A stretch of DNA of 64,000 nt from a virus (IMGVR_UViG_3300031133_000383:1-64000), one strand, 5' to 3'. Shown: positions 1 through 64,000, counted from the stretch's first letter. Translations and numbers: made by a program. The notes: generated from the letters alone by a model not told the origin.

Positions 1-1
1 T

Positions 2-697
2 GTTACTACGTTCAAGAAAGATGATGAGTTTTTCAAATCATATTATGTGTTTGAATCAGAACGAGGAAAAGGCTATTCTAGTCAAGTAATAGGATCTATT
101 CCTGAGCAGATAGTGACAGTTCCAGATTGTCAAATTGAAAACTTTTTAAGGGCTAAAGGCAAAGCTTATGTGCTAGCCGGTTCTTTTACCGAATCTACTG
201 AATACAAGGCCATCCAAGCGTTTTATAGTGATGAAAGGGCAGCACGCAGTCAATGTTATCTTATGAACCATATCGATGAAGGGTTAATGGTAATGTCATA
301 CTTTAATGCTAGTGAGGCAGCAAAGAAAGCTTTCTGCATTCATCCATTGGTTCAAAATAGTCAAGATTTAGCTACCAATTGGAACGTTGTAAAAAATCAA
401 GTTTCATCAGAGGTTTTGGGTTTGGCAATGGAGTATCGTAATATTGCAAATGCCTATCTGTCTCATAGAGAAATTAAAAGTATAGATGAAATTGAATTGA
501 GTCCAATTGATGATGTAAACTTGATGTTGATTGGTGATAAAGTTCAAAATTATAAGGACTTTTTAATTTATCATTATGGAACACATCCTAAAAGTGATCG
601 ACTTGATGCATATTTCAAAAATTGGCTACTCAAATTGAATGTAGACGAGTCTGTTTTTGTTGAATTGAGCAATCAACTTAAAGCGATTGAAATTTAA
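2..697 (+). CDS. Hypothetical protein, possible HD-like phosphohydrolase; 5'-truncated by window
   Basis: Frame is open from base 2. Motifs NHIDEGL, FCIHP and IGDKVQN resemble an HD-type helical fold. Confidence 0.45.
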   Translation, partial: VTTFKKDDEFFKSYYVFESERGKGYSSQVIGSIPEQIVTVPDCQIENFLRAKGKAYVLAGSFTESTEYKAIQAFYSDERAARSQCYLMNHIDEGLMVMSYFNASEAAKKAFCIHPLVQNSQDLATNWNVVKNQVSSEVLGLAMEYRNIANAYLSHREIKSIDEIELSPIDDVNLMLIGDKVQNYKDFLIYHYGTHPKSDRLDAYFKNWLLKLNVDESVFVELSNQLKAIEI

Positions 698-799
698 ACG
701 TTCCAACATTATATTGAAAAACTTGTTAGTTTAGACCATATGATGTCTATTTGACAGATTTTAAAAATTAGTACAAAAACTATTTTTTTAATTATAAGA

Positions 800-808
800 T
801 GGTATAAT
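800..808 (+). promoter_or_regulatory. Extended -10 promoter (TGgTATAAT)
   Basis: TG-n-TATAAT 25 nt before the ATG at 834; flanked by a 12-bp inverted repeat (753-764/813-824). Confidence 0.55.
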
Positions 809-833
809 GATATTAAAATCTGTCTAATTATGA

Positions 834-1829
834 ATGAAATTATATAATCTTACTGAAGTTAGAAATCAAATCCTCACGGATCTAAAATATAAAGGTATTG
901 AAGAAAAAAAGGATACCAGTAAAATATCTTCCATTTATTCAACTCGTTATGCTATTGATAAACTGTCACTTACTGAAATTCATATGATTATTAGTGATGA
1001 TCCAAAATTTACATTTTATATCAATGAAGAACAACTTTCAAAAATAAACCTCTTAGCTAAAATGAGCACAGGGCTACCTTTGTCATTTGATATGCTAAAA
1101 CCTATTGTTTCCGACAATATCTTTACACATAAAGTCAATAAGTCAGATGACTTAAAAGAAGTCGTTTTAGCTTACAAAAAGCATGATATGGTTGCTGAAT
1201 CGGTTCGAGAATATGAAGAGCAGAGAACAATTAGAAAAGCTAAAACTCTGGAAACCAACAATCGCTATGGATTTGTTAGTCGATCAGTTATGAGTAAGCG
1301 TATTGTTTCATTGGATTTTGAATTTGATCCTAATGATAAATTAGATGTATTTCAATTTAGTAATATTTCAGAAATTGGTGTTACTGTCTATGAGAACGGT
1401 CAAGTAACGGCTAAACATTATTTAGTTGAAGAAAATAAAAAAGAAAGCAATAAAGCTTTTTTACAAGATAAGTTTTTATTTGGGAACAGTGAAACTATTA
1501 CAATTGAAGACATAGACCAGTTACTTAAAAATGTTGTGGCTGATAATGATGTATTATTGGTTCATAGCTACTCTACAGAAATAAAATTTTTAGACAATAA
1601 TAATATTGATATCTCCAATCTTGAGATCTATGATACTCAGCTTGTATTTAAAAATTATTTTGATAATGACCAGCCTAATTTAAAGCGTCTATCTCATATG
1701 CTTCAACATTTTGATCTTTCTTATTCCTTTTTACATAATGCCGGAAATGATGCTTATCACACTTTAAATGTCTTTCATAAGATGATTGACAATATTCCCA
1801 AGCAGATTATTAAACCTAAAATGTTTTAA
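834..1829 (+). CDS. DEDDh/DnaQ-like 3'-5' exonuclease (Gfd2/YDR514C-like C-terminal domain)
   Basis: SLDFEF (ExoI), YDTQ, LHNAGNDAYHT (ExoIII); basic C-terminal tail KPKMF. Confidence 0.75.
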   Translation: MKLYNLTEVRNQILTDLKYKGIEEKKDTSKISSIYSTRYAIDKLSLTEIHMIISDDPKFTFYINEEQLSKINLLAKMSTGLPLSFDMLKPIVSDNIFTHKVNKSDDLKEVVLAYKKHDMVAESVREYEEQRTIRKAKTLETNNRYGFVSRSVMSKRIVSLDFEFDPNDKLDVFQFSNISEIGVTVYENGQVTAKHYLVEENKKESNKAFLQDKFLFGNSETITIEDIDQLLKNVVADNDVLLVHSYSTEIKFLDNNNIDISNLEIYDTQLVFKNYFDNDQPNLKRLSHMLQHFDLSYSFLHNAGNDAYHTLNVFHKMIDNIPKQIIKPKMF

Positions 1830-1886
1830 ATATATTCATTTTTATAATTCAATATGCTATAATAGATAATAAATAGGGAGATTAAA

Positions 1887-2324
1887 GTGAAAAAGCTTTC
1901 TTGTGGCACACTTATTGTTCGAGAAAACTCAGGGGGGAAAGAACTTTTTATGGCTCATGTCACTAATAAACCATTTTGGGATATTCCAAAAGGTGGTAGA
2001 AATAGTGAAGAAGGGTTCATTCAGGCAGCAATACGTGAATTGTATGAAGAATCAGGTTTTGTTTGTGAACATGCAGAGTTGTTGGATCTTGGTTTGTATG
2101 AATATACTGATCGTAAGGATTTGTATTTATTTAAATATGTGGGAAATACTAATTTTTGTCATACGAAAGCTGTGTGTAACAGTACTTTTTTCAGTAAAAT
2201 ATATTCAGCCCATCTTCCAGAAGTCGATGATTTCAAATATGTGCCTTTTGATGAAGTATTAGCACATTGTAGTGAAGGCTTTAAAAAAGTATTTCCATTA
2301 TTAATATCTAAAAAAATTATTTAA
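1887..2324 (+). CDS. NUDIX hydrolase (T4 NudE-like)
   Basis: Nudix box WDIPKGG..EE..QAAIRELYEESG; GTG start with GGGAG SD. Confidence 0.9.
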   Translation: MKKLSCGTLIVRENSGGKELFMAHVTNKPFWDIPKGGRNSEEGFIQAAIRELYEESGFVCEHAELLDLGLYEYTDRKDLYLFKYVGNTNFCHTKAVCNSTFFSKIYSAHLPEVDDFKYVPFDEVLAHCSEGFKKVFPLLISKKII

Positions 2325-2397
2325 GTGATAACCAAGATTATTTTTCTTGCTCTGTAAGCCTACAAATGTTAATATGGCTGTATTATTGGAGTTTGAT

Positions 2398-2973
2398 ATG
2401 AAAAATAAAACTATCTGTCTAGGTCTTGATATTGATGAAACACTCATTGAAACCGAGCGGTACTATGGACTGATTGATAGACCTAATGGTGCTGACTTTT
2501 ATTTCAGTCTTCCTCCTTTCCATTATGCCTTATATAAACGTTCTTTTTTAGATCAATTTTTACAATATGTTGATGCTCATTTCACTCTATTTTTCTATAC
2601 GAGAGCAACCAAGGATTATGCTCAACAGATTGTTGATTTCTTAGGTTATAGTCATGTTCCTTTGTTTCATCGGCAAGATACACTCAGAATTGAAGAAAAA
2701 GAACTGGCTTATGGTCGAGGAAATAAAACGATTTATTTCAAAAAAGATCTCAATATAATAGCTCAACGTCTTGATACTTCTATTAATAATATTGTTTTTA
2801 TTGATGATGTTGTTAGTGATAAAGAAATTGTGCCTACTTCAAATGTCATTTGTGTACCAGAATTTAATCATAAGATAGACGATTGCGATTTACTTATTAT
2901 CAAAAATCATCTAATAGAAAGTGAAACAGTTTGTAATCCATTAATGTACATTAATACTTTGCAGTTTATCTAA
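2398..2973 (+). CDS. HAD-family phosphatase (FCP1/NIF-like)
   Basis: LDIDETLI (DxDxT), YTRA, KKDL, VFIDD; start moved to the ATG at 2398 after a GGAG SD. Confidence 0.8.
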   Translation: MKNKTICLGLDIDETLIETERYYGLIDRPNGADFYFSLPPFHYALYKRSFLDQFLQYVDAHFTLFFYTRATKDYAQQIVDFLGYSHVPLFHRQDTLRIEEKELAYGRGNKTIYFKKDLNIIAQRLDTSINNIVFIDDVVSDKEIVPTSNVICVPEFNHKIDDCDLLIIKNHLIESETVCNPLMYINTLQFI

Positions 2974-3028
2974 CTTTTAATTTTTAGAAAAGATGTTAAA
3001 ATAATAATAATCAACTAATTAATATTAT

Positions 3029-4927
3029 ATGTCAGATCTTAAAAAACATATTGAACGTATTCAACAAGGTGAAGCCGCCGATAACTTTGCGAAATGGTTT
3101 AACGATGGCGGTATTTGTGATGAAAACGACTATCCATTGGTATTGTACAGTGGGACATTATCTGATTTCGATTCTTTTGATCTCTACCATACACAACCAG
3201 AATCTTTTTTTGGACAGGGTTTTTATTTGTCTACCAGCAAACAAGATGCGGCCTATAACTATGCTTCATTTACAGGGCAAGATTTTGTTAATAAAGTAGC
3301 TGAACTCAAATCTAAATTTGAACAAGACACCTTGGACATTCTTAATGATAATTATCAATATGAAATAAACCATCCCGAAGAATCCGAAATAAATGCTAAA
3401 ATTGCTTTACTGCATCAACAAGAATCGGAAGGTCTTGATGTTTTTGAAGATATTTACCGAGCAGTGGAAGAATATCATGTAGAAAAGGTTATCAGTATTA
3501 CTCATGGTGGAATGGTTATGCCTTTATTAGCTGTTTCAAAGAAGCTAATTGATGTACAAAGCGAGGTTTTTACACAAGAAGAGACATTTGGCGTAATAGA
3601 TGAGTTGTTTGAACATTTTTGTAATGAATACGATGAAATATATGATGAATTAAGAGATAAAATCATTTCAAAACTATCACCAAATACCCATCAATATACA
3701 TTTGAATTAGATGAATTTAAAGAAATTGTTAATGATGTCATTGAATCTATTGACCCTTATGAAGATGACTTGGTAGAAGAAATAAATCAATATGTTGAGG
3801 ATTTTTTCTCTACTTATAATAATGAAATTGAAGTAAATAATCAGATGGCTGGCACTTTGAATGAATTCAAAAACAATATGACGAATTTATTAATAGATCA
3901 TGGTTTTGATAAAGAAGCCGAATCGTTTAGTGAGGCATTATATAGAGAGTTTGCCGATGAAGATTCTAATTATATTTCTGTTGCTGCGATTTTGAATAAT
4001 GATAGAATTATTGAAATATTATGTGATGTACATGTAGAAAGTAGCAATGTCTACAATCAAACAGTCAGCGGAGTAAGAGCCTTATCAGCATTAGCATTTA
4101 GAAAAATGGGTTATGATGGAATCGTAATGAATCCTTATGATTATTTTGAAATGAAGCATGTTGATGAAAATACCAAGCACTATATTCTTTTTGATGCTAA
4201 TAATATAAAAAGTGCAATTGGCAACAATGGTGAATTTTCATTGATGGACAATAATATATTGCATCGTATCAGTCACACAGTTCATGCAAATAATAAAAAA
4301 GAAAAATCAATGACTTTAGAAGAAGCTGAGCATCTAATTCAGGATATTACATTGCACTATAAAAACATGCCTAAATGCAAAGTTTACTCTGATTTAGAAT
4401 CCGTTCATCCTGCATTGAAAGCTCAAAATCCTGATTTAATAACATGCTCTGGTATTTTCGATCTTTCTCATAATACTGTACATATATTCTTGCCCAACGT
4501 TATTGATAAAAAGGATTTCATTAAGACATTGTGTCATGAAGTTTTTGGTCATATGTCGTTGAGAGAGGTTCTGGCAGAAAAATATGAACCTATCATGAAT
4601 AAGGTTTACCATTATTATAATAAGAGAGGTGAACTAGAAGATGTTAAAAAGAACTATATAGATCGTTACAGTCTTGATTTGAATAAATCAAAAGACAGGG
4701 CACTGATTGCAGAAGAAAAAATGGCATCTGTGATAGAAGAAAATGGATTAAATTCCTTTCCTCTCAAAAAAATTGTGATAGGGGCAATTAGAAACGCAAT
4801 TAGAACAGTAATCCCTGCTTTAAATATCAATGACAATGATATTACTTATATTATGTACAGTGCTCATAAGCATATTTTACTACCACCGCCACGTTTTGAC
4901 AAGAAACATCCTAAAATGAAACAATAA
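3029..4927 (+). CDS. Polyvalent-type protein: ART-PolyVal-like ADP-ribosyltransferase fold with acidic insertion, plus zincin-like (HExxGH) domain
   Basis: FAKWF..PLVLYSGT..FGQGFYLS..GYDGI..YILFDANNIKSAIGNNGEFS, then TLCHEVFGH..AEE. Confidence 0.65.
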   Translation: MSDLKKHIERIQQGEAADNFAKWFNDGGICDENDYPLVLYSGTLSDFDSFDLYHTQPESFFGQGFYLSTSKQDAAYNYASFTGQDFVNKVAELKSKFEQDTLDILNDNYQYEINHPEESEINAKIALLHQQESEGLDVFEDIYRAVEEYHVEKVISITHGGMVMPLLAVSKKLIDVQSEVFTQEETFGVIDELFEHFCNEYDEIYDELRDKIISKLSPNTHQYTFELDEFKEIVNDVIESIDPYEDDLVEEINQYVEDFFSTYNNEIEVNNQMAGTLNEFKNNMTNLLIDHGFDKEAESFSEALYREFADEDSNYISVAAILNNDRIIEILCDVHVESSNVYNQTVSGVRALSALAFRKMGYDGIVMNPYDYFEMKHVDENTKHYILFDANNIKSAIGNNGEFSLMDNNILHRISHTVHANNKKEKSMTLEEAEHLIQDITLHYKNMPKCKVYSDLESVHPALKAQNPDLITCSGIFDLSHNTVHIFLPNVIDKKDFIKTLCHEVFGHMSLREVLAEKYEPIMNKVYHYYNKRGELEDVKKNYIDRYSLDLNKSKDRALIAEEKMASVIEENGLNSFPLKKIVIGAIRNAIRTVIPALNINDNDITYIMYSAHKHILLPPPRFDKKHPKMKQ

Positions 4928-4951
4928 AGCCTATAACGGCTTTATTATTTA

Positions 4952-5317
4952 TTAAGAATTTGAAATATTATTCCAAAGTTTTTGATAGGCTTCTCTTATG
5001 GAAAGTCCAGAAGCAACCAGATTTTTGATGAATTCTCTTTCGAGTTGAAAATCTCTATAAGCGGCTGTACTTTTCTTCCCTGTCAACACTCTGCCATGGT
5101 TATACCATAATTCTTCTTGCCCAAAAATTGTTACGCTGATATAGGTATCGTTTAAACGTACCCTAACATTTAATCCAACCAGATTATTTTTATGGCATTT
5201 TGGCTCCATTTTTCTAGCCGCTGCAATGTCGATTTCATCATCTGGCCAAATTGGTCGCCAAAAGCTTCCATTGTTTTTGATATAATAACCATGTATATCA
5301 TTTTTTATAATTGACAT
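4952..5317 (-). CDS. Hypothetical protein
   Basis: ORF; start moved to MSIIKND after an AAGGA SD. Confidence 0.6.
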   Translation of the reverse strand: MSIIKNDIHGYYIKNNGSFWRPIWPDDEIDIAAARKMEPKCHKNNLVGLNVRVRLNDTYISVTIFGQEELWYNHGRVLTGKKSTAAYRDFQLEREFIKNLVASGLSIREAYQKLWNNISNS

Positions 5318-5496
5318 ATATATTCCTTTCACTAAAAATATTTTAAAATCATAAATCATACCTAATTTTTTATCAAGTTGTATTTTTATTATTTTTTTTC
5401 TAACCATAAACTTTATAGTATTTTTCATTGACATTGAGACTCTAAAAATGATATAGTATAGAAAATAGTTATTGACCAAACCGAGGAATTCTTTTC

Positions 5497-6135
5497 ATGA
5501 AAATAGTAGATTTAATATCATATGACACCACATTGACAACTGATCAGGGAGCTTATACGAGATTTTCTCATGAGTTATCTAGTATTGGATTGGCGATTAC
5601 TCAAAATCATAATCCAGTACTTTTCATTATCACTGATCACGAGCCTATTGGTAATACTGAAAAATCATTATCTTTTTACAAAGAAGACGATGGGTCATGT
5701 GGTATTAGTTTTCATGATAAAGACTTGGATATTGATTTATTTTATTCTAATTATGCCGCCCAAGGATTAAGCAGCGTACTTGAAGATCGGGCTGTTATTT
5801 CTGAAATATTGGATTATCCTATACTTGCTTCAAAATTTGATTTTATCAGAACAACTATTGAAGGAGCCGCAAAAATTGATTTAGTACGACTGGTTGTTGA
5901 TAATATCCAAGATTTCAATCGTCAACTTTCTGACCATTTAGCGACATTGATTCAAGATGAATCTTCATTGAAAGATCTTTCTGACATTGAAATTCAGATT
6001 TTGTTAGGCAGTAATCAACTGACATTTTTTGATATTTGCGGTATCTATGAATGGCTTGAAAATAACAAAATAGATGATTTTGATAATTTTCCAATTAAAG
6101 TTTCAAGTATTCAGCATCAACAAATCGTTATTTAA
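5497..6135 (+). CDS. Hypothetical protein
   Basis: 212-aa ORF with GAGGA SD, TTGACA..TATAGT promoter and downstream terminator. Confidence 0.7.
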   Translation: MKIVDLISYDTTLTTDQGAYTRFSHELSSIGLAITQNHNPVLFIITDHEPIGNTEKSLSFYKEDDGSCGISFHDKDLDIDLFYSNYAAQGLSSVLEDRAVISEILDYPILASKFDFIRTTIEGAAKIDLVRLVVDNIQDFNRQLSDHLATLIQDESSLKDLSDIEIQILLGSNQLTFFDICGIYEWLENNKIDDFDNFPIKVSSIQHQQIVI

Positions 6136-6307
6136 TTAGGAGCAATTTTAGCTCCTTTTTTATTAACTATTTTTTGACTAAATTTAAAAAATACCTCTAT
6201 TTTATTGACTAAACCTTGACGGCACCTCATTTTTATGTAAAATAATAAGAAAGGCTATGCAATTTTTAAACACTATAATATAGAAGAAATTTGGAGAGGT
6301 AATTGGT

Positions 6308-7222
6308 ATGGAAGACATTGTAAAAGTATATTCCATAAAAGAAATGAGAAAAAAGATTTTCAGCAGTCTTGGTATTTCAAACAGACATGAGATTGGAAAT
6401 TTTATTTCGATAAGCAATTTGTTTACACAATTATCAATCAGTGAATATTTGGTGGATGTGGAAAACAAAGAGTGCTATATAAGTTTTATGGACTTTATAA
6501 AACTATGTAGTTATATCAATACAACATACCAAGTGCAATATCACGTAAAATCTTTTAATTCAATGACAAAACCTAGTGAGAAATTTACTATAATTAATGC
6601 ACTAGAGCATGCACAGTACCTAGATTCAACATTTCAGTATATTACTGAACATCAAGAACATAAAAAGCACTTCTTTGATAGTATGTTTTTGAAAGAACTC
6701 AAAATGAATCAAACAATCACTGCATTTGATTTTTCCTATAATACTTCACATGAAATAGTGGATGTTGGCATTTCTTATTTTGATAACAATATTCAAAAAA
6801 ATTATCATTTTATTGTTGAAGAAAACATGCCAGAAGAATTTTCATCAAATACCAAGTATTTTTCATTTAATTTTGGTAAAACTGAAGTTAAAAAATTGAA
6901 AACAATTCTTGATTTTATAAAACTTTTTACCAATCAAGCAGACGTTATCTTATTACATGATTGTTCCAATGATATGAAAGTCATTGAGTCATTGGGCATG
7001 GCTGAATTATTTGCGTCGAAAAAAATTATTGATACCTCATTGATTTTCAATAGTACAGAAATAAATGGTAAAGTTGTTCAATCAAATGATAGAATCAGTT
7101 TGAAAAATCTACTATTAAAAAGTAAAATTTCTTACAGTCAACTTCATAATAGTGGTAACGATGCTTTCTATACACTGAAAGCATTCTTGAAGAATTTAAA
7201 GAAACATAAGTCTATTCTTTAG
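6308..7222 (+). CDS. DEDDh-like exonuclease paralogue with degenerate ExoI motif
   Basis: AFDFSY (E replaced by S), IIDTS, LHNSGNDAFYT; similar to 834..1829. Confidence 0.65.
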   Translation: MEDIVKVYSIKEMRKKIFSSLGISNRHEIGNFISISNLFTQLSISEYLVDVENKECYISFMDFIKLCSYINTTYQVQYHVKSFNSMTKPSEKFTIINALEHAQYLDSTFQYITEHQEHKKHFFDSMFLKELKMNQTITAFDFSYNTSHEIVDVGISYFDNNIQKNYHFIVEENMPEEFSSNTKYFSFNFGKTEVKKLKTILDFIKLFTNQADVILLHDCSNDMKVIESLGMAELFASKKIIDTSLIFNSTEINGKVVQSNDRISLKNLLLKSKISYSQLHNSGNDAFYTLKAFLKNLKKHKSIL

Positions 7223-7275
7223 GATCTTTTGCGGGAATCTCCGGTTATTCATTACAGTGAGTATGTCACTATATC
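7218..7275 (+). repeat. Dispersed ~58-bp intergenic element, copy 1
   Basis: Ungapped 43/58 match (hand alignment) to the reverse complement of 42169..42226. Confidence 0.7.
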
Positions 7276-7316
7276 TCTAGAAAATTACTAGTGATTCTTG
7301 GTGTTGATAATTTCAT

Positions 7317-7904
7317 TTATAAGGATATCATTTCGTATACAGTTAATTCTTTTAAAAATATCTCTTTTTGTATATTATTGAAATTAATTTTATTTCTAAA
7401 AGTATCGTTTTCAGCAATGAATGTAAAGCACTCTTTGACACCAATTTTTGATACTTTCAATAACTGATAATCATTGAATTCATAAGATATTAGTCTATTA
7501 TAGAAATATGAAAAACTGCGGTGATATGGCAAAGTTATTAGACAACCTACCTTGTTATTGTTATTGTAATTTTGATTATAGAGCAATTCTATGTCAATGA
7601 AATCCGATTTATAGTTAAATTTTAATATAATTTTTACTCTAATATTTCTAAATTTATTTTCAAGTTCAATAAGTTTTTCGCAATTTCTGATAATCACCAA
7701 TATATTATCGTCAGTAATAAAATTTTTCATTTCTTCGACATTATCTATTTTTAATGTATAAGAGTCTTTATCAAAAACTAAAAAGCTTCTTTCATTAACA
7801 TAAGTATAACAATATTTATTATTATACTTGTTTTTTGAATAAATTGCTTTTTTTGAAAACCCGAATTTTTTGGCAGTACTTTTAATTTCTTTTTTATTAA
7901 ACAT
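7317..7904 (-). CDS. Hypothetical protein with C-terminal tag A
   Basis: 195-aa ORF ending ELTVYEMISL. Confidence 0.7.
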   Translation of the reverse strand: MFNKKEIKSTAKKFGFSKKAIYSKNKYNNKYCYTYVNERSFLVFDKDSYTLKIDNVEEMKNFITDDNILVIIRNCEKLIELENKFRNIRVKIILKFNYKSDFIDIELLYNQNYNNNNKVGCLITLPYHRSFSYFYNRLISYEFNDYQLLKVSKIGVKECFTFIAENDTFRNKINFNNIQKEIFLKELTVYEMISL

Positions 7905-7913
7905 ATTGGTTCC

Positions 7914-8423
7914 TTAACACTTGGCCATTTCGATAACTTGAAAATAGGATTTAAGGTCTTTAAATCCATCTTTGTAAGAAATATTGTAAAAATCTTCAAA
8001 TATTGAAAACAAGTAATTAAACAAAACAGAATCTCTATTAATAGATCCATCATTGTTTATTTTGAATATAAATTTCTTGTCAATATTTTTAAAAGTCATA
8101 GCAACATTTTTTCGTATTTCATCAAAAGGATTTAAATCTTCCCTCATGATTTTGACACTACTTTTTGAAAAATCCATAATCATATATACATTATCGTGGG
8201 ATTTGTAAATTTTGATACCTATATGATTTAAGATATTGATCAGTGGTAGATATTTCATGTTATTTAGGTAATTTATCAGCAGATCAATGTTATTAAGTTC
8301 TAATAAAAGATTTTTTGCCATTTCTTCTGGCAGTATTTCTTTTTCGAAACTACGCTTTTTATTTCTGAATTCATAAATTATTCGGGTGTTTTCTGCTGTT
8401 TCTTGAAACATAATATTCCTCAT
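7914..8423 (-). CDS. Hypothetical protein with C-terminal tag A
   Basis: 169-aa ORF ending YFQVIEMAKC. Confidence 0.7.
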   Translation of the reverse strand: MRNIMFQETAENTRIIYEFRNKKRSFEKEILPEEMAKNLLLELNNIDLLINYLNNMKYLPLINILNHIGIKIYKSHDNVYMIMDFSKSSVKIMREDLNPFDEIRKNVAMTFKNIDKKFIFKINNDGSINRDSVLFNYLFSIFEDFYNISYKDGFKDLKSYFQVIEMAKC

Positions 8424-9073
8424 ATTTCTATCATGTTGTTGAGTGTAAAATCATTCTTTGTTAATTCATGTGGCTGCTTTTCTGTAAGGTTGCATACTTT
8501 TCTTATCAACGTATTGTTCATTATATCTTCTACTCTTATCTTACTATCATTGATATAACCAGAACCAATATCTATATCAAAATCTTTAAAAAATTCAACA
8601 AAGTAATCATCAGAAAAGTTTAAAACCATTGTATAATCATTTTCACTCATGTTTAACTCTCTTAATATGGCTTTTTTAATGCATTTAGAGTCAATTAATT
8701 TATAAAGATATTTTGAAATCATGTAAAAGTAAAGCATCATAGGTAGCATCAAATAAATTGGAAACATTTCCAGAATAGATCTAACAGGAGCATAATAGAA
8801 ACTACTGACTATAATACCTAGTGTAACAAATGGAATCGAGTATACACCCCATACAAAAACATTAAATTTTATCAAGGTTTGAGAATTTAACGTTCTATTC
8901 TTAAATAGCCAAACACCAAAAACCAGTGAAAAAGTAACTGAATAGCTTGCAATATTGAAATTAAATAAAGACAGATGAATAATCGGTAAGGCTACCACAA
9001 TAACAATAAAAATATCTAAAGACCGCTTGAAATCGATTGTTGATTTAGTCAATTTATTCATTCTAGTCTCCAT
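8420..9073 (-). CDS. Membrane protein (about 4 TM) with C-terminal tag A
   Basis: Hydrophobic N-terminal half; ends DFTLNNMIEI. Confidence 0.7.
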   Translation of the reverse strand: METRMNKLTKSTIDFKRSLDIFIVIVVALPIIHLSLFNFNIASYSVTFSLVFGVWLFKNRTLNSQTLIKFNVFVWGVYSIPFVTLGIIVSSFYYAPVRSILEMFPIYLMLPMMLYFYMISKYLYKLIDSKCIKKAILRELNMSENDYTMVLNFSDDYFVEFFKDFDIDIGSGYINDSKIRVEDIMNNTLIRKVCNLTEKQPHELTKNDFTLNNMIEI

Positions 9074-9125
9074 ATAATTTGGATGATTATATCATAAAAG
9101 TAATAAAATAACAACATTTTTATGT

Positions 9126-9153
9126 TTGACATTCAAATGACAAACTATATAAT
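9126..9153 (+). promoter_or_regulatory. sigma70 promoter
   Basis: TTGACA-16 nt-TATAAT upstream of 9177. Confidence 0.7.
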
Positions 9154-9176
9154 GACTGAATTATTTGGAGACCTGT

Positions 9177-9767
9177 ATGAAAAAAATAGCACTGTTTTTA
9201 GGATGTATTTTAACATTACCTGTATGGGCGGCATCTGATGATGCAACAGGAGCTTTTGGCTATAAATTACGCTATTTCTATGAAGAAGCTAAAGAAACAA
9301 AGGACCCCTTAAATAAGATTGTGATAAAGCCAGAAAGTGAATATAAATTTTTAATGTTTAATGATTATACTTTATCTGTAACTCCCAAGACATATAAAAT
9401 ATATGCTATCAATGCGATAGGAAAGGTTTTTACATCTTGCCAAGAAGACAGTTTAATTATTGAAAATTTTTTGAAAAAGAAGTATGAGTTCTCAAGTACA
9501 GATAGAAAAATTGATGAACATGTTACTGTTCAGAAAGATGATGGAAATTTAGAAAAGGATAAAAATATTGCAACCATTTATGATTTAAGTAAAACAAGAA
9601 TTTATCTAACATGTAATCGAGAAAAAGATATTATTGCTATTTCTTATGTGGACACTGAAATGGCGATTCAAGCGTCTCTTGAATCACAGGACATGTTTGA
9701 TAAAAATATGGCTGATAAGATTAAAGCACTGAAAGATCGCGAAGACTTCAATGTTAAAGGACTTTAA
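9177..9767 (+). CDS. Secreted hypothetical protein
   Basis: Signal peptide MKKIALFLGCILTLPVWA; GGAG SD. Confidence 0.7.
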   Translation: MKKIALFLGCILTLPVWAASDDATGAFGYKLRYFYEEAKETKDPLNKIVIKPESEYKFLMFNDYTLSVTPKTYKIYAINAIGKVFTSCQEDSLIIENFLKKKYEFSSTDRKIDEHVTVQKDDGNLEKDKNIATIYDLSKTRIYLTCNREKDIIAISYVDTEMAIQASLESQDMFDKNMADKIKALKDREDFNVKGL

Positions 9768-10220
9768 TTATTCTATTGATAAATAGTCTTCATAATTTTT
9801 ATAGCAGGTATTAACCTTGAATATTAAACTGGTTATATTATATTTGTATGTTGACAAAAACTCTAATAAACCATTATCTGCATAAAACATATTCATTATT
9901 TCAATAGAGTCATTTTTCATCATGATATGGCCTTGCCAGAAGTGATTGAGATCGAGGTCACCCGAACGATCACGACAATATTTCACAGTTAATGCATTGC
10001 TAGCCATAGAGTATTTTCTATATTTTTTAGGAATTTGATCACTTACTTCAAATTTTAATGATTCTATTTTATAGATTTTTTTATCAATTAAGTAATAAAT
10101 GATTTTTGTAAAAAAATCATCAAGTCTTTGCACAATATAGTCTTCTACATCACCCTGAGTTTCTATTTTCAAATTATATGTGTTTTTATTTTTTATTATA
10201 AATAATTTTACTAATCGCAT
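9768..10220 (-). CDS. Hypothetical protein
   Basis: 150-aa ORF overlapping the end of the upstream phosphatase gene. Confidence 0.6.
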   Translation of the reverse strand: MRLVKLFIIKNKNTYNLKIETQGDVEDYIVQRLDDFFTKIIYYLIDKKIYKIESLKFEVSDQIPKKYRKYSMASNALTVKYCRDRSGDLDLNHFWQGHIMMKNDSIEIMNMFYADNGLLEFLSTYKYNITSLIFKVNTCYKNYEDYLSIE

Positions 10221-10915
10221 AATTTCTTATCCTTATTAAAAATTCTAGCTACAACTTCTAATGTTTTTAAATTGATCAAAGACAATGAGCCACCTTGATA
10301 AAATCCAGTATCAAGAAAGATGACATTTGCATGTCTTTCCGGCTTTTCAAAAACATGGTGACCTACAATAACTGAGTCAATATTTTTTATCTGATTAATT
10401 TTTTTGCCTGCCTGTACCGCTTTAGCAGGACCTCGATTCCATATAAGACTTTTAATTTCTTGGTCGTTCTTGTTTTTAATTGCTTTGAGAGTATCTTTCC
10501 AGTCGTTCAGTGGAAAAGCATGTACAATACCAATTTTTCCCACTTGTATGGCATAAGGAAGATCTCTAAAAGCCTTCATAATTCTAATTTTTTTTTCAGT
10601 AGCAATATTAAAAAACCATTTGCTTCCATCTTTATTTTTTTCAGGATAGCATTCTTCATACGATTTCAAACCATTTGCAATCAAAATATCTTCGTGATTT
10701 CCACGAACTGTAAAGAACCAAGATTGTTTTAATAATTCCAAAACATCTTCACTATTTCTACCTCTATCAACTAGATCTCCCACACAGAAAAGACGATCAA
10801 CTTCTATATTAAAGTTGACTTGTTTCATTAATTTGAAGAGAGCCTCATAATTACCATGAAGATCACCCACACAGTAGTCATTGCCCACTTTGTTTTCTTT
10901 AAATAATTGATACAT
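10211..10915 (-). CDS. Ser/Thr protein phosphatase, lambda NinI/PphA-like metallophosphoesterase
   Basis: GDLHG, VGDLVDRG, RGNHE, VGHH, LDTG motifs; start moved to the ATG at 10915 after GAGGA. Confidence 0.9.
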   Translation of the reverse strand: MYQLFKENKVGNDYCVGDLHGNYEALFKLMKQVNFNIEVDRLFCVGDLVDRGRNSEDVLELLKQSWFFTVRGNHEDILIANGLKSYEECYPEKNKDGSKWFFNIATEKKIRIMKAFRDLPYAIQVGKIGIVHAFPLNDWKDTLKAIKNKNDQEIKSLIWNRGPAKAVQAGKKINQIKNIDSVIVGHHVFEKPERHANVIFLDTGFYQGGSLSLINLKTLEVVARIFNKDKKLCD

Positions 10916-11039
10916 TGTGTAAGTCCTCGAAGTATAGAATATTAACATACCAGTCAAATATAAGCAATCATATTTTAATTAAACATCTTTGTTATTTTTA
11001 TTTTTATGATATACTTTTAATAAAAACAAGGGTTTAAAA

Positions 11040-12305
11040 ATGGTAGCTATTAATCAAGAAAGCAAACTGGCTCAATGTATTTTTGATGGTTATATTAAAG
11101 ATATAAAAGAAGCTTTTCATCAAATATATAATAGAGTACCAAATTTTAGTGATTCTGAAATTTTAGTGTCCTCCCTACATACTATCATTAATTCTTATTA
11201 CTTTGAGAATTTATATCAATATTCGAAATTAGGTATTGATGAAAACAATCAGTATTTTCTATCTGTTATACCCAATAAAAATATAGAAAAAAAATCACTT
11301 GATATAGATGGGCAAGAAATATTAATAACAGATTACACAAAAAAAATCTTAGGTGAATCAAGAAGACGAATGCCACTTAATAATGAACTGCCTATTTCGG
11401 CTTTCAAACAATTTGTTGATTTTGGTATTGGTCAAGTAATGCCCGCTAATATAGATGAAATTTTTATAAGCGATTTTTCTGACATTTTACCCGTCATTGT
11501 CCAATTAAAAAAGAATAATCCTAGCTTATATAACGTTATTTTCGAAGAAAGCGATTTAAAACAAAATCTTATTCTAAAAAATAAAAAAGATCTAGAATTC
11601 GATGTTGTACCTGTAGATAAAATAGAAACATATTTCAAAGATAATTTAAAAATACAATCGGTTGAGAACGCTTATGAGTTACTAAATACCAATTATGACC
11701 TTAGATATCTTGTAAAACAAACTCATAAAAAAGATAGCCCTAATTTTATTATTGTAGCCCGTAATGATTTCGAAATAGCAGGAGTTTCGGTTGTTGATCA
11801 GAGTAATGACATGATTAATAGCTTAAAAACAGTAAATGGCAAAAACATGGGTGAACTATTTATGAAAGTGTCTAGTATAATGGTTTCTAAAAATTATAGA
11901 GGTCAAGGATTAGGTGTTCAACTGTTTGAAACGGCTATCAATGAAGCTAAGAAACAAGATTATATACTGATTCGCTCAGAAGCTAGCGATCTAGGTCGTA
12001 ACTACCTAAAAAGTAATATTGATAATATTGCAAATAGTAAACAAGTACCGGTTATCAATTCAGAATGGTTTGAAATTTTAAAACCTTTATTGCCTAAAAT
12101 ATTTAACAACTCTTATGAATCAGGAAAAGACACATTGCTCAATGTACTAGATGAAATGAGAATTTTCGAGAAGTCTATACATGAAAAAAAAATGAACGCT
12201 CGTTCAGGATCTGATTTTTTTGCTATTGAGGATGAGCAACAAGATTTCTTTAAAAAACTATCCTCTCGTTATAATACTAAAAGAAATAATAACATAAAGT
12301 TATGA
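11040..12305 (+). CDS. GNAT acetyltransferase-domain protein
   Basis: IMVSKNYRGQGLGVQLF acetyl-CoA-binding motif A; basic tail KRNNNIKL. Confidence 0.75.
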   Translation: MVAINQESKLAQCIFDGYIKDIKEAFHQIYNRVPNFSDSEILVSSLHTIINSYYFENLYQYSKLGIDENNQYFLSVIPNKNIEKKSLDIDGQEILITDYTKKILGESRRRMPLNNELPISAFKQFVDFGIGQVMPANIDEIFISDFSDILPVIVQLKKNNPSLYNVIFEESDLKQNLILKNKKDLEFDVVPVDKIETYFKDNLKIQSVENAYELLNTNYDLRYLVKQTHKKDSPNFIIVARNDFEIAGVSVVDQSNDMINSLKTVNGKNMGELFMKVSSIMVSKNYRGQGLGVQLFETAINEAKKQDYILIRSEASDLGRNYLKSNIDNIANSKQVPVINSEWFEILKPLLPKIFNNSYESGKDTLLNVLDEMRIFEKSIHEKKMNARSGSDFFAIEDEQQDFFKKLSSRYNTKRNNNIKL

Positions 12306-12363
12306 TGACTGGTATTTGACCAGTTTTTTTTACATGTTACTATTTTTTATAGGAGAAATTATA

Positions 12364-12885
12364 ATGTTTTTTGAAAAAAAAGAATTGTCACTTGAAGAAG
12401 TGATTGAGCAAGAAGTTATCGAAAGAAAAGCTAATGGTATTAAATATAGCGAATATGATTTAGCTGCTAAAGTAGCACCATTCATGCTATTGGTAAATTT
12501 ACCTCTAGGAGTCATCTTTACATTAGGCAGTCTAATTCTATCAAGCTATGACAAAAAGGAAAAGCTGGATAATGTTTTAATGCCCGACTCGTGGCTAAAA
12601 AAAGTTGCAGAATCTAGCAAGATAAGTGCAACCGGATTAAATTTTTTAGCAATAAAATTACAAAAAAATGGTTCTATTACTGTTTCTGATGCCATCAGAT
12701 TTCTTGAAACAGAAGAACAGGCTCGACAACAGGAAATACAGCATATTGCTAATCTACAGATTCAAGAGGACAAGTTCAAGAATTTGCAGTTTGAAGGGGC
12801 TTTATCTATACTTGAAAAAGCTAATATACATTTTGATGGTTTATACACTTCTACAATCGATACTTTTAAAAAGTCTAGCAACTAA
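12364..12885 (+). CDS. Hypothetical membrane-anchored protein
   Basis: One hydrophobic segment; AGGAG SD before the ATG at 12364. Confidence 0.6.
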   Translation: MFFEKKELSLEEVIEQEVIERKANGIKYSEYDLAAKVAPFMLLVNLPLGVIFTLGSLILSSYDKKEKLDNVLMPDSWLKKVAESSKISATGLNFLAIKLQKNGSITVSDAIRFLETEEQARQQEIQHIANLQIQEDKFKNLQFEGALSILEKANIHFDGLYTSTIDTFKKSSN

Positions 12886-12943
12886 TTATCAAGTCTTTCT
12901 GCTGATAGCCGACATCTTGTTAATAAAGGAAAAACCGATACAT

Positions 12944-12968
12944 AAAAAAAGCCCTCTCGGGCTTTTTT
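12944..12968. terminator. Bidirectional intrinsic terminator
   Basis: A7-GCCC-tctc-GGGC-T6 between convergent genes. Confidence 0.75.
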
Positions 12969-12971
12969 AAC

Positions 12972-13580
12972 TTATTCCAATAGATCAAATAACTTTACAT
13001 CATCGCCACATTGGTTTTTGAGTCGATCAATCCATGCTTTACTTTTAACTTTACATCTTACAATTTTATTTCGAGCCACAGTTTTGCCAATTACCCCCTC
13101 AAAGGTTACACCGTCCAATGTGCCATACTTGATTTTTTCCAATAAAGTTTTGTTAAATTTTGATACCAATAAAAATTCAGACATCTCAACTCTATTACCA
13201 AACTCTTTCAAATATTCTTTAGGCGGTAAGTAACCCATCCTAGTCACATGAACATCAATCAGAGAAGCTTTGAATTTATCTGTTGGGTCGTGAAAACCAG
13301 CAAATGAGTTTTTTCCATGAAATTCAAAAAACAATGTTCCACTTTCCCATTTGTTCTTTTTAAAAATATCATGAACAGCTTGTTCTGTACGCTGGATTAA
13401 TTCTTTTGATTGGTTGAGAATACCTGAATCATCCGACATTAATTTTTTACGTGTTGCAAATTTATCAAAACCTTTTTTGATTGAATATTCTGCACGAATA
13501 TTAGAACCATCAAGTTTGTCAAAAATATAATACTCAGCATCTTGTATAATGCCTTTACCAATAGATGGATATTGTTGCAT
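12972..13580 (-). CDS. RNA ligase-like ATP-dependent nucleotidyltransferase (minimal adenylation domain)
   Basis: Motif I DKLDGSN, FFEF, LIDV, motif IV FEGVIGK, motif V KVKS. Confidence 0.75.
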   Translation of the reverse strand: MQQYPSIGKGIIQDAEYYIFDKLDGSNIRAEYSIKKGFDKFATRKKLMSDDSGILNQSKELIQRTEQAVHDIFKKNKWESGTLFFEFHGKNSFAGFHDPTDKFKASLIDVHVTRMGYLPPKEYLKEFGNRVEMSEFLLVSKFNKTLLEKIKYGTLDGVTFEGVIGKTVARNKIVRCKVKSKAWIDRLKNQCGDDVKLFDLLE

Positions 13581-13704
13581 AATAAATCTCCTAGTTTAAA
13601 CTAAACAATTTAATATGCCTTGATTAAATTATTAGTTTGTTTTATTTTTTTTAAGTTTAAGTGATTTTTTAAAGCTATTACAAACTTTCATAATGATGGT
13701 TCTC

Positions 13705-14430
13705 CTATATTAATATCATTTTAACTATGTTTTTTAAATTTTGATAATCTTGTTCATCAATTTCTCTTGCTTTTTTGAAGTCATATCCTAATGTTTTTAA
13801 AAGATCTTTATTCGCATTCAGAAACATTCTTTTTAATGATGTCTTGAAAAAGTCAGAATTTACTTCTTCAATGGCCCATATCGAATTTCCATGTATAAAA
13901 GCTTTATCATGTAGACGAAATCGTATTCTTTCAAAATGACTCCCATATGACAACTCGAAAATACAATTAATTCTTTTTATGAATGAATGTTCATCTTTGA
14001 TAAATAATACAGGTTTTACAGATAAATTGCAATTATATTTACCCATTTTGACAGATCTTTCATATTTATCTTCTGTCACCTTAAAATCTATGAATGCATC
14101 ATTTGTTAAATCATTGACATCTGTAATAAATTTACTCAAAAACTGATAGGACATTTCTGAATTGCTAACCCTTTCTATGCCTGTTTTAATCAATGTATTT
14201 TCTATCTTTTCAATATTTCCTTGTGTATCAATAGTGCCTGCTTGAAAAGGATCATTGTTGTTTGTTAATACAAAATGAGTGAATGCATCAATTTTGCAGG
14301 TCATTCTACTGATATAGGTTTTATCAGAATCTAATAAAGAATTTTCTATTTTTCTTTCCTGAGTCGTACCCTTGAATTGTCTTATCATCATTTTTTCAAT
14401 TATAGATTTTTCAATTTGACAAGTGATCAT
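13705..14430 (-). CDS. Hypothetical protein with C-terminal tag A
   Basis: 241-aa ORF ending LKNIVKMILI. Confidence 0.7.
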   Translation of the reverse strand: MITCQIEKSIIEKMMIRQFKGTTQERKIENSLLDSDKTYISRMTCKIDAFTHFVLTNNNDPFQAGTIDTQGNIEKIENTLIKTGIERVSNSEMSYQFLSKFITDVNDLTNDAFIDFKVTEDKYERSVKMGKYNCNLSVKPVLFIKDEHSFIKRINCIFELSYGSHFERIRFRLHDKAFIHGNSIWAIEEVNSDFFKTSLKRMFLNANKDLLKTLGYDFKKAREIDEQDYQNLKNIVKMILI

Positions 14431-14562
14431 TTAAGGCTCCATTAGCTTTGTGCAAATGATAATATCATAATAGTGATTATAATACAACATCTAATATGAT
14501 AGTGTCTATTTGACTTATTTATATAGGATTGTATCATGTAAAAATACTTTTCAGGAGATTAT

Positions 14563-15270
14563 ATGATGTTCAACAAGTGTAAGATTGTTTTTTTCTGGTG
14601 CTTCCAGATGGTTTTTTTATTTTTTTCATTCTTTTATTTATTCAAAATGAATGAATTGAGAGCAAACGTCGAACAGTATACCAATGGGGTAACCGACAGT
14701 TCTTTTCTTTCTCTTTTAACTAGCTATCTTCCCCTGCCTATGTTTACCACAGGCATCATCTTTTTAACATTAGCTATAGTTTTGACAGTGACCAGTAATG
14801 TGGCAATGGTAACAGGGCATAAGAAATTAGGGGTACTTTTATTGTTAGTCAGTACATGTTTCATTGCTTTTTTGACTTATGCAAACTACAAAGAAAAAAC
14901 TTATGTTGATAAATCTCAATCAATATTTGAACAAGTTTATAATCAAACCATTCATGATGCTACTGGTGCCGAAAAAGCAGTTCTCAATAACACAAAAATG
15001 TATGCTGAGAGATATAAATCAACACCAACTACAGATAATCGTATTAGATACAGTACTGCTTTTGATTCTATGTTGTATAAGATGAAAGAATTAAAAGCAA
15101 TGAAAGCTGAACAAGTTGATGGACTCAATAATGTATTAAGATCTCATGTTGCTTATGTTACTAATTATGAAAAACTTATTAATACAATTCAATTATACTT
15201 AGTTGTATGTTTGATATTTTTAACCATTTTTAGAATTGATTTTAAGACTAAAAAGGCTCTGACAGTTTAA
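14563..15270 (+). CDS. Membrane protein (about 4 TM)
   Basis: Several hydrophobic segments; AGGAG SD. Confidence 0.65.
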   Translation: MMFNKCKIVFFWCFQMVFLFFSFFYLFKMNELRANVEQYTNGVTDSSFLSLLTSYLPLPMFTTGIIFLTLAIVLTVTSNVAMVTGHKKLGVLLLLVSTCFIAFLTYANYKEKTYVDKSQSIFEQVYNQTIHDATGAEKAVLNNTKMYAERYKSTPTTDNRIRYSTAFDSMLYKMKELKAMKAEQVDGLNNVLRSHVAYVTNYEKLINTIQLYLVVCLIFLTIFRIDFKTKKALTV

Positions 15271-15284
15271 AGTAAAACTATGAC

Positions 15285-15316
15285 AAAAAAATAGACAACT
15301 TATGTTGTCTATTTTT
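15285..15316. terminator. Bidirectional intrinsic terminator
   Basis: AAAAATAGACAAC-ttat-GTTGTCTATTTTT between convergent genes. Confidence 0.75.
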
Positions 15317-15334
15317 AATTGAGCGATTTAAAAT

Positions 15335-15916
15335 TTAGTAACGCGGACGAGAAGGCAATGATTTTGCAATAGCTTTTAATTCATCTACATCTTTGAATGA
15401 CAACAACTGATTAAACCCATAAAAACCTGATTTAACACCGCGTGCTCTAAACTTGGCATTAAGAATTAAATTATCATCACAATAGTCTATCATTGTTTGA
15501 ATGGAAGCGACACCACAAACAAACACTTTATCGCCACGAAGAACAGTAATAATTTCAGCATTGTAAGGTTTTTTAAAGACAACAGGATAATTTCCATAAT
15601 GAGCACATTTTATGCCTATATTAATACCTAAACCTTTTAAGTCAGCATGATTATAATTTTCAGATTTTCCAAAAGTAGTATCTAAAATTTTAACGCCTAA
15701 CATTTTTTCAAGTGCCAGTTCGGCAGAGAATCCTGTCATATAACGTTTTATTTCTTGGTCATTATCTATCTTGTGAATCTGTTCTGTTGATTTTGCGATC
15801 TGAAACTGTTTTGCAAAATCATAAATAAAAGCAGTATCATTTTTTGACAGCGTGATAACAGGTACGTTTTTCAGAATTGGTGCTACGTCATCTTGGTATT
15901 TTCGTTTAACGGTCAT
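15335..15916 (-). CDS. Hypothetical protein, possible PD-(D/E)XK-fold nuclease
   Basis: G..AE.ALE, ADL and IGIK pattern resembles the restriction-endonuclease fold. Confidence 0.4.
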   Translation of the reverse strand: MTVKRKYQDDVAPILKNVPVITLSKNDTAFIYDFAKQFQIAKSTEQIHKIDNDQEIKRYMTGFSAELALEKMLGVKILDTTFGKSENYNHADLKGLGINIGIKCAHYGNYPVVFKKPYNAEIITVLRGDKVFVCGVASIQTMIDYCDDNLILNAKFRARGVKSGFYGFNQLLSFKDVDELKAIAKSLPSRPRY

Positions 15917-15970
15917 TCAGTTTTCTCCATGTCTGTTGATAGATTAATCCTAGCATTTATTGTATTATTT

Positions 15971-16294
15971 TTAAAGCTTTTTTACACTGTAATTATAATG
16001 ATTTATTACATATTGATTGTTTTGTATAGTAAATAGATGAACCGTGCAAATACCAACAAGCAAATAAACAACACTATTTAGAACAATGTCTTTATTTTCA
16101 ATGAAAGTTGAACAAAAATAGCTCACTATCATAGGTAGTAAACTACCAAAAAACATTATATAAATATACTGAGTGTTGCTTTCATTCGCATTTATTTGTT
16201 CTAAAAATAGAATAGCATTTACACAATAAGCAAAAACAGTACCACTTAGTACAGCAAGTAGTATTTGACTTATTTTAATTAAAATTAAATTCAT
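15971..16294 (-). CDS. Small membrane protein (3 TM)
   Basis: Hydrophobic 107-aa ORF. Confidence 0.55.
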   Translation of the reverse strand: MNLILIKISQILLAVLSGTVFAYCVNAILFLEQINANESNTQYIYIMFFGSLLPMIVSYFCSTFIENKDIVLNSVVYLLVGICTVHLFTIQNNQYVINHYNYSVKKL

Positions 16295-16314
16295 TCTATT
16301 TAATAATCTTTATT

Positions 16315-16965
16315 TTAAATTGCAAACATTTTAAAAACTGTAAACTCTTCAATACTTATCTCTTTAAACGATAAATTATTGGCAGATAAATATTTCAGAT
16401 ACGCACTCAATGTAGAAATTTTCGACTTTTCCTTCTTCTTTATTACAGTGCCATCGTAAAGGATATCTTCACAAATATAAACATTGGTATTTGAATCATA
16501 ATGATATTTAATAGTGTTATTATAATCCAGAGAAGAATACACACTTCTTAGATACGCATTGATTTGGTACTGTTCATCCAGTTCTGGATAATATTCGCCT
16601 TCATAATATTCTTCGGCATTTTCATACAGGCAATAGGTAATACACAATAAAGCCAAGCTGTATAATGAAACAATCACTATATTTAGAATCGCTTGCATAC
16701 CTTTAAATTCTAAATGATAAGCATTGATAGTATAATTACCAATAGCTAAAAAAACAATAAAGGGCAATATTACTTTTATATTTGAATTGAATATATATCT
16801 TTTTTTGAAAGTCATAATCCATGAATATAGTAATAAAGATAAGCAAACAACTGTATATATAGTTATAAAGATATCCTTATGTAGTGTAAAGATAAAGGCT
16901 AAACCTATCGAAAGGTAGGTTAGATCGTTTTTTATAATCATTTCTTTCAAAAAATTATAGTTCAC
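16315..16965 (-). CDS. Membrane protein with C-terminal tag A
   Basis: About 4 TM segments then a soluble tail ending EEFTVFKMFAI; same architecture as 8420..9073. Confidence 0.7.
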   Translation of the reverse strand: MNYNFLKEMIIKNDLTYLSIGLAFIFTLHKDIFITIYTVVCLSLLLYSWIMTFKKRYIFNSNIKVILPFIVFLAIGNYTINAYHLEFKGMQAILNIVIVSLYSLALLCITYCLYENAEEYYEGEYYPELDEQYQINAYLRSVYSSLDYNNTIKYHYDSNTNVYICEDILYDGTVIKKKEKSKISTLSAYLKYLSANNLSFKEISIEEFTVFKMFAI

Positions 16966-17029
16966 TATGAGTATTCTCCACTTGATTGGGAAAACAATAA
17001 TACCACAGTATAACCAAATTGTAAATAGA

Positions 17030-18151
17030 CTATGGTACTGGGCGTATTTTTACTTTTGCCTTGTTTATTTGTACAATTTTAAAGCTTTCTGGATCACTCA
17101 GGAAATCATTAACCTCTTTATAGTAACGTACCGTTTTATAACCGTTTTCACTCAGTACTTGAAACAGATGTTTTTTTCTGGATTCTTCCTTATTTGTAAA
17201 TCGATCTCCTGTTTTAGCAGTCGTCAACAAATCAATCTTTTGTTTCGCATTAATAAAACCTCTTCTGTTCAATGAATCCACCAGTTTGTTAAAATATAAC
17301 TGGCCTTCTTTATTTTTGTCGTGAGTTAACGACATATATTCAAATTTGTTATTTAACACTCCAAGATTTACAACAGGATTTTGTGTTATTATATCTTGTA
17401 TTCCAAATTTTTCATTAAGGTATTCTATAGGTTGATAAATTTTCATTTTAACCTTGGCTGATTCTATAATAACATCTCTAAATTCTGTAGTTTGAAGACG
17501 TAGTTCATCATTTCTTTTTCTAACAATTTCAAGATAATCAGTAAAATCATCCGTTTCTTTAACAAAATGATTTAGAATATTTTTTCCAAATTCATCTTTG
17601 ATATTTTCTTTTTTGATTTCCAAATTTTTTATTGTATCTTTTACATATTGAATCTCATTTAAATAGAAATCTTTTTCATTTTGATCTTTTGATTGAAAAG
17701 CTAATTTTTCATTTTGTAAAAATTTAATGGTGTTTTTTTTAATCAATCTATCTAAATCAACATATTGAGTGTGAGCTAATTTCCATGACTTTATTATCGT
17801 ATTAATAGCATTTTCAAACACTATTATATTATCATTTGGATTTTCAGTAAGTAATTGTTCAATTTTTTTTAATTTTTCTGATGTGTCTGTTTTTGTATTG
17901 ATAACTTGCTTTATATCATCTGATAATTTGTGATGGAATTTAAGCAGATCCTCTGACCATTTAGCCAGTTCGTGATTGGCTTTTAATAATTCAGTAGCAT
18001 CCACTGACAAATATATTGGATCGTATTCCAATCTCATTTTGTAGGTCTTGGTAGTATTTTGTCCAGAAAATTGTAACGCATTTATAAGAGGACAGGTGAC
18101 TGGGTGATTTGAGTGAATTTTGAGCAGCATATCTTTTTTTATTTGGTTCAT
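17030..18151 (-). CDS. Helical/coiled-coil hypothetical protein with basic C-terminal tail
   Basis: 373-aa ORF; ends KAKVKIRPVP. Confidence 0.7.
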   Translation of the reverse strand: MNQIKKDMLLKIHSNHPVTCPLINALQFSGQNTTKTYKMRLEYDPIYLSVDATELLKANHELAKWSEDLLKFHHKLSDDIKQVINTKTDTSEKLKKIEQLLTENPNDNIIVFENAINTIIKSWKLAHTQYVDLDRLIKKNTIKFLQNEKLAFQSKDQNEKDFYLNEIQYVKDTIKNLEIKKENIKDEFGKNILNHFVKETDDFTDYLEIVRKRNDELRLQTTEFRDVIIESAKVKMKIYQPIEYLNEKFGIQDIITQNPVVNLGVLNNKFEYMSLTHDKNKEGQLYFNKLVDSLNRRGFINAKQKIDLLTTAKTGDRFTNKEESRKKHLFQVLSENGYKTVRYYKEVNDFLSDPESFKIVQINKAKVKIRPVP

Positions 18152-18300
18152 ATACTATTTAGGTATTAAGGATAATATCAATTTATCATGCCTTTAGAAA
18201 AAATATAGCCAATTGATAAAAAAATGTTACAAAAAGAAACAACATGACTTTATTATAATATAGTACTTGTTTATTTAAATTGATAAATACGAAATAAAGC

Positions 18301-18328
18301 TTGACAAAGGCGTGTTTTTAGGTAAAAT
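18301..18328 (+). promoter_or_regulatory. sigma70 promoter
   Basis: TTGACA-16 nt-TAAAAT upstream of 18366. Confidence 0.7.
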
Positions 18329-18365
18329 GTGATGTTCTGAATTTTAAAAGTATAGGAGATAAATC

Positions 18366-20576
18366 ATGGACATTATTACAAATAAAGCGTTGTTGACTCG
18401 CAAACAAGCAGTAGCTATTGAGGCAACTAATAGTTCACAGATTAATACATCTCTCGTATTGGCGATCATGACTGAAATTGCACAGTTGGGCTATACTTTT
18501 GATAAACCATTGATGGATAGATTAGCAGCCTTGGATTCAACAAAATTAAAAATATTTAGAAGCTTCTTGGTTGAACAGCTACAAGAGATGGTGGGATCTC
18601 ATGTACGCTATGTACCTTTATTCAAATCTTTTCCTGATGGTATTCCAGATACTACTGAACTTATGTTGAAGAAAATCATTGGATACTTTCAAAATATATT
18701 GAAAATACCAGTCGATAATTATGTAGTATTATCCTGCGGACATACTGTATGTACAGATATGTTTGATCTTGATAATTATTCAGCATGTCCTATTTGCGAG
18801 CAGCAAGTAGCAGAATTGATGGACCATGACGATTCACATAAAGCATCAGAACCTGTTAAGCAGTTTAAAATCATTAAATTGGTTGAGCATTCTGTTGTGT
18901 ATGATGTATTTTCAAATATTCTAGATTCTAAAACTTCTATTTCAGAGACTGACAAAGCATTGGTTGAAGCTATTGTTAAATTAGAAGGTAATGGTATTGA
19001 AAAATATCTACCAGAAAAGATAGATCAAAAAGAAACTATTGCATTTTTGGCAGATAAACTATTAAAAAATACAACAGTATCTTATCAACTGATTGCAAAA
19101 TACTTTAAAACAGCCACAGATGTATTACGTTTGGCCGTACAATTTTCGGAAGGTGATGTTACTCTTCAGCAAAATACTAAATTTAAATTATCGAATGCCA
19201 AAAGAAAGCTGATTATGGCTTTATTGAACAATGTCAATGAAGCTCAGGTTGATATGGTCAGATACCGTGAACAGTGGATTAAATTAGGTGAAGTTATTCA
19301 CATTGGCACCTATAAGAATAAGTATTCAAAAGCTTATAAGGCTTTTGATCTGTTACGCAATCACAAAAGGGCTATTGAAACTTTTAATGGTAAAGTAGAA
19401 GAGTTAGTGATGTTGGCTCGATACACAGAAGATAATGAGTCTATTATTATTGAATTGGTAACTTTATTGTCAAGCCGTGCAGGTGAGTTTGCTCGACGTT
19501 TTGACCAAGTATTGAGATTGTCTGTTAATCAGGATATTGTAATAGATGCTTTTGAAAAAGTAGTACCTTCTGTAAAGACTGCAATGTTGTTGGGTATCAG
19601 CAAACATTTATTGGCTCGTGATGTTGCTCGTGATTTTAGAGCTTATATTCCAAAAGGAAAAATGTCGAAAATTCAGTTTTTTGCGGGTGATGACAGAAAA
19701 CTATTAACTAAATATGCAATTGATAAAACAGTCAACATTATCGAAAGTGAACTGTTGAGCAGATTTTCAAATCAAGAATCACTAGGTAAAGTGTATATTG
19801 ATCCAGAACTGGCAAATGTATTAGTGCCCTTCTCACAAAGAAGTGCTTCTACTTCATTGGTGAATATTCCAAGAGGCTCTAGAATCAAGATAGATGATAA
19901 AACACCTTTCATTAGACTGTATACTTATTGGAAAGCTTCGGTTGACGTTGATCTTGGTGCAACCATGTTGGATAAGAATTTCAAAGAAGTAGGCACTATC
20001 AGTTATTATAACTTAAGTTCTTTCGGACGCTCTGTTCACTCAGGCGATATTCGCGATGGACATAAAGGAGCAACTGAATTCATCGATTTGGATTTGCAAG
20101 CTTTTCGTGCAAAGAAAATTAAATACGTTGTAGTCAACTTAATTTCTTTTACTGGTGAAAAATTCTCAACGATGGAATGTTTTGCTGGCTTTATGGAACG
20201 TGAAACACCAGATTCAAAACAATTTGATGCAACAACTGTTAGACAAAAATTTAATATTACATCTGAATCCAGCTACTGTATTCCTATGATTTTTGATATT
20301 GAAACCAATGAAGTTATCTGGTTGGATTTGGTAACCCGTGAAGATGGTTTTGGATACAATTATCATAACAATAAATCTAATGTTTTGGATGCTGTCAAAG
20401 CTGGTATTGATTTGGTCAATACTAAAACAACTTTGATGGAGCTTTTTAATTTACATGCCCATGCTCGTGGTGAATTAGTTCATTATAAGCGAGAAGAAGG
20501 TGTTGAATATGATACTGTCTTTGATATTGAAAAGCTAAAAGACTTGGATGAAATTATGTCGAAATACCTAGCATAG
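18366..20576 (+). CDS. RING-like Zn domain plus TerD-like domain protein (MXAN_6230/SCO0854-like)
   Basis: LSCGH...ACPIC; TATDVLR; GEFARR; C-terminal DVDLG..HSGDI..ATEFIDLD. Confidence 0.75.
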   Translation: MDIITNKALLTRKQAVAIEATNSSQINTSLVLAIMTEIAQLGYTFDKPLMDRLAALDSTKLKIFRSFLVEQLQEMVGSHVRYVPLFKSFPDGIPDTTELMLKKIIGYFQNILKIPVDNYVVLSCGHTVCTDMFDLDNYSACPICEQQVAELMDHDDSHKASEPVKQFKIIKLVEHSVVYDVFSNILDSKTSISETDKALVEAIVKLEGNGIEKYLPEKIDQKETIAFLADKLLKNTTVSYQLIAKYFKTATDVLRLAVQFSEGDVTLQQNTKFKLSNAKRKLIMALLNNVNEAQVDMVRYREQWIKLGEVIHIGTYKNKYSKAYKAFDLLRNHKRAIETFNGKVEELVMLARYTEDNESIIIELVTLLSSRAGEFARRFDQVLRLSVNQDIVIDAFEKVVPSVKTAMLLGISKHLLARDVARDFRAYIPKGKMSKIQFFAGDDRKLLTKYAIDKTVNIIESELLSRFSNQESLGKVYIDPELANVLVPFSQRSASTSLVNIPRGSRIKIDDKTPFIRLYTYWKASVDVDLGATMLDKNFKEVGTISYYNLSSFGRSVHSGDIRDGHKGATEFIDLDLQAFRAKKIKYVVVNLISFTGEKFSTMECFAGFMERETPDSKQFDATTVRQKFNITSESSYCIPMIFDIETNEVIWLDLVTREDGFGYNYHNNKSNVLDAVKAGIDLVNTKTTLMELFNLHAHARGELVHYKREEGVEYDTVFDIEKLKDLDEIMSKYLA

Positions 20577-20590
20577 TTAATCTACATATA

Positions 20591-20617
20591 GAGCCACCTT
20601 CGGGTGGCTTTTTGTTT
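20591..20617 (+). terminator. Intrinsic terminator
   Basis: AGCCACC-ttcg-GGTGGCT followed by a T-run. Confidence 0.85.
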
Positions 20618-20687
20618 TAATAACTGTTTATACTTCTTTTGTATATCTATTTAATATGGTATAATAAAAAAAACTCAATAAATAAAT

Positions 20688-22493
20688 ATGTCAGCATTAA
20701 TCAATAATTTAGATTTATTCGATCCGCTATTAAATAAAAAAATAATTTCCAATTATGAAAATATAAAAGGTTTTATGTTTGGCTCCTTTGAAGAACATAT
20801 AATGAAATTAATTTTTAATTCTAATCAACGAGGTTATGGTTCATATAATCAATCACTGAATGAATCATTGTTGGAATTCAATAAAATATTAAATACGCCT
20901 TCTGAGCAGTTTAAAGAAATTAAATTATTATCAATTGATAGAATGAAAGATCCTGTATTAACACAGGAAAATATAATTGATATACCTTCAATGATCATAG
21001 AAGAATTATTTAGTTATGCTGAATCTCTAGGTATTGATGTATCAAATCAAAGAAAAGAAAGTATTTCAATTTTTGAAAAATTACAAAAAGAACAAGATAA
21101 AGTTGATGTCTATTTTAATCAATTAGAAAAATTAGTTTTTTTAAGTAAAAAAATTGCAGTTTGTAAACATGCTAGTAAAGATTTGACTAAACTAGAAAAC
21201 CATTTGAAGATGGGTAGAGATTTCTTAAATGATAACGAAACAATTTTGTTAACCACTGATATGTCTAGCGAGAGCAGTTACTTGTCATCAGGGTCAGACA
21301 TAGCCAAGAATTTTGGTGAGCTATTTAAAATGAAGCAACAGCTTATTCAAAAAATAAAAACTGAATGTACAGATAACATGGGTTTAACAACTGCAGATAT
21401 TTATTTGCGTTATCAAAATAATATGACACCTTTACAAAAAGCAATTTTTGAAAAAAGTACAGTAGTTCATATAGAATTAACTAAATCACAAGATGTATCA
21501 GGAGCTATTTTATTTGAAGATGGTAGCACTTTATTTAAAGAAAAAGATGGTAATTACATTATTAAAGACACACATACTGATGTTAACAGAACTGTAAAGA
21601 ATCTTTCTGAATGTTGTTTGGATTTCATGCTTAGGAAAAAACCTCAATTGGCTAAAGTTTTCAAAACAAAGTTTGAAGAAGATAGTCCTAAAATAAAAAC
21701 AATGCTTAATGTTGTGGATAGATTTCTATCATCAGAAGATATTTTAAAATCTGCATTAAAAGAAAATTATGGTACATTTCTAAAAGAGATGTTTGTCTAT
21801 CGCTCTATTGAAGCACTCGATGACTATGTGGCTAAAGTTGTGGATGATCATAAATTCAATCAGTTTGCTTACAGTATTGCGAGTTCAAAATATAAGCATT
21901 TATATGATGATAAATCTTTGACATTGTTAAAAGAAATTTATGACAATAAAATAGATGCTGTACAACTACAAGATTATATAGGTAAAAAAATAGCTGCTTT
22001 TAAAAATTCTGACGATTTCAATAATATTCTTACTCAATTTGTATCTAAAATGAATGGTTTTGATATTGATACAATTACTGATAAAGTTGAACGTTTAGGA
22101 GCCACGATAGTTTCTGCTGACGATGGTGTTTTGATCGTTGAAACAAGCGATTACAAACAAATGCAAGAGTTAGGTTCTACTAGTTGGTGTATTGTAAGAG
22201 ATGAGGGGTTTTACGAAGATTATGCGGGGGGAGGCAATAGACAATATATTGTTTTTGATTTCAATGAACTTTCATCTAATAATAATTCTATGATAGGTAT
22301 TACATTAACCGAAGATGGAAAACACAGAAATTCACATATTAAAAACGATGACAGTGTTTATGCAGAAGATGTTGAAAAATTTCACCACATTATCATCAAG
22401 CAGCAAGTTAATACATTTAAAAACTTAAATGAAAATTTAAGAAAGGAAATTTTTCCAAATGATACAAGAATTAACAAACTTAAAATGGCTTAA
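20688..22493 (+). CDS. Large protein with C-terminal SWC (PcfJ-like) domain; paralogue of 53903..55735
   Basis: ELGSTSWCIVR..NRQYIVFDFN..SMIGIT..HIKNDD; tail RINKLKMA. Confidence 0.65.
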   Translation: MSALINNLDLFDPLLNKKIISNYENIKGFMFGSFEEHIMKLIFNSNQRGYGSYNQSLNESLLEFNKILNTPSEQFKEIKLLSIDRMKDPVLTQENIIDIPSMIIEELFSYAESLGIDVSNQRKESISIFEKLQKEQDKVDVYFNQLEKLVFLSKKIAVCKHASKDLTKLENHLKMGRDFLNDNETILLTTDMSSESSYLSSGSDIAKNFGELFKMKQQLIQKIKTECTDNMGLTTADIYLRYQNNMTPLQKAIFEKSTVVHIELTKSQDVSGAILFEDGSTLFKEKDGNYIIKDTHTDVNRTVKNLSECCLDFMLRKKPQLAKVFKTKFEEDSPKIKTMLNVVDRFLSSEDILKSALKENYGTFLKEMFVYRSIEALDDYVAKVVDDHKFNQFAYSIASSKYKHLYDDKSLTLLKEIYDNKIDAVQLQDYIGKKIAAFKNSDDFNNILTQFVSKMNGFDIDTITDKVERLGATIVSADDGVLIVETSDYKQMQELGSTSWCIVRDEGFYEDYAGGGNRQYIVFDFNELSSNNNSMIGITLTEDGKHRNSHIKNDDSVYAEDVEKFHHIIIKQQVNTFKNLNENLRKEIFPNDTRINKLKMA

Positions 22494-22496
22494 ATC

Positions 22497-24188
22497 ATGA
22501 TTAGTAAATTTATAACACAAGAACTTGATAATTTAACAGTTGACATGGATACACGTTCTGCAATAGAACATATGGTTTTACAATCTTTATTTAAATATCC
22601 TTATTTTAAAGATTTACCCCAATTATTTTTATGTCAAGACATTAATGATAATTACTCATTTATCAATGGCCAATCAAGTGAAAAAGAAGACGCTCTTATT
22701 ATAGGAGGCTATATATTAACAAAAGAAGAACAACAGATTATTTCAAAATTCAAAAATGATCTAGTGGCATCTTCCACTATTACTGATTTGATGGATTCGA
22801 TTGATGAGAAAACTGTTCATGTATTAAATCGAATGTTTGGCAATAACTCTAGCAGTGATAGTGTAGCATCCAAAATTGTATCCATGGTTTATTTGAAAAA
22901 TGAAGTAGAAAAAAATAAAAATTATACATTTTCATATAAAACTTATTTTGCTGATTTTCCTATTAATTTTGGTATTAATAAAGCTATTGACGTTCAAAAA
23001 TATCCCCCAATCATCATAAAACACCTTTTTCAAAGTGAACAGCCTTTAACCCAATTTGATATTGATTCAACGACTTTGAAACAATTGGCCGGTAAAGAAA
23101 ATACTTTTTTGAAAAATATTATAATGAAACATCATAGTGGTGAAGGAGAAGGGGAGATTTTCACTGATCTCAGTCATGTTTTTAAAACACCTCAAATTAG
23201 AAATAATTCTACCATTGGTATTTTATTTGATCCAGATTTAACGGGTTATGAAAAAACATTTAAAATATATAATAATCTTTATTTCAAAGCAGACAAACAA
23301 TCGTTGTTAAATGCTTTGGAATACAAACTGTCATATCCATCACTTGAAGAAGTTCGTAAACCTTATGAATCCATAGTTGAACAGTTATTGAATAATATAG
23401 AGAAAAATTATCCTATCATCAATACGTTACGCCATGATAACTCTTTTACCGTAAAAGATATGGTATCGTATGATCAATCTCACGCTTATTCACAAATTTT
23501 TAAAAATCATGTCAATGAGTATAAAATATATGAAAAAAACCAAGACTTGTTAAATGGTCGAATGAATGGGTTATTTAATAAGATCTTTAATACAAATAGT
23601 TATAGTACATTAACATCATTTAATGAAGATAAAATTAATATACCTTCAAAAGAGATGGTTCAATACCATAATGGAATTGAAGTAAAACTATTAATTAATC
23701 AATCAAAAACCGAATATAAGGTTGATGGTACATTTAAAAATAATATTCCCAATATTGTAGTTATTGATACTATTGTGCAGGGGACTAATGACGCTGATAT
23801 CAATTCCAATTTATTCAGACAGTATCTTGATAGTTTGGGAAAAGATAATAAAATTGCTATTCTGAATATTGATTCAAACAAAGTGACTTGGGATATAACA
23901 AATATGTTAACCAGTTTAGGAGAGCATCCAAATCTGAAAACCACTGGATTCAATCATTTCGAAAAGGCAGTCAACGTTCTATCGGAAACATTACAAAAAA
24001 CGGATAAAATTTTCAATAGCAAGGAATCGACTGACATCTTTTTATTATCGCTTGAAAAATTTCATGAAATAAAAGAAAAGAATATTTATTATGCAGATGA
24101 TATCGCCGCGTTCTTTCAAGAAAAGTCTTTTGAAATAATTGATAGTTATTCTCCATTGATTAAGCAAAATCAAAAAAACCTTATTTAA
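22497..24188 (+). CDS. Large hypothetical protein, probable paralogue of 55735..57360, possible degenerate GNAT C-terminus
   Basis: Starts 3 nt after its upstream partner; patchy similarity to 55735..57360. Confidence 0.55.
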   Translation: MISKFITQELDNLTVDMDTRSAIEHMVLQSLFKYPYFKDLPQLFLCQDINDNYSFINGQSSEKEDALIIGGYILTKEEQQIISKFKNDLVASSTITDLMDSIDEKTVHVLNRMFGNNSSSDSVASKIVSMVYLKNEVEKNKNYTFSYKTYFADFPINFGINKAIDVQKYPPIIIKHLFQSEQPLTQFDIDSTTLKQLAGKENTFLKNIIMKHHSGEGEGEIFTDLSHVFKTPQIRNNSTIGILFDPDLTGYEKTFKIYNNLYFKADKQSLLNALEYKLSYPSLEEVRKPYESIVEQLLNNIEKNYPIINTLRHDNSFTVKDMVSYDQSHAYSQIFKNHVNEYKIYEKNQDLLNGRMNGLFNKIFNTNSYSTLTSFNEDKINIPSKEMVQYHNGIEVKLLINQSKTEYKVDGTFKNNIPNIVVIDTIVQGTNDADINSNLFRQYLDSLGKDNKIAILNIDSNKVTWDITNMLTSLGEHPNLKTTGFNHFEKAVNVLSETLQKTDKIFNSKESTDIFLLSLEKFHEIKEKNIYYADDIAAFFQEKSFEIIDSYSPLIKQNQKNLI

Positions 24189-24304
24189 TAAAAACGATAC
24201 TGCTATGAATAAGAGCTTTAATGCTCTTTTTTTATATGGGACTTTCATTGAAAGATCATAAAATAATGTTAAATTATAAATATAAAACAATAGGAGATTG
24301 TTGT

Positions 24305-26173
24305 ATGCAAGGTCATACTGCCTCACTTTTAAAAAGTCGTAAATTTTTACCCTTATTTTTGACACAATTTTTTGGTGCTTTCAATGATAATATTTTTAAA
24401 AACGCTTTAATCATGATGATCGTTTTTAAACTGGCCACCGATACCAACTTGTATGTAAACTTAGCAGCGGCTTTATTTATTCTTCCGTTCTTTTTGTTTT
24501 CTGCCGTTGCTGGTCAAATTGCTGATCGTTTCGAGAAATCATTTGTTATAAAAATAAGTAAGTTGGCTGAAATATTTATTATGGTGGCGGCAACTGTATG
24601 CTTTTATATCAATAGCATTAATGGTCTTATTGCTATTTTATTTTTAATGGGAACTCAATCAGCTTTTTTTGGACCTTTGAAATATAGTATTTTACCACAA
24701 CATCTCCAAGAAAAAGAAATAATGGCCGCAAACGGTTTTATAGAAATGGGAACATTTCTGGCTATTTTGTTGGGCACTATGTTAGGCGTCACATTGATTG
24801 CTCAACAACAGGGTGAAGCCTTAATATCAGTGGTTATTTTAGCAATTTCATTAATGGGTTTTGTAACCAGTTTGTTTATTCCAAAAGCAGACTCCTTAAA
24901 TAAATCCATTAAAATAAATTTTAATATTTTCACAGCAACAAGTGATGTATTCAAAGTTGTTAAAGAACAAAAGAACTCTGTTGTTATGTCAATCTTTGCC
25001 GTATCATGGTTCTGGTTTCTTGGAGCCGTTTACTTAACTCAATTACCACAATTTGTAAAAAGTGAATTGGGTTACAGTGAATCTGTTGTGACCCTATTTT
25101 TAGTAGTTTTTTCTCTTGGTATTGGTTTGGGTTCCATGTTATGTGAACGTATCTCCAAAGACTATATTGAAGTTGGATTGGTCGCATTTGGTTCATTTGG
25201 CATCACATTGTTTGGCGTATTATTATTTGTTGAAGTACACACTTTTGATTCTTTATCACTGGTGGTCAATCATCAGCTTTTGTCACTTGAGCAATTTAAA
25301 CAAGACCCACGAAGTGTTTATCTTTGTTGTTATCTTTTCTTCATTGGACTATTTGGTGGTTTTTATACAGTGCCTTTATATGCCATGATTCAAACTAGAA
25401 CCATTAAAGAACATATGTCACGTATTATTGCAGCCAATAATATATTGAATTCAATTTTTATGGTAGCTTCATCTATTATTGCTATCATACTATTGAAATT
25501 TCTGAGTATCAGTCAGTTATTCTTAGTTTTGTCTTTGTTCAATTGGGTAGTGGCTTATTATATATATAAAAAGATTCCTGAATTCTATATTCGTTTTATA
25601 ACGTGGTTTGTATTAACTTTTATGTATAGAATTAAAACCAACAATTTAGCAAATGTTCCCAGTGAAGGAGCCGCTGTAATTGTAGCTAATCATGTAAGTT
25701 TTGTAGACGCCTTGTTATTAACCAGTGAAATAAAAAGACCACTTCGTTTTATCATGTATTACAAAATATTCAATATCCCCATTTTAAACTGGTTGTTTAG
25801 ACAAATGGGTGCAATTCCAATTGCTGGTGTCAAAGAAGATCCAGCCGTTTTGGCAGAATGTTACGTCAAGATCAAAAAAGCCTTGGATAATGGTGAACTT
25901 GTTTGTATATTTCCAGAAGGTTTCATTACTCGTGATGGTGAAATAAAGCCATTTAAAAGTGGGGTAGAAAAAATTATAGAAACAACACCTGTTCCTGTTA
26001 TTCCAGTTGCTTTAAAAGGTATATATGGCAGTATGTTTAGCAGAAAGCACAAGATAAGATTACCTCGCAAATTTCTTGGTAGAATTACAGTTGAAATAGG
26101 AACTCCAATCCCTGCACAAGAATCCACCAAAAAAGTTCTTTACGAAAAAGTTAAAGAGTTAATAGAAAAGTAA
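24305..26173 (+). CDS. MFS transporter (LplT-like) fused to PlsC-type acyltransferase
   Basis: FLTQFFGAFNDN, GQIADRFEK, NHVSFVD, IFPEG motifs; ATG at 24305 after AGGAG. Confidence 0.9.
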   Translation: MQGHTASLLKSRKFLPLFLTQFFGAFNDNIFKNALIMMIVFKLATDTNLYVNLAAALFILPFFLFSAVAGQIADRFEKSFVIKISKLAEIFIMVAATVCFYINSINGLIAILFLMGTQSAFFGPLKYSILPQHLQEKEIMAANGFIEMGTFLAILLGTMLGVTLIAQQQGEALISVVILAISLMGFVTSLFIPKADSLNKSIKINFNIFTATSDVFKVVKEQKNSVVMSIFAVSWFWFLGAVYLTQLPQFVKSELGYSESVVTLFLVVFSLGIGLGSMLCERISKDYIEVGLVAFGSFGITLFGVLLFVEVHTFDSLSLVVNHQLLSLEQFKQDPRSVYLCCYLFFIGLFGGFYTVPLYAMIQTRTIKEHMSRIIAANNILNSIFMVASSIIAIILLKFLSISQLFLVLSLFNWVVAYYIYKKIPEFYIRFITWFVLTFMYRIKTNNLANVPSEGAAVIVANHVSFVDALLLTSEIKRPLRFIMYYKIFNIPILNWLFRQMGAIPIAGVKEDPAVLAECYVKIKKALDNGELVCIFPEGFITRDGEIKPFKSGVEKIIETTPVPVIPVALKGIYGSMFSRKHKIRLPRKFLGRITVEIGTPIPAQESTKKVLYEKVKELIEK

Positions 26174-26176
26174 ACT

Positions 26177-26199
26177 AAAGAACCTACGGGTTCTTTTTT
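26177..26199 (+). terminator. Intrinsic terminator
   Basis: AAAGAACC-tacg-GGTTCTTT followed by Ts. Confidence 0.8.
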
Positions 26200-26259
26200 G
26201 CTGTTTAAATATCCAATATTTATGATATAATAAGATTAAGACTAAAAAATGGAGACAAA

Positions 26260-27462
26260 ATGAATTATATTAGCAATAAAGAACTAGATAAATTACTTTT
26301 GGAAAATGAAGCCCAACATCTTCATTTCGAAAAAATGTCAATAGTTTATAATTATGCATTGGAAGATAACAAAGGAAATCATATTAACCAATCAAAGGTA
26401 CAAGACGCTTATAAATTTAAAATAGATGGCAAAGATATGGTCGTAAGTATTGATAGATACAAGGATTATGCCCCAATGAATATGTTGATATCTATTAATG
26501 CTCCAGAAATTCTTGAAATAAAAAAATCAGAAGCTCAAATTTATTCTGTCAATAAAGAATATGATCGTGTTTCTGAAATTATTCAAAAATCATTAGGCGG
26601 ATGGATTAACGGTAGAGAAACAGCAAAAGCTTTCAATCAAAATGAAGAGTTGAATACAGAATTTGCAAAACGTCTAGAAGATCTCCGCACTGAACATATG
26701 GCGGTATTTAAACACATTTTTGTTGAAAATATTAGTGAAATCATTCAATCTAAAAAGCTCACAACAGAGACTCATGATGTGCTTGACAAATTAAGAGATA
26801 ACTTTGAAAAAGCAGTCAAAGAAATTCGTCAACCATTAGATGAAATATATTCCAGTAAAGTAGCTTCTGAACGTAAAAATGCTTTGGAATCGTATAGAGT
26901 CAGACAGGAACAACAAGATCTTGATAATAAAATAACAAGTGATTTAAAGAAACTGGTAGCGTTTAATGAAGTTAAAGACAGTTCATTAGAAAAATTTGGT
27001 TACTATGCGAAAATTGAAGTAGCTGAATCAAATATCACTGTCAAATTTTTGGACAAAGATAATAAATCATTGGATATTCTAGTATTGCCTTTAATATCAA
27101 AAGAAATTGATTTTTACAGTAAAGAGACAGGTGAGGCAGAATATCTTCGTATCAGAATTATTGAGGATCAGGCATTTAAAGAAATCGATAAAATAATTCA
27201 TAAAAAATACTACCATGCTTTGTATGATTTAAAATCCAGTATCATTCTCAATGATAAGCATGATATTGCTCATTTTGATTATATAGTCAACAACAACTTT
27301 GATGATATACCACAAAATAAGGATGAAATTATTTTTGCTAATGATTCAAATGCGTTGGCCAAAATTATGAAGGTAAACAATTCTAATGAAGTCAGATTGA
27401 ATCTGGTCAATAGTGAAAAAGAAAAAGACTTTCCGACCCGCAGTACAAAACTAAAAATTTAA
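26260..27462 (+). CDS. Hypothetical protein with basic C-terminal tail
   Basis: 400-aa ORF, GGAG SD, extended -10; ends PTRSTKLKI. Confidence 0.7.
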   Translation: MNYISNKELDKLLLENEAQHLHFEKMSIVYNYALEDNKGNHINQSKVQDAYKFKIDGKDMVVSIDRYKDYAPMNMLISINAPEILEIKKSEAQIYSVNKEYDRVSEIIQKSLGGWINGRETAKAFNQNEELNTEFAKRLEDLRTEHMAVFKHIFVENISEIIQSKKLTTETHDVLDKLRDNFEKAVKEIRQPLDEIYSSKVASERKNALESYRVRQEQQDLDNKITSDLKKLVAFNEVKDSSLEKFGYYAKIEVAESNITVKFLDKDNKSLDILVLPLISKEIDFYSKETGEAEYLRIRIIEDQAFKEIDKIIHKKYYHALYDLKSSIILNDKHDIAHFDYIVNNNFDDIPQNKDEIIFANDSNALAKIMKVNNSNEVRLNLVNSEKEKDFPTRSTKLKI

Positions 27463-27467
27463 AATAT

Positions 27468-27497
27468 AAAAACCTCCTGACGGAGGTTTCTTTTTTT
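27468..27497. terminator. Intrinsic terminator (probably bidirectional)
   Basis: AAACCTCC-tgac-GGAGGTTT followed by a T-run. Confidence 0.8.
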
Positions 27498-27599
27498 AAG
27501 TCAAATTGACATAGATAAACTCTTCATTTGATGAGTAGTATGGATAAAAGCACTAAAATGCTTTTAAATTATTGGGTAGTTCAATAAACCGATACTGCC

Positions 27600-27893
27600 T
27601 TATGCCTGAGCAATACTTTTAACACGAGATATTTCATCAATAAAAGACTTAGCTAAAGCACAGTTTTTAGTTATCACGACTTGATAACGCTCAATATCGA
27701 CATTATTATCTTCCAATTCTTTAAAGCCTTCAAGCATCTTTGAATAACTTTTTCCAACATTGATTGCTTTATCAAGAAATTGGAATAAATCGGCATTACG
27801 CACATCAGTTCTACAATTTCTTAAATAAATTATAGCTTTATTTAGCTCAGTATTTAAAATTTCAAACTCTCTAACATTTAAATTAACATTCAT
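27600..27893 (-). CDS. Small hypothetical protein
   Basis: ORF with AGGTG SD before the ATG at 27893. Confidence 0.6.
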   Translation of the reverse strand: MNVNLNVREFEILNTELNKAIIYLRNCRTDVRNADLFQFLDKAINVGKSYSKMLEGFKELEDNNVDIERYQVVITKNCALAKSFIDEISRVKSIAQA

Positions 27894-28401
27894 AATTATC
27901 ACCTAAAATATATTATTCACTAACTATTTCAGTATACCCCATCTTAAACAAATTTCAACTTTTTGTATTATTATAGTATTTTAAATATTAAAAATAAAAC
28001 CTTATTGTTAAGGGATTTTTTAATAGTATTATTTAATAATAGCATAAATTTATTCCTATTTTGATATACATCTTGCTATAAAAAGCTTATTCTTTTGGAT
28101 AAGTAGAATTATTTAGATTTGTTAGAAAAAATACTCATTAAAAACACATTTTTTAGAAAAAATGTTTCTCAAAATTAGAGTGCTTATGCTATTTATTATA
28201 ACGTTGATGCATCCGGTAAGAATTGAGAACTCAAAATAATCATTGGAGAAATAGATGTATTATTTTTTAAAAAATTTTTAATAATTTATAATCCATTTAC
28301 TATCAAGAATATGAAAAAGATTTTAAATATTATTTAATTATTTATAAAACGAAAAAAGTCTAGATACAAAAAAAACCATCTCTGGTTTTTTTTAATTTAT
28401 A

Positions 28402-28623
28402 TTAATTGAATTTATTTTTATTTTTGTCGGTAGCTTTATTTTTCAATTTATCAGTAGGTTCGTCCAGAAATCTTGTCTTTATTAGTTCATCGATACTAAA
28501 AGAAACTTCATTGGCCTGAATAGATTTTAAATCCTTCAAGATATCAGGAACGTTTAATTCTGTAAATTCAACAAGATTAGTCAAGATGTTTTTTGCTTCT
28601 GTGTTTAATAGTGTATTTGTCAT
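28402..28623 (-). CDS. Small hypothetical protein with basic tail
   Basis: AAGGA SD, extended -10, downstream terminator; ends DKNKNKFN. Confidence 0.55.
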   Translation of the reverse strand: MTNTLLNTEAKNILTNLVEFTELNVPDILKDLKSIQANEVSFSIDELIKTRFLDEPTDKLKNKATDKNKNKFN

Positions 28624-28905
28624 GATCTTATAATCCTTGATTATTATTGTATATTTTCTCATTCTAACATTGAAAATTATAATTAAAAGAGGAAAATATT
28701 AAAAAAAATGAAAAAAAAACTAAATATATCAAACGTTTATCAACATTAGAGAGGACTGCTGTATAATTGTACAGTAAACTTCTGAAAAATAATCTTCTGA
28801 CGAATAAAGAAATAAATCAATTACTTATAGGGTTTATTGAAAAAATTATTTGAAAATATTAAAGTAATATGATATAATTAGTCAGTTTTCAGGAGAAAAA
28901 ATATT

Positions 28906-29775
28906 ATGATTCGTCTCGCTAGCGATTTACATTTGGAATTTCATCTAGAGCAGTTCATTGCTGATAACGCTGACTATTCAAAAAAAATGGCGTCTACTAT
29001 CATTCCAAACTTGCCTACTGATAAAGAAACTGTTTTGGTCTTGGCCGGTGACATAATTTTGATCAAAAATCTTGAAGTATATTTCAATTTCTTTGAAATC
29101 CTATCAGAGCAGTTTAAGGAAGTCTTATGGATTTTTGGTAATCATGAATGGTTTAAAAATAAGATGAAGCCAGAAAGATTAATTGAAATAAAACAGAAGA
29201 TGGCAGTTTTTAAAAATGTTCATGTACTTGAAAATGAGATTTTTGAGACCGAAAAATATCACTTTATTGCAACTACATTGTGGAGTGATATTAAGAAGGG
29301 TGATTATATGACTGCCTTAGATGTTGTTTCTGTTTCTTATGATTTTAAGAAGATTGATTTTAAAGAAGGCCATCGTTATTCTAAATTACGTCCGCGTCAT
29401 GTTACCAAAATGTTTATGGATAATGAGCGGTTTATTCGTGATGAATTATTAAAGATTAAAGATAGTCAAAAAATCAAGGTTGTTGTTACTCATCATCCAC
29501 CTACAATTAAAGCTCTTACTGATAGAATGTTAGCAACACCTGATTATTGGTCTGACTTTGGGAATGTTGATTTTGGATATTTGAAACAAGCCGGAATAGA
29601 ACCTGATTTTTGGTTGCATGGCCATGTTCATGAAAGTCAACATATTCCAGAAGGTAAAACAATGATAATTAGTAATGCAAGAGGATATGATGAATTAACG
29701 GCATCTGGAAAACCTATGATAAATTCAAATTATACTGCTACATTCATTATTAACCCAGATAATGAGAATAAATAA
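28906..29775 (+). CDS. Calcineurin-like metallophosphoesterase
   Basis: SDLHLE, LAGD, FGNHE, THHPP, LHGHVH. Confidence 0.9.
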   Translation: MIRLASDLHLEFHLEQFIADNADYSKKMASTIIPNLPTDKETVLVLAGDIILIKNLEVYFNFFEILSEQFKEVLWIFGNHEWFKNKMKPERLIEIKQKMAVFKNVHVLENEIFETEKYHFIATTLWSDIKKGDYMTALDVVSVSYDFKKIDFKEGHRYSKLRPRHVTKMFMDNERFIRDELLKIKDSQKIKVVVTHHPPTIKALTDRMLATPDYWSDFGNVDFGYLKQAGIEPDFWLHGHVHESQHIPEGKTMIISNARGYDELTASGKPMINSNYTATFIINPDNENK

Positions 29776-30238
29776 AAACGATATAGCTGTTTCCTGTTGA
29801 TTGCTCAATAAAACAGCTATAGTTTTTTTTGTTATCTTCCGCATAACTTTCGACAGTTTTATTTTTCATAACATCATTAATGGAAATTTCTTTATTTTTA
29901 TTAGCTATTTTTTCATATTCTACACAATCTTTTTGACTTATATTGCTGTTGTATAAGTATCTTTCACCTTGTGATGTTTTGGCATATACATAATCAACAC
30001 CATTAATTTTAGGAGTTGTTTTATTGAAGATTCTTATATCATCAATTGAAGATATGTTAAAACCAAGACTATCAGCAGAAGAAATAATTGCACCAAAATC
30101 AATATATTGTTGCCCAATATTCATTGCAAGCTGTGTATTGGCTATTCCCTTAAACGGCTTATCAATGTACATGATAGTTATTATTAAGAACGCACTGCTC
30201 AGTGCTATGGCTATGATTGAAACAAGTAATGAGAACAT
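29750..30238 (-). CDS. Pilin-like protein with N-terminal hydrophobic helix
   Basis: MFSLLVSIIAIAL..Y N-terminus; C-terminal Cys pair. Confidence 0.5.
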   Translation of the reverse strand: MFSLLVSIIAIALSSAFLIITIMYIDKPFKGIANTQLAMNIGQQYIDFGAIISSADSLGFNISSIDDIRIFNKTTPKINGVDYVYAKTSQGERYLYNSNISQKDCVEYEKIANKNKEISINDVMKNKTVESYAEDNKKNYSCFIEQSTGNSYIVFIYSHYLG

Positions 30239-30313
30239 GCTGTTTTTTATTATTATTATTTATATTTTATTGGCCAATGAACTAAAAGTCAAATAAAAAA
30301 CCTCGTTAGAGGT

Positions 30314-30733
30314 TTATTGTGCATCGCTTAAAATATGACAAAGATCAATAAGTTCTTCCAGAAACTCATTGACTTCCAAACGTTCATCTATGTTTTCAAA
30401 TAATACTTCAATAATAGAGACCAGAAATGGATCTTCAATGTAATAAGAATTAACTTCGTCAAACCTTTTTAATTTAAAAATAGGTGAAACATCTCGATGC
30501 GTTACTTCTGATAAGGGTTCCAGTAACTCTAAAATATCATGAAGTGATTCAGGTTGGTGGTTATCCTGCTCTAGGATAAGTTCTAATGCACTGGCATTGT
30601 CTGACCATTGATCCGCTGCGTCTTCCACACTCATCATACGATTGTATTCGTAAAAACCATTCTTGATAATTTGTGATTGAGAGCTTTTTACAGACTCAAA
30701 TTCAAAATCATTAATTTCTCGTGAGACAGACAT
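30314..30733 (-). CDS. Highly acidic hypothetical protein
   Basis: AGGAGG SD; about 32 D/E vs 9 K/R in 139 aa (hand count). Confidence 0.7.
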   Translation of the reverse strand: MSVSREINDFEFESVKSSQSQIIKNGFYEYNRMMSVEDAADQWSDNASALELILEQDNHQPESLHDILELLEPLSEVTHRDVSPIFKLKRFDEVNSYYIEDPFLVSIIEVLFENIDERLEVNEFLEELIDLCHILSDAQ

Positions 30734-30847
30734 ACTTCCTCCTATTTAATTAAGCTCATTATTATCTTGTTGATTTTGTTTGTCAATAAGATATTGCAAA
30801 ATTTTTTAGAAGATGTTATCATTGCCCTAAAATAAAGGTGTAAAGAC

Positions 30848-31219
30848 ATGATTAAATCAGATACATACTTCTCTAATAATTTAAAAATGACTGCTTCATT
30901 GGGTGGTGGATTCTCTTATTCTGATAGGCCGCTTATTAAAGAAATGACACTTCAAGATGTAAAGGTCCAAAATGTTCAGTTATCAGTTAACCTTATAAAA
31001 GATGAAGATGCTCTCAGCCATAATAATTCTTTATTGTCAGCTTCCTTTAACCTTGAAAAAGTAATTTCTAGCTATGTAGATAAGGCTATTGATGATCCTG
31101 AACCTGATCTTATTAATGTACTATATACACGTCAAAGTTTAATAAAGCTGAAAACACACATAACGAAACAACTGGCTAAATTGGAAGCCTATGAAGATGC
31201 ATTGAGAGCTACTTTATGA
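30848..31219 (+). CDS. Hypothetical protein
   Basis: 123-aa ORF, AAGGTG SD, ATGA overlap with the next gene. Confidence 0.6.
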   Translation: MIKSDTYFSNNLKMTASLGGGFSYSDRPLIKEMTLQDVKVQNVQLSVNLIKDEDALSHNNSLLSASFNLEKVISSYVDKAIDDPEPDLINVLYTRQSLIKLKTHITKQLAKLEAYEDALRATL

Positions 31220-31836
31220 TTGATTCAAGCATTAAAAGAAATATCATTTCACGGTTAAAAAATGATTTTGGATTGAAAAATGCAACAATACGTTACGTTT
31301 GCAAAAGTGGAAATACCATTTCCATGAAAATAGACAATCGTTTTTTTTCATTGAAACAAAGCATTAGATCAACAAATATCATCTTAGAGGACGGCTGTTT
31401 GATGGAACTTGGAGATTTAGCACAATATTCTAAATTAGTTAATTTAGATTTAAAAGCAATCCAAGACATTTTAAAAATATCTTCTTGTTTTAAAACATGT
31501 TATTCTATTATAGGAATTGCAGGTTATCAAGGGATTTTTAATTTCATCAAGGTTTATATTCCTTTTGACAACACTCAAAAAATTCATTACTTTATTGATC
31601 ATGAAATCAACAGTATCGGCATGTATTGTATTACGGACATTCCTGAAATTCAGCAAGATTTGGTTCGATTTAAAGAAAGCGTTATTCCAAAATCATATAG
31701 GCATTTTATAAAAGGTGATTGTCATTCTATTATAGAAAAGATTGAATCGATATTTATGGATATCTATAGAGAACAAGCTGATAACCCAACATTTATAGAG
31801 CAAGAATTTTTAGTAAAAAAAATGCTATATCTATAA
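31216..31836 (+). CDS. Hypothetical protein with C-terminal tag A
   Basis: Ends QEFLVKKMLYL. Confidence 0.7.
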   Translation: MIDSSIKRNIISRLKNDFGLKNATIRYVCKSGNTISMKIDNRFFSLKQSIRSTNIILEDGCLMELGDLAQYSKLVNLDLKAIQDILKISSCFKTCYSIIGIAGYQGIFNFIKVYIPFDNTQKIHYFIDHEINSIGMYCITDIPEIQQDLVRFKESVIPKSYRHFIKGDCHSIIEKIESIFMDIYREQADNPTFIEQEFLVKKMLYL

Positions 31837-31894
31837 TAAGATTAAACAAGTAATAAAAAATTATAAAATGAACAGATATCTAGGAACGTAAAAT

Positions 31895-32692
31895 ATGCAA
31901 TCAAGAATAGTTAATATAGACAATTTGAAAAAAGACTTTAACGTTCATTACAAAGTATTAATTGAAAGCAAGCAATTTAATGAGCATGATCTATTAAACC
32001 ATGTACCGGTCAGATTTGATTTGTCAGAAAAATTTTCCGGCCAACATGCGACCAATGATAGTTATAGTAATGATTATGACAAGTGTGTAAGCGTTTGTGT
32101 TAGTGCGATAGATTCTTATTTGGGATCTCTCTATTACGAACTCTCCAATTCAATTGAAACGATAAACAATAATTTGATGTATCGAATATTTCCCTTTTTA
32201 TTTGATAAAGAACAATTAAATGAACTTATTATTAAAAGAAATAAAATATTAAGTTTAAAAGATAATAAAGACATATTGAAATCGCTAGTTGAATTTAATT
32301 TTAAATATATTGCTGATACGGAAAGTGACATTAAAGTTCCTTTTTATAGGTTCTCTATGAATCAGGTTGTATACTCGGTAGTACAAGATCCAGTAAGTTA
32401 CCTAAAAATAGAAAAATTAATTGTTAGCGATATATCCATAGTTGATACAAAAACTGATAATGTTACCAATTGTGATTATGAATTTGATTACGAATTACTA
32501 CAAGACAATAAGTTATCAAAATTGACATACGGTCAGTTTAGAAAATTTGATGGCAAAAAATGTATTGTAAATTATAATTATGCAATCTTTACTGATTTGG
32601 ATGATGCTAAAGAACACTGTATTAAAGTATTAAATGCAATTAAAAATACAGTTGATGAAAAAATAAGAGATGTAGAAAATTTTCTTCCATGA
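31895..32692 (+). CDS. Hypothetical protein
   Basis: 265-aa ORF with AGGA SD. Confidence 0.65.
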   Translation: MQSRIVNIDNLKKDFNVHYKVLIESKQFNEHDLLNHVPVRFDLSEKFSGQHATNDSYSNDYDKCVSVCVSAIDSYLGSLYYELSNSIETINNNLMYRIFPFLFDKEQLNELIIKRNKILSLKDNKDILKSLVEFNFKYIADTESDIKVPFYRFSMNQVVYSVVQDPVSYLKIEKLIVSDISIVDTKTDNVTNCDYEFDYELLQDNKLSKLTYGQFRKFDGKKCIVNYNYAIFTDLDDAKEHCIKVLNAIKNTVDEKIRDVENFLP

Positions 32693-32905
32693 TAGCCCAT
32701 ATTGCTATTAACAAAAATAATATAAGCTTGTTGTATACATTGAAAAATGAATATAATTATGATGAGCAGTGCATGAACAAGACTTTGATAACAGGAAAAA
32801 ATATAAACCTACAGAAATGATTAACATTTAATCAACTTTATTACTTGAATATTTAACATCCTTTGGCATAATAATATATAATAATGATAAAACCAAGGAG
32901 AAATC

Positions 32906-33973
32906 ATGTTAAAGTATACTGTTATGGCATTATCAATTGCTGTATTAGTTGGATGCAGCACAGGTCGTAGCTACGATTCAATTGCTGATAGTGTTAGTTA
33001 TACCTATGACCACGACTTAAAACAATCAGTTGTCAAAGGACCTACAGAAGAGCCTGTCTACAAATCTTCTGCCAAAATTAAAAAATTCGATATGGATTTA
33101 AATATAAAAAATTCTGATACATTTGCTAATCTGGATTTAGCTTATTCTGATACAGAACCCCGTTTATTCTCGCATATTATTGACACTACAGGTCAAAGTT
33201 ACAACTTTTACAGTCACGAGAAACGTATTGTAGATTGTGGCGTATCTGGTAGTTCAAAAGAAGGTATCTGCGATTATACAGACAAAATAAGTTTCCAGTT
33301 GCCAGAGAGCAGTCGCAATCAGTATATATTGGTAGGAAGAGATGGTCGTAATGTATCTTTCAACATAAATAAAGAGTACCTTGCAGTTATGTCAGATGTC
33401 ACTTACAGATTGAAAACACCGCGTGCTGATGTCGATGAGCTTCGCTTGAAGAAAGATACCTTATTGACTGCCGGACCAACACCAGTAGCAAAACCATCGG
33501 TCCAGCAACCAGTTAAAACGGCTCCTGTGGTAGTTCCTGCACCTATTTATACACCAGTAGTGTCAACTGTACCTGTATCTAAACCAATTGTTGCAACGAC
33601 TACAAGTATTAAACAAGCACCAGCAGGAACTTCTTATATCAAGAAGTTTGAAGAAGATACTACTTGTAAGTGTTCGTCTTCACCACAATCCACTTCAACC
33701 ATCACTACTACAAAAGCGGTAGTGTACAAAGCTCCTGTTGAAACACCAAAAGTGGTTCCTGCTAAAGTGAAATCTTTGCCAGCCGCTAAAAAAGTTGACA
33801 ATGCTGTTCTTTCTCCAATGAATAAAACACCATTCTGTGCCACAATCCAGTACAAAACTTGTGCAACAGTTTCAAGTTGTCGTGAAGCGTATGACCAATT
33901 AGCTTGTGGTAACAAAAAATTAGATGCTTCTGGAAAAGGTATGCCTTGCCCTAATATATGTAACGTGAAGTAA
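32906..33973 (+). CDS. Lipoprotein with Pro/Thr-rich linker and C-terminal Excalibur-like domain
   Basis: Lipobox LVGC; KTC..SSCREA..CG..LDASGKGMPC (Ca-binding loop degenerate). Confidence 0.75.
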   Translation: MLKYTVMALSIAVLVGCSTGRSYDSIADSVSYTYDHDLKQSVVKGPTEEPVYKSSAKIKKFDMDLNIKNSDTFANLDLAYSDTEPRLFSHIIDTTGQSYNFYSHEKRIVDCGVSGSSKEGICDYTDKISFQLPESSRNQYILVGRDGRNVSFNINKEYLAVMSDVTYRLKTPRADVDELRLKKDTLLTAGPTPVAKPSVQQPVKTAPVVVPAPIYTPVVSTVPVSKPIVATTTSIKQAPAGTSYIKKFEEDTTCKCSSSPQSTSTITTTKAVVYKAPVETPKVVPAKVKSLPAAKKVDNAVLSPMNKTPFCATIQYKTCATVSSCREAYDQLACGNKKLDASGKGMPCPNICNVK

Positions 33974-33993
33974 ATGATATAGCTACAAAAAAT

Positions 33994-34016
33994 AAACCGC
34001 TAATTAGCGGTTTTTT
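33994..34016. terminator. Intrinsic terminator between convergent genes
   Basis: AAACCGCTAATTAGCGGTTTTTT palindrome. Confidence 0.7.
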
Positions 34017-35139
34017 CTTTATCTGCTGCCTTGATTTCAAGAGGACTTGTAGTTACTTTATCTTTTTCAAGATCAGGATCATTTTTTTCATTAGATGTTT
34101 CAGCAGTATTATCAATAATGACAGTCTGTTTGTTTTCCTTTTCTATTTTAGGTTCCGTTTCCATTTTAATAATTTTTATTTTGTTATATAAATCTTTATC
34201 TGGGTCTAGATTTTGTAAGATATACGGAATTTCTTTGCTAATATTATCGTTTTTAAATGCAGTATAAACAGCAGTCTTTTTAACATTTTTTTCAATATAG
34301 TCTTGTTTTAAGTCTCTAATAATCATCAATTCTGTTTCAAGATTTAGAACTGTTTTCATTTTTTTATCTTTAACAATAATGTTATGTGGTGGATAGATGC
34401 CATTGATATTCAACTTGTCTAATTGTGTTAAGTATTTTGATTCTATCTGTGTAGAAGCTTCTTTATATGTTTTCAATTTGTTTTCTAGTGGGGTCTTGCT
34501 GAATGTCATGAAGTGATTGACAATGCCATCCCATTCTTTGTAATAATTGATTTTGATTTCAAAATTTCTTTTAACAGTATTCACTGTCAAATTTAAATGA
34601 GTGGCCGTATCACATAACATTGGATTAACTTTTAAATAAAGTGAACTATTGGTATCACATATATTAACAGTATAAGGATAATACTGTGTGTAAATATCTT
34701 TAAGATAAGTAGATGTAGTCAGTTCAATATCATCAATATTGTTGATGATAACTTTTATTTCACTGAACTCATCTTTGAGTGGTGAACCAAATAATAAATT
34801 ATTGATTTTATTTTTATAATAGTTTTCATTATAAGCAATCACTAAATACTGTGTATTTGATTGTTTTGATTTATTATATTCTATATGATCAATCCATTTA
34901 AAATCTTTGATTTGATTTAGCTCGACATTATTTTTCTTTATCAGCAATTTATCATCTTTTTGATCCCAGTACAACGTTACTTGATTAGCCTTTAGATAGT
35001 TTGAAAAACTTTCAACGTTTTCTTTGTTGGCTTCCTTTCCCAAAAATATTAAGAAACCTATTGACAGTACAAAAGCCATAACAGTGATGATGGCGATAGA
35101 AGCAGTCGATATTTTTTGGTATACAGTGTTTGCTTTCAT
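34000..35139 (-). CDS. Membrane-anchored hypothetical protein
   Basis: N-terminal TM segment; GGAG SD before the ATG at 35139. Confidence 0.65.
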   Translation of the reverse strand: MKANTVYQKISTASIAIITVMAFVLSIGFLIFLGKEANKENVESFSNYLKANQVTLYWDQKDDKLLIKKNNVELNQIKDFKWIDHIEYNKSKQSNTQYLVIAYNENYYKNKINNLLFGSPLKDEFSEIKVIINNIDDIELTTSTYLKDIYTQYYPYTVNICDTNSSLYLKVNPMLCDTATHLNLTVNTVKRNFEIKINYYKEWDGIVNHFMTFSKTPLENKLKTYKEASTQIESKYLTQLDKLNINGIYPPHNIIVKDKKMKTVLNLETELMIIRDLKQDYIEKNVKKTAVYTAFKNDNISKEIPYILQNLDPDKDLYNKIKIIKMETEPKIEKENKQTVIIDNTAETSNEKNDPDLEKDKVTTSPLEIKAADKEKTAN

Positions 35140-35281
35140 TTTTAATTCTCCAATAAAATACACAAAATAATAACACAGTACCATTAAATATCAATATCAT
35201 TTTCATTATATATTTTATAAAATATTTATTGCGAAAAACAATTATTTTGTGTATAATCATGTTTCATTATGGATATATAAG

Positions 35282-35998
35282 ATGAAAGATACAATACTTA
35301 AAAATAAGCTCGATGCTTTTTTCAGAAATATTTCTATTGATATCAAGCAGTATGTGCCTGATAGTATTTATATGGGGTCGCATATTTCCAGATTCATTCT
35401 AAACAATGTCAGACAAGGATTACCATTAAAATTAATTACAGATCCATCTTCGGGTATAAATTCGTTATTCATTGGCGATAAACTAATGATGAATTTTATC
35501 ACTGAGCTTGCTGACTATCAGATTGAAACTGTTTTTTATCGTAACAAACAAGTCATTGATATACCACATTTTCAAAATGACATGTATTATATAAAAGAAC
35601 TCTTGAAAAATATAACATTTATGGAGTATCTATTGACAGGAAATGATTTATATTCTCCACTGTTGGATATTTTCGATTCAAATGAAGCAATATTTACTAA
35701 ATTTGTTTCATCTAATGATTTTTTTGATGAGATTTTTGATATAGTTTTTAATGATAAAAATATTTTTATTCATTTTTATAAGCGAGATATCGAAATCACT
35801 ATTGATAGAAGCAATAATAGTATTAGTTTCAGCTTGGATATCAACAAACAAAGAATGAGTAAACTATCTAATTTTCAGGCATTTATTAGTGCTATGAACA
35901 GCAAAATTTATAATCAGGTGGTAAGAAAAAATTTAAATATATCACCATCAGAATTTTTAGTCCAACATAGAGAATTAGTGAATATTTTTGAGTATTAG
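35282..35998 (+). CDS. Hypothetical protein with C-terminal tag A (Ile variant)
   Basis: Ends HRELVNIFEY. Confidence 0.65.
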   Translation: MKDTILKNKLDAFFRNISIDIKQYVPDSIYMGSHISRFILNNVRQGLPLKLITDPSSGINSLFIGDKLMMNFITELADYQIETVFYRNKQVIDIPHFQNDMYYIKELLKNITFMEYLLTGNDLYSPLLDIFDSNEAIFTKFVSSNDFFDEIFDIVFNDKNIFIHFYKRDIEITIDRSNNSISFSLDINKQRMSKLSNFQAFISAMNSKIYNQVVRKNLNISPSEFLVQHRELVNIFEY

Positions 35999-36034
35999 TT
36001 CTTGAAATGATACAAAAGTATGATAAATTGATTA

Positions 36035-36157
36035 AACAAATTTAAACAGCATAATTATAAACAAATAAGTCTTATTTTTAAATTTTGTTAGTCTAGTTAT
36101 CTCCTTTCTAAGTTAAAAAGACTTAAATTATTATTCCCTCTTATTGAGGGTTTTTTT
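36035..36157 (+). ncRNA. Candidate small RNA with anti-SD-like CUCCUUU
   Basis: Own promoter (TTGAAA-16-TAAATT with TGn), no ORF, stem 36066-73/36118-25, terminator CCCTC-ttatt-GAGGG-T7. Confidence 0.35.
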
Positions 36158-36217
36158 ATTTTTATTGTTTTTATCAATGATTCGTGATAGAATACTGCGA
36201 ATTGATGTGAGGATCTA

Positions 36218-36997
36218 TTGATGAATGTAAAATTTGGTCAAAAATGTAATGATACACCTTTGTCAGAAGGCAATCTAACTTTTTTCGACTGCAGCTATGA
36301 AGCTATTTATAATTTAACAAAAGATGAACCTGTCGTTGTTTATCCTGTTTACACGCCTAAAAATAGTGCGGCTGGAAAAGCACTTATTCTTTCAGATGAT
36401 GAAACTGTATTAATTGCAAAATTAAGTGTGAATGGTCTTGTCAGTATAGTGGATAAAGCATTATTTGATCGTTATTTTAAAATAAAAACTATGAATCATC
36501 AAGAAGCAGAAAAATGCTGGCTGAAAGTGGTTGAATTGTTCAAGTTAATGGGTATATTCAAATCTATACAACGCTTTCCTTTTAACGATTTTCTATCTAA
36601 TGAGATTTCTAATTTTTGCATTACAGTCTCACGCGATCAAGATTATTTTTTAAATGAGATGTTTGGTAATTTTTCTTCCAATAGAAATATTCATATAGAT
36701 AAAGTCATTGGACTAGATAAAAACGGTTTATTTGAACAAGTTAGTTTCAATGTCTTTCACTCTTTCAAAATAAGCATGCGACCTGTTGATGAAAAAATCA
36801 AAGTAAGTTTCATTTTGAAAGTTTTTAAAGCCTATGCGGTATGCGGTGTTGATCAACAAGAGTCTATTGAAAAAATAATAAAAAAATTGATTAAAGCTTA
36901 CCTTGAAAAAAAATTTATTCATATGGATATTGACTATATTTTAACACCTGATTTTTTTGAACAGTGGAAAATGATTAATGCGATGATTGACTATTGA
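36218..36997 (+). CDS. Hypothetical protein with C-terminal tag A
   Basis: Ends WKMINAMIDY. Confidence 0.7.
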   Translation: MMNVKFGQKCNDTPLSEGNLTFFDCSYEAIYNLTKDEPVVVYPVYTPKNSAAGKALILSDDETVLIAKLSVNGLVSIVDKALFDRYFKIKTMNHQEAEKCWLKVVELFKLMGIFKSIQRFPFNDFLSNEISNFCITVSRDQDYFLNEMFGNFSSNRNIHIDKVIGLDKNGLFEQVSFNVFHSFKISMRPVDEKIKVSFILKVFKAYAVCGVDQQESIEKIIKKLIKAYLEKKFIHMDIDYILTPDFFEQWKMINAMIDY

Positions 36998-37005
36998 GGT
37001 ATAAA

Positions 37006-37752
37006 ATGAATCATTATAAAAATTTAATAAAATTAGTAAAACCAGAGTATCAACCCCATTATTACCTTCAAAAAAAGGTAAATGGTGAAAATAAGTTTGG
37101 TCTGTTTTTCAAAAGACCTGACTACAAGAAAGGTAACTCCAATGGAGTGCTTATTCTAGATGTCAGAAATTCACAAAACCTTATCGAAGTACACAAGAAA
37201 GGAGAAAATCCTTATATTTCAGATTGTTCATATATCTGGAATGAAGAACTATATAAACAACTTGATATTCCTGATGCGGTTTCTGACTTTATTTATTACC
37301 TAGTTGATAGTAATAATAGAAAAAATTATTTTTATTTGTTTTTTTATAATATTTTTAATAAGGCTACGATAAGTGTAAAAAAATCTAATTATTTGACAAA
37401 AATAAAATGTTTAATTTCTAAAGACTTGGCGACTATCGAATATTTTTTGGTCACTATTATCAGTAATATTGATTTCAATACAGAAATGTCTTTATTGATA
37501 GATGACAAATCTACTCAGGATATGCAACATTTTGAAAGGTGTGTTCCTTATGTAAAAAATGATAATTTGATTATCAATGTTAAAACGGGTGAAGTATTTT
37601 GTGAAGATAAAAATGGGTTGCCTATCAATATTATGAGTATAGATACATTTAAACAACAAAACATTTTAAATACCGAAACTATTAAACAAACAGCAAAAGA
37701 CGCTTTAATGAAAAAGATTTCTCATATTGATGGTTTTGAATGGAGTAACTGA
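37006..37752 (+). CDS. Hypothetical protein
   Basis: GAGG SD before the ATG at 37006; operonic position. Confidence 0.65.
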   Translation: MNHYKNLIKLVKPEYQPHYYLQKKVNGENKFGLFFKRPDYKKGNSNGVLILDVRNSQNLIEVHKKGENPYISDCSYIWNEELYKQLDIPDAVSDFIYYLVDSNNRKNYFYLFFYNIFNKATISVKKSNYLTKIKCLISKDLATIEYFLVTIISNIDFNTEMSLLIDDKSTQDMQHFERCVPYVKNDNLIINVKTGEVFCEDKNGLPINIMSIDTFKQQNILNTETIKQTAKDALMKKISHIDGFEWSN

Positions 37753-37753
37753 T

Positions 37754-38443
37754 ATGAATATAGAATTAGAAAAATCTATTGCAGCAAAATTAGTCACTTC
37801 CATGGCATTTGATTATATGGATAAAGAATCCATGTTTGATGGTGTTCCTATTGGTATTGGGGCGTGGGAATTTGAATATGTTGAACCTTCCATTTTTCAA
37901 TCGAAAAGTTATGATATTTTGGCAAAGTTCAAATATAACAAACAAAACACTTCAAACACTGTAAAAGATTTGGGAACCATCGTGCTAAGCATGGACAAAG
38001 TATTCAAAATTTTTCAATTTGAAGATTTAAATAAATTTGATTTTATGAAACTTTATTTTGAGTATTTTTCCATTGTCTCAAGAAAAAACAAATTAGGAAG
38101 TGTTCCCAATTTAATAGTAAAAGCTAAATTTGAAGGAGATCAGATTGATGAATTCTTTTTTAATATACCCAGTTTTGAATTTGACAATGATAATGTACTT
38201 GTTATTAATACGCATGAATTTGCTTATAAGAATGGAGTGTATTATGCAGAAAGTGCAGAAGGATTACATAAAATTTCTAAAAATCTATTTTGCAAACATA
38301 TTCTTATATGTTACCTAAATTCAATAGTTTCAAATATTAATCGTATCTTGAATATTTCAATTGATATTGTAGATACCAATGAAAGAGATGTTGTTAAAAT
38401 GATCGAAAAATATAAAGATGTCGTTGATATGATGTATAATTAA
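37754..38443 (+). CDS. Hypothetical protein with C-terminal tag A
   Basis: GGAG SD; ends YKDVVDMMYN. Confidence 0.7.
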   Translation: MNIELEKSIAAKLVTSMAFDYMDKESMFDGVPIGIGAWEFEYVEPSIFQSKSYDILAKFKYNKQNTSNTVKDLGTIVLSMDKVFKIFQFEDLNKFDFMKLYFEYFSIVSRKNKLGSVPNLIVKAKFEGDQIDEFFFNIPSFEFDNDNVLVINTHEFAYKNGVYYAESAEGLHKISKNLFCKHILICYLNSIVSNINRILNISIDIVDTNERDVVKMIEKYKDVVDMMYN

Positions 38444-38454
38444 ATTTAAGATTT

Positions 38455-39015
38455 CTATTTAATATAATGTAACTCAATCAATCTGTTGGATACTAAATAA
38501 ATATTTATAACTTCAAGGTATTTGGCAATGTTTCCAATCGTTGAATCAATATCTTGTTGTTTGAATACTTCAATAAGGCGTATAACACTTTCTAAAGGAA
38601 TAAGAAGTTCTTGTGCAAAATCTAATGCAATTTTTTCATGTATTCTTTCAGGATCTTGCTCCATAACCATTCTAGAGTCAATATACACTATCTTATCCAT
38701 TGATTTGTCAACCAATCCTTGGATAATATAGCTTAACGCATAAGCAGTAATCAATCGTAATTTATCAGAGCTAATTCCTGATTTATAGGTCAAAATATAG
38801 TTGTTTTTTCTGTTGGATATGGAAGCAAAAAACTTATTATCGAAATCAGAATTGATACATTCTAAAATAAATGAAAATTCTTTGATATTTTGAGCAATTT
38901 GGATAATATCAACAGGCACAGTTCGTTTGTCCCAATACTTATCCAATATTTGTCTAGGTGTTAACTTAAGAACTCTTTCTTGACGCTTCTTGAATAATTC
39001 AATAATTTCGCCCAT
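38455..39015 (-). CDS. ImmA/IrrE-family metallopeptidase homologue lacking HExxH
   Basis: W..VPVD..IA, RLITAYALSY in place of RFTIAHELGH, E..A..FAQELLIP. Confidence 0.65.
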   Translation of the reverse strand: MGEIIELFKKRQERVLKLTPRQILDKYWDKRTVPVDIIQIAQNIKEFSFILECINSDFDNKFFASISNRKNNYILTYKSGISSDKLRLITAYALSYIIQGLVDKSMDKIVYIDSRMVMEQDPERIHEKIALDFAQELLIPLESVIRLIEVFKQQDIDSTIGNIAKYLEVINIYLVSNRLIELHYIK

Positions 39016-39142
39016 CTCAAAATCCTATAAACTATTATTATGATCAATTTAACATTTTTACAGAGAAAATAAAGGATTGTTTATCAAAACATTTGAATAT
39101 TTTTAAAATAGGATTAAGATTATTATATGGGTTAAATATAAA

Positions 39143-39697
39143 ATGAAGATACAAATATCAAATATGATTAAGGACGATATTTATTTTAATACAGTGGTAG
39201 ACTGTATTGATTCTTTTTTAACTTATGAAAATAGATTTGGTTTATTTAATGAAAACTATAAAGATCATATATTTCAGATAATTGATGATTTTAAGAGATT
39301 CAATAAATCTTGTAAAATTTCCAAAGTAGCTGTTGAGATATTTATTCATGATTATACATTTCTATCGAAATATAAATGTAATCCATCTTTGTACATACCA
39401 ATAGACCATTACAAAAAAAGCCCATTTTTTCAGATCGATTTAACGGAAAATCTTCATCTTTCTATTGAAAATCATCGCGAAGATATAAAATTCATTACAA
39501 ACACTTATTTTAAAGATTTAGGCAAAAACATTATTACTTTTCATCCTAAAGACAATTACGGAAAGGATTTTAAAGATTGCTTATTTAACCATTTAATCAA
39601 ACCCAAAATAAATAGCCTTGCTGAATTTTCAGAGTGTACTCAGATTGAACACCTAACTGATGACGATATTTCGATTATCAATATGTTTAATATTTAA
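39143..39697 (+). CDS. Hypothetical protein with C-terminal tag A
   Basis: Ends DDDISIINMFNI. Confidence 0.7.
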   Translation: MKIQISNMIKDDIYFNTVVDCIDSFLTYENRFGLFNENYKDHIFQIIDDFKRFNKSCKISKVAVEIFIHDYTFLSKYKCNPSLYIPIDHYKKSPFFQIDLTENLHLSIENHREDIKFITNTYFKDLGKNIITFHPKDNYGKDFKDCLFNHLIKPKINSLAEFSECTQIEHLTDDDISIINMFNI

Positions 39698-39766
39698 AAC
39701 AAATAATCTTGATTTTTTAATAGTACATTGATATACTTTATTTTCTTCATTAGGGGCATTATAAAA

Positions 39767-40075
39767 ATGAGTAGAACGTTTAGAAATCGAACGCCTTATG
39801 GCAAAATTAATGCCTATGCACGACATGAGTTTACTAATTTTTCAAATCGCCCCTATTATAGAAAACAAACACAACTAACCTGTATAGATTTATTTTTAAA
39901 AGACGTTATACGATTTGGAAACGTTTGGAAAGTTCCTAAAAAATATAGAAAATTCAAGATTAGAAGTAAAAAAAGAAAGGATATTCAAATTTTGTATGTA
40001 AATTTAAAATACGATACATTAGATAATATGACTTCATTTAAATGGTCAAATGATGCTGGTTATCACTATTGGTAA
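39767..40075 (+). CDS. Small basic hypothetical protein
   Basis: MSRTFR start after GGGG SD; K/R-rich. Confidence 0.6.
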   Translation: MSRTFRNRTPYGKINAYARHEFTNFSNRPYYRKQTQLTCIDLFLKDVIRFGNVWKVPKKYRKFKIRSKKRKDIQILYVNLKYDTLDNMTSFKWSNDAGYHYW

Positions 40076-40281
40076 ATTTATTAATTATTGAACAGTAACA
40101 AAATCAGTATATTTTAAATATACTTTTTTTTATTATTTTCATTTGTATACAATATTAAAATAGAATATAGATTGCTGTTTAGTCATTTAATATTAATAAA
40201 TTATAATATTTTATGTTATAATATTTGACATTTTTGCTTTTTTGGCCTATCATTTCTCTAATAAACCAAAGGAGTTGTCAA

Positions 40282-40791
40282 ATGTCACGTTCCCTTACAT
40301 TAAGTCTTGTAGGAGCAGTTGGTGCGATAATTGCAGTATGTTGTTATGCAGCAACAGACGAGCAAAGCTCTAAAAAAACTACATCACAAGCTCCTATTTC
40401 TATTACAATTGAAGAAGATGGTGCTGCAACAGGTATTGCAACTAAAAATCAAGTTGAAAAAATTTATGATGTTCGTAAAGGTGAATTGGATAAAAACTTT
40501 AAAGAGGCACGTAATAAAAAAAGAGATGCAAAGGAATTGAAATTGATCAACCTTGCTTATGATAGTGTTGATTGTATGCAAAAAAGTGTTGAGCACTTTC
40601 CCGAGTTGATTGACGTAATTGATGGTAAACATATGGAAGCCAATAATGTTGCCGAAGTCATGGAAAATAATTGTGTAACGGATGTACTAGCTCATGTTAA
40701 AAGAGATATTCCAGAAGACTTAGATGCTTCTGAAAAAATATTCAAGGAGTTAGGTTTTACCATCCCTAGTGATTTAGACGATTTTCAATAA
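40282..40791 (+). CDS. Exported hypothetical protein
   Basis: AAGGAG SD; N-terminal signal/anchor; terminator downstream. Confidence 0.7.
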   Translation: MSRSLTLSLVGAVGAIIAVCCYAATDEQSSKKTTSQAPISITIEEDGAATGIATKNQVEKIYDVRKGELDKNFKEARNKKRDAKELKLINLAYDSVDCMQKSVEHFPELIDVIDGKHMEANNVAEVMENNCVTDVLAHVKRDIPEDLDASEKIFKELGFTIPSDLDDFQ

Positions 40792-40912
40792 TAGTATTTA
40801 TATTTAAAAGCCGCCATCTAGGCGGTTTTCTATTTTAATTATTTTTATTTTGATTGCTTTTTTTTCATAAGTGGTTATGATTAATTCTAACAAATGAATA
40901 CAAGGAGTTTAC

Positions 40913-42163
40913 ATGTTTTTCCATGAGCACATCGTTGCTTTATTCGGGGTTACACCTGATAGTTTTTTTACATCCATTATAGAGTCCTGCATCGCTACAC
41001 TTATTGTTGTAGGTGGCTACCTACTACTTAAAAATACTGTTATAAAGGTAATTAGAAAACATATTGAAAAATCAGATAATGATTTTATTGTCAATTTATC
41101 AAGACATAGAATTCTTAGAAATATGACATTGATCATCCCCTTTGCTATTTTGTATTCTTTCAAAAATGTTTACCTGAATCAGGTTGTAGCCAATATTTAC
41201 GAAAAAGTTATTTTTACAACATTGGTATTTGTAAGCACTATGTTGATTTTCTCCATATTCAATGTAATGTCAGATTATTATGAAAAAAGTGAAAGAGTCA
41301 GTGACAAAATACCTGTAAAGCCTTTTTTTCAAATATTAAAAGTTATTTTATTCTTGATTTCAATTATGGTTGTAATTGCTCATTTTGTAGATCGCTCTCC
41401 TGTTTATATATTAAGTGCAGTCGGTGCTGCATCTGCTATCATCATGTTTATATTCAAAGATACCTTACAAAGCTTTGTAGCCTCTTTTCAAGTAACCATA
41501 CACAAAAGTGTAAAAGTGGGGGATTGGATTGAAGTTCCCAAGTATGCTGTTGATGGTGAAGTACGTGAAATTAATTTAAACCTGATTAGTGTTAAAAACT
41601 GGGATAATACAACAACGGTTATTCCTACTTACTGTTTGCTGACAGAAAGTTTTAAAAATTGGACAACTATGTTTAAAAATGGTCGTAGAATTAAAAGGGC
41701 TATCAACATTGATGTTAATAGTATCAAACAGCTAACTGAATCTGATATAAAGCGTCTTAAACAGGTAAAATTGATTAAACAGTACCTAGAAGATAAAGAA
41801 CAGGATTTAAATGTACAAAACAAAGACCTAGACAATAATGAATTGGTAGCCGTCAATGGTAAGAAATTGACAAATATTGGAACATTCAGAAAATATGTTG
41901 AGTATTATCTGCGACAACACAGTGAAATAATTCAAGACCAAATGCTGGTGGTCAGACAATTGGAAAATCGTTCAGAAGGATTACCTATTGAGATCTATTG
42001 TTTTACTCACAAAACATTCTTAATGGATTTTGAACCTGTTCAATCTGATATTTTTGATCATCTATATTCTGTGGTTACTTTATTTGGATTAAGAGTCTAT
42101 CAACAACCTTCTGGAGATTTTTCGGCCATCGGGAAAGATTTCAATAAGTTAATTCATAATTAA
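40913..42163 (+). CDS. Mechanosensitive channel, MscS family (YbdG-like)
   Basis: FKDTL..VKVGDWIE..DGEV..NWDNT, GRRIKR, TNIGTFR, GLPIEIYCF, QSDIFDH. Confidence 0.9.
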   Translation: MFFHEHIVALFGVTPDSFFTSIIESCIATLIVVGGYLLLKNTVIKVIRKHIEKSDNDFIVNLSRHRILRNMTLIIPFAILYSFKNVYLNQVVANIYEKVIFTTLVFVSTMLIFSIFNVMSDYYEKSERVSDKIPVKPFFQILKVILFLISIMVVIAHFVDRSPVYILSAVGAASAIIMFIFKDTLQSFVASFQVTIHKSVKVGDWIEVPKYAVDGEVREINLNLISVKNWDNTTTVIPTYCLLTESFKNWTTMFKNGRRIKRAINIDVNSIKQLTESDIKRLKQVKLIKQYLEDKEQDLNVQNKDLDNNELVAVNGKKLTNIGTFRKYVEYYLRQHSEIIQDQMLVVRQLENRSEGLPIEIYCFTHKTFLMDFEPVQSDIFDHLYSVVTLFGLRVYQQPSGDFSAIGKDFNKLIHN

Positions 42164-42168
42164 TAAAT

Positions 42169-42226
42169 GTTGTAGTCACAGGCTTATTGCAATAAATTAT
42201 CGGGGAGTCCCGCAAAATTTCCTAAA
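42169..42226 (-). repeat. Dispersed ~58-bp intergenic element, copy 2
   Basis: Reverse complement matches 7218..7275 (core TTTTGCGGGAnTCnCCG). Confidence 0.7.
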
Positions 42227-42248
42227 AAATAACCCGCTATCAGCGGGT

Positions 42249-42716
42249 TTATTTTATTTCACTTAATTTTTTATACAATGATGGTATTAGAATAGCTAGC
42301 ATAAAAGTAAATACTATCAAGCTGGCATAGGGATCAACTATAAATGCATGTGGACAGGCTGTGGTATCATTGATAGCGTCATAACGTTGACAACCTGTTT
42401 CAATTTGAAGTAAACTTTCGATACCAATTAAGACAAAAGTAAGAGATGCATAAATGATTTGTTTTACCGTATTTGATGTAGATATCATAGCAATAATTGA
42501 TAATAATTTAAATACAAAAAAGCCATATACAATTAAATGAAATTGAGTCATCTTGTCATTTGCATTAATGCCAAGAATATGAACAATATTATTTTTAAAG
42601 AAATCTGCTATAAAAAAACCCGATAAATCTAATGCACTATATAGCGTTGTCATTAAAATAAATAATCCTACAAATAATCTAATATCACGAGTTGCTTTAT
42701 TTTGGGCTAAATGCAT
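42249..42716 (-). CDS. Membrane protein (4 TM)
   Basis: Four hydrophobic segments. Confidence 0.65.
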   Translation of the reverse strand: MHLAQNKATRDIRLFVGLFILMTTLYSALDLSGFFIADFFKNNIVHILGINANDKMTQFHLIVYGFFVFKLLSIIAMISTSNTVKQIIYASLTFVLIGIESLLQIETGCQRYDAINDTTACPHAFIVDPYASLIVFTFMLAILIPSLYKKLSEIK

Positions 42717-42817
42717 ACTAAATACCTTTGTTATCTCTATAACTTAATTTAATAATGTCACCCTGTCAAAAATTTATAAAAAAAAAGAATAACAGGTGTT
42801 ATTCTTTGTTGATATTG

Positions 42818-43396
42818 TCACATTATTTTAGAGGTTTCATCAAAAGGGAGCCTTGGTAATCGATTGTAAATTTTATCAGTTATTCCATAGCCCATGTTTA
42901 TTAAAAAATTTGATTGAACGGAAGTACCTTCAAAAAAAGCAGCATCAAGGCCAATATTATCAAATCCAGACATAGGTCCAACATCCAGCCCTAAAGCTCT
43001 TGCAGCTATCATTAAATATCCACCTGATAGCGTTCCATTTCTGAAAGCTGTTGTGTCTACCATTGTTGGATTCCCGTCAAATAAACCTCCTATATCAGCG
43101 ATAGGAAAGGTTTTGTTCAACAAGTGATGAAACTTATAATCTGTGGCAACAATTACTGTCACAGGAGCATTCATTGTTTTTTCAATATTTCCTTCCATTA
43201 GAAATGGTCTCAATTTTTCTTTAGAATTTTTTGATTTTAAAAATAAAAATCTAGCAGGTTGAGCATTAAAAGCAGTAGGAGCCATTTTTGTTAAATCATA
43301 AAGTTGATGAATTATGTCATCTGATACTTCTTTTTCTTGAAATTTACTCACTGTCCTGCTTTCCGTAAATAATTTGTTTAGTATATCTTTATTCAT
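42818..43396 (-). CDS. Nitroreductase, HadB/RutE family (malonic semialdehyde reductase-like)
   Basis: LFTESRT, APTAFNAQPARF, RNGTL..YLMIAARALGLDVGPMSGFD, SNFLINMGYG, RLPRLPF. Confidence 0.9.
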   Translation of the reverse strand: MNKDILNKLFTESRTVSKFQEKEVSDDIIHQLYDLTKMAPTAFNAQPARFLFLKSKNSKEKLRPFLMEGNIEKTMNAPVTVIVATDYKFHHLLNKTFPIADIGGLFDGNPTMVDTTAFRNGTLSGGYLMIAARALGLDVGPMSGFDNIGLDAAFFEGTSVQSNFLINMGYGITDKIYNRLPRLPFDETSKIM

Positions 43397-43406
43397 AAAG
43401 TTCTCC

Positions 43407-43853
43407 TTATTTATTTAAATGATTATTAATGATGTTGTCTACACTATATTTGCCACTACCAGCAATGAAAATAGCCAAAGAAACTACAAGCAAAATCAAT
43501 ATATATTCAAAGCCGTTATTTGACATAAAGAATCCATTAGCTAAATGAACGGTCAATAATGCCACGACAGACACAATACTGGTCAATATAGCTGCAGGAC
43601 GTGTCAGTAAACCCATCATTAATAATAGACCACCAAAAAATTCGCCTGAACCTGCCAACAATGCCAAAAGTCCACTAGGTTCTAATCCAATAGATGCAAA
43701 ATACCCTGCTGTACCTGTAAGGCCGCCTCCACCAAATAAACCGAATAATTTTTGTGAGCCATGCATTAAAAAAATGAGGCCGACAATTAAACGTAAAAAA
43801 GTTAATTCTATTCCAGATTTTGAACTTGTTGTTTTTATTAATAATTGTTTCAT
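43407..43853 (-). CDS. DoxX family membrane protein
   Basis: LRL..G..F..HGSQKLFG.FGGGG, EFFGG..GLLTR, NGFEY, GSGKYS.D. Confidence 0.9.
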   Translation of the reverse strand: MKQLLIKTTSSKSGIELTFLRLIVGLIFLMHGSQKLFGLFGGGGLTGTAGYFASIGLEPSGLLALLAGSGEFFGGLLLMMGLLTRPAAILTSIVSVVALLTVHLANGFFMSNNGFEYILILLVVSLAIFIAGSGKYSVDNIINNHLNK

Positions 43854-43952
43854 CTAACACTCCCTAATTTGTTAATTACACTATAACACTCTTGCAATCA
43901 AGAACAATTATGGTAAAGTGAAATTCATTTTTCCAAATATGAGGTCAATCAA

Positions 43953-44774
43953 ATGGATATTAATTCATTGGTTATTTTTTTTAAGGTAGCCGAAACAAGC
44001 AGTTTGACAAAAGCATCAAAAGTTTTAGAGATACCTGTTTCAACAGTAAGTCGTAAATTACAAAAACTAGAAGAAGATCTGGGCAATAAATTATTTCATA
44101 GAACTACACGCAAGATTTCATTAACACAAGAAGGTAATATTCTCTACAACAAAGCAAAGCCACATTTTGTCGAATTAGAGATGGTGGGTAACGAATTGGC
44201 TGGAAATGATATAATGTTGAAAGGAGAAATTAGAGTTACAGCCCCTATCGAAAAAAGAGAATTCTTAGCAGAACGCATTTCTTCTTTCAGACAGCTTTTT
44301 CCAAACATTAGTATACATCTAAATTTTTCGAATGATTTTCATGATTTAGTAGAAAACAGTTTCGACTTTGCTTTTAGAGCGGGTAACTTGCCTGATAGTG
44401 GCATGTTTTATCACAAGATAGGCAATGAGCATTTATGTGCTTACATTCATAAAAGATTCATGCCTCACAGTATCACATTGGAATCACTAAATGAGTTTGA
44501 CTATTTTGTCATGGAGAAAAATACTTTTTTAGAAACCAGTGATGGTGTTGTTTTCAGACCTGAAAACAAGGTTACTTCTAATTCTATAGAGTTTATTTTA
44601 GATCTTGCAAAAAAAATTCCAAGTATCATATATGTTCCTGCTGGTATGGTGACAGATGATTACATTAAAATTAATGTATTCAAAGAAAAGACAGCAAGTT
44701 TTCAAATTGTATATTTGAGTAAACAACAAAATAAAATATGTCAATCATTTCTTGATTTTTTCAAAAATAATTAA
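43953..44774 (+). CDS. LysR-type transcriptional regulator (divergent from doxX-nitroreductase)
   Basis: HTH SSLTKAS..STVSRK..LEEDLG..LFHRTTRK; DLVE..FDFAFR. Confidence 0.9.
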   Translation: MDINSLVIFFKVAETSSLTKASKVLEIPVSTVSRKLQKLEEDLGNKLFHRTTRKISLTQEGNILYNKAKPHFVELEMVGNELAGNDIMLKGEIRVTAPIEKREFLAERISSFRQLFPNISIHLNFSNDFHDLVENSFDFAFRAGNLPDSGMFYHKIGNEHLCAYIHKRFMPHSITLESLNEFDYFVMEKNTFLETSDGVVFRPENKVTSNSIEFILDLAKKIPSIIYVPAGMVTDDYIKINVFKEKTASFQIVYLSKQQNKICQSFLDFFKNN

Positions 44775-44907
44775 TTTTTGACTTATATTTTTAAATTTGG
44801 AGACACGGCTCTTTCATTATGGTGTATAATAACAAAAAAACCAAGATCCTGTCAAGCTATACACACTGTTTTAATTTATATTATAATACTTTAATTTTTA
44901 GGAGAAT

Positions 44908-44931
44908 AAAAAAACCCTCATTGCGAGGGTT
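44908..44931 (-). terminator. Intrinsic terminator of the 48-aa ORF transcript
   Basis: Minus strand AACCCTC-gcaat-GAGGG followed by T7. Confidence 0.75.
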
Positions 44932-45004
44932 GTTGTATTTCGGGATTTGGGATTTAATAGTGTGTTGCGAGGAAATTGGTTTAGGATGGGGATTTCCTAA
45001 TCAA

Positions 45005-45151
45005 TCAGTCAAACATATTCAAATCGTCTTCTGTAATAAGTTGTGCAATTCTATCTTCAATATCTGCAAGAAAATCACCTTCCATATTACTATTTTTTAA
45101 AGCGACTTCTATTTCATTTTGCTTGTAGTTTGATGCTGTTAGTAGTGCCAT
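45005..45151 (-). CDS. Unannotated 48-aa acidic small protein
   Basis: Hand-translated MALLTASNYKQNEIEVALKNSNMEGDFLADIEDRIAQLITEDDLNMFD; AAGGAG SD; terminator downstream. Confidence 0.7.
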   Translation of the reverse strand: MALLTASNYKQNEIEVALKNSNMEGDFLADIEDRIAQLITEDDLNMFD

Positions 45152-45667
45152 GTTGAATGTACTCCTTTTTACTTAGGTTTGTATTACAGTTTTCAAAATA
45201 GGAGAAAATGTGATCAATTCATTGGGGAAATGAAACACCTGATCAAGCTTGACGAGATTGCAAAAAGTAGGGATTTGGGGAAATTTCTACTCTCATCTTT
45301 TTCGTCATTTTTTGCATTTATTCTCTTAATTTGGTAGACAAATTTTACCACTGAAACCCTCATAAATCAAGCCTTTTAGGGCTTTTTGGTGCTTTTTTTT
45401 CAATGTTTATTTAGTGTTATAATGCTATAATTAACGCCTTGTTTTTAATCATTTTTTGCTTATTTTTAGGTGTCATTTTTTTGTTTAATATTAAAATATT
45501 AGGGTTTTTTTAGACATGTAGTGTTTTTAGATTTTGATAATATTAATCGTTTTTTTTAGAAAAATTTACGATATTTTGTGGATGTGGTGAGCGTAATTAT
45601 GTCATGTCAACAGTGTGAATAATGTCAAAACAATCAAGCCTTGACATTTTCAGCAATGTTTTTTATG

Positions 45668-46183
45668 TCAAAAGACCAAATGATTATCGCGAATGTAATC
45701 AATTACTTCTGGTCTGGTCAATCCATCAATGGTTTCACCTATTTTAAGTTGTTGACGAATGAAAGTGCTTCTAACTGTTCCCAAATCTGGAATGATGTAT
45801 TTTCCGAATTCTTCGTCAATCAATTTATAATTGTAGAATCGTTTCCAATTTTCTATACTTGCATTGTCTTCACCACAAACAAACACATAATCATGGTTGG
45901 GGTTATTTTCTTTTAATGTTTTAAGCAGTAAATAAGTCCTGCTAACTTCATTTTTGAAAATCTCTTGCTCAATATCAGAAACCTCAATATTTTTGTCCAA
46001 ATGACTGACCAGCAGTTTGGCCATGTTCAATCTATCTTTGAAATTAATCATCTTTTTTCCAAAGTTGTGAGAAAAGCATGGGACTACTAAAACTTTGTCG
46101 AAATTTTCCACCAAATGTTCTATTATTTTTAGATGGCTATTGGTGGGTGGGTTGAAGGCAGATCCAAAAACGGCTATTTTCAT
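45668..46183 (-). CDS. nadD: Nicotinate-nucleotide adenylyltransferase (NadD-like)
   Basis: IAVFGSAFNPPTNSH (HxGH-like), FVCGEDN, VRSTFIR; ATG at 46183 after GAGG. Confidence 0.8.
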   Translation of the reverse strand: MKIAVFGSAFNPPTNSHLKIIEHLVENFDKVLVVPCFSHNFGKKMINFKDRLNMAKLLVSHLDKNIEVSDIEQEIFKNEVSRTYLLLKTLKENNPNHDYVFVCGEDNASIENWKRFYNYKLIDEEFGKYIIPDLGTVRSTFIRQQLKIGETIDGLTRPEVIDYIRDNHLVF

Positions 46184-46349
46184 TTTTACACCTCTCTTTT
46201 TATCTAATTTTATCTTAGTTGATTTATGCAACTATGTCAATAGCCCGTTATTTATGTCTCTGATATTATCAATTAAATTATCCTATTGGTAAATTTGACA
46301 TAATCCACTCAAATGCTAACATGTCTTGAATATAAATTGGGAGAGATAC

Positions 46350-47078
46350 ATGTTAAAAAAATTAAAAGTAATACCTTTGTTATTGTGTATAGTGAGTGGG
46401 CATTCTATGGCCCAAACCAATATAGACTACGATTATGTGAATAAGACTTTGGATAAAGATAAAATATCCAATGAATCACGGGAAAATATTAAAAATATAA
46501 TTGATCAAAAAAACATTAAAGATAGAGAGGTGATATTTAATCCTGCAATCGCTTCTGTTAAAAATGTTGATTTGGAAATTCAAGAATATATTATTCAAAA
46601 CCCATCTAAGAACCTTAAAGAATTTGATGAATCAATAACTAAAGCAAAGGATTCAAAAGAAATTGAAACTTTGTTGAGCACTATAGGCAATTTAAGTGAA
46701 CATACTATCTATAACTTTGATAATGTGAGTTTAGAAAGACCTATTCATTTTAGAAATGAACAAAATCATAAAAGCATTAATAAAGAATCAAATAATAATA
46801 AATATGGCAAAGTATTCAGTGCTTATAACTTTAATATCAGGATATATGATCAAGTTACTGATTATTTTGTCATGGTGAACGGCAATACTAATAATAGTTA
46901 TGTATCAGATGATTTTAAAGGATCTGTAAAAAATGATGATAAAAACGGCAGTGGATTCAACAATTTTGAACATTCATTAAGTGTAATAGGTGGTCAATAT
47001 ATAGTGATGTCCGCTGTACAATCAAAAGTTCAATCAAATATAAATGAAATGCGATTAATTCTGATTAAGATTGATTGA
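46350..47078 (+). CDS. Secreted hypothetical protein
   Basis: Signal peptide ending SMA; GGAG SD. Confidence 0.65.
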   Translation: MLKKLKVIPLLLCIVSGHSMAQTNIDYDYVNKTLDKDKISNESRENIKNIIDQKNIKDREVIFNPAIASVKNVDLEIQEYIIQNPSKNLKEFDESITKAKDSKEIETLLSTIGNLSEHTIYNFDNVSLERPIHFRNEQNHKSINKESNNNKYGKVFSAYNFNIRIYDQVTDYFVMVNGNTNNSYVSDDFKGSVKNDDKNGSGFNNFEHSLSVIGGQYIVMSAVQSKVQSNINEMRLILIKID

Positions 47079-47159
47079 TTTAAATTAACACCCTATCAAG
47101 GGTTTTTTTATTAAATTTAAAAGTATTATAATACTTTATTCAGTTTATAAAAATAATCG

Positions 47160-47188
47160 TTGACAAGTTAGTTCGTTTTTGCTACTAT
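47160..47188 (+). promoter_or_regulatory. sigma70 promoter of pncB
   Basis: TTGACA-17 nt-TACTAT with TGn. Confidence 0.7.
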
Positions 47189-47233
47189 GTACACAAGAAA
47201 TCAAAATAAATCTCAAAAATTGGAGAAACTATC

Positions 47234-48463
47234 ATGAACGAACAAATTATTACCTCATTGCTTGATACCGATCTTTATAAATTAACCATGATGCAGGTGG
47301 CTTTTCATAAATTTCCCAGTGCTGTTGTTGAACATGAATTTCATTGTCGAAATAAGAATGTGGATTTAAGTGTCATTGCACAAGAAGTTCGGGAACAAGT
47401 TGATGCATTGTGCGAACTTTCTTTTACTAAAACCGAATTGGATTACCTTCGTCGTCGCATGCACTTTTTGAAAAGAGACTTTATTGACTTCCTTGGTATC
47501 TTTCGCTTTGATCCCAATCAAATTACTGTACGGGCTAAAGAAGGTGGTTTGGAAATTAAAACCTTTGGTCCTTGGTGGCAAACAATTCTGTATGAGATTT
47601 ATGTATTGGCTATTGTGAATGAAGTGTATTTCCGTCATCAGACCAAAGATATGACTGAGCGTCAACGCTATGATATGTTTGAAGAAGGTCATCGTCGTCT
47701 TGAAGAAAAAATCGCATTGGTCAAAAATGTTGATGGGTTTATTTTTACAGATTTTGGTACTCGTCGCCGGTTTAGTAAGGAATGGCAGTTGGAAGTATTA
47801 AATCATTGCAAACACACTATTCCAGAAAAATTGTTTGGTACTAGTAATCTATATTTGGCTCGCGAATTGGATATCACTCCCATTGGCACGATGGCTCATG
47901 AGTATCTGCAAGCATTTCAAGCTTTTGAAAACCGTTTGGTTGATAGTCAGAAAGCTGCATTGGAAGCTTGGGTTCAAGAATACCGTGGCGATTTGGGTGT
48001 GGCATTGACTGATGTAATTGGTGTGGATTATTTTCTAAAAGATTTCGATCTTTACTTTGCTAAATTATTTGATGGTGTACGACATGACTCTGGTGATCCC
48101 ATCGAATGGGGTGAAAAATTTATTGCACACTATGAGAAGTTGAAAATTGATCCACGTAACAAACTATTGGTTTTCAGTGATGGTCTCAATTTTCCTAAAG
48201 CCGTTAATATTTTCAATCACTTCAAAGGGCGTATTAATACCAGTTTTGGTATCGGAACTAACTTGACTAACGACCTTGGACTTGAGCCTTTGAATATCGT
48301 AATGAAAATGATTAATTGCAATGGTAAACCCGTCGCTAAAATTTCTGACAGTCCGGGTAAAGGCATGTGTCATGATGATGATTATGTGACTTACTTGAAA
48401 AAAGTGTTTGATGAGAAACCTGCACTGTTTAATAATCCGAGAAATGATTATTTTATGTCATAA
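47234..48463 (+). CDS. pncB: Nicotinate phosphoribosyltransferase
   Basis: SLLDTDLYK, DFGTRRRFS, GTSN, GTMAHE, RHDSGDP, FSDGL, FGIGT, AKISDSPGK. Confidence 0.95.
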   Translation: MNEQIITSLLDTDLYKLTMMQVAFHKFPSAVVEHEFHCRNKNVDLSVIAQEVREQVDALCELSFTKTELDYLRRRMHFLKRDFIDFLGIFRFDPNQITVRAKEGGLEIKTFGPWWQTILYEIYVLAIVNEVYFRHQTKDMTERQRYDMFEEGHRRLEEKIALVKNVDGFIFTDFGTRRRFSKEWQLEVLNHCKHTIPEKLFGTSNLYLARELDITPIGTMAHEYLQAFQAFENRLVDSQKAALEAWVQEYRGDLGVALTDVIGVDYFLKDFDLYFAKLFDGVRHDSGDPIEWGEKFIAHYEKLKIDPRNKLLVFSDGLNFPKAVNIFNHFKGRINTSFGIGTNLTNDLGLEPLNIVMKMINCNGKPVAKISDSPGKGMCHDDDYVTYLKKVFDEKPALFNNPRNDYFMS

Positions 48464-48470
48464 AAATAAA

Positions 48471-48500
48471 AAGAGGCTTGATTTTCAAGCCTTTTTCTTT
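48471..48500 (+). terminator. Intrinsic terminator of pncB
   Basis: AGGCTTGA-ttt-TCAAGCCT followed by Ts. Confidence 0.8.
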
Positions 48501-48547
48501 TATTTTATTTAATTATATGATACAATTACCACTCTATCGGAGTATAT

Positions 48548-49231
48548 ATGAACGATTATAATGACGATCTTATTGAAAAAATTTATGAGTTGACAATGTG
48601 TAATTCTCTTGTCACATTTCATCAAGATTTCAGTTATGATAAGCAAAATAATTTTAAAAATGCACAAGAGTTTACTTTTGATAAAAGTCTTCTTCAGTTT
48701 TCTTATAAAGATATGATTGATTGCTATGCTTTAAAGGACACTGTGCATAAAATGGATCAAGGCGAGAATGATTTGAGTTTTGATCAATTTGAAACAAGTT
48801 GGCAGCCAGAAGGCGATTTGAAAACTCGTTTTGATCTTGCTTATGTTGAAATCAATAAACTTCGAACTGGTCTTCACAATGTCATTACTGCACTAGGAGA
48901 AAAACCATCTGAGTTTATTTCCATTCGCCATTCCGTGTATTTTGATATGAATAATAAGCTATATCAAAATGAGATCAAAGTAGATTTATGTTATCGTAAT
49001 AAGTGTATCAACAGCAGTTTTATGATTTACGTCAGTGATTTTAATAATTATTTACGTATAACAATAAACTGTGGTCAGCATTGCAAGTCTATCAATGTTC
49101 AGAAAATAAATCCATTTTCCTTATCTTTTATGATATTTGATGAAAAAGAAGATTTATTTAATCTAGAAGATATTTATGATATTGATCAAGTTGTGGATCT
49201 TTTCAAAGTAAATCACATGTCAATCTATTAG
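48548..49231 (+). CDS. Hypothetical protein with C-terminal tag A
   Basis: Ends LFKVNHMSIY. Confidence 0.7.
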   Translation: MNDYNDDLIEKIYELTMCNSLVTFHQDFSYDKQNNFKNAQEFTFDKSLLQFSYKDMIDCYALKDTVHKMDQGENDLSFDQFETSWQPEGDLKTRFDLAYVEINKLRTGLHNVITALGEKPSEFISIRHSVYFDMNNKLYQNEIKVDLCYRNKCINSSFMIYVSDFNNYLRITINCGQHCKSINVQKINPFSLSFMIFDEKEDLFNLEDIYDIDQVVDLFKVNHMSIY

Positions 49232-49239
49232 GTGACTCT

Positions 49240-49884
49240 ATGAAAATTAATGAAATATTAATAAATAACCCTCATATTAAATTTAAACATCTCGATGAAA
49301 CCAATATGGAGGATGGGGTGATGTTCTTTCAAGAGCATGCTATCTGTAGTAGGGCAAACGATGATAGCTATGTTTTGATCCTGAGTAATGGTTTTAATTC
49401 AGAGACATCTCCACACGATTATAACGATTTTATTAATCAGTATATACCTAACTGTCAATTTATTGAAGAAAGGATCTCTAATAGCCTCAGATACTTCTAC
49501 AATAACATTATTGTAGCCACTGGTGAATTATTCAAAGTCCATTCTTTAAAATTTTCCAATATGTGCAAAGCGAGTATCAGGTTATTTTTTGATATACACA
49601 CACAGGAATTAAAAGAAATCAAAATATTTATGTTTCTGCATATTGAGCACAATGAAAAACATATCTATTTAAATATTTCAACAAACATAGATAAAGATTA
49701 CAATGTTTCATTTTCTGTCATGAAAAATGGAATATCCTATAATAATATGGAAAGGGTCAACCAACAATTCTTGAATATTATTTGTATGGAAAAATTTGAA
49801 AATGTGATCAATGATCTTTATTTTGATTATAGTTTTGAAGATGTTTTAAGATTGAGGCAATTATTGATTATCAATAAATATTGA
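49240..49884 (+). CDS. Hypothetical protein with C-terminal tag A (Ile variant)
   Basis: Ends LRQLLIINKY. Confidence 0.65.
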   Translation: MKINEILINNPHIKFKHLDETNMEDGVMFFQEHAICSRANDDSYVLILSNGFNSETSPHDYNDFINQYIPNCQFIEERISNSLRYFYNNIIVATGELFKVHSLKFSNMCKASIRLFFDIHTQELKEIKIFMFLHIEHNEKHIYLNISTNIDKDYNVSFSVMKNGISYNNMERVNQQFLNIICMEKFENVINDLYFDYSFEDVLRLRQLLIINKY

Positions 49885-49899
49885 AAGAAGCAATAAAAT

Positions 49900-50592
49900 A
49901 TGAACCTATTAATGGAACATATGATCGAACCATTCATAGGGGGAGTTCATAAAATGAACTTGAGTGCCATAGAAAAAAAGTACACAAATGTAATTAAGCA
50001 TTCCATTTTTCTGAAAATGAGTGCAAAGCCAAGCTTTATCTTGTCCGATAGTTTTAGGTTTCATCTATGTCCATTTCAGGATAAAATAACATTGATATTT
50101 GTGGTATCAGTCAATGAGGGATCATTTTCTAGGATACTCCAAAAACATGGTTATTTTCTAAAAAAAGAACTAAACGATTTAGTAGACAATCATTTAAATA
50201 AATGTCATCAGGTGATCCACTTATTAAAATCTGTCGTGAAAAAGATATTTGTTTTTCAAATAGAGTTGTTGTTGACTTTCAATACCAAGAACGAATTAGA
50301 ATCTTGTACTTTAAATATTATTATCGATATGGATGATATTGTTCAAATGTATGAAATTAAAGTCAACATTGATGATTTGAATCAATGCCAGTATTTTTAT
50401 CGTTCTATTGATTCAAATAAAAACTTCTGCCAGAATACAATAAATCCAACTGATCTTGGGAATCATTTTATTATTGAGTTCATAAGACAAAAACTCAGGG
50501 TGCTTAAATTAGATAACGATATAGATCTTGAATCCATTTCAATCAAACAGATTAATGAATATTTGAATTTGATTTCAATGCACAGTGTGTAA
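49900..50592 (+). CDS. Hypothetical protein with C-terminal tag A
   Basis: Ends YLNLISMHSV. Confidence 0.7.
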   Translation: MNLLMEHMIEPFIGGVHKMNLSAIEKKYTNVIKHSIFLKMSAKPSFILSDSFRFHLCPFQDKITLIFVVSVNEGSFSRILQKHGYFLKKELNDLVDNHLNKCHQVIHLLKSVVKKIFVFQIELLLTFNTKNELESCTLNIIIDMDDIVQMYEIKVNIDDLNQCQYFYRSIDSNKNFCQNTINPTDLGNHFIIEFIRQKLRVLKLDNDIDLESISIKQINEYLNLISMHSV

Positions 50593-50639
50593 CTTCATAG
50601 TGTTGAAAAAGTTTTTCAGCAGTTTATTTCGATCATGCA

Positions 50640-50945
50640 TTATCTTAAAGTTTCCAATATCTGTTTCATTGTGTTAACTTCACTGCTTATAGTAATTAAT
50701 TCTGTTTCGCTTACTGTTTTTATATCATCTCTGACTTCATTTATATTAGGGTTGATAACTTTTAGTGCTTTTAACGTACTCATTTTTAATTGATAGTATT
50801 TGCTAAGTTTCGAAATTGTAAATTCAAAAATAATTTTAACATTATCAAAGTCATTGTCTGTTAGTTGACAAACTTCTTTTAATTCCTTGATAAATTGTTC
50901 ACCATACCGAACCTCTATTAACATTAATAATCTTTGATATTCCAT
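50640..50945 (-). CDS. Small hypothetical protein
   Basis: AAGGAG SD; 101 aa. Confidence 0.65.
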   Translation of the reverse strand: MEYQRLLMLIEVRYGEQFIKELKEVCQLTDNDFDNVKIIFEFTISKLSKYYQLKMSTLKALKVINPNINEVRDDIKTVSETELITISSEVNTMKQILETLR

Positions 50946-51300
50946 TTCTTACTCCTTTTTTTAATAATAACATTATATTTTATTTATATCTATGATTTTA
51001 TAATATTACTTCTATTTTTCAACTATTTGATGTTATCACTTTTTTTTGGATTTATTTCGAATGTGTATGTATGATGTAAAAAACATCCTTTATTCTTATG
51101 TCAAAAAAATCAATATTCATCCATTCTAAAAAATCTGATGATCTTTAATTTCTTGTTAAAACAATAATAAGCCAGATTATAACTTTAAGATTACATCGAA
51201 CCCTTAAGATAATAATTATATAGTTATTATCTATAATTATTTGAAAAAAATTTTCCTTTTATGCAAAAAAATGATATGATAACTCAACTTTGGAGACTAT

Positions 51301-51864
51301 ATGTTAACATTACTTGCTCATACCCATTTTACATCAGACATCCTTTTCAGATGCAGAGAAAAAGTTCAACTTCGTGGCTATTCATCTGTCGAAGAAATGG
51401 AAAGTTCAATTGTGAAACATTGGAATTCTAAGATTTTACCCACTGACCACATTTATTATCTTGGTAACTTTTCGTCTATTGTAAAAGGTTCTGCTCAGTC
51501 CTATTGCAATTTAATTTATGAATTGAATGGTTTCAAGCATTTTATCATGGGACCACACGACAATGTGGATGTTTTCGAAAATCTAAAAAAGGATGACAAT
51601 TTAAACATTGTTGAAGTAACTGCCTATAAAGAATTAATGATTTTAAAACAACGTGTTGTTCTTATGCATTATCCTATTCAAGAGTGGAATGGAAAGAAGG
51701 GGCTTCGGCCAGCAATCCATTTACATGGAGGTCCCAGCATTGATCAACCAGATTCAAACAGAATGAATATATCATTTGACTCACAACAGACAATCTATTC
51801 AGCAAAAAATATTCTTGATAGATTTAAAGCTCAACAATGTTCTCTTGGAAAGGAAACACTATGA
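51301..51864 (+). CDS. Metallophosphoesterase homologue with substituted metal ligands
   Basis: AHTHF (for SDxHF), YLGNF (for GDF), GPHD (for GNHD), MHYP, HLHGG (for HGH). Confidence 0.7.
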   Translation: MLTLLAHTHFTSDILFRCREKVQLRGYSSVEEMESSIVKHWNSKILPTDHIYYLGNFSSIVKGSAQSYCNLIYELNGFKHFIMGPHDNVDVFENLKKDDNLNIVEVTAYKELMILKQRVVLMHYPIQEWNGKKGLRPAIHLHGGPSIDQPDSNRMNISFDSQQTIYSAKNILDRFKAQQCSLGKETL

Positions 51865-52337
51865 ATTTTATTCAATCTTTATTTGAATATGATAATTTTT
51901 TTAATGTAGACGAAGGTTTTATCGTTGATATTGAAAACAATCATTCAGTTGGCCTCTACCTTCATGGTAGGTGTCATTTATTTGCATTGAAATTGCATGA
52001 GATGACCCAGTATCCTCTCAGTGCTTATATTGAACTTGAACCTTGGGATGACAATTACAATATTATGGACAAACCTGCTCTCATTCATGCTTTTTGTATT
52101 CTGAATGATAGTTTATCAATTGATGCTTTTGGAGTTCGTTTTCAAAAAACAGTTGAAGCAGAGTATTGCTTTGAAAGTAATGAACTATTAGTTATTCATG
52201 GAGAAGAAGCTAGAAAACTGCTTGTAGATTGGATAGAAGCTGATTTGTTGTATGATTATGAAGAACATGAAGAACAGGCTTTGGAACGATATATACAACT
52301 TATGATTGATAATAAACTGTTTGTATTGAAATCATGA
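51861..52337 (+). CDS. Putative papain/transglutaminase-like Cys-His-Asp protein
   Basis: GRCHLFA..IHAF..IDAFG ordered triad pattern. Confidence 0.45.
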   Translation: MNFIQSLFEYDNFFNVDEGFIVDIENNHSVGLYLHGRCHLFALKLHEMTQYPLSAYIELEPWDDNYNIMDKPALIHAFCILNDSLSIDAFGVRFQKTVEAEYCFESNELLVIHGEEARKLLVDWIEADLLYDYEEHEEQALERYIQLMIDNKLFVLKS

Positions 52338-52470
52338 ATTGATAAAAAAAAGATATTTGATTGTGTTTTTATCCAGAATAACATCTATATACCATTTCAT
52401 CGTTTTCTTTTGCATTTGAATATTAATCATGATATCATTAAGTAATTAAAAATTCACTGTTGAGGTAGAT

Positions 52471-53133
52471 ATGAATAGTAGTAGAAAATCAAATATCATT
52501 GAAAGTCTTGAAAAAAATATCAGTGCTTCTGGTAAAATTTTGAAATTGACAGAAGCAGCAGACTATAAGCCTTTAGAGCGAGATGATGAGTTCAGGTTTT
52601 TTATTGATGATAATTATTATACTGTTTATTCAAATGATGATATACAACCATCTCACATCTATGATTTATTATTTATTGATGAAGATAGCAGCCTTAGTAT
52701 TTTTGAAACTTTTTCAACATTGAGCAAAGCAGCATTTTTTAAGTGTTTAAATACCTTTTATCAGGATCTTGCATTTCTATATTTTTTTGCTTTTGGGCAG
52801 TCAGCAGACGTAAAGAAACCAGAATCATTGAATGATATTCTTGAAAGTATTTATTATGATGGTGATAACTATTTTTTTCGTCTAACAGTGGGTAACATAG
52901 AAACAGATGCCGTTTTTCTTATCTATTTTGATTTTTTTATTAATACTGAAACACATGATGTTTATTGGGAAAATCGATACAGATCACATATCAATGGTAA
53001 TTTGGTTTCTTTTGATACTTATGATGATTTAAAACAGAGTTTTATTAAACGCTATATATTGAGTCCCCTGAATAAAAGTCAACCCGAACTGGCGTGGAAT
53101 GATTACAAAATTTTGCAGATAATAAATCATTAA
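52471..53133 (+). CDS. Hypothetical protein with C-terminal tag A (Ile variant); tandem paralogue
   Basis: Ends PLNKSQPELAWNDYKILQIINH. Confidence 0.7.
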   Translation: MNSSRKSNIIESLEKNISASGKILKLTEAADYKPLERDDEFRFFIDDNYYTVYSNDDIQPSHIYDLLFIDEDSSLSIFETFSTLSKAAFFKCLNTFYQDLAFLYFFAFGQSADVKKPESLNDILESIYYDGDNYFFRLTVGNIETDAVFLIYFDFFINTETHDVYWENRYRSHINGNLVSFDTYDDLKQSFIKRYILSPLNKSQPELAWNDYKILQIINH

Positions 53134-53141
53134 GGTGTATT

Positions 53142-53825
53142 ATGCATTCCACAGCACTTATAAAATCTTTACGTTCAATCATTAAATATCCTTATCAGAT
53201 AGATGGAATGCGATCACTCAATGATTCATCCGCCATGGTTCAAATATCCAATCTTGATAGGCCAGTAGATAAGTCTATGATAATGTATGTGTCTAAAATT
53301 TATACTCAAAAAAATAAATCAAAATTCTATCTTGAATTTGATGATCCTTTGCTGTTACTTAAATTTAACGATATCTTTGAAAATGAAATTGATTTTTTAA
53401 AAATATCACAAGAGATGTATTACAAGTTTAATTTTATCTATACTTATATACTGGGCAAGTCCGTCAATTATAATGGGTTTCCACACAGTCTCAAAGATAT
53501 GATTGAATATTATGACGCTACACATAGTCAATCAATGGGTAGTTATATATTTAAAACAGTGGTAACCGAAGATAATGATCATGAACCTTTAAAATATATG
53601 TTTATTTTAAGTTATGATATTTGTGAAAACATTTTTAAAATTGATTTTGATTTTTCAATGAATATTTTAACGCCACAAATTAAAACTTACTTTATTGAAT
53701 CTGCTCAAATAGAAAAAGTTATTGATATCCTTGTTTCTCAATATGCTTGTAAACCTTTAGATAAATCTCAACATGATTTATGTTTGTCCGATCATGCTAT
53801 TCTAAAAATACTTAATTATAATTAA
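53142..53825 (+). CDS. Hypothetical protein, paralogue of 52471..53133
   Basis: Ends PLDKSQHDLCLSDHAILKILNYN. Confidence 0.7.
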   Translation: MHSTALIKSLRSIIKYPYQIDGMRSLNDSSAMVQISNLDRPVDKSMIMYVSKIYTQKNKSKFYLEFDDPLLLLKFNDIFENEIDFLKISQEMYYKFNFIYTYILGKSVNYNGFPHSLKDMIEYYDATHSQSMGSYIFKTVVTEDNDHEPLKYMFILSYDICENIFKIDFDFSMNILTPQIKTYFIESAQIEKVIDILVSQYACKPLDKSQHDLCLSDHAILKILNYN

Positions 53826-53902
53826 AACAACAATAATAATTGCTTAATATTTATTAATTGACTTTTTATGATATACTATAATTATCCACAAAAAAATAAA
53901 TT

Positions 53903-55735
53903 ATGAATTTTATTGAGCAAGCAAAATTGTTTGAACGAGCCGAAAATCTTAAACACAACTATCCTGAGAATTATAGTTTAACTTCAATGTTGAAGCTACC
54001 TATTAAAGAACCTTCCTATGTTATTAATGATATTCTTTATGAATTTAAGAAAATGGCGGATAAAAATATTGTTTCTCTTTTAAATATCATCCCAAAAATA
54101 GACAAAAATGAATTCAACGAAGTAACTGATCTTTACAATACTTCTGATTATCATAATCATACCAAAGCGACTACTTCTAACGTTTTAAACTATATAGAAA
54201 ATATTTACAACCAATTTAAAAATATAGCCAATGAATATGGTATTGTTTTCCCAAAAAGTATTGAATTAGAAAAAAATAATATACTACAAGAAGTTGAAGA
54301 TTTTACAAATAAATTTGAACAGTTTTCAGATTTTTTTGAAAAATATAAAGTGATAGAAAAATTTTATGTACAAAACAAAATGAGTCCAGAAGCTGATTTT
54401 TACAGGGAAGAACTGCAAAACACTATAGAAGAATATAGTCATATAGTCAATATTAATATGGCTAAATTTTTTATAAATAATACAGTAAGTCATGGTCAAA
54501 ATTCAAAGGATATTGTATTGTTTCAATTATTTGATAGGCTTTCTATTTTAATTTCAACGATGCAAGATGAAATGAAATCACAAAATCTACAATCGCTGGC
54601 TACAATGGCCAGTCAGTTTATTATTGCTCAATCTATCGATAGCAGTGATGTAAAAAGTTTTCTAACAACAAAAAATTTTAGTGATGATATAGACTGTCGT
54701 ATACAATTGACCAGTTCTCAAAAAATAAGTGAAATGATTAACTTTAAAGATGGATCAACTATTGTCAAACAACGTAATAACCCTTATGAAGAAGTATCAG
54801 TAGATAAAGTTCGAAATGTAACTTATGACTTATTTGACTCTATTATTGATTATAAATTTAGAAAAAAACCAAGAATTGGAACATTGTTCAAAGAGAAGTA
54901 TAAAGAAGAAAGGGGGCTATTATTTGAATATGTTGATGTAGCTATGAATACTTATTTAGACAATGAAGCTATTTTAAAAAATGTTAAATTTGATTTATCT
55001 ATTTTTAAGTCTAAGGATTTTGAAGAAATAGACGATGCAATGAATGCCAGTATCAATACGTATAAAATAGATCGTTATGCCAATACAATATTGAGTACAA
55101 AATATAAACATTTGTTGACAGCAAACGCATTGGAAAGTTTCAAGGAACTTTATGAGGCCAAAATTTCTACAACTGATTTACAGAATTTAATCGGAAAAAA
55201 ACTTGCAGCGATTCAAAGTCCAGAAGAATTTGAGCAGTATCTTGACAAAGTTGTCAAGCAATTTAATGGTTTCAATACAGAAACTCTTTTAACCAAGTTG
55301 TCTTCTTTCAACATTGAACCATTATTATCTGACAATGATGTTTATGTGTTTGAAATCAAAAATTTTGAAGAATCAAAAAATTTGGGTAGTGCCAGTTGGT
55401 GTATTGCTCGTTCTGAACATTATTTTGAAAATTATACAGATTATGGCAATCGTCAGTTTTTCATCTATGATTTCAATAAAAAAGAAACCAGTAATGAGTC
55501 AATGATTGGCATCACAATAAAACAAAATGGTGATTTTCATACTCAGCATTTGAAAAATGATGATTTTATTCGAGCAAATGACTTTTTGAAAGATATTCGG
55601 AAGAGATTGATTTTAAAAGAACCTGAAAAGTATGAATTAAATAACCAATTAAAGCAAGAGCTAGGCATTGAGAACAATAATGATTTCAATGATGAAAAAA
55701 TTGAAAATAAGAAAAAGTTAAAGGTGGTTATTTAA
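53903..55735 (+). CDS. Large protein with C-terminal SWC (PcfJ-like) domain; paralogue of 20688..22493
   Basis: NLGSASWCIAR..NRQFFIYDFN..SMIGIT..HLKNDD; tail KKKLKVVI. Confidence 0.65.
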   Translation: MNFIEQAKLFERAENLKHNYPENYSLTSMLKLPIKEPSYVINDILYEFKKMADKNIVSLLNIIPKIDKNEFNEVTDLYNTSDYHNHTKATTSNVLNYIENIYNQFKNIANEYGIVFPKSIELEKNNILQEVEDFTNKFEQFSDFFEKYKVIEKFYVQNKMSPEADFYREELQNTIEEYSHIVNINMAKFFINNTVSHGQNSKDIVLFQLFDRLSILISTMQDEMKSQNLQSLATMASQFIIAQSIDSSDVKSFLTTKNFSDDIDCRIQLTSSQKISEMINFKDGSTIVKQRNNPYEEVSVDKVRNVTYDLFDSIIDYKFRKKPRIGTLFKEKYKEERGLLFEYVDVAMNTYLDNEAILKNVKFDLSIFKSKDFEEIDDAMNASINTYKIDRYANTILSTKYKHLLTANALESFKELYEAKISTTDLQNLIGKKLAAIQSPEEFEQYLDKVVKQFNGFNTETLLTKLSSFNIEPLLSDNDVYVFEIKNFEESKNLGSASWCIARSEHYFENYTDYGNRQFFIYDFNKKETSNESMIGITIKQNGDFHTQHLKNDDFIRANDFLKDIRKRLILKEPEKYELNNQLKQELGIENNNDFNDEKIENKKKLKVVI

Positions 55736-57360
55736 TGGAACTAAATTTTAAAAAATTAGCTGAGTTTATCTCAGCCTATGTAAAAGAAAATGACTTGATT
55801 AGCAATACAGAATTTCCTACATTGGCCTTGTATAAATTTATTAAAGAATCAAGCCTAGATGATACAGTCAAAACAAATTTGATGTTGACAGATAAAGGCG
55901 TTTTGGTTATTGGGCAATATGATGGCGTTCTGCTAAAGAGTTGTATACGTTTAGATTTTGTAATAAATGCAGATTCAATAGGGTTTGATAGCCAGTATCC
56001 CATAACAGATGATATGATATTAATGGTACATGAAAACACTTCTAAAATGGGAAAAAAAAAGATTATTAACGAAATTAATAAAAAAAACATACTCTCGATT
56101 TATAATGCTTTGGCAACATGTAATAATTTGTCAGATATTTATTCTAATATTCCTGAAAAAGCTATTAATAATGATATTGTTGATCGTGGAATTTATAAAA
56201 TTACAGACATTGTAATAAATTACAATAAATATAAGGAAAATAATAACAATGATTTTGGTCGTAAAGATAATAATTATTTGGAAAGAACATTGAAAGCATT
56301 ATTTAATGCCTGTGAAGTAAATGATGAAATGCAAGGTGAGAAAATAAACAAGTTGGTTAGTCACATTTGCAATGCTGTAAAATCAGGAGATTCTTTAGGA
56401 ACAGATGCTTTATTGAAAAGAGCTAATGCCCAAAAAATAATTGGCGTAAGAGAGGATGTTTTTATATCCAATAAAATTTTTCAATCACTGTCTTTGAAAG
56501 ACTCACTAGCCAAGACATTGTTTGATAGCTTTAATGAAGGCGGTGTCAATCAATTAATCAATGATGTTTATAAACAACATATCATGCCTAATGTACAATC
56601 AAAATATTCTTTATTATCAAAAATGATGTCTAAACAGACTACGTTGGAATCACGATTGGATCAAACAGACGTTAACGACTTAATAAACAGGATAAGAGTT
56701 AAACATCCTTATGCATTTAAAGATAATGAACTGTATTCCTTTAAATATCTACAAAAAGAAAAAGATGATTTATATTCAAACACTCAAGAGTTATCTGGTT
56801 TATTGAACAATTTTGGATTAATCCCTGCTCAACATATAAATGTTTTATTAGAGACTTATACTGATACCTATTATCTTAAACAAGGAAAATTTATTGAAAA
56901 ATTTGATCTCGAAAATTGTATTCAATTTGTAGGAAAAACTGAGATTGCTGTAAAGTATCTTATTACAGGCCATTTAACTGATAATATTTATGATGATCTT
57001 GTAGATAATTCAAAAATAAAAGTATTTAGAGTCTCTTCTATGGTAATGCAAAATGAAGCAGATAACCACTATAATAAAATAGGTTTAGAACAATTATTTA
57101 ATTATTGTAAGAATAATAATTTTGCTTTATTAATTAATCATGATCATCTCGATGAAGAGTTACTTAAAGTCTATCCAGTATTTAAAGAAGTGGCTGCTAA
57201 TTATAAGTCAACTGTTTATTTAATGGATGAAGGTCCCAATTCAGAAGCTATCTTTAAATTATTAGAATGGAGAGATGATTTAAAATCCTTAATTAATAGC
57301 TATAATGAAGTAAAATTATTAAATAAAAAAAATAAAAATTTAGATATTTTCGATTATTAA
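55735..57360 (+). CDS. Large hypothetical protein with degenerate GNAT-like C-terminus
   Basis: TAATG coupling to the upstream gene; VFRVSSMVM..LEQLFNYCK..ALLI parallels the GNAT of 11040..12305 but lacks RGxGxG. Confidence 0.55.
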   Translation: MELNFKKLAEFISAYVKENDLISNTEFPTLALYKFIKESSLDDTVKTNLMLTDKGVLVIGQYDGVLLKSCIRLDFVINADSIGFDSQYPITDDMILMVHENTSKMGKKKIINEINKKNILSIYNALATCNNLSDIYSNIPEKAINNDIVDRGIYKITDIVINYNKYKENNNNDFGRKDNNYLERTLKALFNACEVNDEMQGEKINKLVSHICNAVKSGDSLGTDALLKRANAQKIIGVREDVFISNKIFQSLSLKDSLAKTLFDSFNEGGVNQLINDVYKQHIMPNVQSKYSLLSKMMSKQTTLESRLDQTDVNDLINRIRVKHPYAFKDNELYSFKYLQKEKDDLYSNTQELSGLLNNFGLIPAQHINVLLETYTDTYYLKQGKFIEKFDLENCIQFVGKTEIAVKYLITGHLTDNIYDDLVDNSKIKVFRVSSMVMQNEADNHYNKIGLEQLFNYCKNNNFALLINHDHLDEELLKVYPVFKEVAANYKSTVYLMDEGPNSEAIFKLLEWRDDLKSLINSYNEVKLLNKKNKNLDIFDY

Positions 57361-57454
57361 TTTAATTAATAAAATAAATAAAGTCTTTTTATTATGAAAT
57401 ATGGCTTTTTTAAAAGATTGTGCTAATGTATATTTAATTATACGGGTGATCATT

Positions 57455-58003
57455 ATGTTTCTAGATATAGACTTCTTAAAAAACAATCACGAATTGATTC
57501 ATTTTTTTGGACTGGGTTTTGTCCAAATTAAAATAGATAAAAATCTCAGACTGCATTTTTACCATCCTGAACTACAGCCCATTATTCATGAAGAAGAGAT
57601 TCACAATCATCGATATGATTTTATTTCTACTGTATTGGCTGGAAAACTTACACAGGAAATTTTTGAGATACACGCAGGTGAAAGTGACTTTTACATGGTA
57701 GAAGAAAATTGTAAAGCTGAAAAAATTATCATGCCTGATAAAATTCCAGTAATCGTTAAACCCATTTCTATCCAGCATTTTAAAAAGGGCGAAAGTTATA
57801 CTTCATTAACCAACCAATTTCACAGAGTAGTTACTGATTTTGCTATTACTCGTTCATATCGCGGAGAATCCAACAGTGTAAATGCTCTATTTATCAAAAA
57901 CAAGAATGTTATTGAAGGTGCGTCCATTAGTAAAAAACTTACTTTGGATGAATGCTGGGCGATTGTAGAAAGTTGTATTCATCTTAGTAAGTCTACATTC
58001 TAG
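57455..58003 (+). CDS. Cupin-like (double-stranded beta-helix) hypothetical protein
   Basis: GLGFVQ, LRLHFY, IHNHRYDF.S.VL.G, FHRV. Confidence 0.55.
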   Translation: MFLDIDFLKNNHELIHFFGLGFVQIKIDKNLRLHFYHPELQPIIHEEEIHNHRYDFISTVLAGKLTQEIFEIHAGESDFYMVEENCKAEKIIMPDKIPVIVKPISIQHFKKGESYTSLTNQFHRVVTDFAITRSYRGESNSVNALFIKNKNVIEGASISKKLTLDECWAIVESCIHLSKSTF

Positions 58004-58058
58004 TAGACTTGTTCTCAATAACAATGTATTATTGTTGTCCAGATATAAAGGATTAAAT

Positions 58059-58873
58059 ATGAAAGATTTTATAAGAATAATAGACATCGGTCAGCTAGAA
58101 CTAATTAATTTTAAAAACTCAATTTCACGTCACATAAATATAAAAAATTTTGATGTGGTGTTTGAAATTATTCCTTTTGATATGACAAGAGCCATGGTAT
58201 ATATTCGAGATCTTGAAAATAACACAATGAATAGAGTTGGACAAATTATTTCTTATTTTTCAAACTGTTCATTGCCTGATGATGTCGTTTTTTATTTTTA
58301 TCCTGATTATGTTTTTTTTGAATATTATTCTGGTGATATTAAAGCCATACTGGATATTAGCACATCATTTCATGAGGCTTTTGTACATTATTTTGAAAAA
58401 AGTCATTCAACCTCTATTACTAAAAGAATGCAGTTAAAAGATTTTGAATTCAACATAGCAAATAAACCCAATATTATTTTAGTTGAAAACAGTCATTTTT
58501 CTAATTTGTCGCTTAAATATTTTAACCAATTCATTTTCGATTTCAAAAGAAATGGCGAATTTATAGAAAATATTAAAATGAATTTCAATAATAGTTCTGT
58601 AGATTTATTTAGTAAATCAATGGCTATTGATGGACAACTAGACTTTACATTCACTAAAAAAGAACACTATTGTTTGATTGATAGTTCAGGTAACAATAAA
58701 TTAAAGTTGAATTTGATAATCCTCAAATAGCTACCAGCATTATTGATGATCTATATTATACTGTTTATTATGGATTGATGTTCAAAATGTGCAACATAGA
58801 ATTTATACCAAAACAAGAATTTCTAAAACATAAAGAACACTACAATACTATTTTAGACATCTTTAAACAATAG
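58059..58873 (+). pseudogene. Frameshifted hypothetical protein of tag-A type
   Basis: Main frame stops at 58730. The -1 frame opens at 58700 and reads IKVEFDNPQ...YNTILDIFKQ to TAG at 58873; one A is missing at 58698-58700. Confidence 0.6.
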
Positions 58874-58877
58874 ATAG

Positions 58878-58906
58878 TTGACTTTTGCGATTAAGTGGTA
58901 TATCAT
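58878..58906 (+). promoter_or_regulatory. sigma70 promoter of nadE
   Basis: TTGACT-17 nt-TATCAT. Confidence 0.6.
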
Positions 58907-58958
58907 GCTTATAAATAGAAAATATTGCAGTTAATAATATTAATTAAGGAGATATAAC

Positions 58959-59825
58959 ATGAGTAAACTAATTTATGGTTCCGCAGAATATGAAGCACTG
59001 AAGAAAGAAAGTCTAGCAGAGTTTGGTGTAGTACCCACTGAAAAATTTGATGTTGAAGCAGCGATTCGAGACCGTATTGATTATCTTAAATCTTTTCTGA
59101 AAAGTACAGGTTTGAAAGGGTTTGTGTTGGGTATTAGTGGTGGTGTTGATAGTTCAACTGTTGGCCGTCTGTGTCAGATTGCGTGTGAAGAACTAAGAAC
59201 AGAAGGTTATCAGGCACAATTTATAGCCATGAGGCTTCCAGCAGGTATTCAAGCAGACGAAGATGATGCTCAGGAAGCTATTAAATTTATCAAAGCCGAC
59301 AAAATGATGACTATTAATGTGGGTGAAGCAGCCGCCAATCTCAGTATTCAAGGCGTAGAGCAATTTAAATCAGTAGAAGGTGTTTCGCCCACTGATTTTC
59401 AAATTGACTTTAATAAAGGCAATATTAAAGCACGTCTTCGTATGGTTGCACAGTATCAGGTGGGTGCCATGTATTCTGCTGCCGTTATTGGTACTGATCA
59501 TAATACAGAAGGTGTTTGCGGTTTTTGGACCAAATGGGGAGATGGTGCTTGCGATCTCATTGTACTCAATGGTTTGAATAAAACACAAGTACGCCTCGTC
59601 GCCAAAGCTTTAGGTGCTCCTGAATTTTTATGGAGTAAAGTTGCCACGGCTGACCTTGAAGAACTTGCACCACAAAAAACTGATGAATCTGCATTGGGTG
59701 TTGATTATAATGTTTTAGATAAATATCTTGAAGGTTATGATATTGATAAAGAAGTTGAATTTAAAATTGTTCGTCAATATCAAATCACACAGCATAAAAG
59801 AAAGCCTATTGTAAGTTTTCAATAA
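58959..59825 (+). CDS. nadE: NH3-dependent NAD+ synthetase
   Basis: LGISGGVDS, GNIKARLRM, GTDH.TE..GFWTKWGDG, TADLE..DE.ALG. Confidence 0.95.
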   Translation: MSKLIYGSAEYEALKKESLAEFGVVPTEKFDVEAAIRDRIDYLKSFLKSTGLKGFVLGISGGVDSSTVGRLCQIACEELRTEGYQAQFIAMRLPAGIQADEDDAQEAIKFIKADKMMTINVGEAAANLSIQGVEQFKSVEGVSPTDFQIDFNKGNIKARLRMVAQYQVGAMYSAAVIGTDHNTEGVCGFWTKWGDGACDLIVLNGLNKTQVRLVAKALGAPEFLWSKVATADLEELAPQKTDESALGVDYNVLDKYLEGYDIDKEVEFKIVRQYQITQHKRKPIVSFQ

Positions 59826-59826
59826 T

Positions 59827-59855
59827 AAAGCTCCGAAAGGAGTTTTTATTTTTTT
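59827..59855 (+). terminator. Intrinsic terminator of nadE
   Basis: GCTCC-gaaa-GGAGT followed by a T-run. Confidence 0.8.
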
Positions 59856-59966
59856 AAAGAAAAATCTCATTTAATTATTTTAAAAACGAAAAACATCGAT
59901 TTTATTGGTTTTTTTTGATTTCTTATATTTTTATGCTAGAATGTAACAAAACCATGATAATATAAA

Positions 59967-60218
59967 ATGTCAAAATTCGCAAAAATATTAGAAACAAAGG
60001 ATATTTTCGCATTAAATCTTGATGACTTTTCAGGTTTGGATGACTTTGAAATATCAAAAGGTCTTATATGGAACTTTAAGTATTATTTAGTTCACAATAC
60101 CATTAATATCAATGAGTTGTTCAAAATTTCAGAAAATCAAGTCAATGTATTGATTGATGTTGACAATAATACAGAATTTACTCGAATTATTGATATAATT
60201 TCAAAATCAATAAAATAG
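59967..60218 (+). CDS. Small hypothetical protein
   Basis: 83-aa ORF after extended -10 TGcTAGAAT. Confidence 0.5.
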   Translation: MSKFAKILETKDIFALNLDDFSGLDDFEISKGLIWNFKYYLVHNTININELFKISENQVNVLIDVDNNTEFTRIIDIISKSIK

Positions 60219-60323
60219 TATTAAACCTTATTTATATTGTTTATCGTCAAAAAAACCTTTTGTAGTATATCGCTTGATTAAAAAAAAATATAAGTATATG
60301 ATAACTATAACCACAGGTGACCT

Positions 60324-60926
60324 ATGAATAAAGAAGATTATGAATATTTAATGTCTGAACGTTATTCCATATTGCTTCACGCTGATATAGAGCGTTTTGG
60401 AATGGTTTCATTTATAACTACTCATTTCCACATTCACTACATATATGAAAGCTTGACATTTATCATTACAGATGATGGCACCAATAAAATTATTAAAAAA
60501 TTTAACAAAAATAATCTTGACTATAAATCCAGTCTTTATGGTTTGCCTGCTCAAATCACCTATAATAACGCTGGATTACCCATGTTAATACTGTACAGGC
60601 ATACTGATACTAAAGGAATTCCCAATAAAACAGTTAAAAATTATGCCGTTAACAATGTGTTACTGGATACCAAATATTATTGGTATGATGAAAATGAAGT
60701 TTTATTAAATGAACGATTAACCACTTTCTTTAATCATTTTTTTATGGAAAAAATGTTTGATATTACCATAGATTATGATAATAGCCGTATCATGACTATC
60801 ATCATTCAGGCCATTTTGGAGGGTAAATCAGCAGAGATTGTTGAAGCTTTTAAAGTACTTAATATTAAAAGCCTCGATCATCTTGACCAAGCAGATTCTG
60901 TATTGGTTGAAATGCTTCAGTTATAA
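60324..60926 (+). CDS. Hypothetical protein with C-terminal tag A
   Basis: AGGTG SD; ends DSVLVEMLQL. Confidence 0.7.
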   Translation: MNKEDYEYLMSERYSILLHADIERFGMVSFITTHFHIHYIYESLTFIITDDGTNKIIKKFNKNNLDYKSSLYGLPAQITYNNAGLPMLILYRHTDTKGIPNKTVKNYAVNNVLLDTKYYWYDENEVLLNERLTTFFNHFFMEKMFDITIDYDNSRIMTIIIQAILEGKSAEIVEAFKVLNIKSLDHLDQADSVLVEMLQL

Positions 60927-60930
60927 AACA

Positions 60931-61344
60931 TTAATTTTTTAAACATTTAGCAATATAGTCTTGTTGCTCTTGACTCATCTGGCTAGTGTTTAATGTTTTT
61001 ATGAATGTTTTCAATTCATCAGCTTCTTTTTTATATTTTCTAATGACTTGTTCAGTATGTACAGATTGAGATTGTTTGATACTTTCTTTAATGGCATTAA
61101 CATCCTCTCGTGTTAGTACTGTTAAGTCATTTTCAGGATAAATAATAAATTTTTTACTATCCCAATCAAATCCAAAATGTGCTGATTGTACTTCTTCTAA
61201 TTCCTTCAAATCTACTGATTTTACATTTGTTACGGGGGTTCCCCCAAGACTGCCGGGTCTAAATATCGCAATACCTACACGAATTTTTTTATCTATAGGT
61301 AACTTATAATTATTAATGATCTCAATCAATTCGCCAATTTCCAT
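60931..61344 (-). CDS. Hypothetical protein
   Basis: GSLGGTP, GFDWD motifs; AAGGGG SD. Confidence 0.65.
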   Translation of the reverse strand: MEIGELIEIINNYKLPIDKKIRVGIAIFRPGSLGGTPVTNVKSVDLKELEEVQSAHFGFDWDSKKFIIYPENDLTVLTREDVNAIKESIKQSQSVHTEQVIRKYKKEADELKTFIKTLNTSQMSQEQQDYIAKCLKN

Positions 61345-61505
61345 TCTGTCCCCCTTATTTTGGACATTATTATATCAAAAAATTACATTATTGGCAAGCA
61401 TCAATATCTCTTAAAAATCAATATTAACTTTTTTTATTGAATTGACTTATACTATTTAATTGATATATTATAATAACTTAACGGATAGTAATATGGGGAA
61501 ACAAT

Positions 61506-61688
61506 ATGCCAAAAATTATACTAAAACCACAGGAAAAAATTGAGTTTGCTCTTCGTCGTTTTAAAAAAGCTTGTGATAAAGCTAAGATTATTCAAGATTA
61601 TAGAAAACATGAATTTTATATTCCAGAAACTGAACTCAAAGTGCTTAGAAAAAAAGAAGCCATAAAAAGAGAAAAGAAAAAACGATAA
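61506..61688 (+). CDS. rpsU: 30S ribosomal protein bS21
   Basis: MP..E..ALRRFKK.C.KA..RKHEFY; 60 aa, basic. Confidence 0.85.
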   Translation: MPKIILKPQEKIEFALRRFKKACDKAKIIQDYRKHEFYIPETELKVLRKKEAIKREKKKR

Positions 61689-61762
61689 TAACATGTCTTT
61701 TCAATAATATTCAGTTATCATAACAGTGTCTTCTTAATACTCTATATAACTGGTTATAATAG

Positions 61763-61800
61763 TTGACATCCTCCCCCACCTGAAGGGAGATGTCTTCTTT
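61763..61800 (+). other. GC-rich hairpin resembling an IS200/IS605-family end, or a terminator
   Basis: TTGACATCCTCCCCCACCTGAAGGGAGATGTC; stems GACAT/ATGTC and CTCCC/GGGAG. Confidence 0.35.
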
Positions 61801-61994
61801 CACCAAAAGCATTATAAAATTTATAACCCAAATGACAATAACTATAAATACTTAATATAGTGTATTTATTTATAGTTAGCATAGGCCAAAATGATTTAAA
61901 TTTACTTTTTGATAATTGATTTTTGGATGTTTTTCTGCTATAGTACAAAAACGATAGGCAATCTATCTAGTTCACTTAATATTTGGAGGAATTT

Positions 61995-62315
61995 ATGAAT
62001 AAAGCTATCCATTCTACTACTTTTGATGTCACAGATGCACTACATGAACATATCAATACCAATATCTCGAAAATTGAACAGCACAACGATAAAACAACAC
62101 ACATTGATGTTTTTCTGAAAAAAGACAATCTTAAATTTATTGCAGAATTTAAACTTTTGGTTCCTCACACCAATGGGGTTCTGGTTAGCTCTTCGAGTGA
62201 GGATATGTATCATGCCATTACAGAAGCAACCAACAAAGTACTCATTAAGTTAAAGAAACTTAAAGAAAAATCAAAAAGTAAGCTACATCAAAAAATTTTG
62301 GTAGCAGAAGAGTAA
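61995..62315 (+). CDS. hpf: Ribosome hibernation promoting factor (HPF/RaiA)
   Basis: FDVTDAL, SEDMYHAI..KV..KLKK.KEK; GGAGG SD. Confidence 0.85.
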   Translation: MNKAIHSTTFDVTDALHEHINTNISKIEQHNDKTTHIDVFLKKDNLKFIAEFKLLVPHTNGVLVSSSSEDMYHAITEATNKVLIKLKKLKEKSKSKLHQKILVAEE

Positions 62316-62328
62316 AAGAAGAGTAAAC

Positions 62329-62351
62329 AAAGACCAGCAAAGCTGGTCTTT
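62329..62351 (+). terminator. Intrinsic terminator of hpf
   Basis: AAAGACCAGC-aaa-GCTGGTCTTT. Confidence 0.7.
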
Positions 62352-62370
62352 AACAATAGGATGGAAATGA

Positions 62371-63027
62371 TTGAAACAAAGTAAACGAGATAGAATCAAT
62401 TTCAGTTTGAATGAAATTCATAACGATGTAATGGAATTGTTCAAAATAGATCAAGATGTTCGAGAATGTTATATTGATATTCTGGATACTTTTGAATCTG
62501 ATTATTCCTATTATGAAGATTATGCTTATCCTTATTTCATGAAAGAAAATATAGCCATGGTTAATGATTTTAATCAGCAATATAAAATTACCAATCAAGT
62601 ATTGGATAAGAATTATATTGAAGACCATAATAATGCTTACTTTATGATAAATTTTGAGGATATACGTTCTGATTGTACACATCCTTTGGTTATTTTGTTA
62701 CTAGAACATTACTCGGGTCTAGCTGATTGTCATTCCTTTAATATATTCTTGGCTTATCATCAGCCTAAATGGAATTATAGGACAGAAATAATATTAAAAG
62801 TTTTTATTAATGATCTCGACTGTAAGTGGCCTAGTCGCAATGTCAATGAATTGAATTATATCAATAATCAAGTCTATCCATCTTTTGTAGAAACGGGTTT
62901 CCATAAAGTTATCTATAATGACTTAAAATTGAGACCTTATTTTTACAAGAGATTGGACATGAATGAAGACTATATTGTGACTCATTTTGATGACGTTAAA
63001 TGGTTATTGGAAGCTATTGATTATTGA
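62371..63027 (+). CDS. Hypothetical protein with tag-A-like end
   Basis: Ends VKWLLEAIDY. Confidence 0.6.
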   Translation: MKQSKRDRINFSLNEIHNDVMELFKIDQDVRECYIDILDTFESDYSYYEDYAYPYFMKENIAMVNDFNQQYKITNQVLDKNYIEDHNNAYFMINFEDIRSDCTHPLVILLLEHYSGLADCHSFNIFLAYHQPKWNYRTEIILKVFINDLDCKWPSRNVNELNYINNQVYPSFVETGFHKVIYNDLKLRPYFYKRLDMNEDYIVTHFDDVKWLLEAIDY

Positions 63028-63079
63028 GTTATTGATTAAAATAGGGTATAATAGTGCTCTCTTAACAAGGAATACTAAC

Positions 63080-64000
63080 ATGATTGAATCAATGGTCAAA
63101 AATTTTATTCAACAACATCCTCGTAAAAAATACATTATTGCATACAGTGGCGGTGTTGATAGTCAAGTACTGCTGCATGCCTTTGCAAAGGTTGTTCCTA
63201 ATCAAGTAGTTGCCTTTCATATTAATCATGGTATTTCTGAGCAAGCCGATGCTTGGACAGACTTTTGTTTTCTGAACGCTTGCCTTTTGGGCGTAAAATT
63301 TGAAGTCAAAAAGTTTTCACTTAAAGGAATCAGTAACCTTGAAGATGTTGCTCGACAAGCTCGTTATGGAGAATTTCTTAAAGTAATGAATAATGATACA
63401 GCATTGGTGACAGGCCATCATATGGATGATCAGGTAGAAACTTTTATGCTCAACTTGATGCGTGGAGCAGGTCTTGACGGGCTTGCTGCAATGCCAGAAA
63501 GTAAATCATTTGGTGAGGGGGTTCATCTACGTCCATTTCTTGCTATCGGCAAACAGGATCTAACCGATTATGCGGTCAAAAACAATTTGAAATGGGTAGA
63601 AGATGAAAGTAATAAAGACAGCGTTTATGACCGAAACTTTATTCGTAATGAGATCATGCCATTGATCAAGACTCGATGGGAGAATGCAAGTTCTGCTGTA
63701 TGTCAAAGTATTAATCACATTCAAAATGCAAAAAACTATATCGATGAAAAAAATGATGTAATGGATATCAATAAAGACACCCTTTCTATTACTGAACTGT
63801 TGTCCTTCAATGCTTATGAACAGACACATATTGTCCGAAAATGGGTATCAAAAAAGTTGGGTAAATCAGCATCACAAAACATGTTGAACACTATTTTTAA
63901 TGAGATTATTCCTGCACGAGAAGACGCGAAAATGAAATGGGAGCAAAAAAACTATTTTATCACTCGTTATGAAGATTCATTGTACTTTGTTAAAAAAGAA
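63080..64000 (+). CDS. tilS: tRNA(Ile)-lysidine synthetase, 3'-truncated by window (absent from the ORF track)
   Basis: Hand-translated: IAYSGGVDS, HINHG, EDVARQARY, TGHHMDDQVETF..RGAG..GL, RPFL, WVEDESN, RNFIR. Confidence 0.95.
   Translation, partial: MIESMVKNFIQQHPRKKYIIAYSGGVDSQVLLHAFAKVVPNQVVAFHINHGISEQADAWTDFCFLNACLLGVKFEVKKFSLKGISNLEDVARQARYGEFLKVMNNDTALVTGHHMDDQVETFMLNLMRGAGLDGLAAMPESKSFGEGVHLRPFLAIGKQDLTDYAVKNNLKWVEDESNKDSVYDRNFIRNEIMPLIKTRWENASSAVCQSINHIQNAKNYIDEKNDVMDINKDTLSITELLSFNAYEQTHIVRKWVSKKLGKSASQNMLNTIFNEIIPAREDAKMKWEQKNYFITRYEDSLYFVKKE

Follow-up and report, generated by a model that had tools for sequence, protein, structure and literature searches.

Why should so many otherwise dissimilar proteins of one viral genome end in the same few residues? 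The question is raised by a 64,000-nt stretch of DNA (the window), part of a 437-kb record, in which an earlier note listed 12 ORFs terminating in [VLI]-x-x-M-x-x-x-stop. All 12 are present, each with Met at -4 and V/L/I at -7, as are the reported variants with Ile or Ala at -4 (LVNIFEY, LLIINKY, ILQIINH and LLEAIDY), to which ILKILNYN can be added, and the variant ILDIFKQ, which closes a 57-codon frame. One coordinate, given there as 37754, was found at 37727; the listed figures are the low coordinates of the ORFs, so that tails on the plus strand lie at the opposite end. The proteins bearing the tail, hereafter carriers, are encoded in the window as follows.

7317..7904, minus strand: carrier of 195 aa ending LTVYEMISL; tail encoded at 7317-7364; no Pfam or PHROG match
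7914..8423, minus strand: carrier of 169 aa ending FQVIEMAKC
8420..9073, minus strand: carrier of 217 aa ending FTLNNMIEI; multi-pass membrane protein whose C-terminal ~90 aa are soluble
13705..14430, minus strand: carrier of 241 aa ending KNIVKMILI; orphan
16315..16965, minus strand: carrier of 216 aa ending FTVFKMFAI; multi-pass membrane protein
31216..31836, plus strand: carrier of 206 aa ending FLVKKMLYL; tail at the 31836 end
35249..35998, plus strand: variant carrier of 249 aa with Ile at -4, ending RELVNIFEY (PSSM 2.6)
36218..36997, plus strand: carrier of 259 aa ending KMINAMIDY
37727..38443, plus strand: carrier of 238 aa ending KDVVDMMYN
39143..39697, plus strand: carrier of 184 aa ending ISIINMFNI
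48548..49231, plus strand: carrier of 227 aa ending FKVNHMSIY
49240..49884, plus strand: variant carrier of 214 aa with Ile at -4, ending RQLLIINKY
49900..50592, plus strand: carrier of 230 aa ending LNLISMHSV
52471..53133, plus strand: variant carrier of 220 aa with Ile at -4, ending YKILQIINH
53142..53825, plus strand: variant carrier of 227 aa ending HAILKILNYN, one residue longer and with Ile replacing Met
58850..58870, plus strand: ILDIFKQ-stop, the end of the 57-codon frame behind the ORF at 58032-58730; probably a frameshifted variant carrier
60324..60926, plus strand: carrier of 200 aa ending SVLVEMLQL
62371..63027, plus strand: variant carrier of 218 aa with Ala at -4, ending KWLLEAIDY (PSSM 3.8)

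The sole database match of the 13705-14430 protein is itself, found again on a 521,788-bp contig, and the 36218-36997 carrier is a paralogue of a tailed protein at genome positions 354623-355357.

Among the 65 ORFs in the window that reach 120 aa or more, 12 have Met at -4 (binomial p 1e-7 against a background of 2.6% Met), and requiring V/L/I at -7 as well lowers the p value to 7e-15. The earlier claim that chance does not account for the pattern is borne out far more strongly across the replicon, where Met stands at -4 in 101 of 452 ORFs of the 437-kb record (~12 expected), V/L/I at -7 in 83 of these 101 (p ~1e-61), and each of the other C-terminal positions holds just 7-16 Met. Enrichment therefore persists replicon-wide, and one ground that the note had named for abandoning its proposal, the disappearance of the signal at that scale, falls away. 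A leave-one-out PSSM built on the last 15 residues scored at least 10 bits at 60 of 452 C-termini versus 7 of 109,736 internal windows. When the motif was scored up to the Met only, so that the score was independent of anything beyond it, the Met was followed by three residues in 80 of 85 terminal instances, by four in 4 and by two in 1. The consensus reads [LIV]-hydrophobic-[EK]-M-hydrophobic-x-hydrophobic-stop, with E at -5 in 36 and K in 24 of the 101 tails; in strong carriers the end position is fixed, and hydrophobic residues occupy -1 in 81% and -3 in 73%. The motif is strictly terminal and locked to the C-terminus. Roughly a fifth of the proteins encoded by this giant, phage-like and AT-rich genome share it.

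In the tail, the last 15 residues form an amphipathic α-helix, N-capped by S/T/D/N at -15 to -19 and free of proline from -11 to the end. Hydrophobic residues fall at -13/-14, -9, -7, -6, -4 (the Met), -3 and -1, and polar ones at -2, -5 (mainly Glu or Lys), -8 and -11. Roughly two-thirds of the helix surface is hydrophobic. Since ATG is the only Met codon, its constant place 9 nt ahead of the stop might in theory reflect a signal in DNA or RNA (a terminator, a re-initiation site or a promoter of the next gene); alternatively, the pattern could stem from faulty ORF calls or from a non-standard genetic code, the record containing an amber-suppressor tRNA. These possibilities are very improbable. 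Apart from the ATG, second codon positions alone are conserved; third positions and the 40 nt past the stop stay at background level; L, I and V interchange at -7; stop codons are used in the normal way, and the ORFs grow no longer when TAG or TGA is taken as a sense codon. The codon-position pattern refutes a nucleotide-level signal for practical purposes and indicates that the tail is selected at the protein level.

Upstream of the tail, the carriers diverge. The 101 carriers fell into 88 clusters by BLAST, and 112 carriers with their tails removed fell into 94 by jackhmmer; no common N-terminal motif (Gibbs sampler) or second motif rose above controls. When the profiles of two carrier families, F1 and F2, were aligned with hhalign, the alignment comprised the last 15 residues only. 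Within each family the tail ranks high among conserved 15-residue windows (10th of 290 in F1, 4th of 246 in F2), and the other conserved block is not the same in F1 and F2, so that a constant tail sits in differing protein surroundings. As far as sequence comparison reaches, the tail is the only element common to carriers whose bodies have no detectable similarity. The repertoire consists mostly of soluble alpha+beta proteins of ~170-360 aa (unimodal lengths, median 246 aa), together with a few multi-pass membrane proteins (6 of 74 strong carriers). The earlier statement that soluble and membrane-bound carriers both occur is correct, two of the membrane proteins (8420-9073 and 16315-16965) lying in the window, and its observation that no recognisable enzyme has the tag also holds. 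Pfam searches gave zero significant matches among ~100 true carriers versus 35 families in 112 length-matched non-carriers, and almost no carrier matched PHROGs, with no significant PHROG domain in any true carrier, versus 74 PHROG families in another set of 115 non-carriers. For carriers in relatives, identity to the best match in this genome is 32%, compared with 54% for non-carrier neighbours (p 1e-4), and the last 15 residues of the relatives' carriers are 57% identical versus 39% overall. The tail is the single constrained module of a large, fast-diverging, lineage-specific repertoire.

The 437-kb record is a fragment: one of its carriers recurs on the 521,788-bp contig, and relatives reach 1.86 Mb. 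The tail is retained by distant relatives and on contigs of 1.85-1.86 Mb. The gene content of the record is phage-like (HNH endonucleases, RNA ligases, an NAD salvage enzyme and a virion structural protein) and includes Band_7, LemA and M48 peptidase homologues. The sole protease candidate for prohead-type cleavage is an S49/ClpP-like peptidase at genome positions 237188-238132. Carrier genes show some clustering (19 neighbouring pairs versus 12 expected), and the promoter word TTGACA lies upstream of 1 of 74 carriers versus 37 of 335 other genes.

Being the only feature shared by otherwise unrelated orphans, the tail probably serves as a docking label read by one partner. We give a probability of about one half to the proposal that it docks the carriers to a single shared reader. 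The helix and the free chain end would insert together into a hydrophobic pocket or groove of that partner, and the variable bodies would have separate tasks, probably where the element meets its host. The repertoire may have grown by duplication and rapid divergence, with only the reader-binding helix kept under strong constraint. In rough order, the candidate readers would be an FtsH-type AAA+ protease, a DNA sliding clamp, suggested by the polymerase tail of RB69, a known docking tail that fits the core pattern, and the cargo-loading machinery of the virion head; with an FtsH-type reader, the tail would act as a signal for timed turnover, and soluble and membrane clients would both be accepted. 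Several observations weigh against docking. Searches of the 437 kb for candidate readers found no PDZ_6 domain, S41 peptidase, gp45-type clamp, beta clamp or M41 protease. The tail was never found on a known domain and no gain or loss of it was seen, as a vertically inherited structural helix would equally predict; AlphaFold confidently places the F2 tail at the end of a long predicted helix (pLDDT 86-96); and a helix so largely hydrophobic would, if exposed, be aggregation-prone. The "modular address label" of the earlier note stands as a shared, terminal, protein-level tail and lacks support as to "modular": never seen on a known domain and always inherited together with its body, it is not a label on arbitrary proteins.

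The main rival is that the carriers descend from one ancient fold whose bodies have diverged past recognition, the last helix packing on the protein's own sheet with no outside reader. We regard this as a real possibility, clearly less probable than docking. The failure to see the tail on known domains, or any gain or loss of it, and a shared coarse layout may all point to an ancient common origin with an ordinary last helix. In the models of both families an N-terminal helix precedes an antiparallel sheet and C-terminal helices, and the tail is predicted with confidence. Among 1.84 billion representatives, all full-length homologues of F1 are tailed (Met at -4 in all but one), and the orphan status, unimodal lengths and mild gene clustering described above would fit as well. 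Against it, the profile-profile comparison of F1 with F2 recovered nothing but the tail, their conserved blocks are family-specific, and membrane carriers with ~90 soluble residues cannot share an alpha+beta fold of 250-300 aa. Moreover, buried helices of diverged families normally tolerate exchange among L, I, V, M and F and end raggedly, whereas these tails have a near-invariant Met and, in 94% of cases, a chain end exactly three residues later.

The more specific readings each name a reader, and all are considerably less likely than a structural helix. A degron or timer that hands carriers to an FtsH-like AAA+ protease of phage or host for stage-set turnover is the least unlikely of them. 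FtsH takes soluble and membrane substrates and uses non-polar C-terminal tails (LpxC, ssrA), both kinds of carrier occur, the Band_7, LemA and M48 homologues are suggestive, and a tailed distant relative encodes a 946-aa AAA+/M41 protease adjoining another AAA protein and a Band_7 protein. The 437-kb record itself, however, has no M41 protease, just a 17-bit remnant; degrons are usually loose and unstructured, not helical with an invariant Met, and there is no evident reason to destroy a fifth of the proteome. Slightly more doubtful is a head-loading label, a C-terminal counterpart of the T4 capsid targeting sequence (CTS) that would target cargo to the procapsid for ejection into the host. 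In its favour, more than 40 MDa of ejection proteins are packed by giant phage SPN3US (PMC7411985), and the scarcity of sigma-70-type promoter words before carriers fits non-early expression, although this depletion may stem only from operon-internal positions and short gaps between genes. Carriers that cross the membrane several times cannot travel as soluble cargo in the head, and searches of the record found no terminase gene and, in family scans, no portal or capsid gene. About equally doubtful is a clamp-binding epitope of the T4/RB69 type, recruiting hundreds of accessory proteins to the clamp on the element's DNA. RB69 gp43 ends in KKASLFDMFDF, in the same register (L -7, F -6, D -5, M -4, F -3, F -1), and its SLFDMFDF reaches 5.2 bits on the tail PSSM, which places it among the top 0.1% of random windows; this significance is post hoc, the match having been singled out for its resemblance. 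In addition, gp55 has SLDFLY near its end, and gp43/gp55-type tails reportedly bind gp45 (Shamoo and Steitz 1999). On the other side, the 437 kb contain no gp45-type clamp, beta clamp, clamp loader or replicative polymerase, albeit in a fragment whose relatives reach 1.86 Mb, the carriers are orphans rather than proteins of replication or transcription, six of them being membrane proteins, and a 15-residue helix exceeds the T4-type epitope.

Searches of Pfam, PHROGs and the literature found no published description of the tail, in agreement with the earlier view that no described system matches it, and each known system resembles it in part. The ssrA tag and the tails of LpxC (read by FtsH) and SulA (read by Lon) are non-polar, read from the free end and found on soluble and membrane substrates. 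The tail shares with such AAA+ degrons its non-polar C-terminal end and its soluble and membrane carriers, but known examples are short, loosely defined and non-helical, and none is known to be common to a fifth of a proteome. The tails of T4/RB69 gp43, gp55 and gp33 likewise lie at or near the extreme C-terminus and mix hydrophobic with acidic residues, a combination also present here; they occur on a few proteins of known function per phage, in contrast to the many orphans and longer helix of this genome. The poxvirus ankyrin-repeat PRANC/F-box-like families are also large and fast-diversifying, with variable bodies and a C-terminal hub-binding module. That module, however, is a domain of ~40-50 residues with a Pfam model that binds eukaryotic Skp1, whereas the carriers match no Pfam family (112 candidates gave no match to the PRANC and F-box models), have non-repeat bodies and come from an element whose host is a bacterium. 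Dot/Icm effectors of Legionella and Coxiella number hundreds of orphans in AT-rich genomes, with a signal confined to the C-terminus and acidic residues leading up to a hydrophobic one near -3/-4. The many orphans, the AT-rich genome with gammaproteobacterial affinity and the C-terminal signal are similar; unlike the tail, Dot/Icm signals are degenerate and unstructured, with no fixed residue or end, and the gene content here is phage-like. No match to PDZ_6 or S41 tail-specific protease models was found in the 437 kb, and the tail fits the class II PDZ ligand pattern (hydrophobic-x-hydrophobic-COOH) in its residues at -1 (81%) and -3 (73%) and its fixed end. The T4 CTS is an N-terminal peptide of ~10 residues on a handful of proteins, cut off by the prohead protease at an (L/I)-x-E site. 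Here [LIV]-x-E precedes the Met in only about one-third to one-half of tails, where a cut would remove only four residues; the tail has no consistent cleavage site, and, unlike the CTS, no N-terminal motif stood above control level among carriers. In the T-even internal proteins (IPI, IPII, IPIII and Alt), a short terminal peptide is likewise common to a diverse, fast-evolving set served by one reading machine (PMC3012670). As in that system, a short conserved terminal peptide is the sole shared feature of diverse, fast-evolving phage proteins, but here it is a C-terminal, 15-residue helix carried by more than 100 proteins in 437 kb, membrane proteins among them.

About one-fifth of the proteins in a giant phage-like lineage share an undescribed C-terminal tail, a 15-residue helix with methionine at position -4, three residues before the stop, and usually Val, Leu or Ile at -7. 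All 12 window ORFs for which the earlier note had reported this ending carry Met at -4 and V/L/I at -7, and the Ile and Ala variants it listed were likewise recovered, as was the end of an apparently frameshifted gene:

Window 58032-58873: apparently frameshifted gene, with an ORF at 58032-58730 followed by 57 codons in another frame ending in the variant tail ILDIFKQ

Met at -4 occurs in 12 of the 65 window ORFs of at least 120 aa (p = 1e-7), and the enrichment persists across the whole 437-kb record to which the window belongs: 101 of 452 ORFs have Met at -4, 83 of these with V/L/I at -7, while every other C-terminal position holds 7-16 Met residues. Genes ending in the tail (carriers) are spread evenly, at 1-8 per 20 kb throughout the record, with mild clustering (19 adjacent pairs versus 12 expected; 43 singletons). 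The tail was found in all relatives fetched, comprising Logan contigs L021-L023, the distant L029 and L030, and JGI records L032 and L034 (1.85-1.86 Mb). Samples of 27-42 kb from each of four other DnaK-encoding huge phages contained no tails in 139 ORFs, so the tail is neither typical of huge phages in general nor tied to DnaK. No relatives were found among INPHARED phages by DNA or by protein, in GTDB genomes, or in IMG/VR by a single-protein query.

The source record, a linear IMG/VR virus sequence of 437,043 bp (31% G+C; completeness estimated by CheckV at 98%) whose opening 64 kb make up the window, is a piece of something larger, perhaps a megabase phage, a megaplasmid or another kind of element. 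A protein identical to one in the record is also encoded on a 521,788-bp contig, and one carrier family has homologues on contigs of 1,281,823, 1,851,360 and 1,859,102 bp, which repeat the record's kind of gene content and its tails. Among published phage genomes, the largest that we found measures 841 kb (bioRxiv 10.1101/2025.01.14.633092), and our literature search found no paper on the tail motif or on megabase phages.

Aligned at the right end, the information content of the tail exceeds background from -1 to about -15. Among strong carriers, residues are hydrophobic in 81% of cases at -1, 73% at -3, 77% at -6, 96% at -7, 88% at -9 and 61% at -13, with Met at -4; the polar positions are -2, -5, -8 and -11, of which -5 is hydrophobic in only 1% and mostly Glu or Lys. 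None of the 74 strong carriers has a proline between -1 and -11, and helix N-cap residues are over-represented at -15 to -19. AlphaFold models the tail as a helix in both carrier families for which we obtained models, covering residues 289-303 in F1 and closing helix 227-259 in F2. Near the stop codon, carriers differ from other genes only at second codon positions and at the ATG, and no difference was seen at third positions or in the 40 nt past the stop; the signal therefore lies in the protein, and a DNA or RNA signal is excluded. When C-termini were scored with a leave-one-out PSSM (an earlier 20-column HMM was too weak to be useful), 60 of 452 reached at least 10 bits, compared with 7 of 109,736 internal windows. 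The chain end itself is fixed: with the motif scored only up to the Met, and hence blind to what follows, three residues followed in 80 of 85 terminal instances, four in 4 and two in 1, and relatives repeat this position lock, a few of their ends being one residue longer. The tail is thus real, strongly non-random and active at the protein level.

The proteins bearing the tail had been described as dissimilar, and in sequence they are: 101 carriers fell into 88 BLAST clusters, and 112 candidates with their tails cut off fell into 94 jackhmmer clusters, so that by sequence the bodies do not form one family. Neither an N-terminal motif common to carriers nor a second motif upstream of -12 rose above controls. 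Ala, Gly and Trp are scarce in carrier bodies, and Phe, Tyr, Cys and His are abundant. The membrane-bound carriers noted earlier do exist: of the strong carriers, six, including two from the window, are multi-pass proteins of ~215 aa in which only ~90 residues are soluble. The AlphaFold models of F1 (~300 aa, 17 sequences; pLDDT 84, pTM 0.84) and F2 (~260 aa, 33 sequences; pLDDT 89, pTM 0.83) are alike in layout, each combining an antiparallel sheet with one helix at the N-terminus and further helices at the C-terminus. When their profiles were compared with hhalign, the last 15 residues alone aligned. In F1 and F2 alike, the tail belongs to the best-conserved windows, and the other conserved block is family-specific. 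Foldseek found no match for F1 in PDB or BFVD at E ≤ 0.001, and every ESM Atlas TM-score for F2 was 0.45 or lower. In a wide VIA-align search the best Z for F2 was 5.6, and F1 reached 6.0 or 5.9 (T4 MotA C-terminal domain; frataxin-like, residues 105-272); these scores lie below the level of a shared fold, leaving both families without a convincing known fold. The ESM Atlas model of the carrier at window 13705-14430 (minus strand) had a pLDDT of 0.37, too low for use.

To call the tail modular, as the earlier note did, overstates its distribution, since it is not placed on arbitrary proteins: true carriers lack significant Pfam matches, and PHROG matches are nearly absent across the carrier set, whereas 35 Pfam families are matched at 1e-4 among 112 length-matched non-carriers, and 74 PHROG families at 1e-6 among a further 115. 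Of the few matches in the lenient set, one dCMP deaminase and a pair of DEDDh exonucleases have Met at -4 by chance, with negative or weak tail scores. An F1 profile searched against 1.84 billion representatives retrieved only 33 proteins; every full-length homologue was tailed, and just one of them lacked Met at -4. Carriers of relatives are 32% identical to their best match in this genome, compared with 54% for their neighbours (p = 1e-4), and their tails are 57% identical.

A near-invariant Met, a fixed end, different cores beside the tail and the occurrence of membrane carriers together favor an external reader, a single partner that docks all tails. We assign a probability of roughly 50% to a common reader recognizing the helix together with the chain end; packing inside each protein alone hardly explains these four features in combination. 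That the tail is nothing but a structural last helix seems unlikely to us, but it stays a serious rival because all carriers are orphans, the tail is vertically inherited, and AlphaFold places it confidently in its predicted structures. The earlier interpretation of the tail as an address label is accordingly plausible, though unproven, and its modular part goes beyond what the evidence shows. Under the external-reader reading, we suggest more tentatively a proteome-wide address code of a megabase-scale element, in which hundreds of fast-evolving orphans, about one gene in five, may be routed by a 15-residue helix and chain end to a single reader; this reader would load DNA, the particle or a protease with tailed proteins.

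A clamp, an FtsH-like protease and capsid-targeting logic are three leads for the reader. The RB69 polymerase tail, SLFDMFDF, binds the gp45 clamp; it fits the tail register and scores 5.2 bits with the PSSM. FtsH acts on both soluble and membrane substrates, which it takes by non-polar tails, and a distant relative encodes an FtsH-like protein:

L030 (SRR23945768) 2352-7371: 729-aa AAA protein, then 946-aa AAA+/Peptidase_M41 (FtsH-like) protein and, close by, a Band_7 gene

Several tailed genes, two with Met at -5, lie in the same 20 kb as this AAA+/M41 gene, and Band_7, LemA and M48 genes are present in the 437-kb record. Searches of that record found no PDZ_6, S41 peptidase, gp45-type clamp, beta clamp, T4-type replisome, terminase or replicative polymerase, only a 17-bit match to M41 protease and only a weak match to ClpP. 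For the third lead, the T4 capsid targeting sequence offers a parallel in its logic (PMC3012670), and large ejection-protein loads are described for giant phages (PMC7411985); membrane carriers argue against capsid targeting.

Upstream of carriers, the sigma-70-type promoter word TTGACA is scarce (1 of 74, versus 37 of 335 other genes), as is TATAATA (2 of 74 versus 64 of 335), which may reflect later expression of carriers or merely short gaps inside operons. An apparent upstream enrichment of TGAAGA(T) proved to be an artefact, representing coding sequence for the acidic stretch of the preceding tail.

Apart from the tail, the gene content is phage-like. ORFs of at least 120 aa occupy 80% of the record, the longest reaching no more than 800 aa, and genes include HNH endonucleases, transposases, RNA ligases, polynucleotide kinase, an NAD salvage enzyme, NAD-dependent DNA ligases, Thg1, tyrosyl-tRNA synthetase and a 'virion structural protein' PHROG. 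A full-length DnaK (genome 182807-184708; L007:6213-8114) shares 73% identity with the copy recorded for a Pseudomonas phage and 64-66% with those of Salmonella and Acinetobacter, suggesting a host or donor among the gammaproteobacteria. The record has 26 tRNA genes and no 16S rRNA. The standard genetic code holds; an alternative code is ruled out by ordinary stop-codon use and by frames that grow no longer when TAG or TGA is read as sense. One tRNA, at genome 375947-376020, has anticodon CTA (an amber suppressor, labelled Pyl by ARAGORN), with no trace of TAG recoding. Further features of the window and genome are as follows:

Window 834-1829 and 6308-7222: DEDDh exonuclease paralogues, with seven more across the genome
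Window 3029-4927: 632-aa protein bearing an ART-PolyVal ADP-ribosyltransferase domain at its N-terminus (E = 1e-12)
Window 18366-20576 and genome 191517-193853: two large prokaryotic RING-finger proteins, 736 and 778 aa (Prok-RING_4, E = 1.7e-9)
Window 20688-22493 and 53903-55735: members of a six-member family of ~600 aa without Pfam match, with four more copies
Window 24221-26173: 650-aa fusion of an MFS transporter and a phospholipid acyltransferase domain

The nine DEDDh exonuclease paralogues have a PolIII-epsilon-like C-terminal domain (PF21762), and paralogues also occur in relatives, beside a class Ib tRNA synthetase gene. Both RING-finger proteins are candidate hub or ligase-like proteins. 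One copy of the ~600-aa family (238249-240114) adjoins an S49/ClpP-like peptidase (237188-238132).

Tailed orphans make up one-fifth of the coding capacity of what may rank with the largest phage-like genomes yet seen, given relatives of up to 1.86 Mb. If the tail is structural only, it marks a very large, undescribed and rapidly diversifying superfamily without match in PDB or BFVD (F1) or in ESM Atlas (F2). If instead one partner reads it, a pull-down with a 20-residue peptide could provide a handle on several hundred orphans, and a portable tag for the reader machinery would be a practical by-product. Very large phages would then organize their accessory proteome by a simple terminal code, and as a sorting system such an address code would exceed in size anything described for a bacterial virus; the T4 capsid targeting sequence is likewise a terminal code, but on a small scale.
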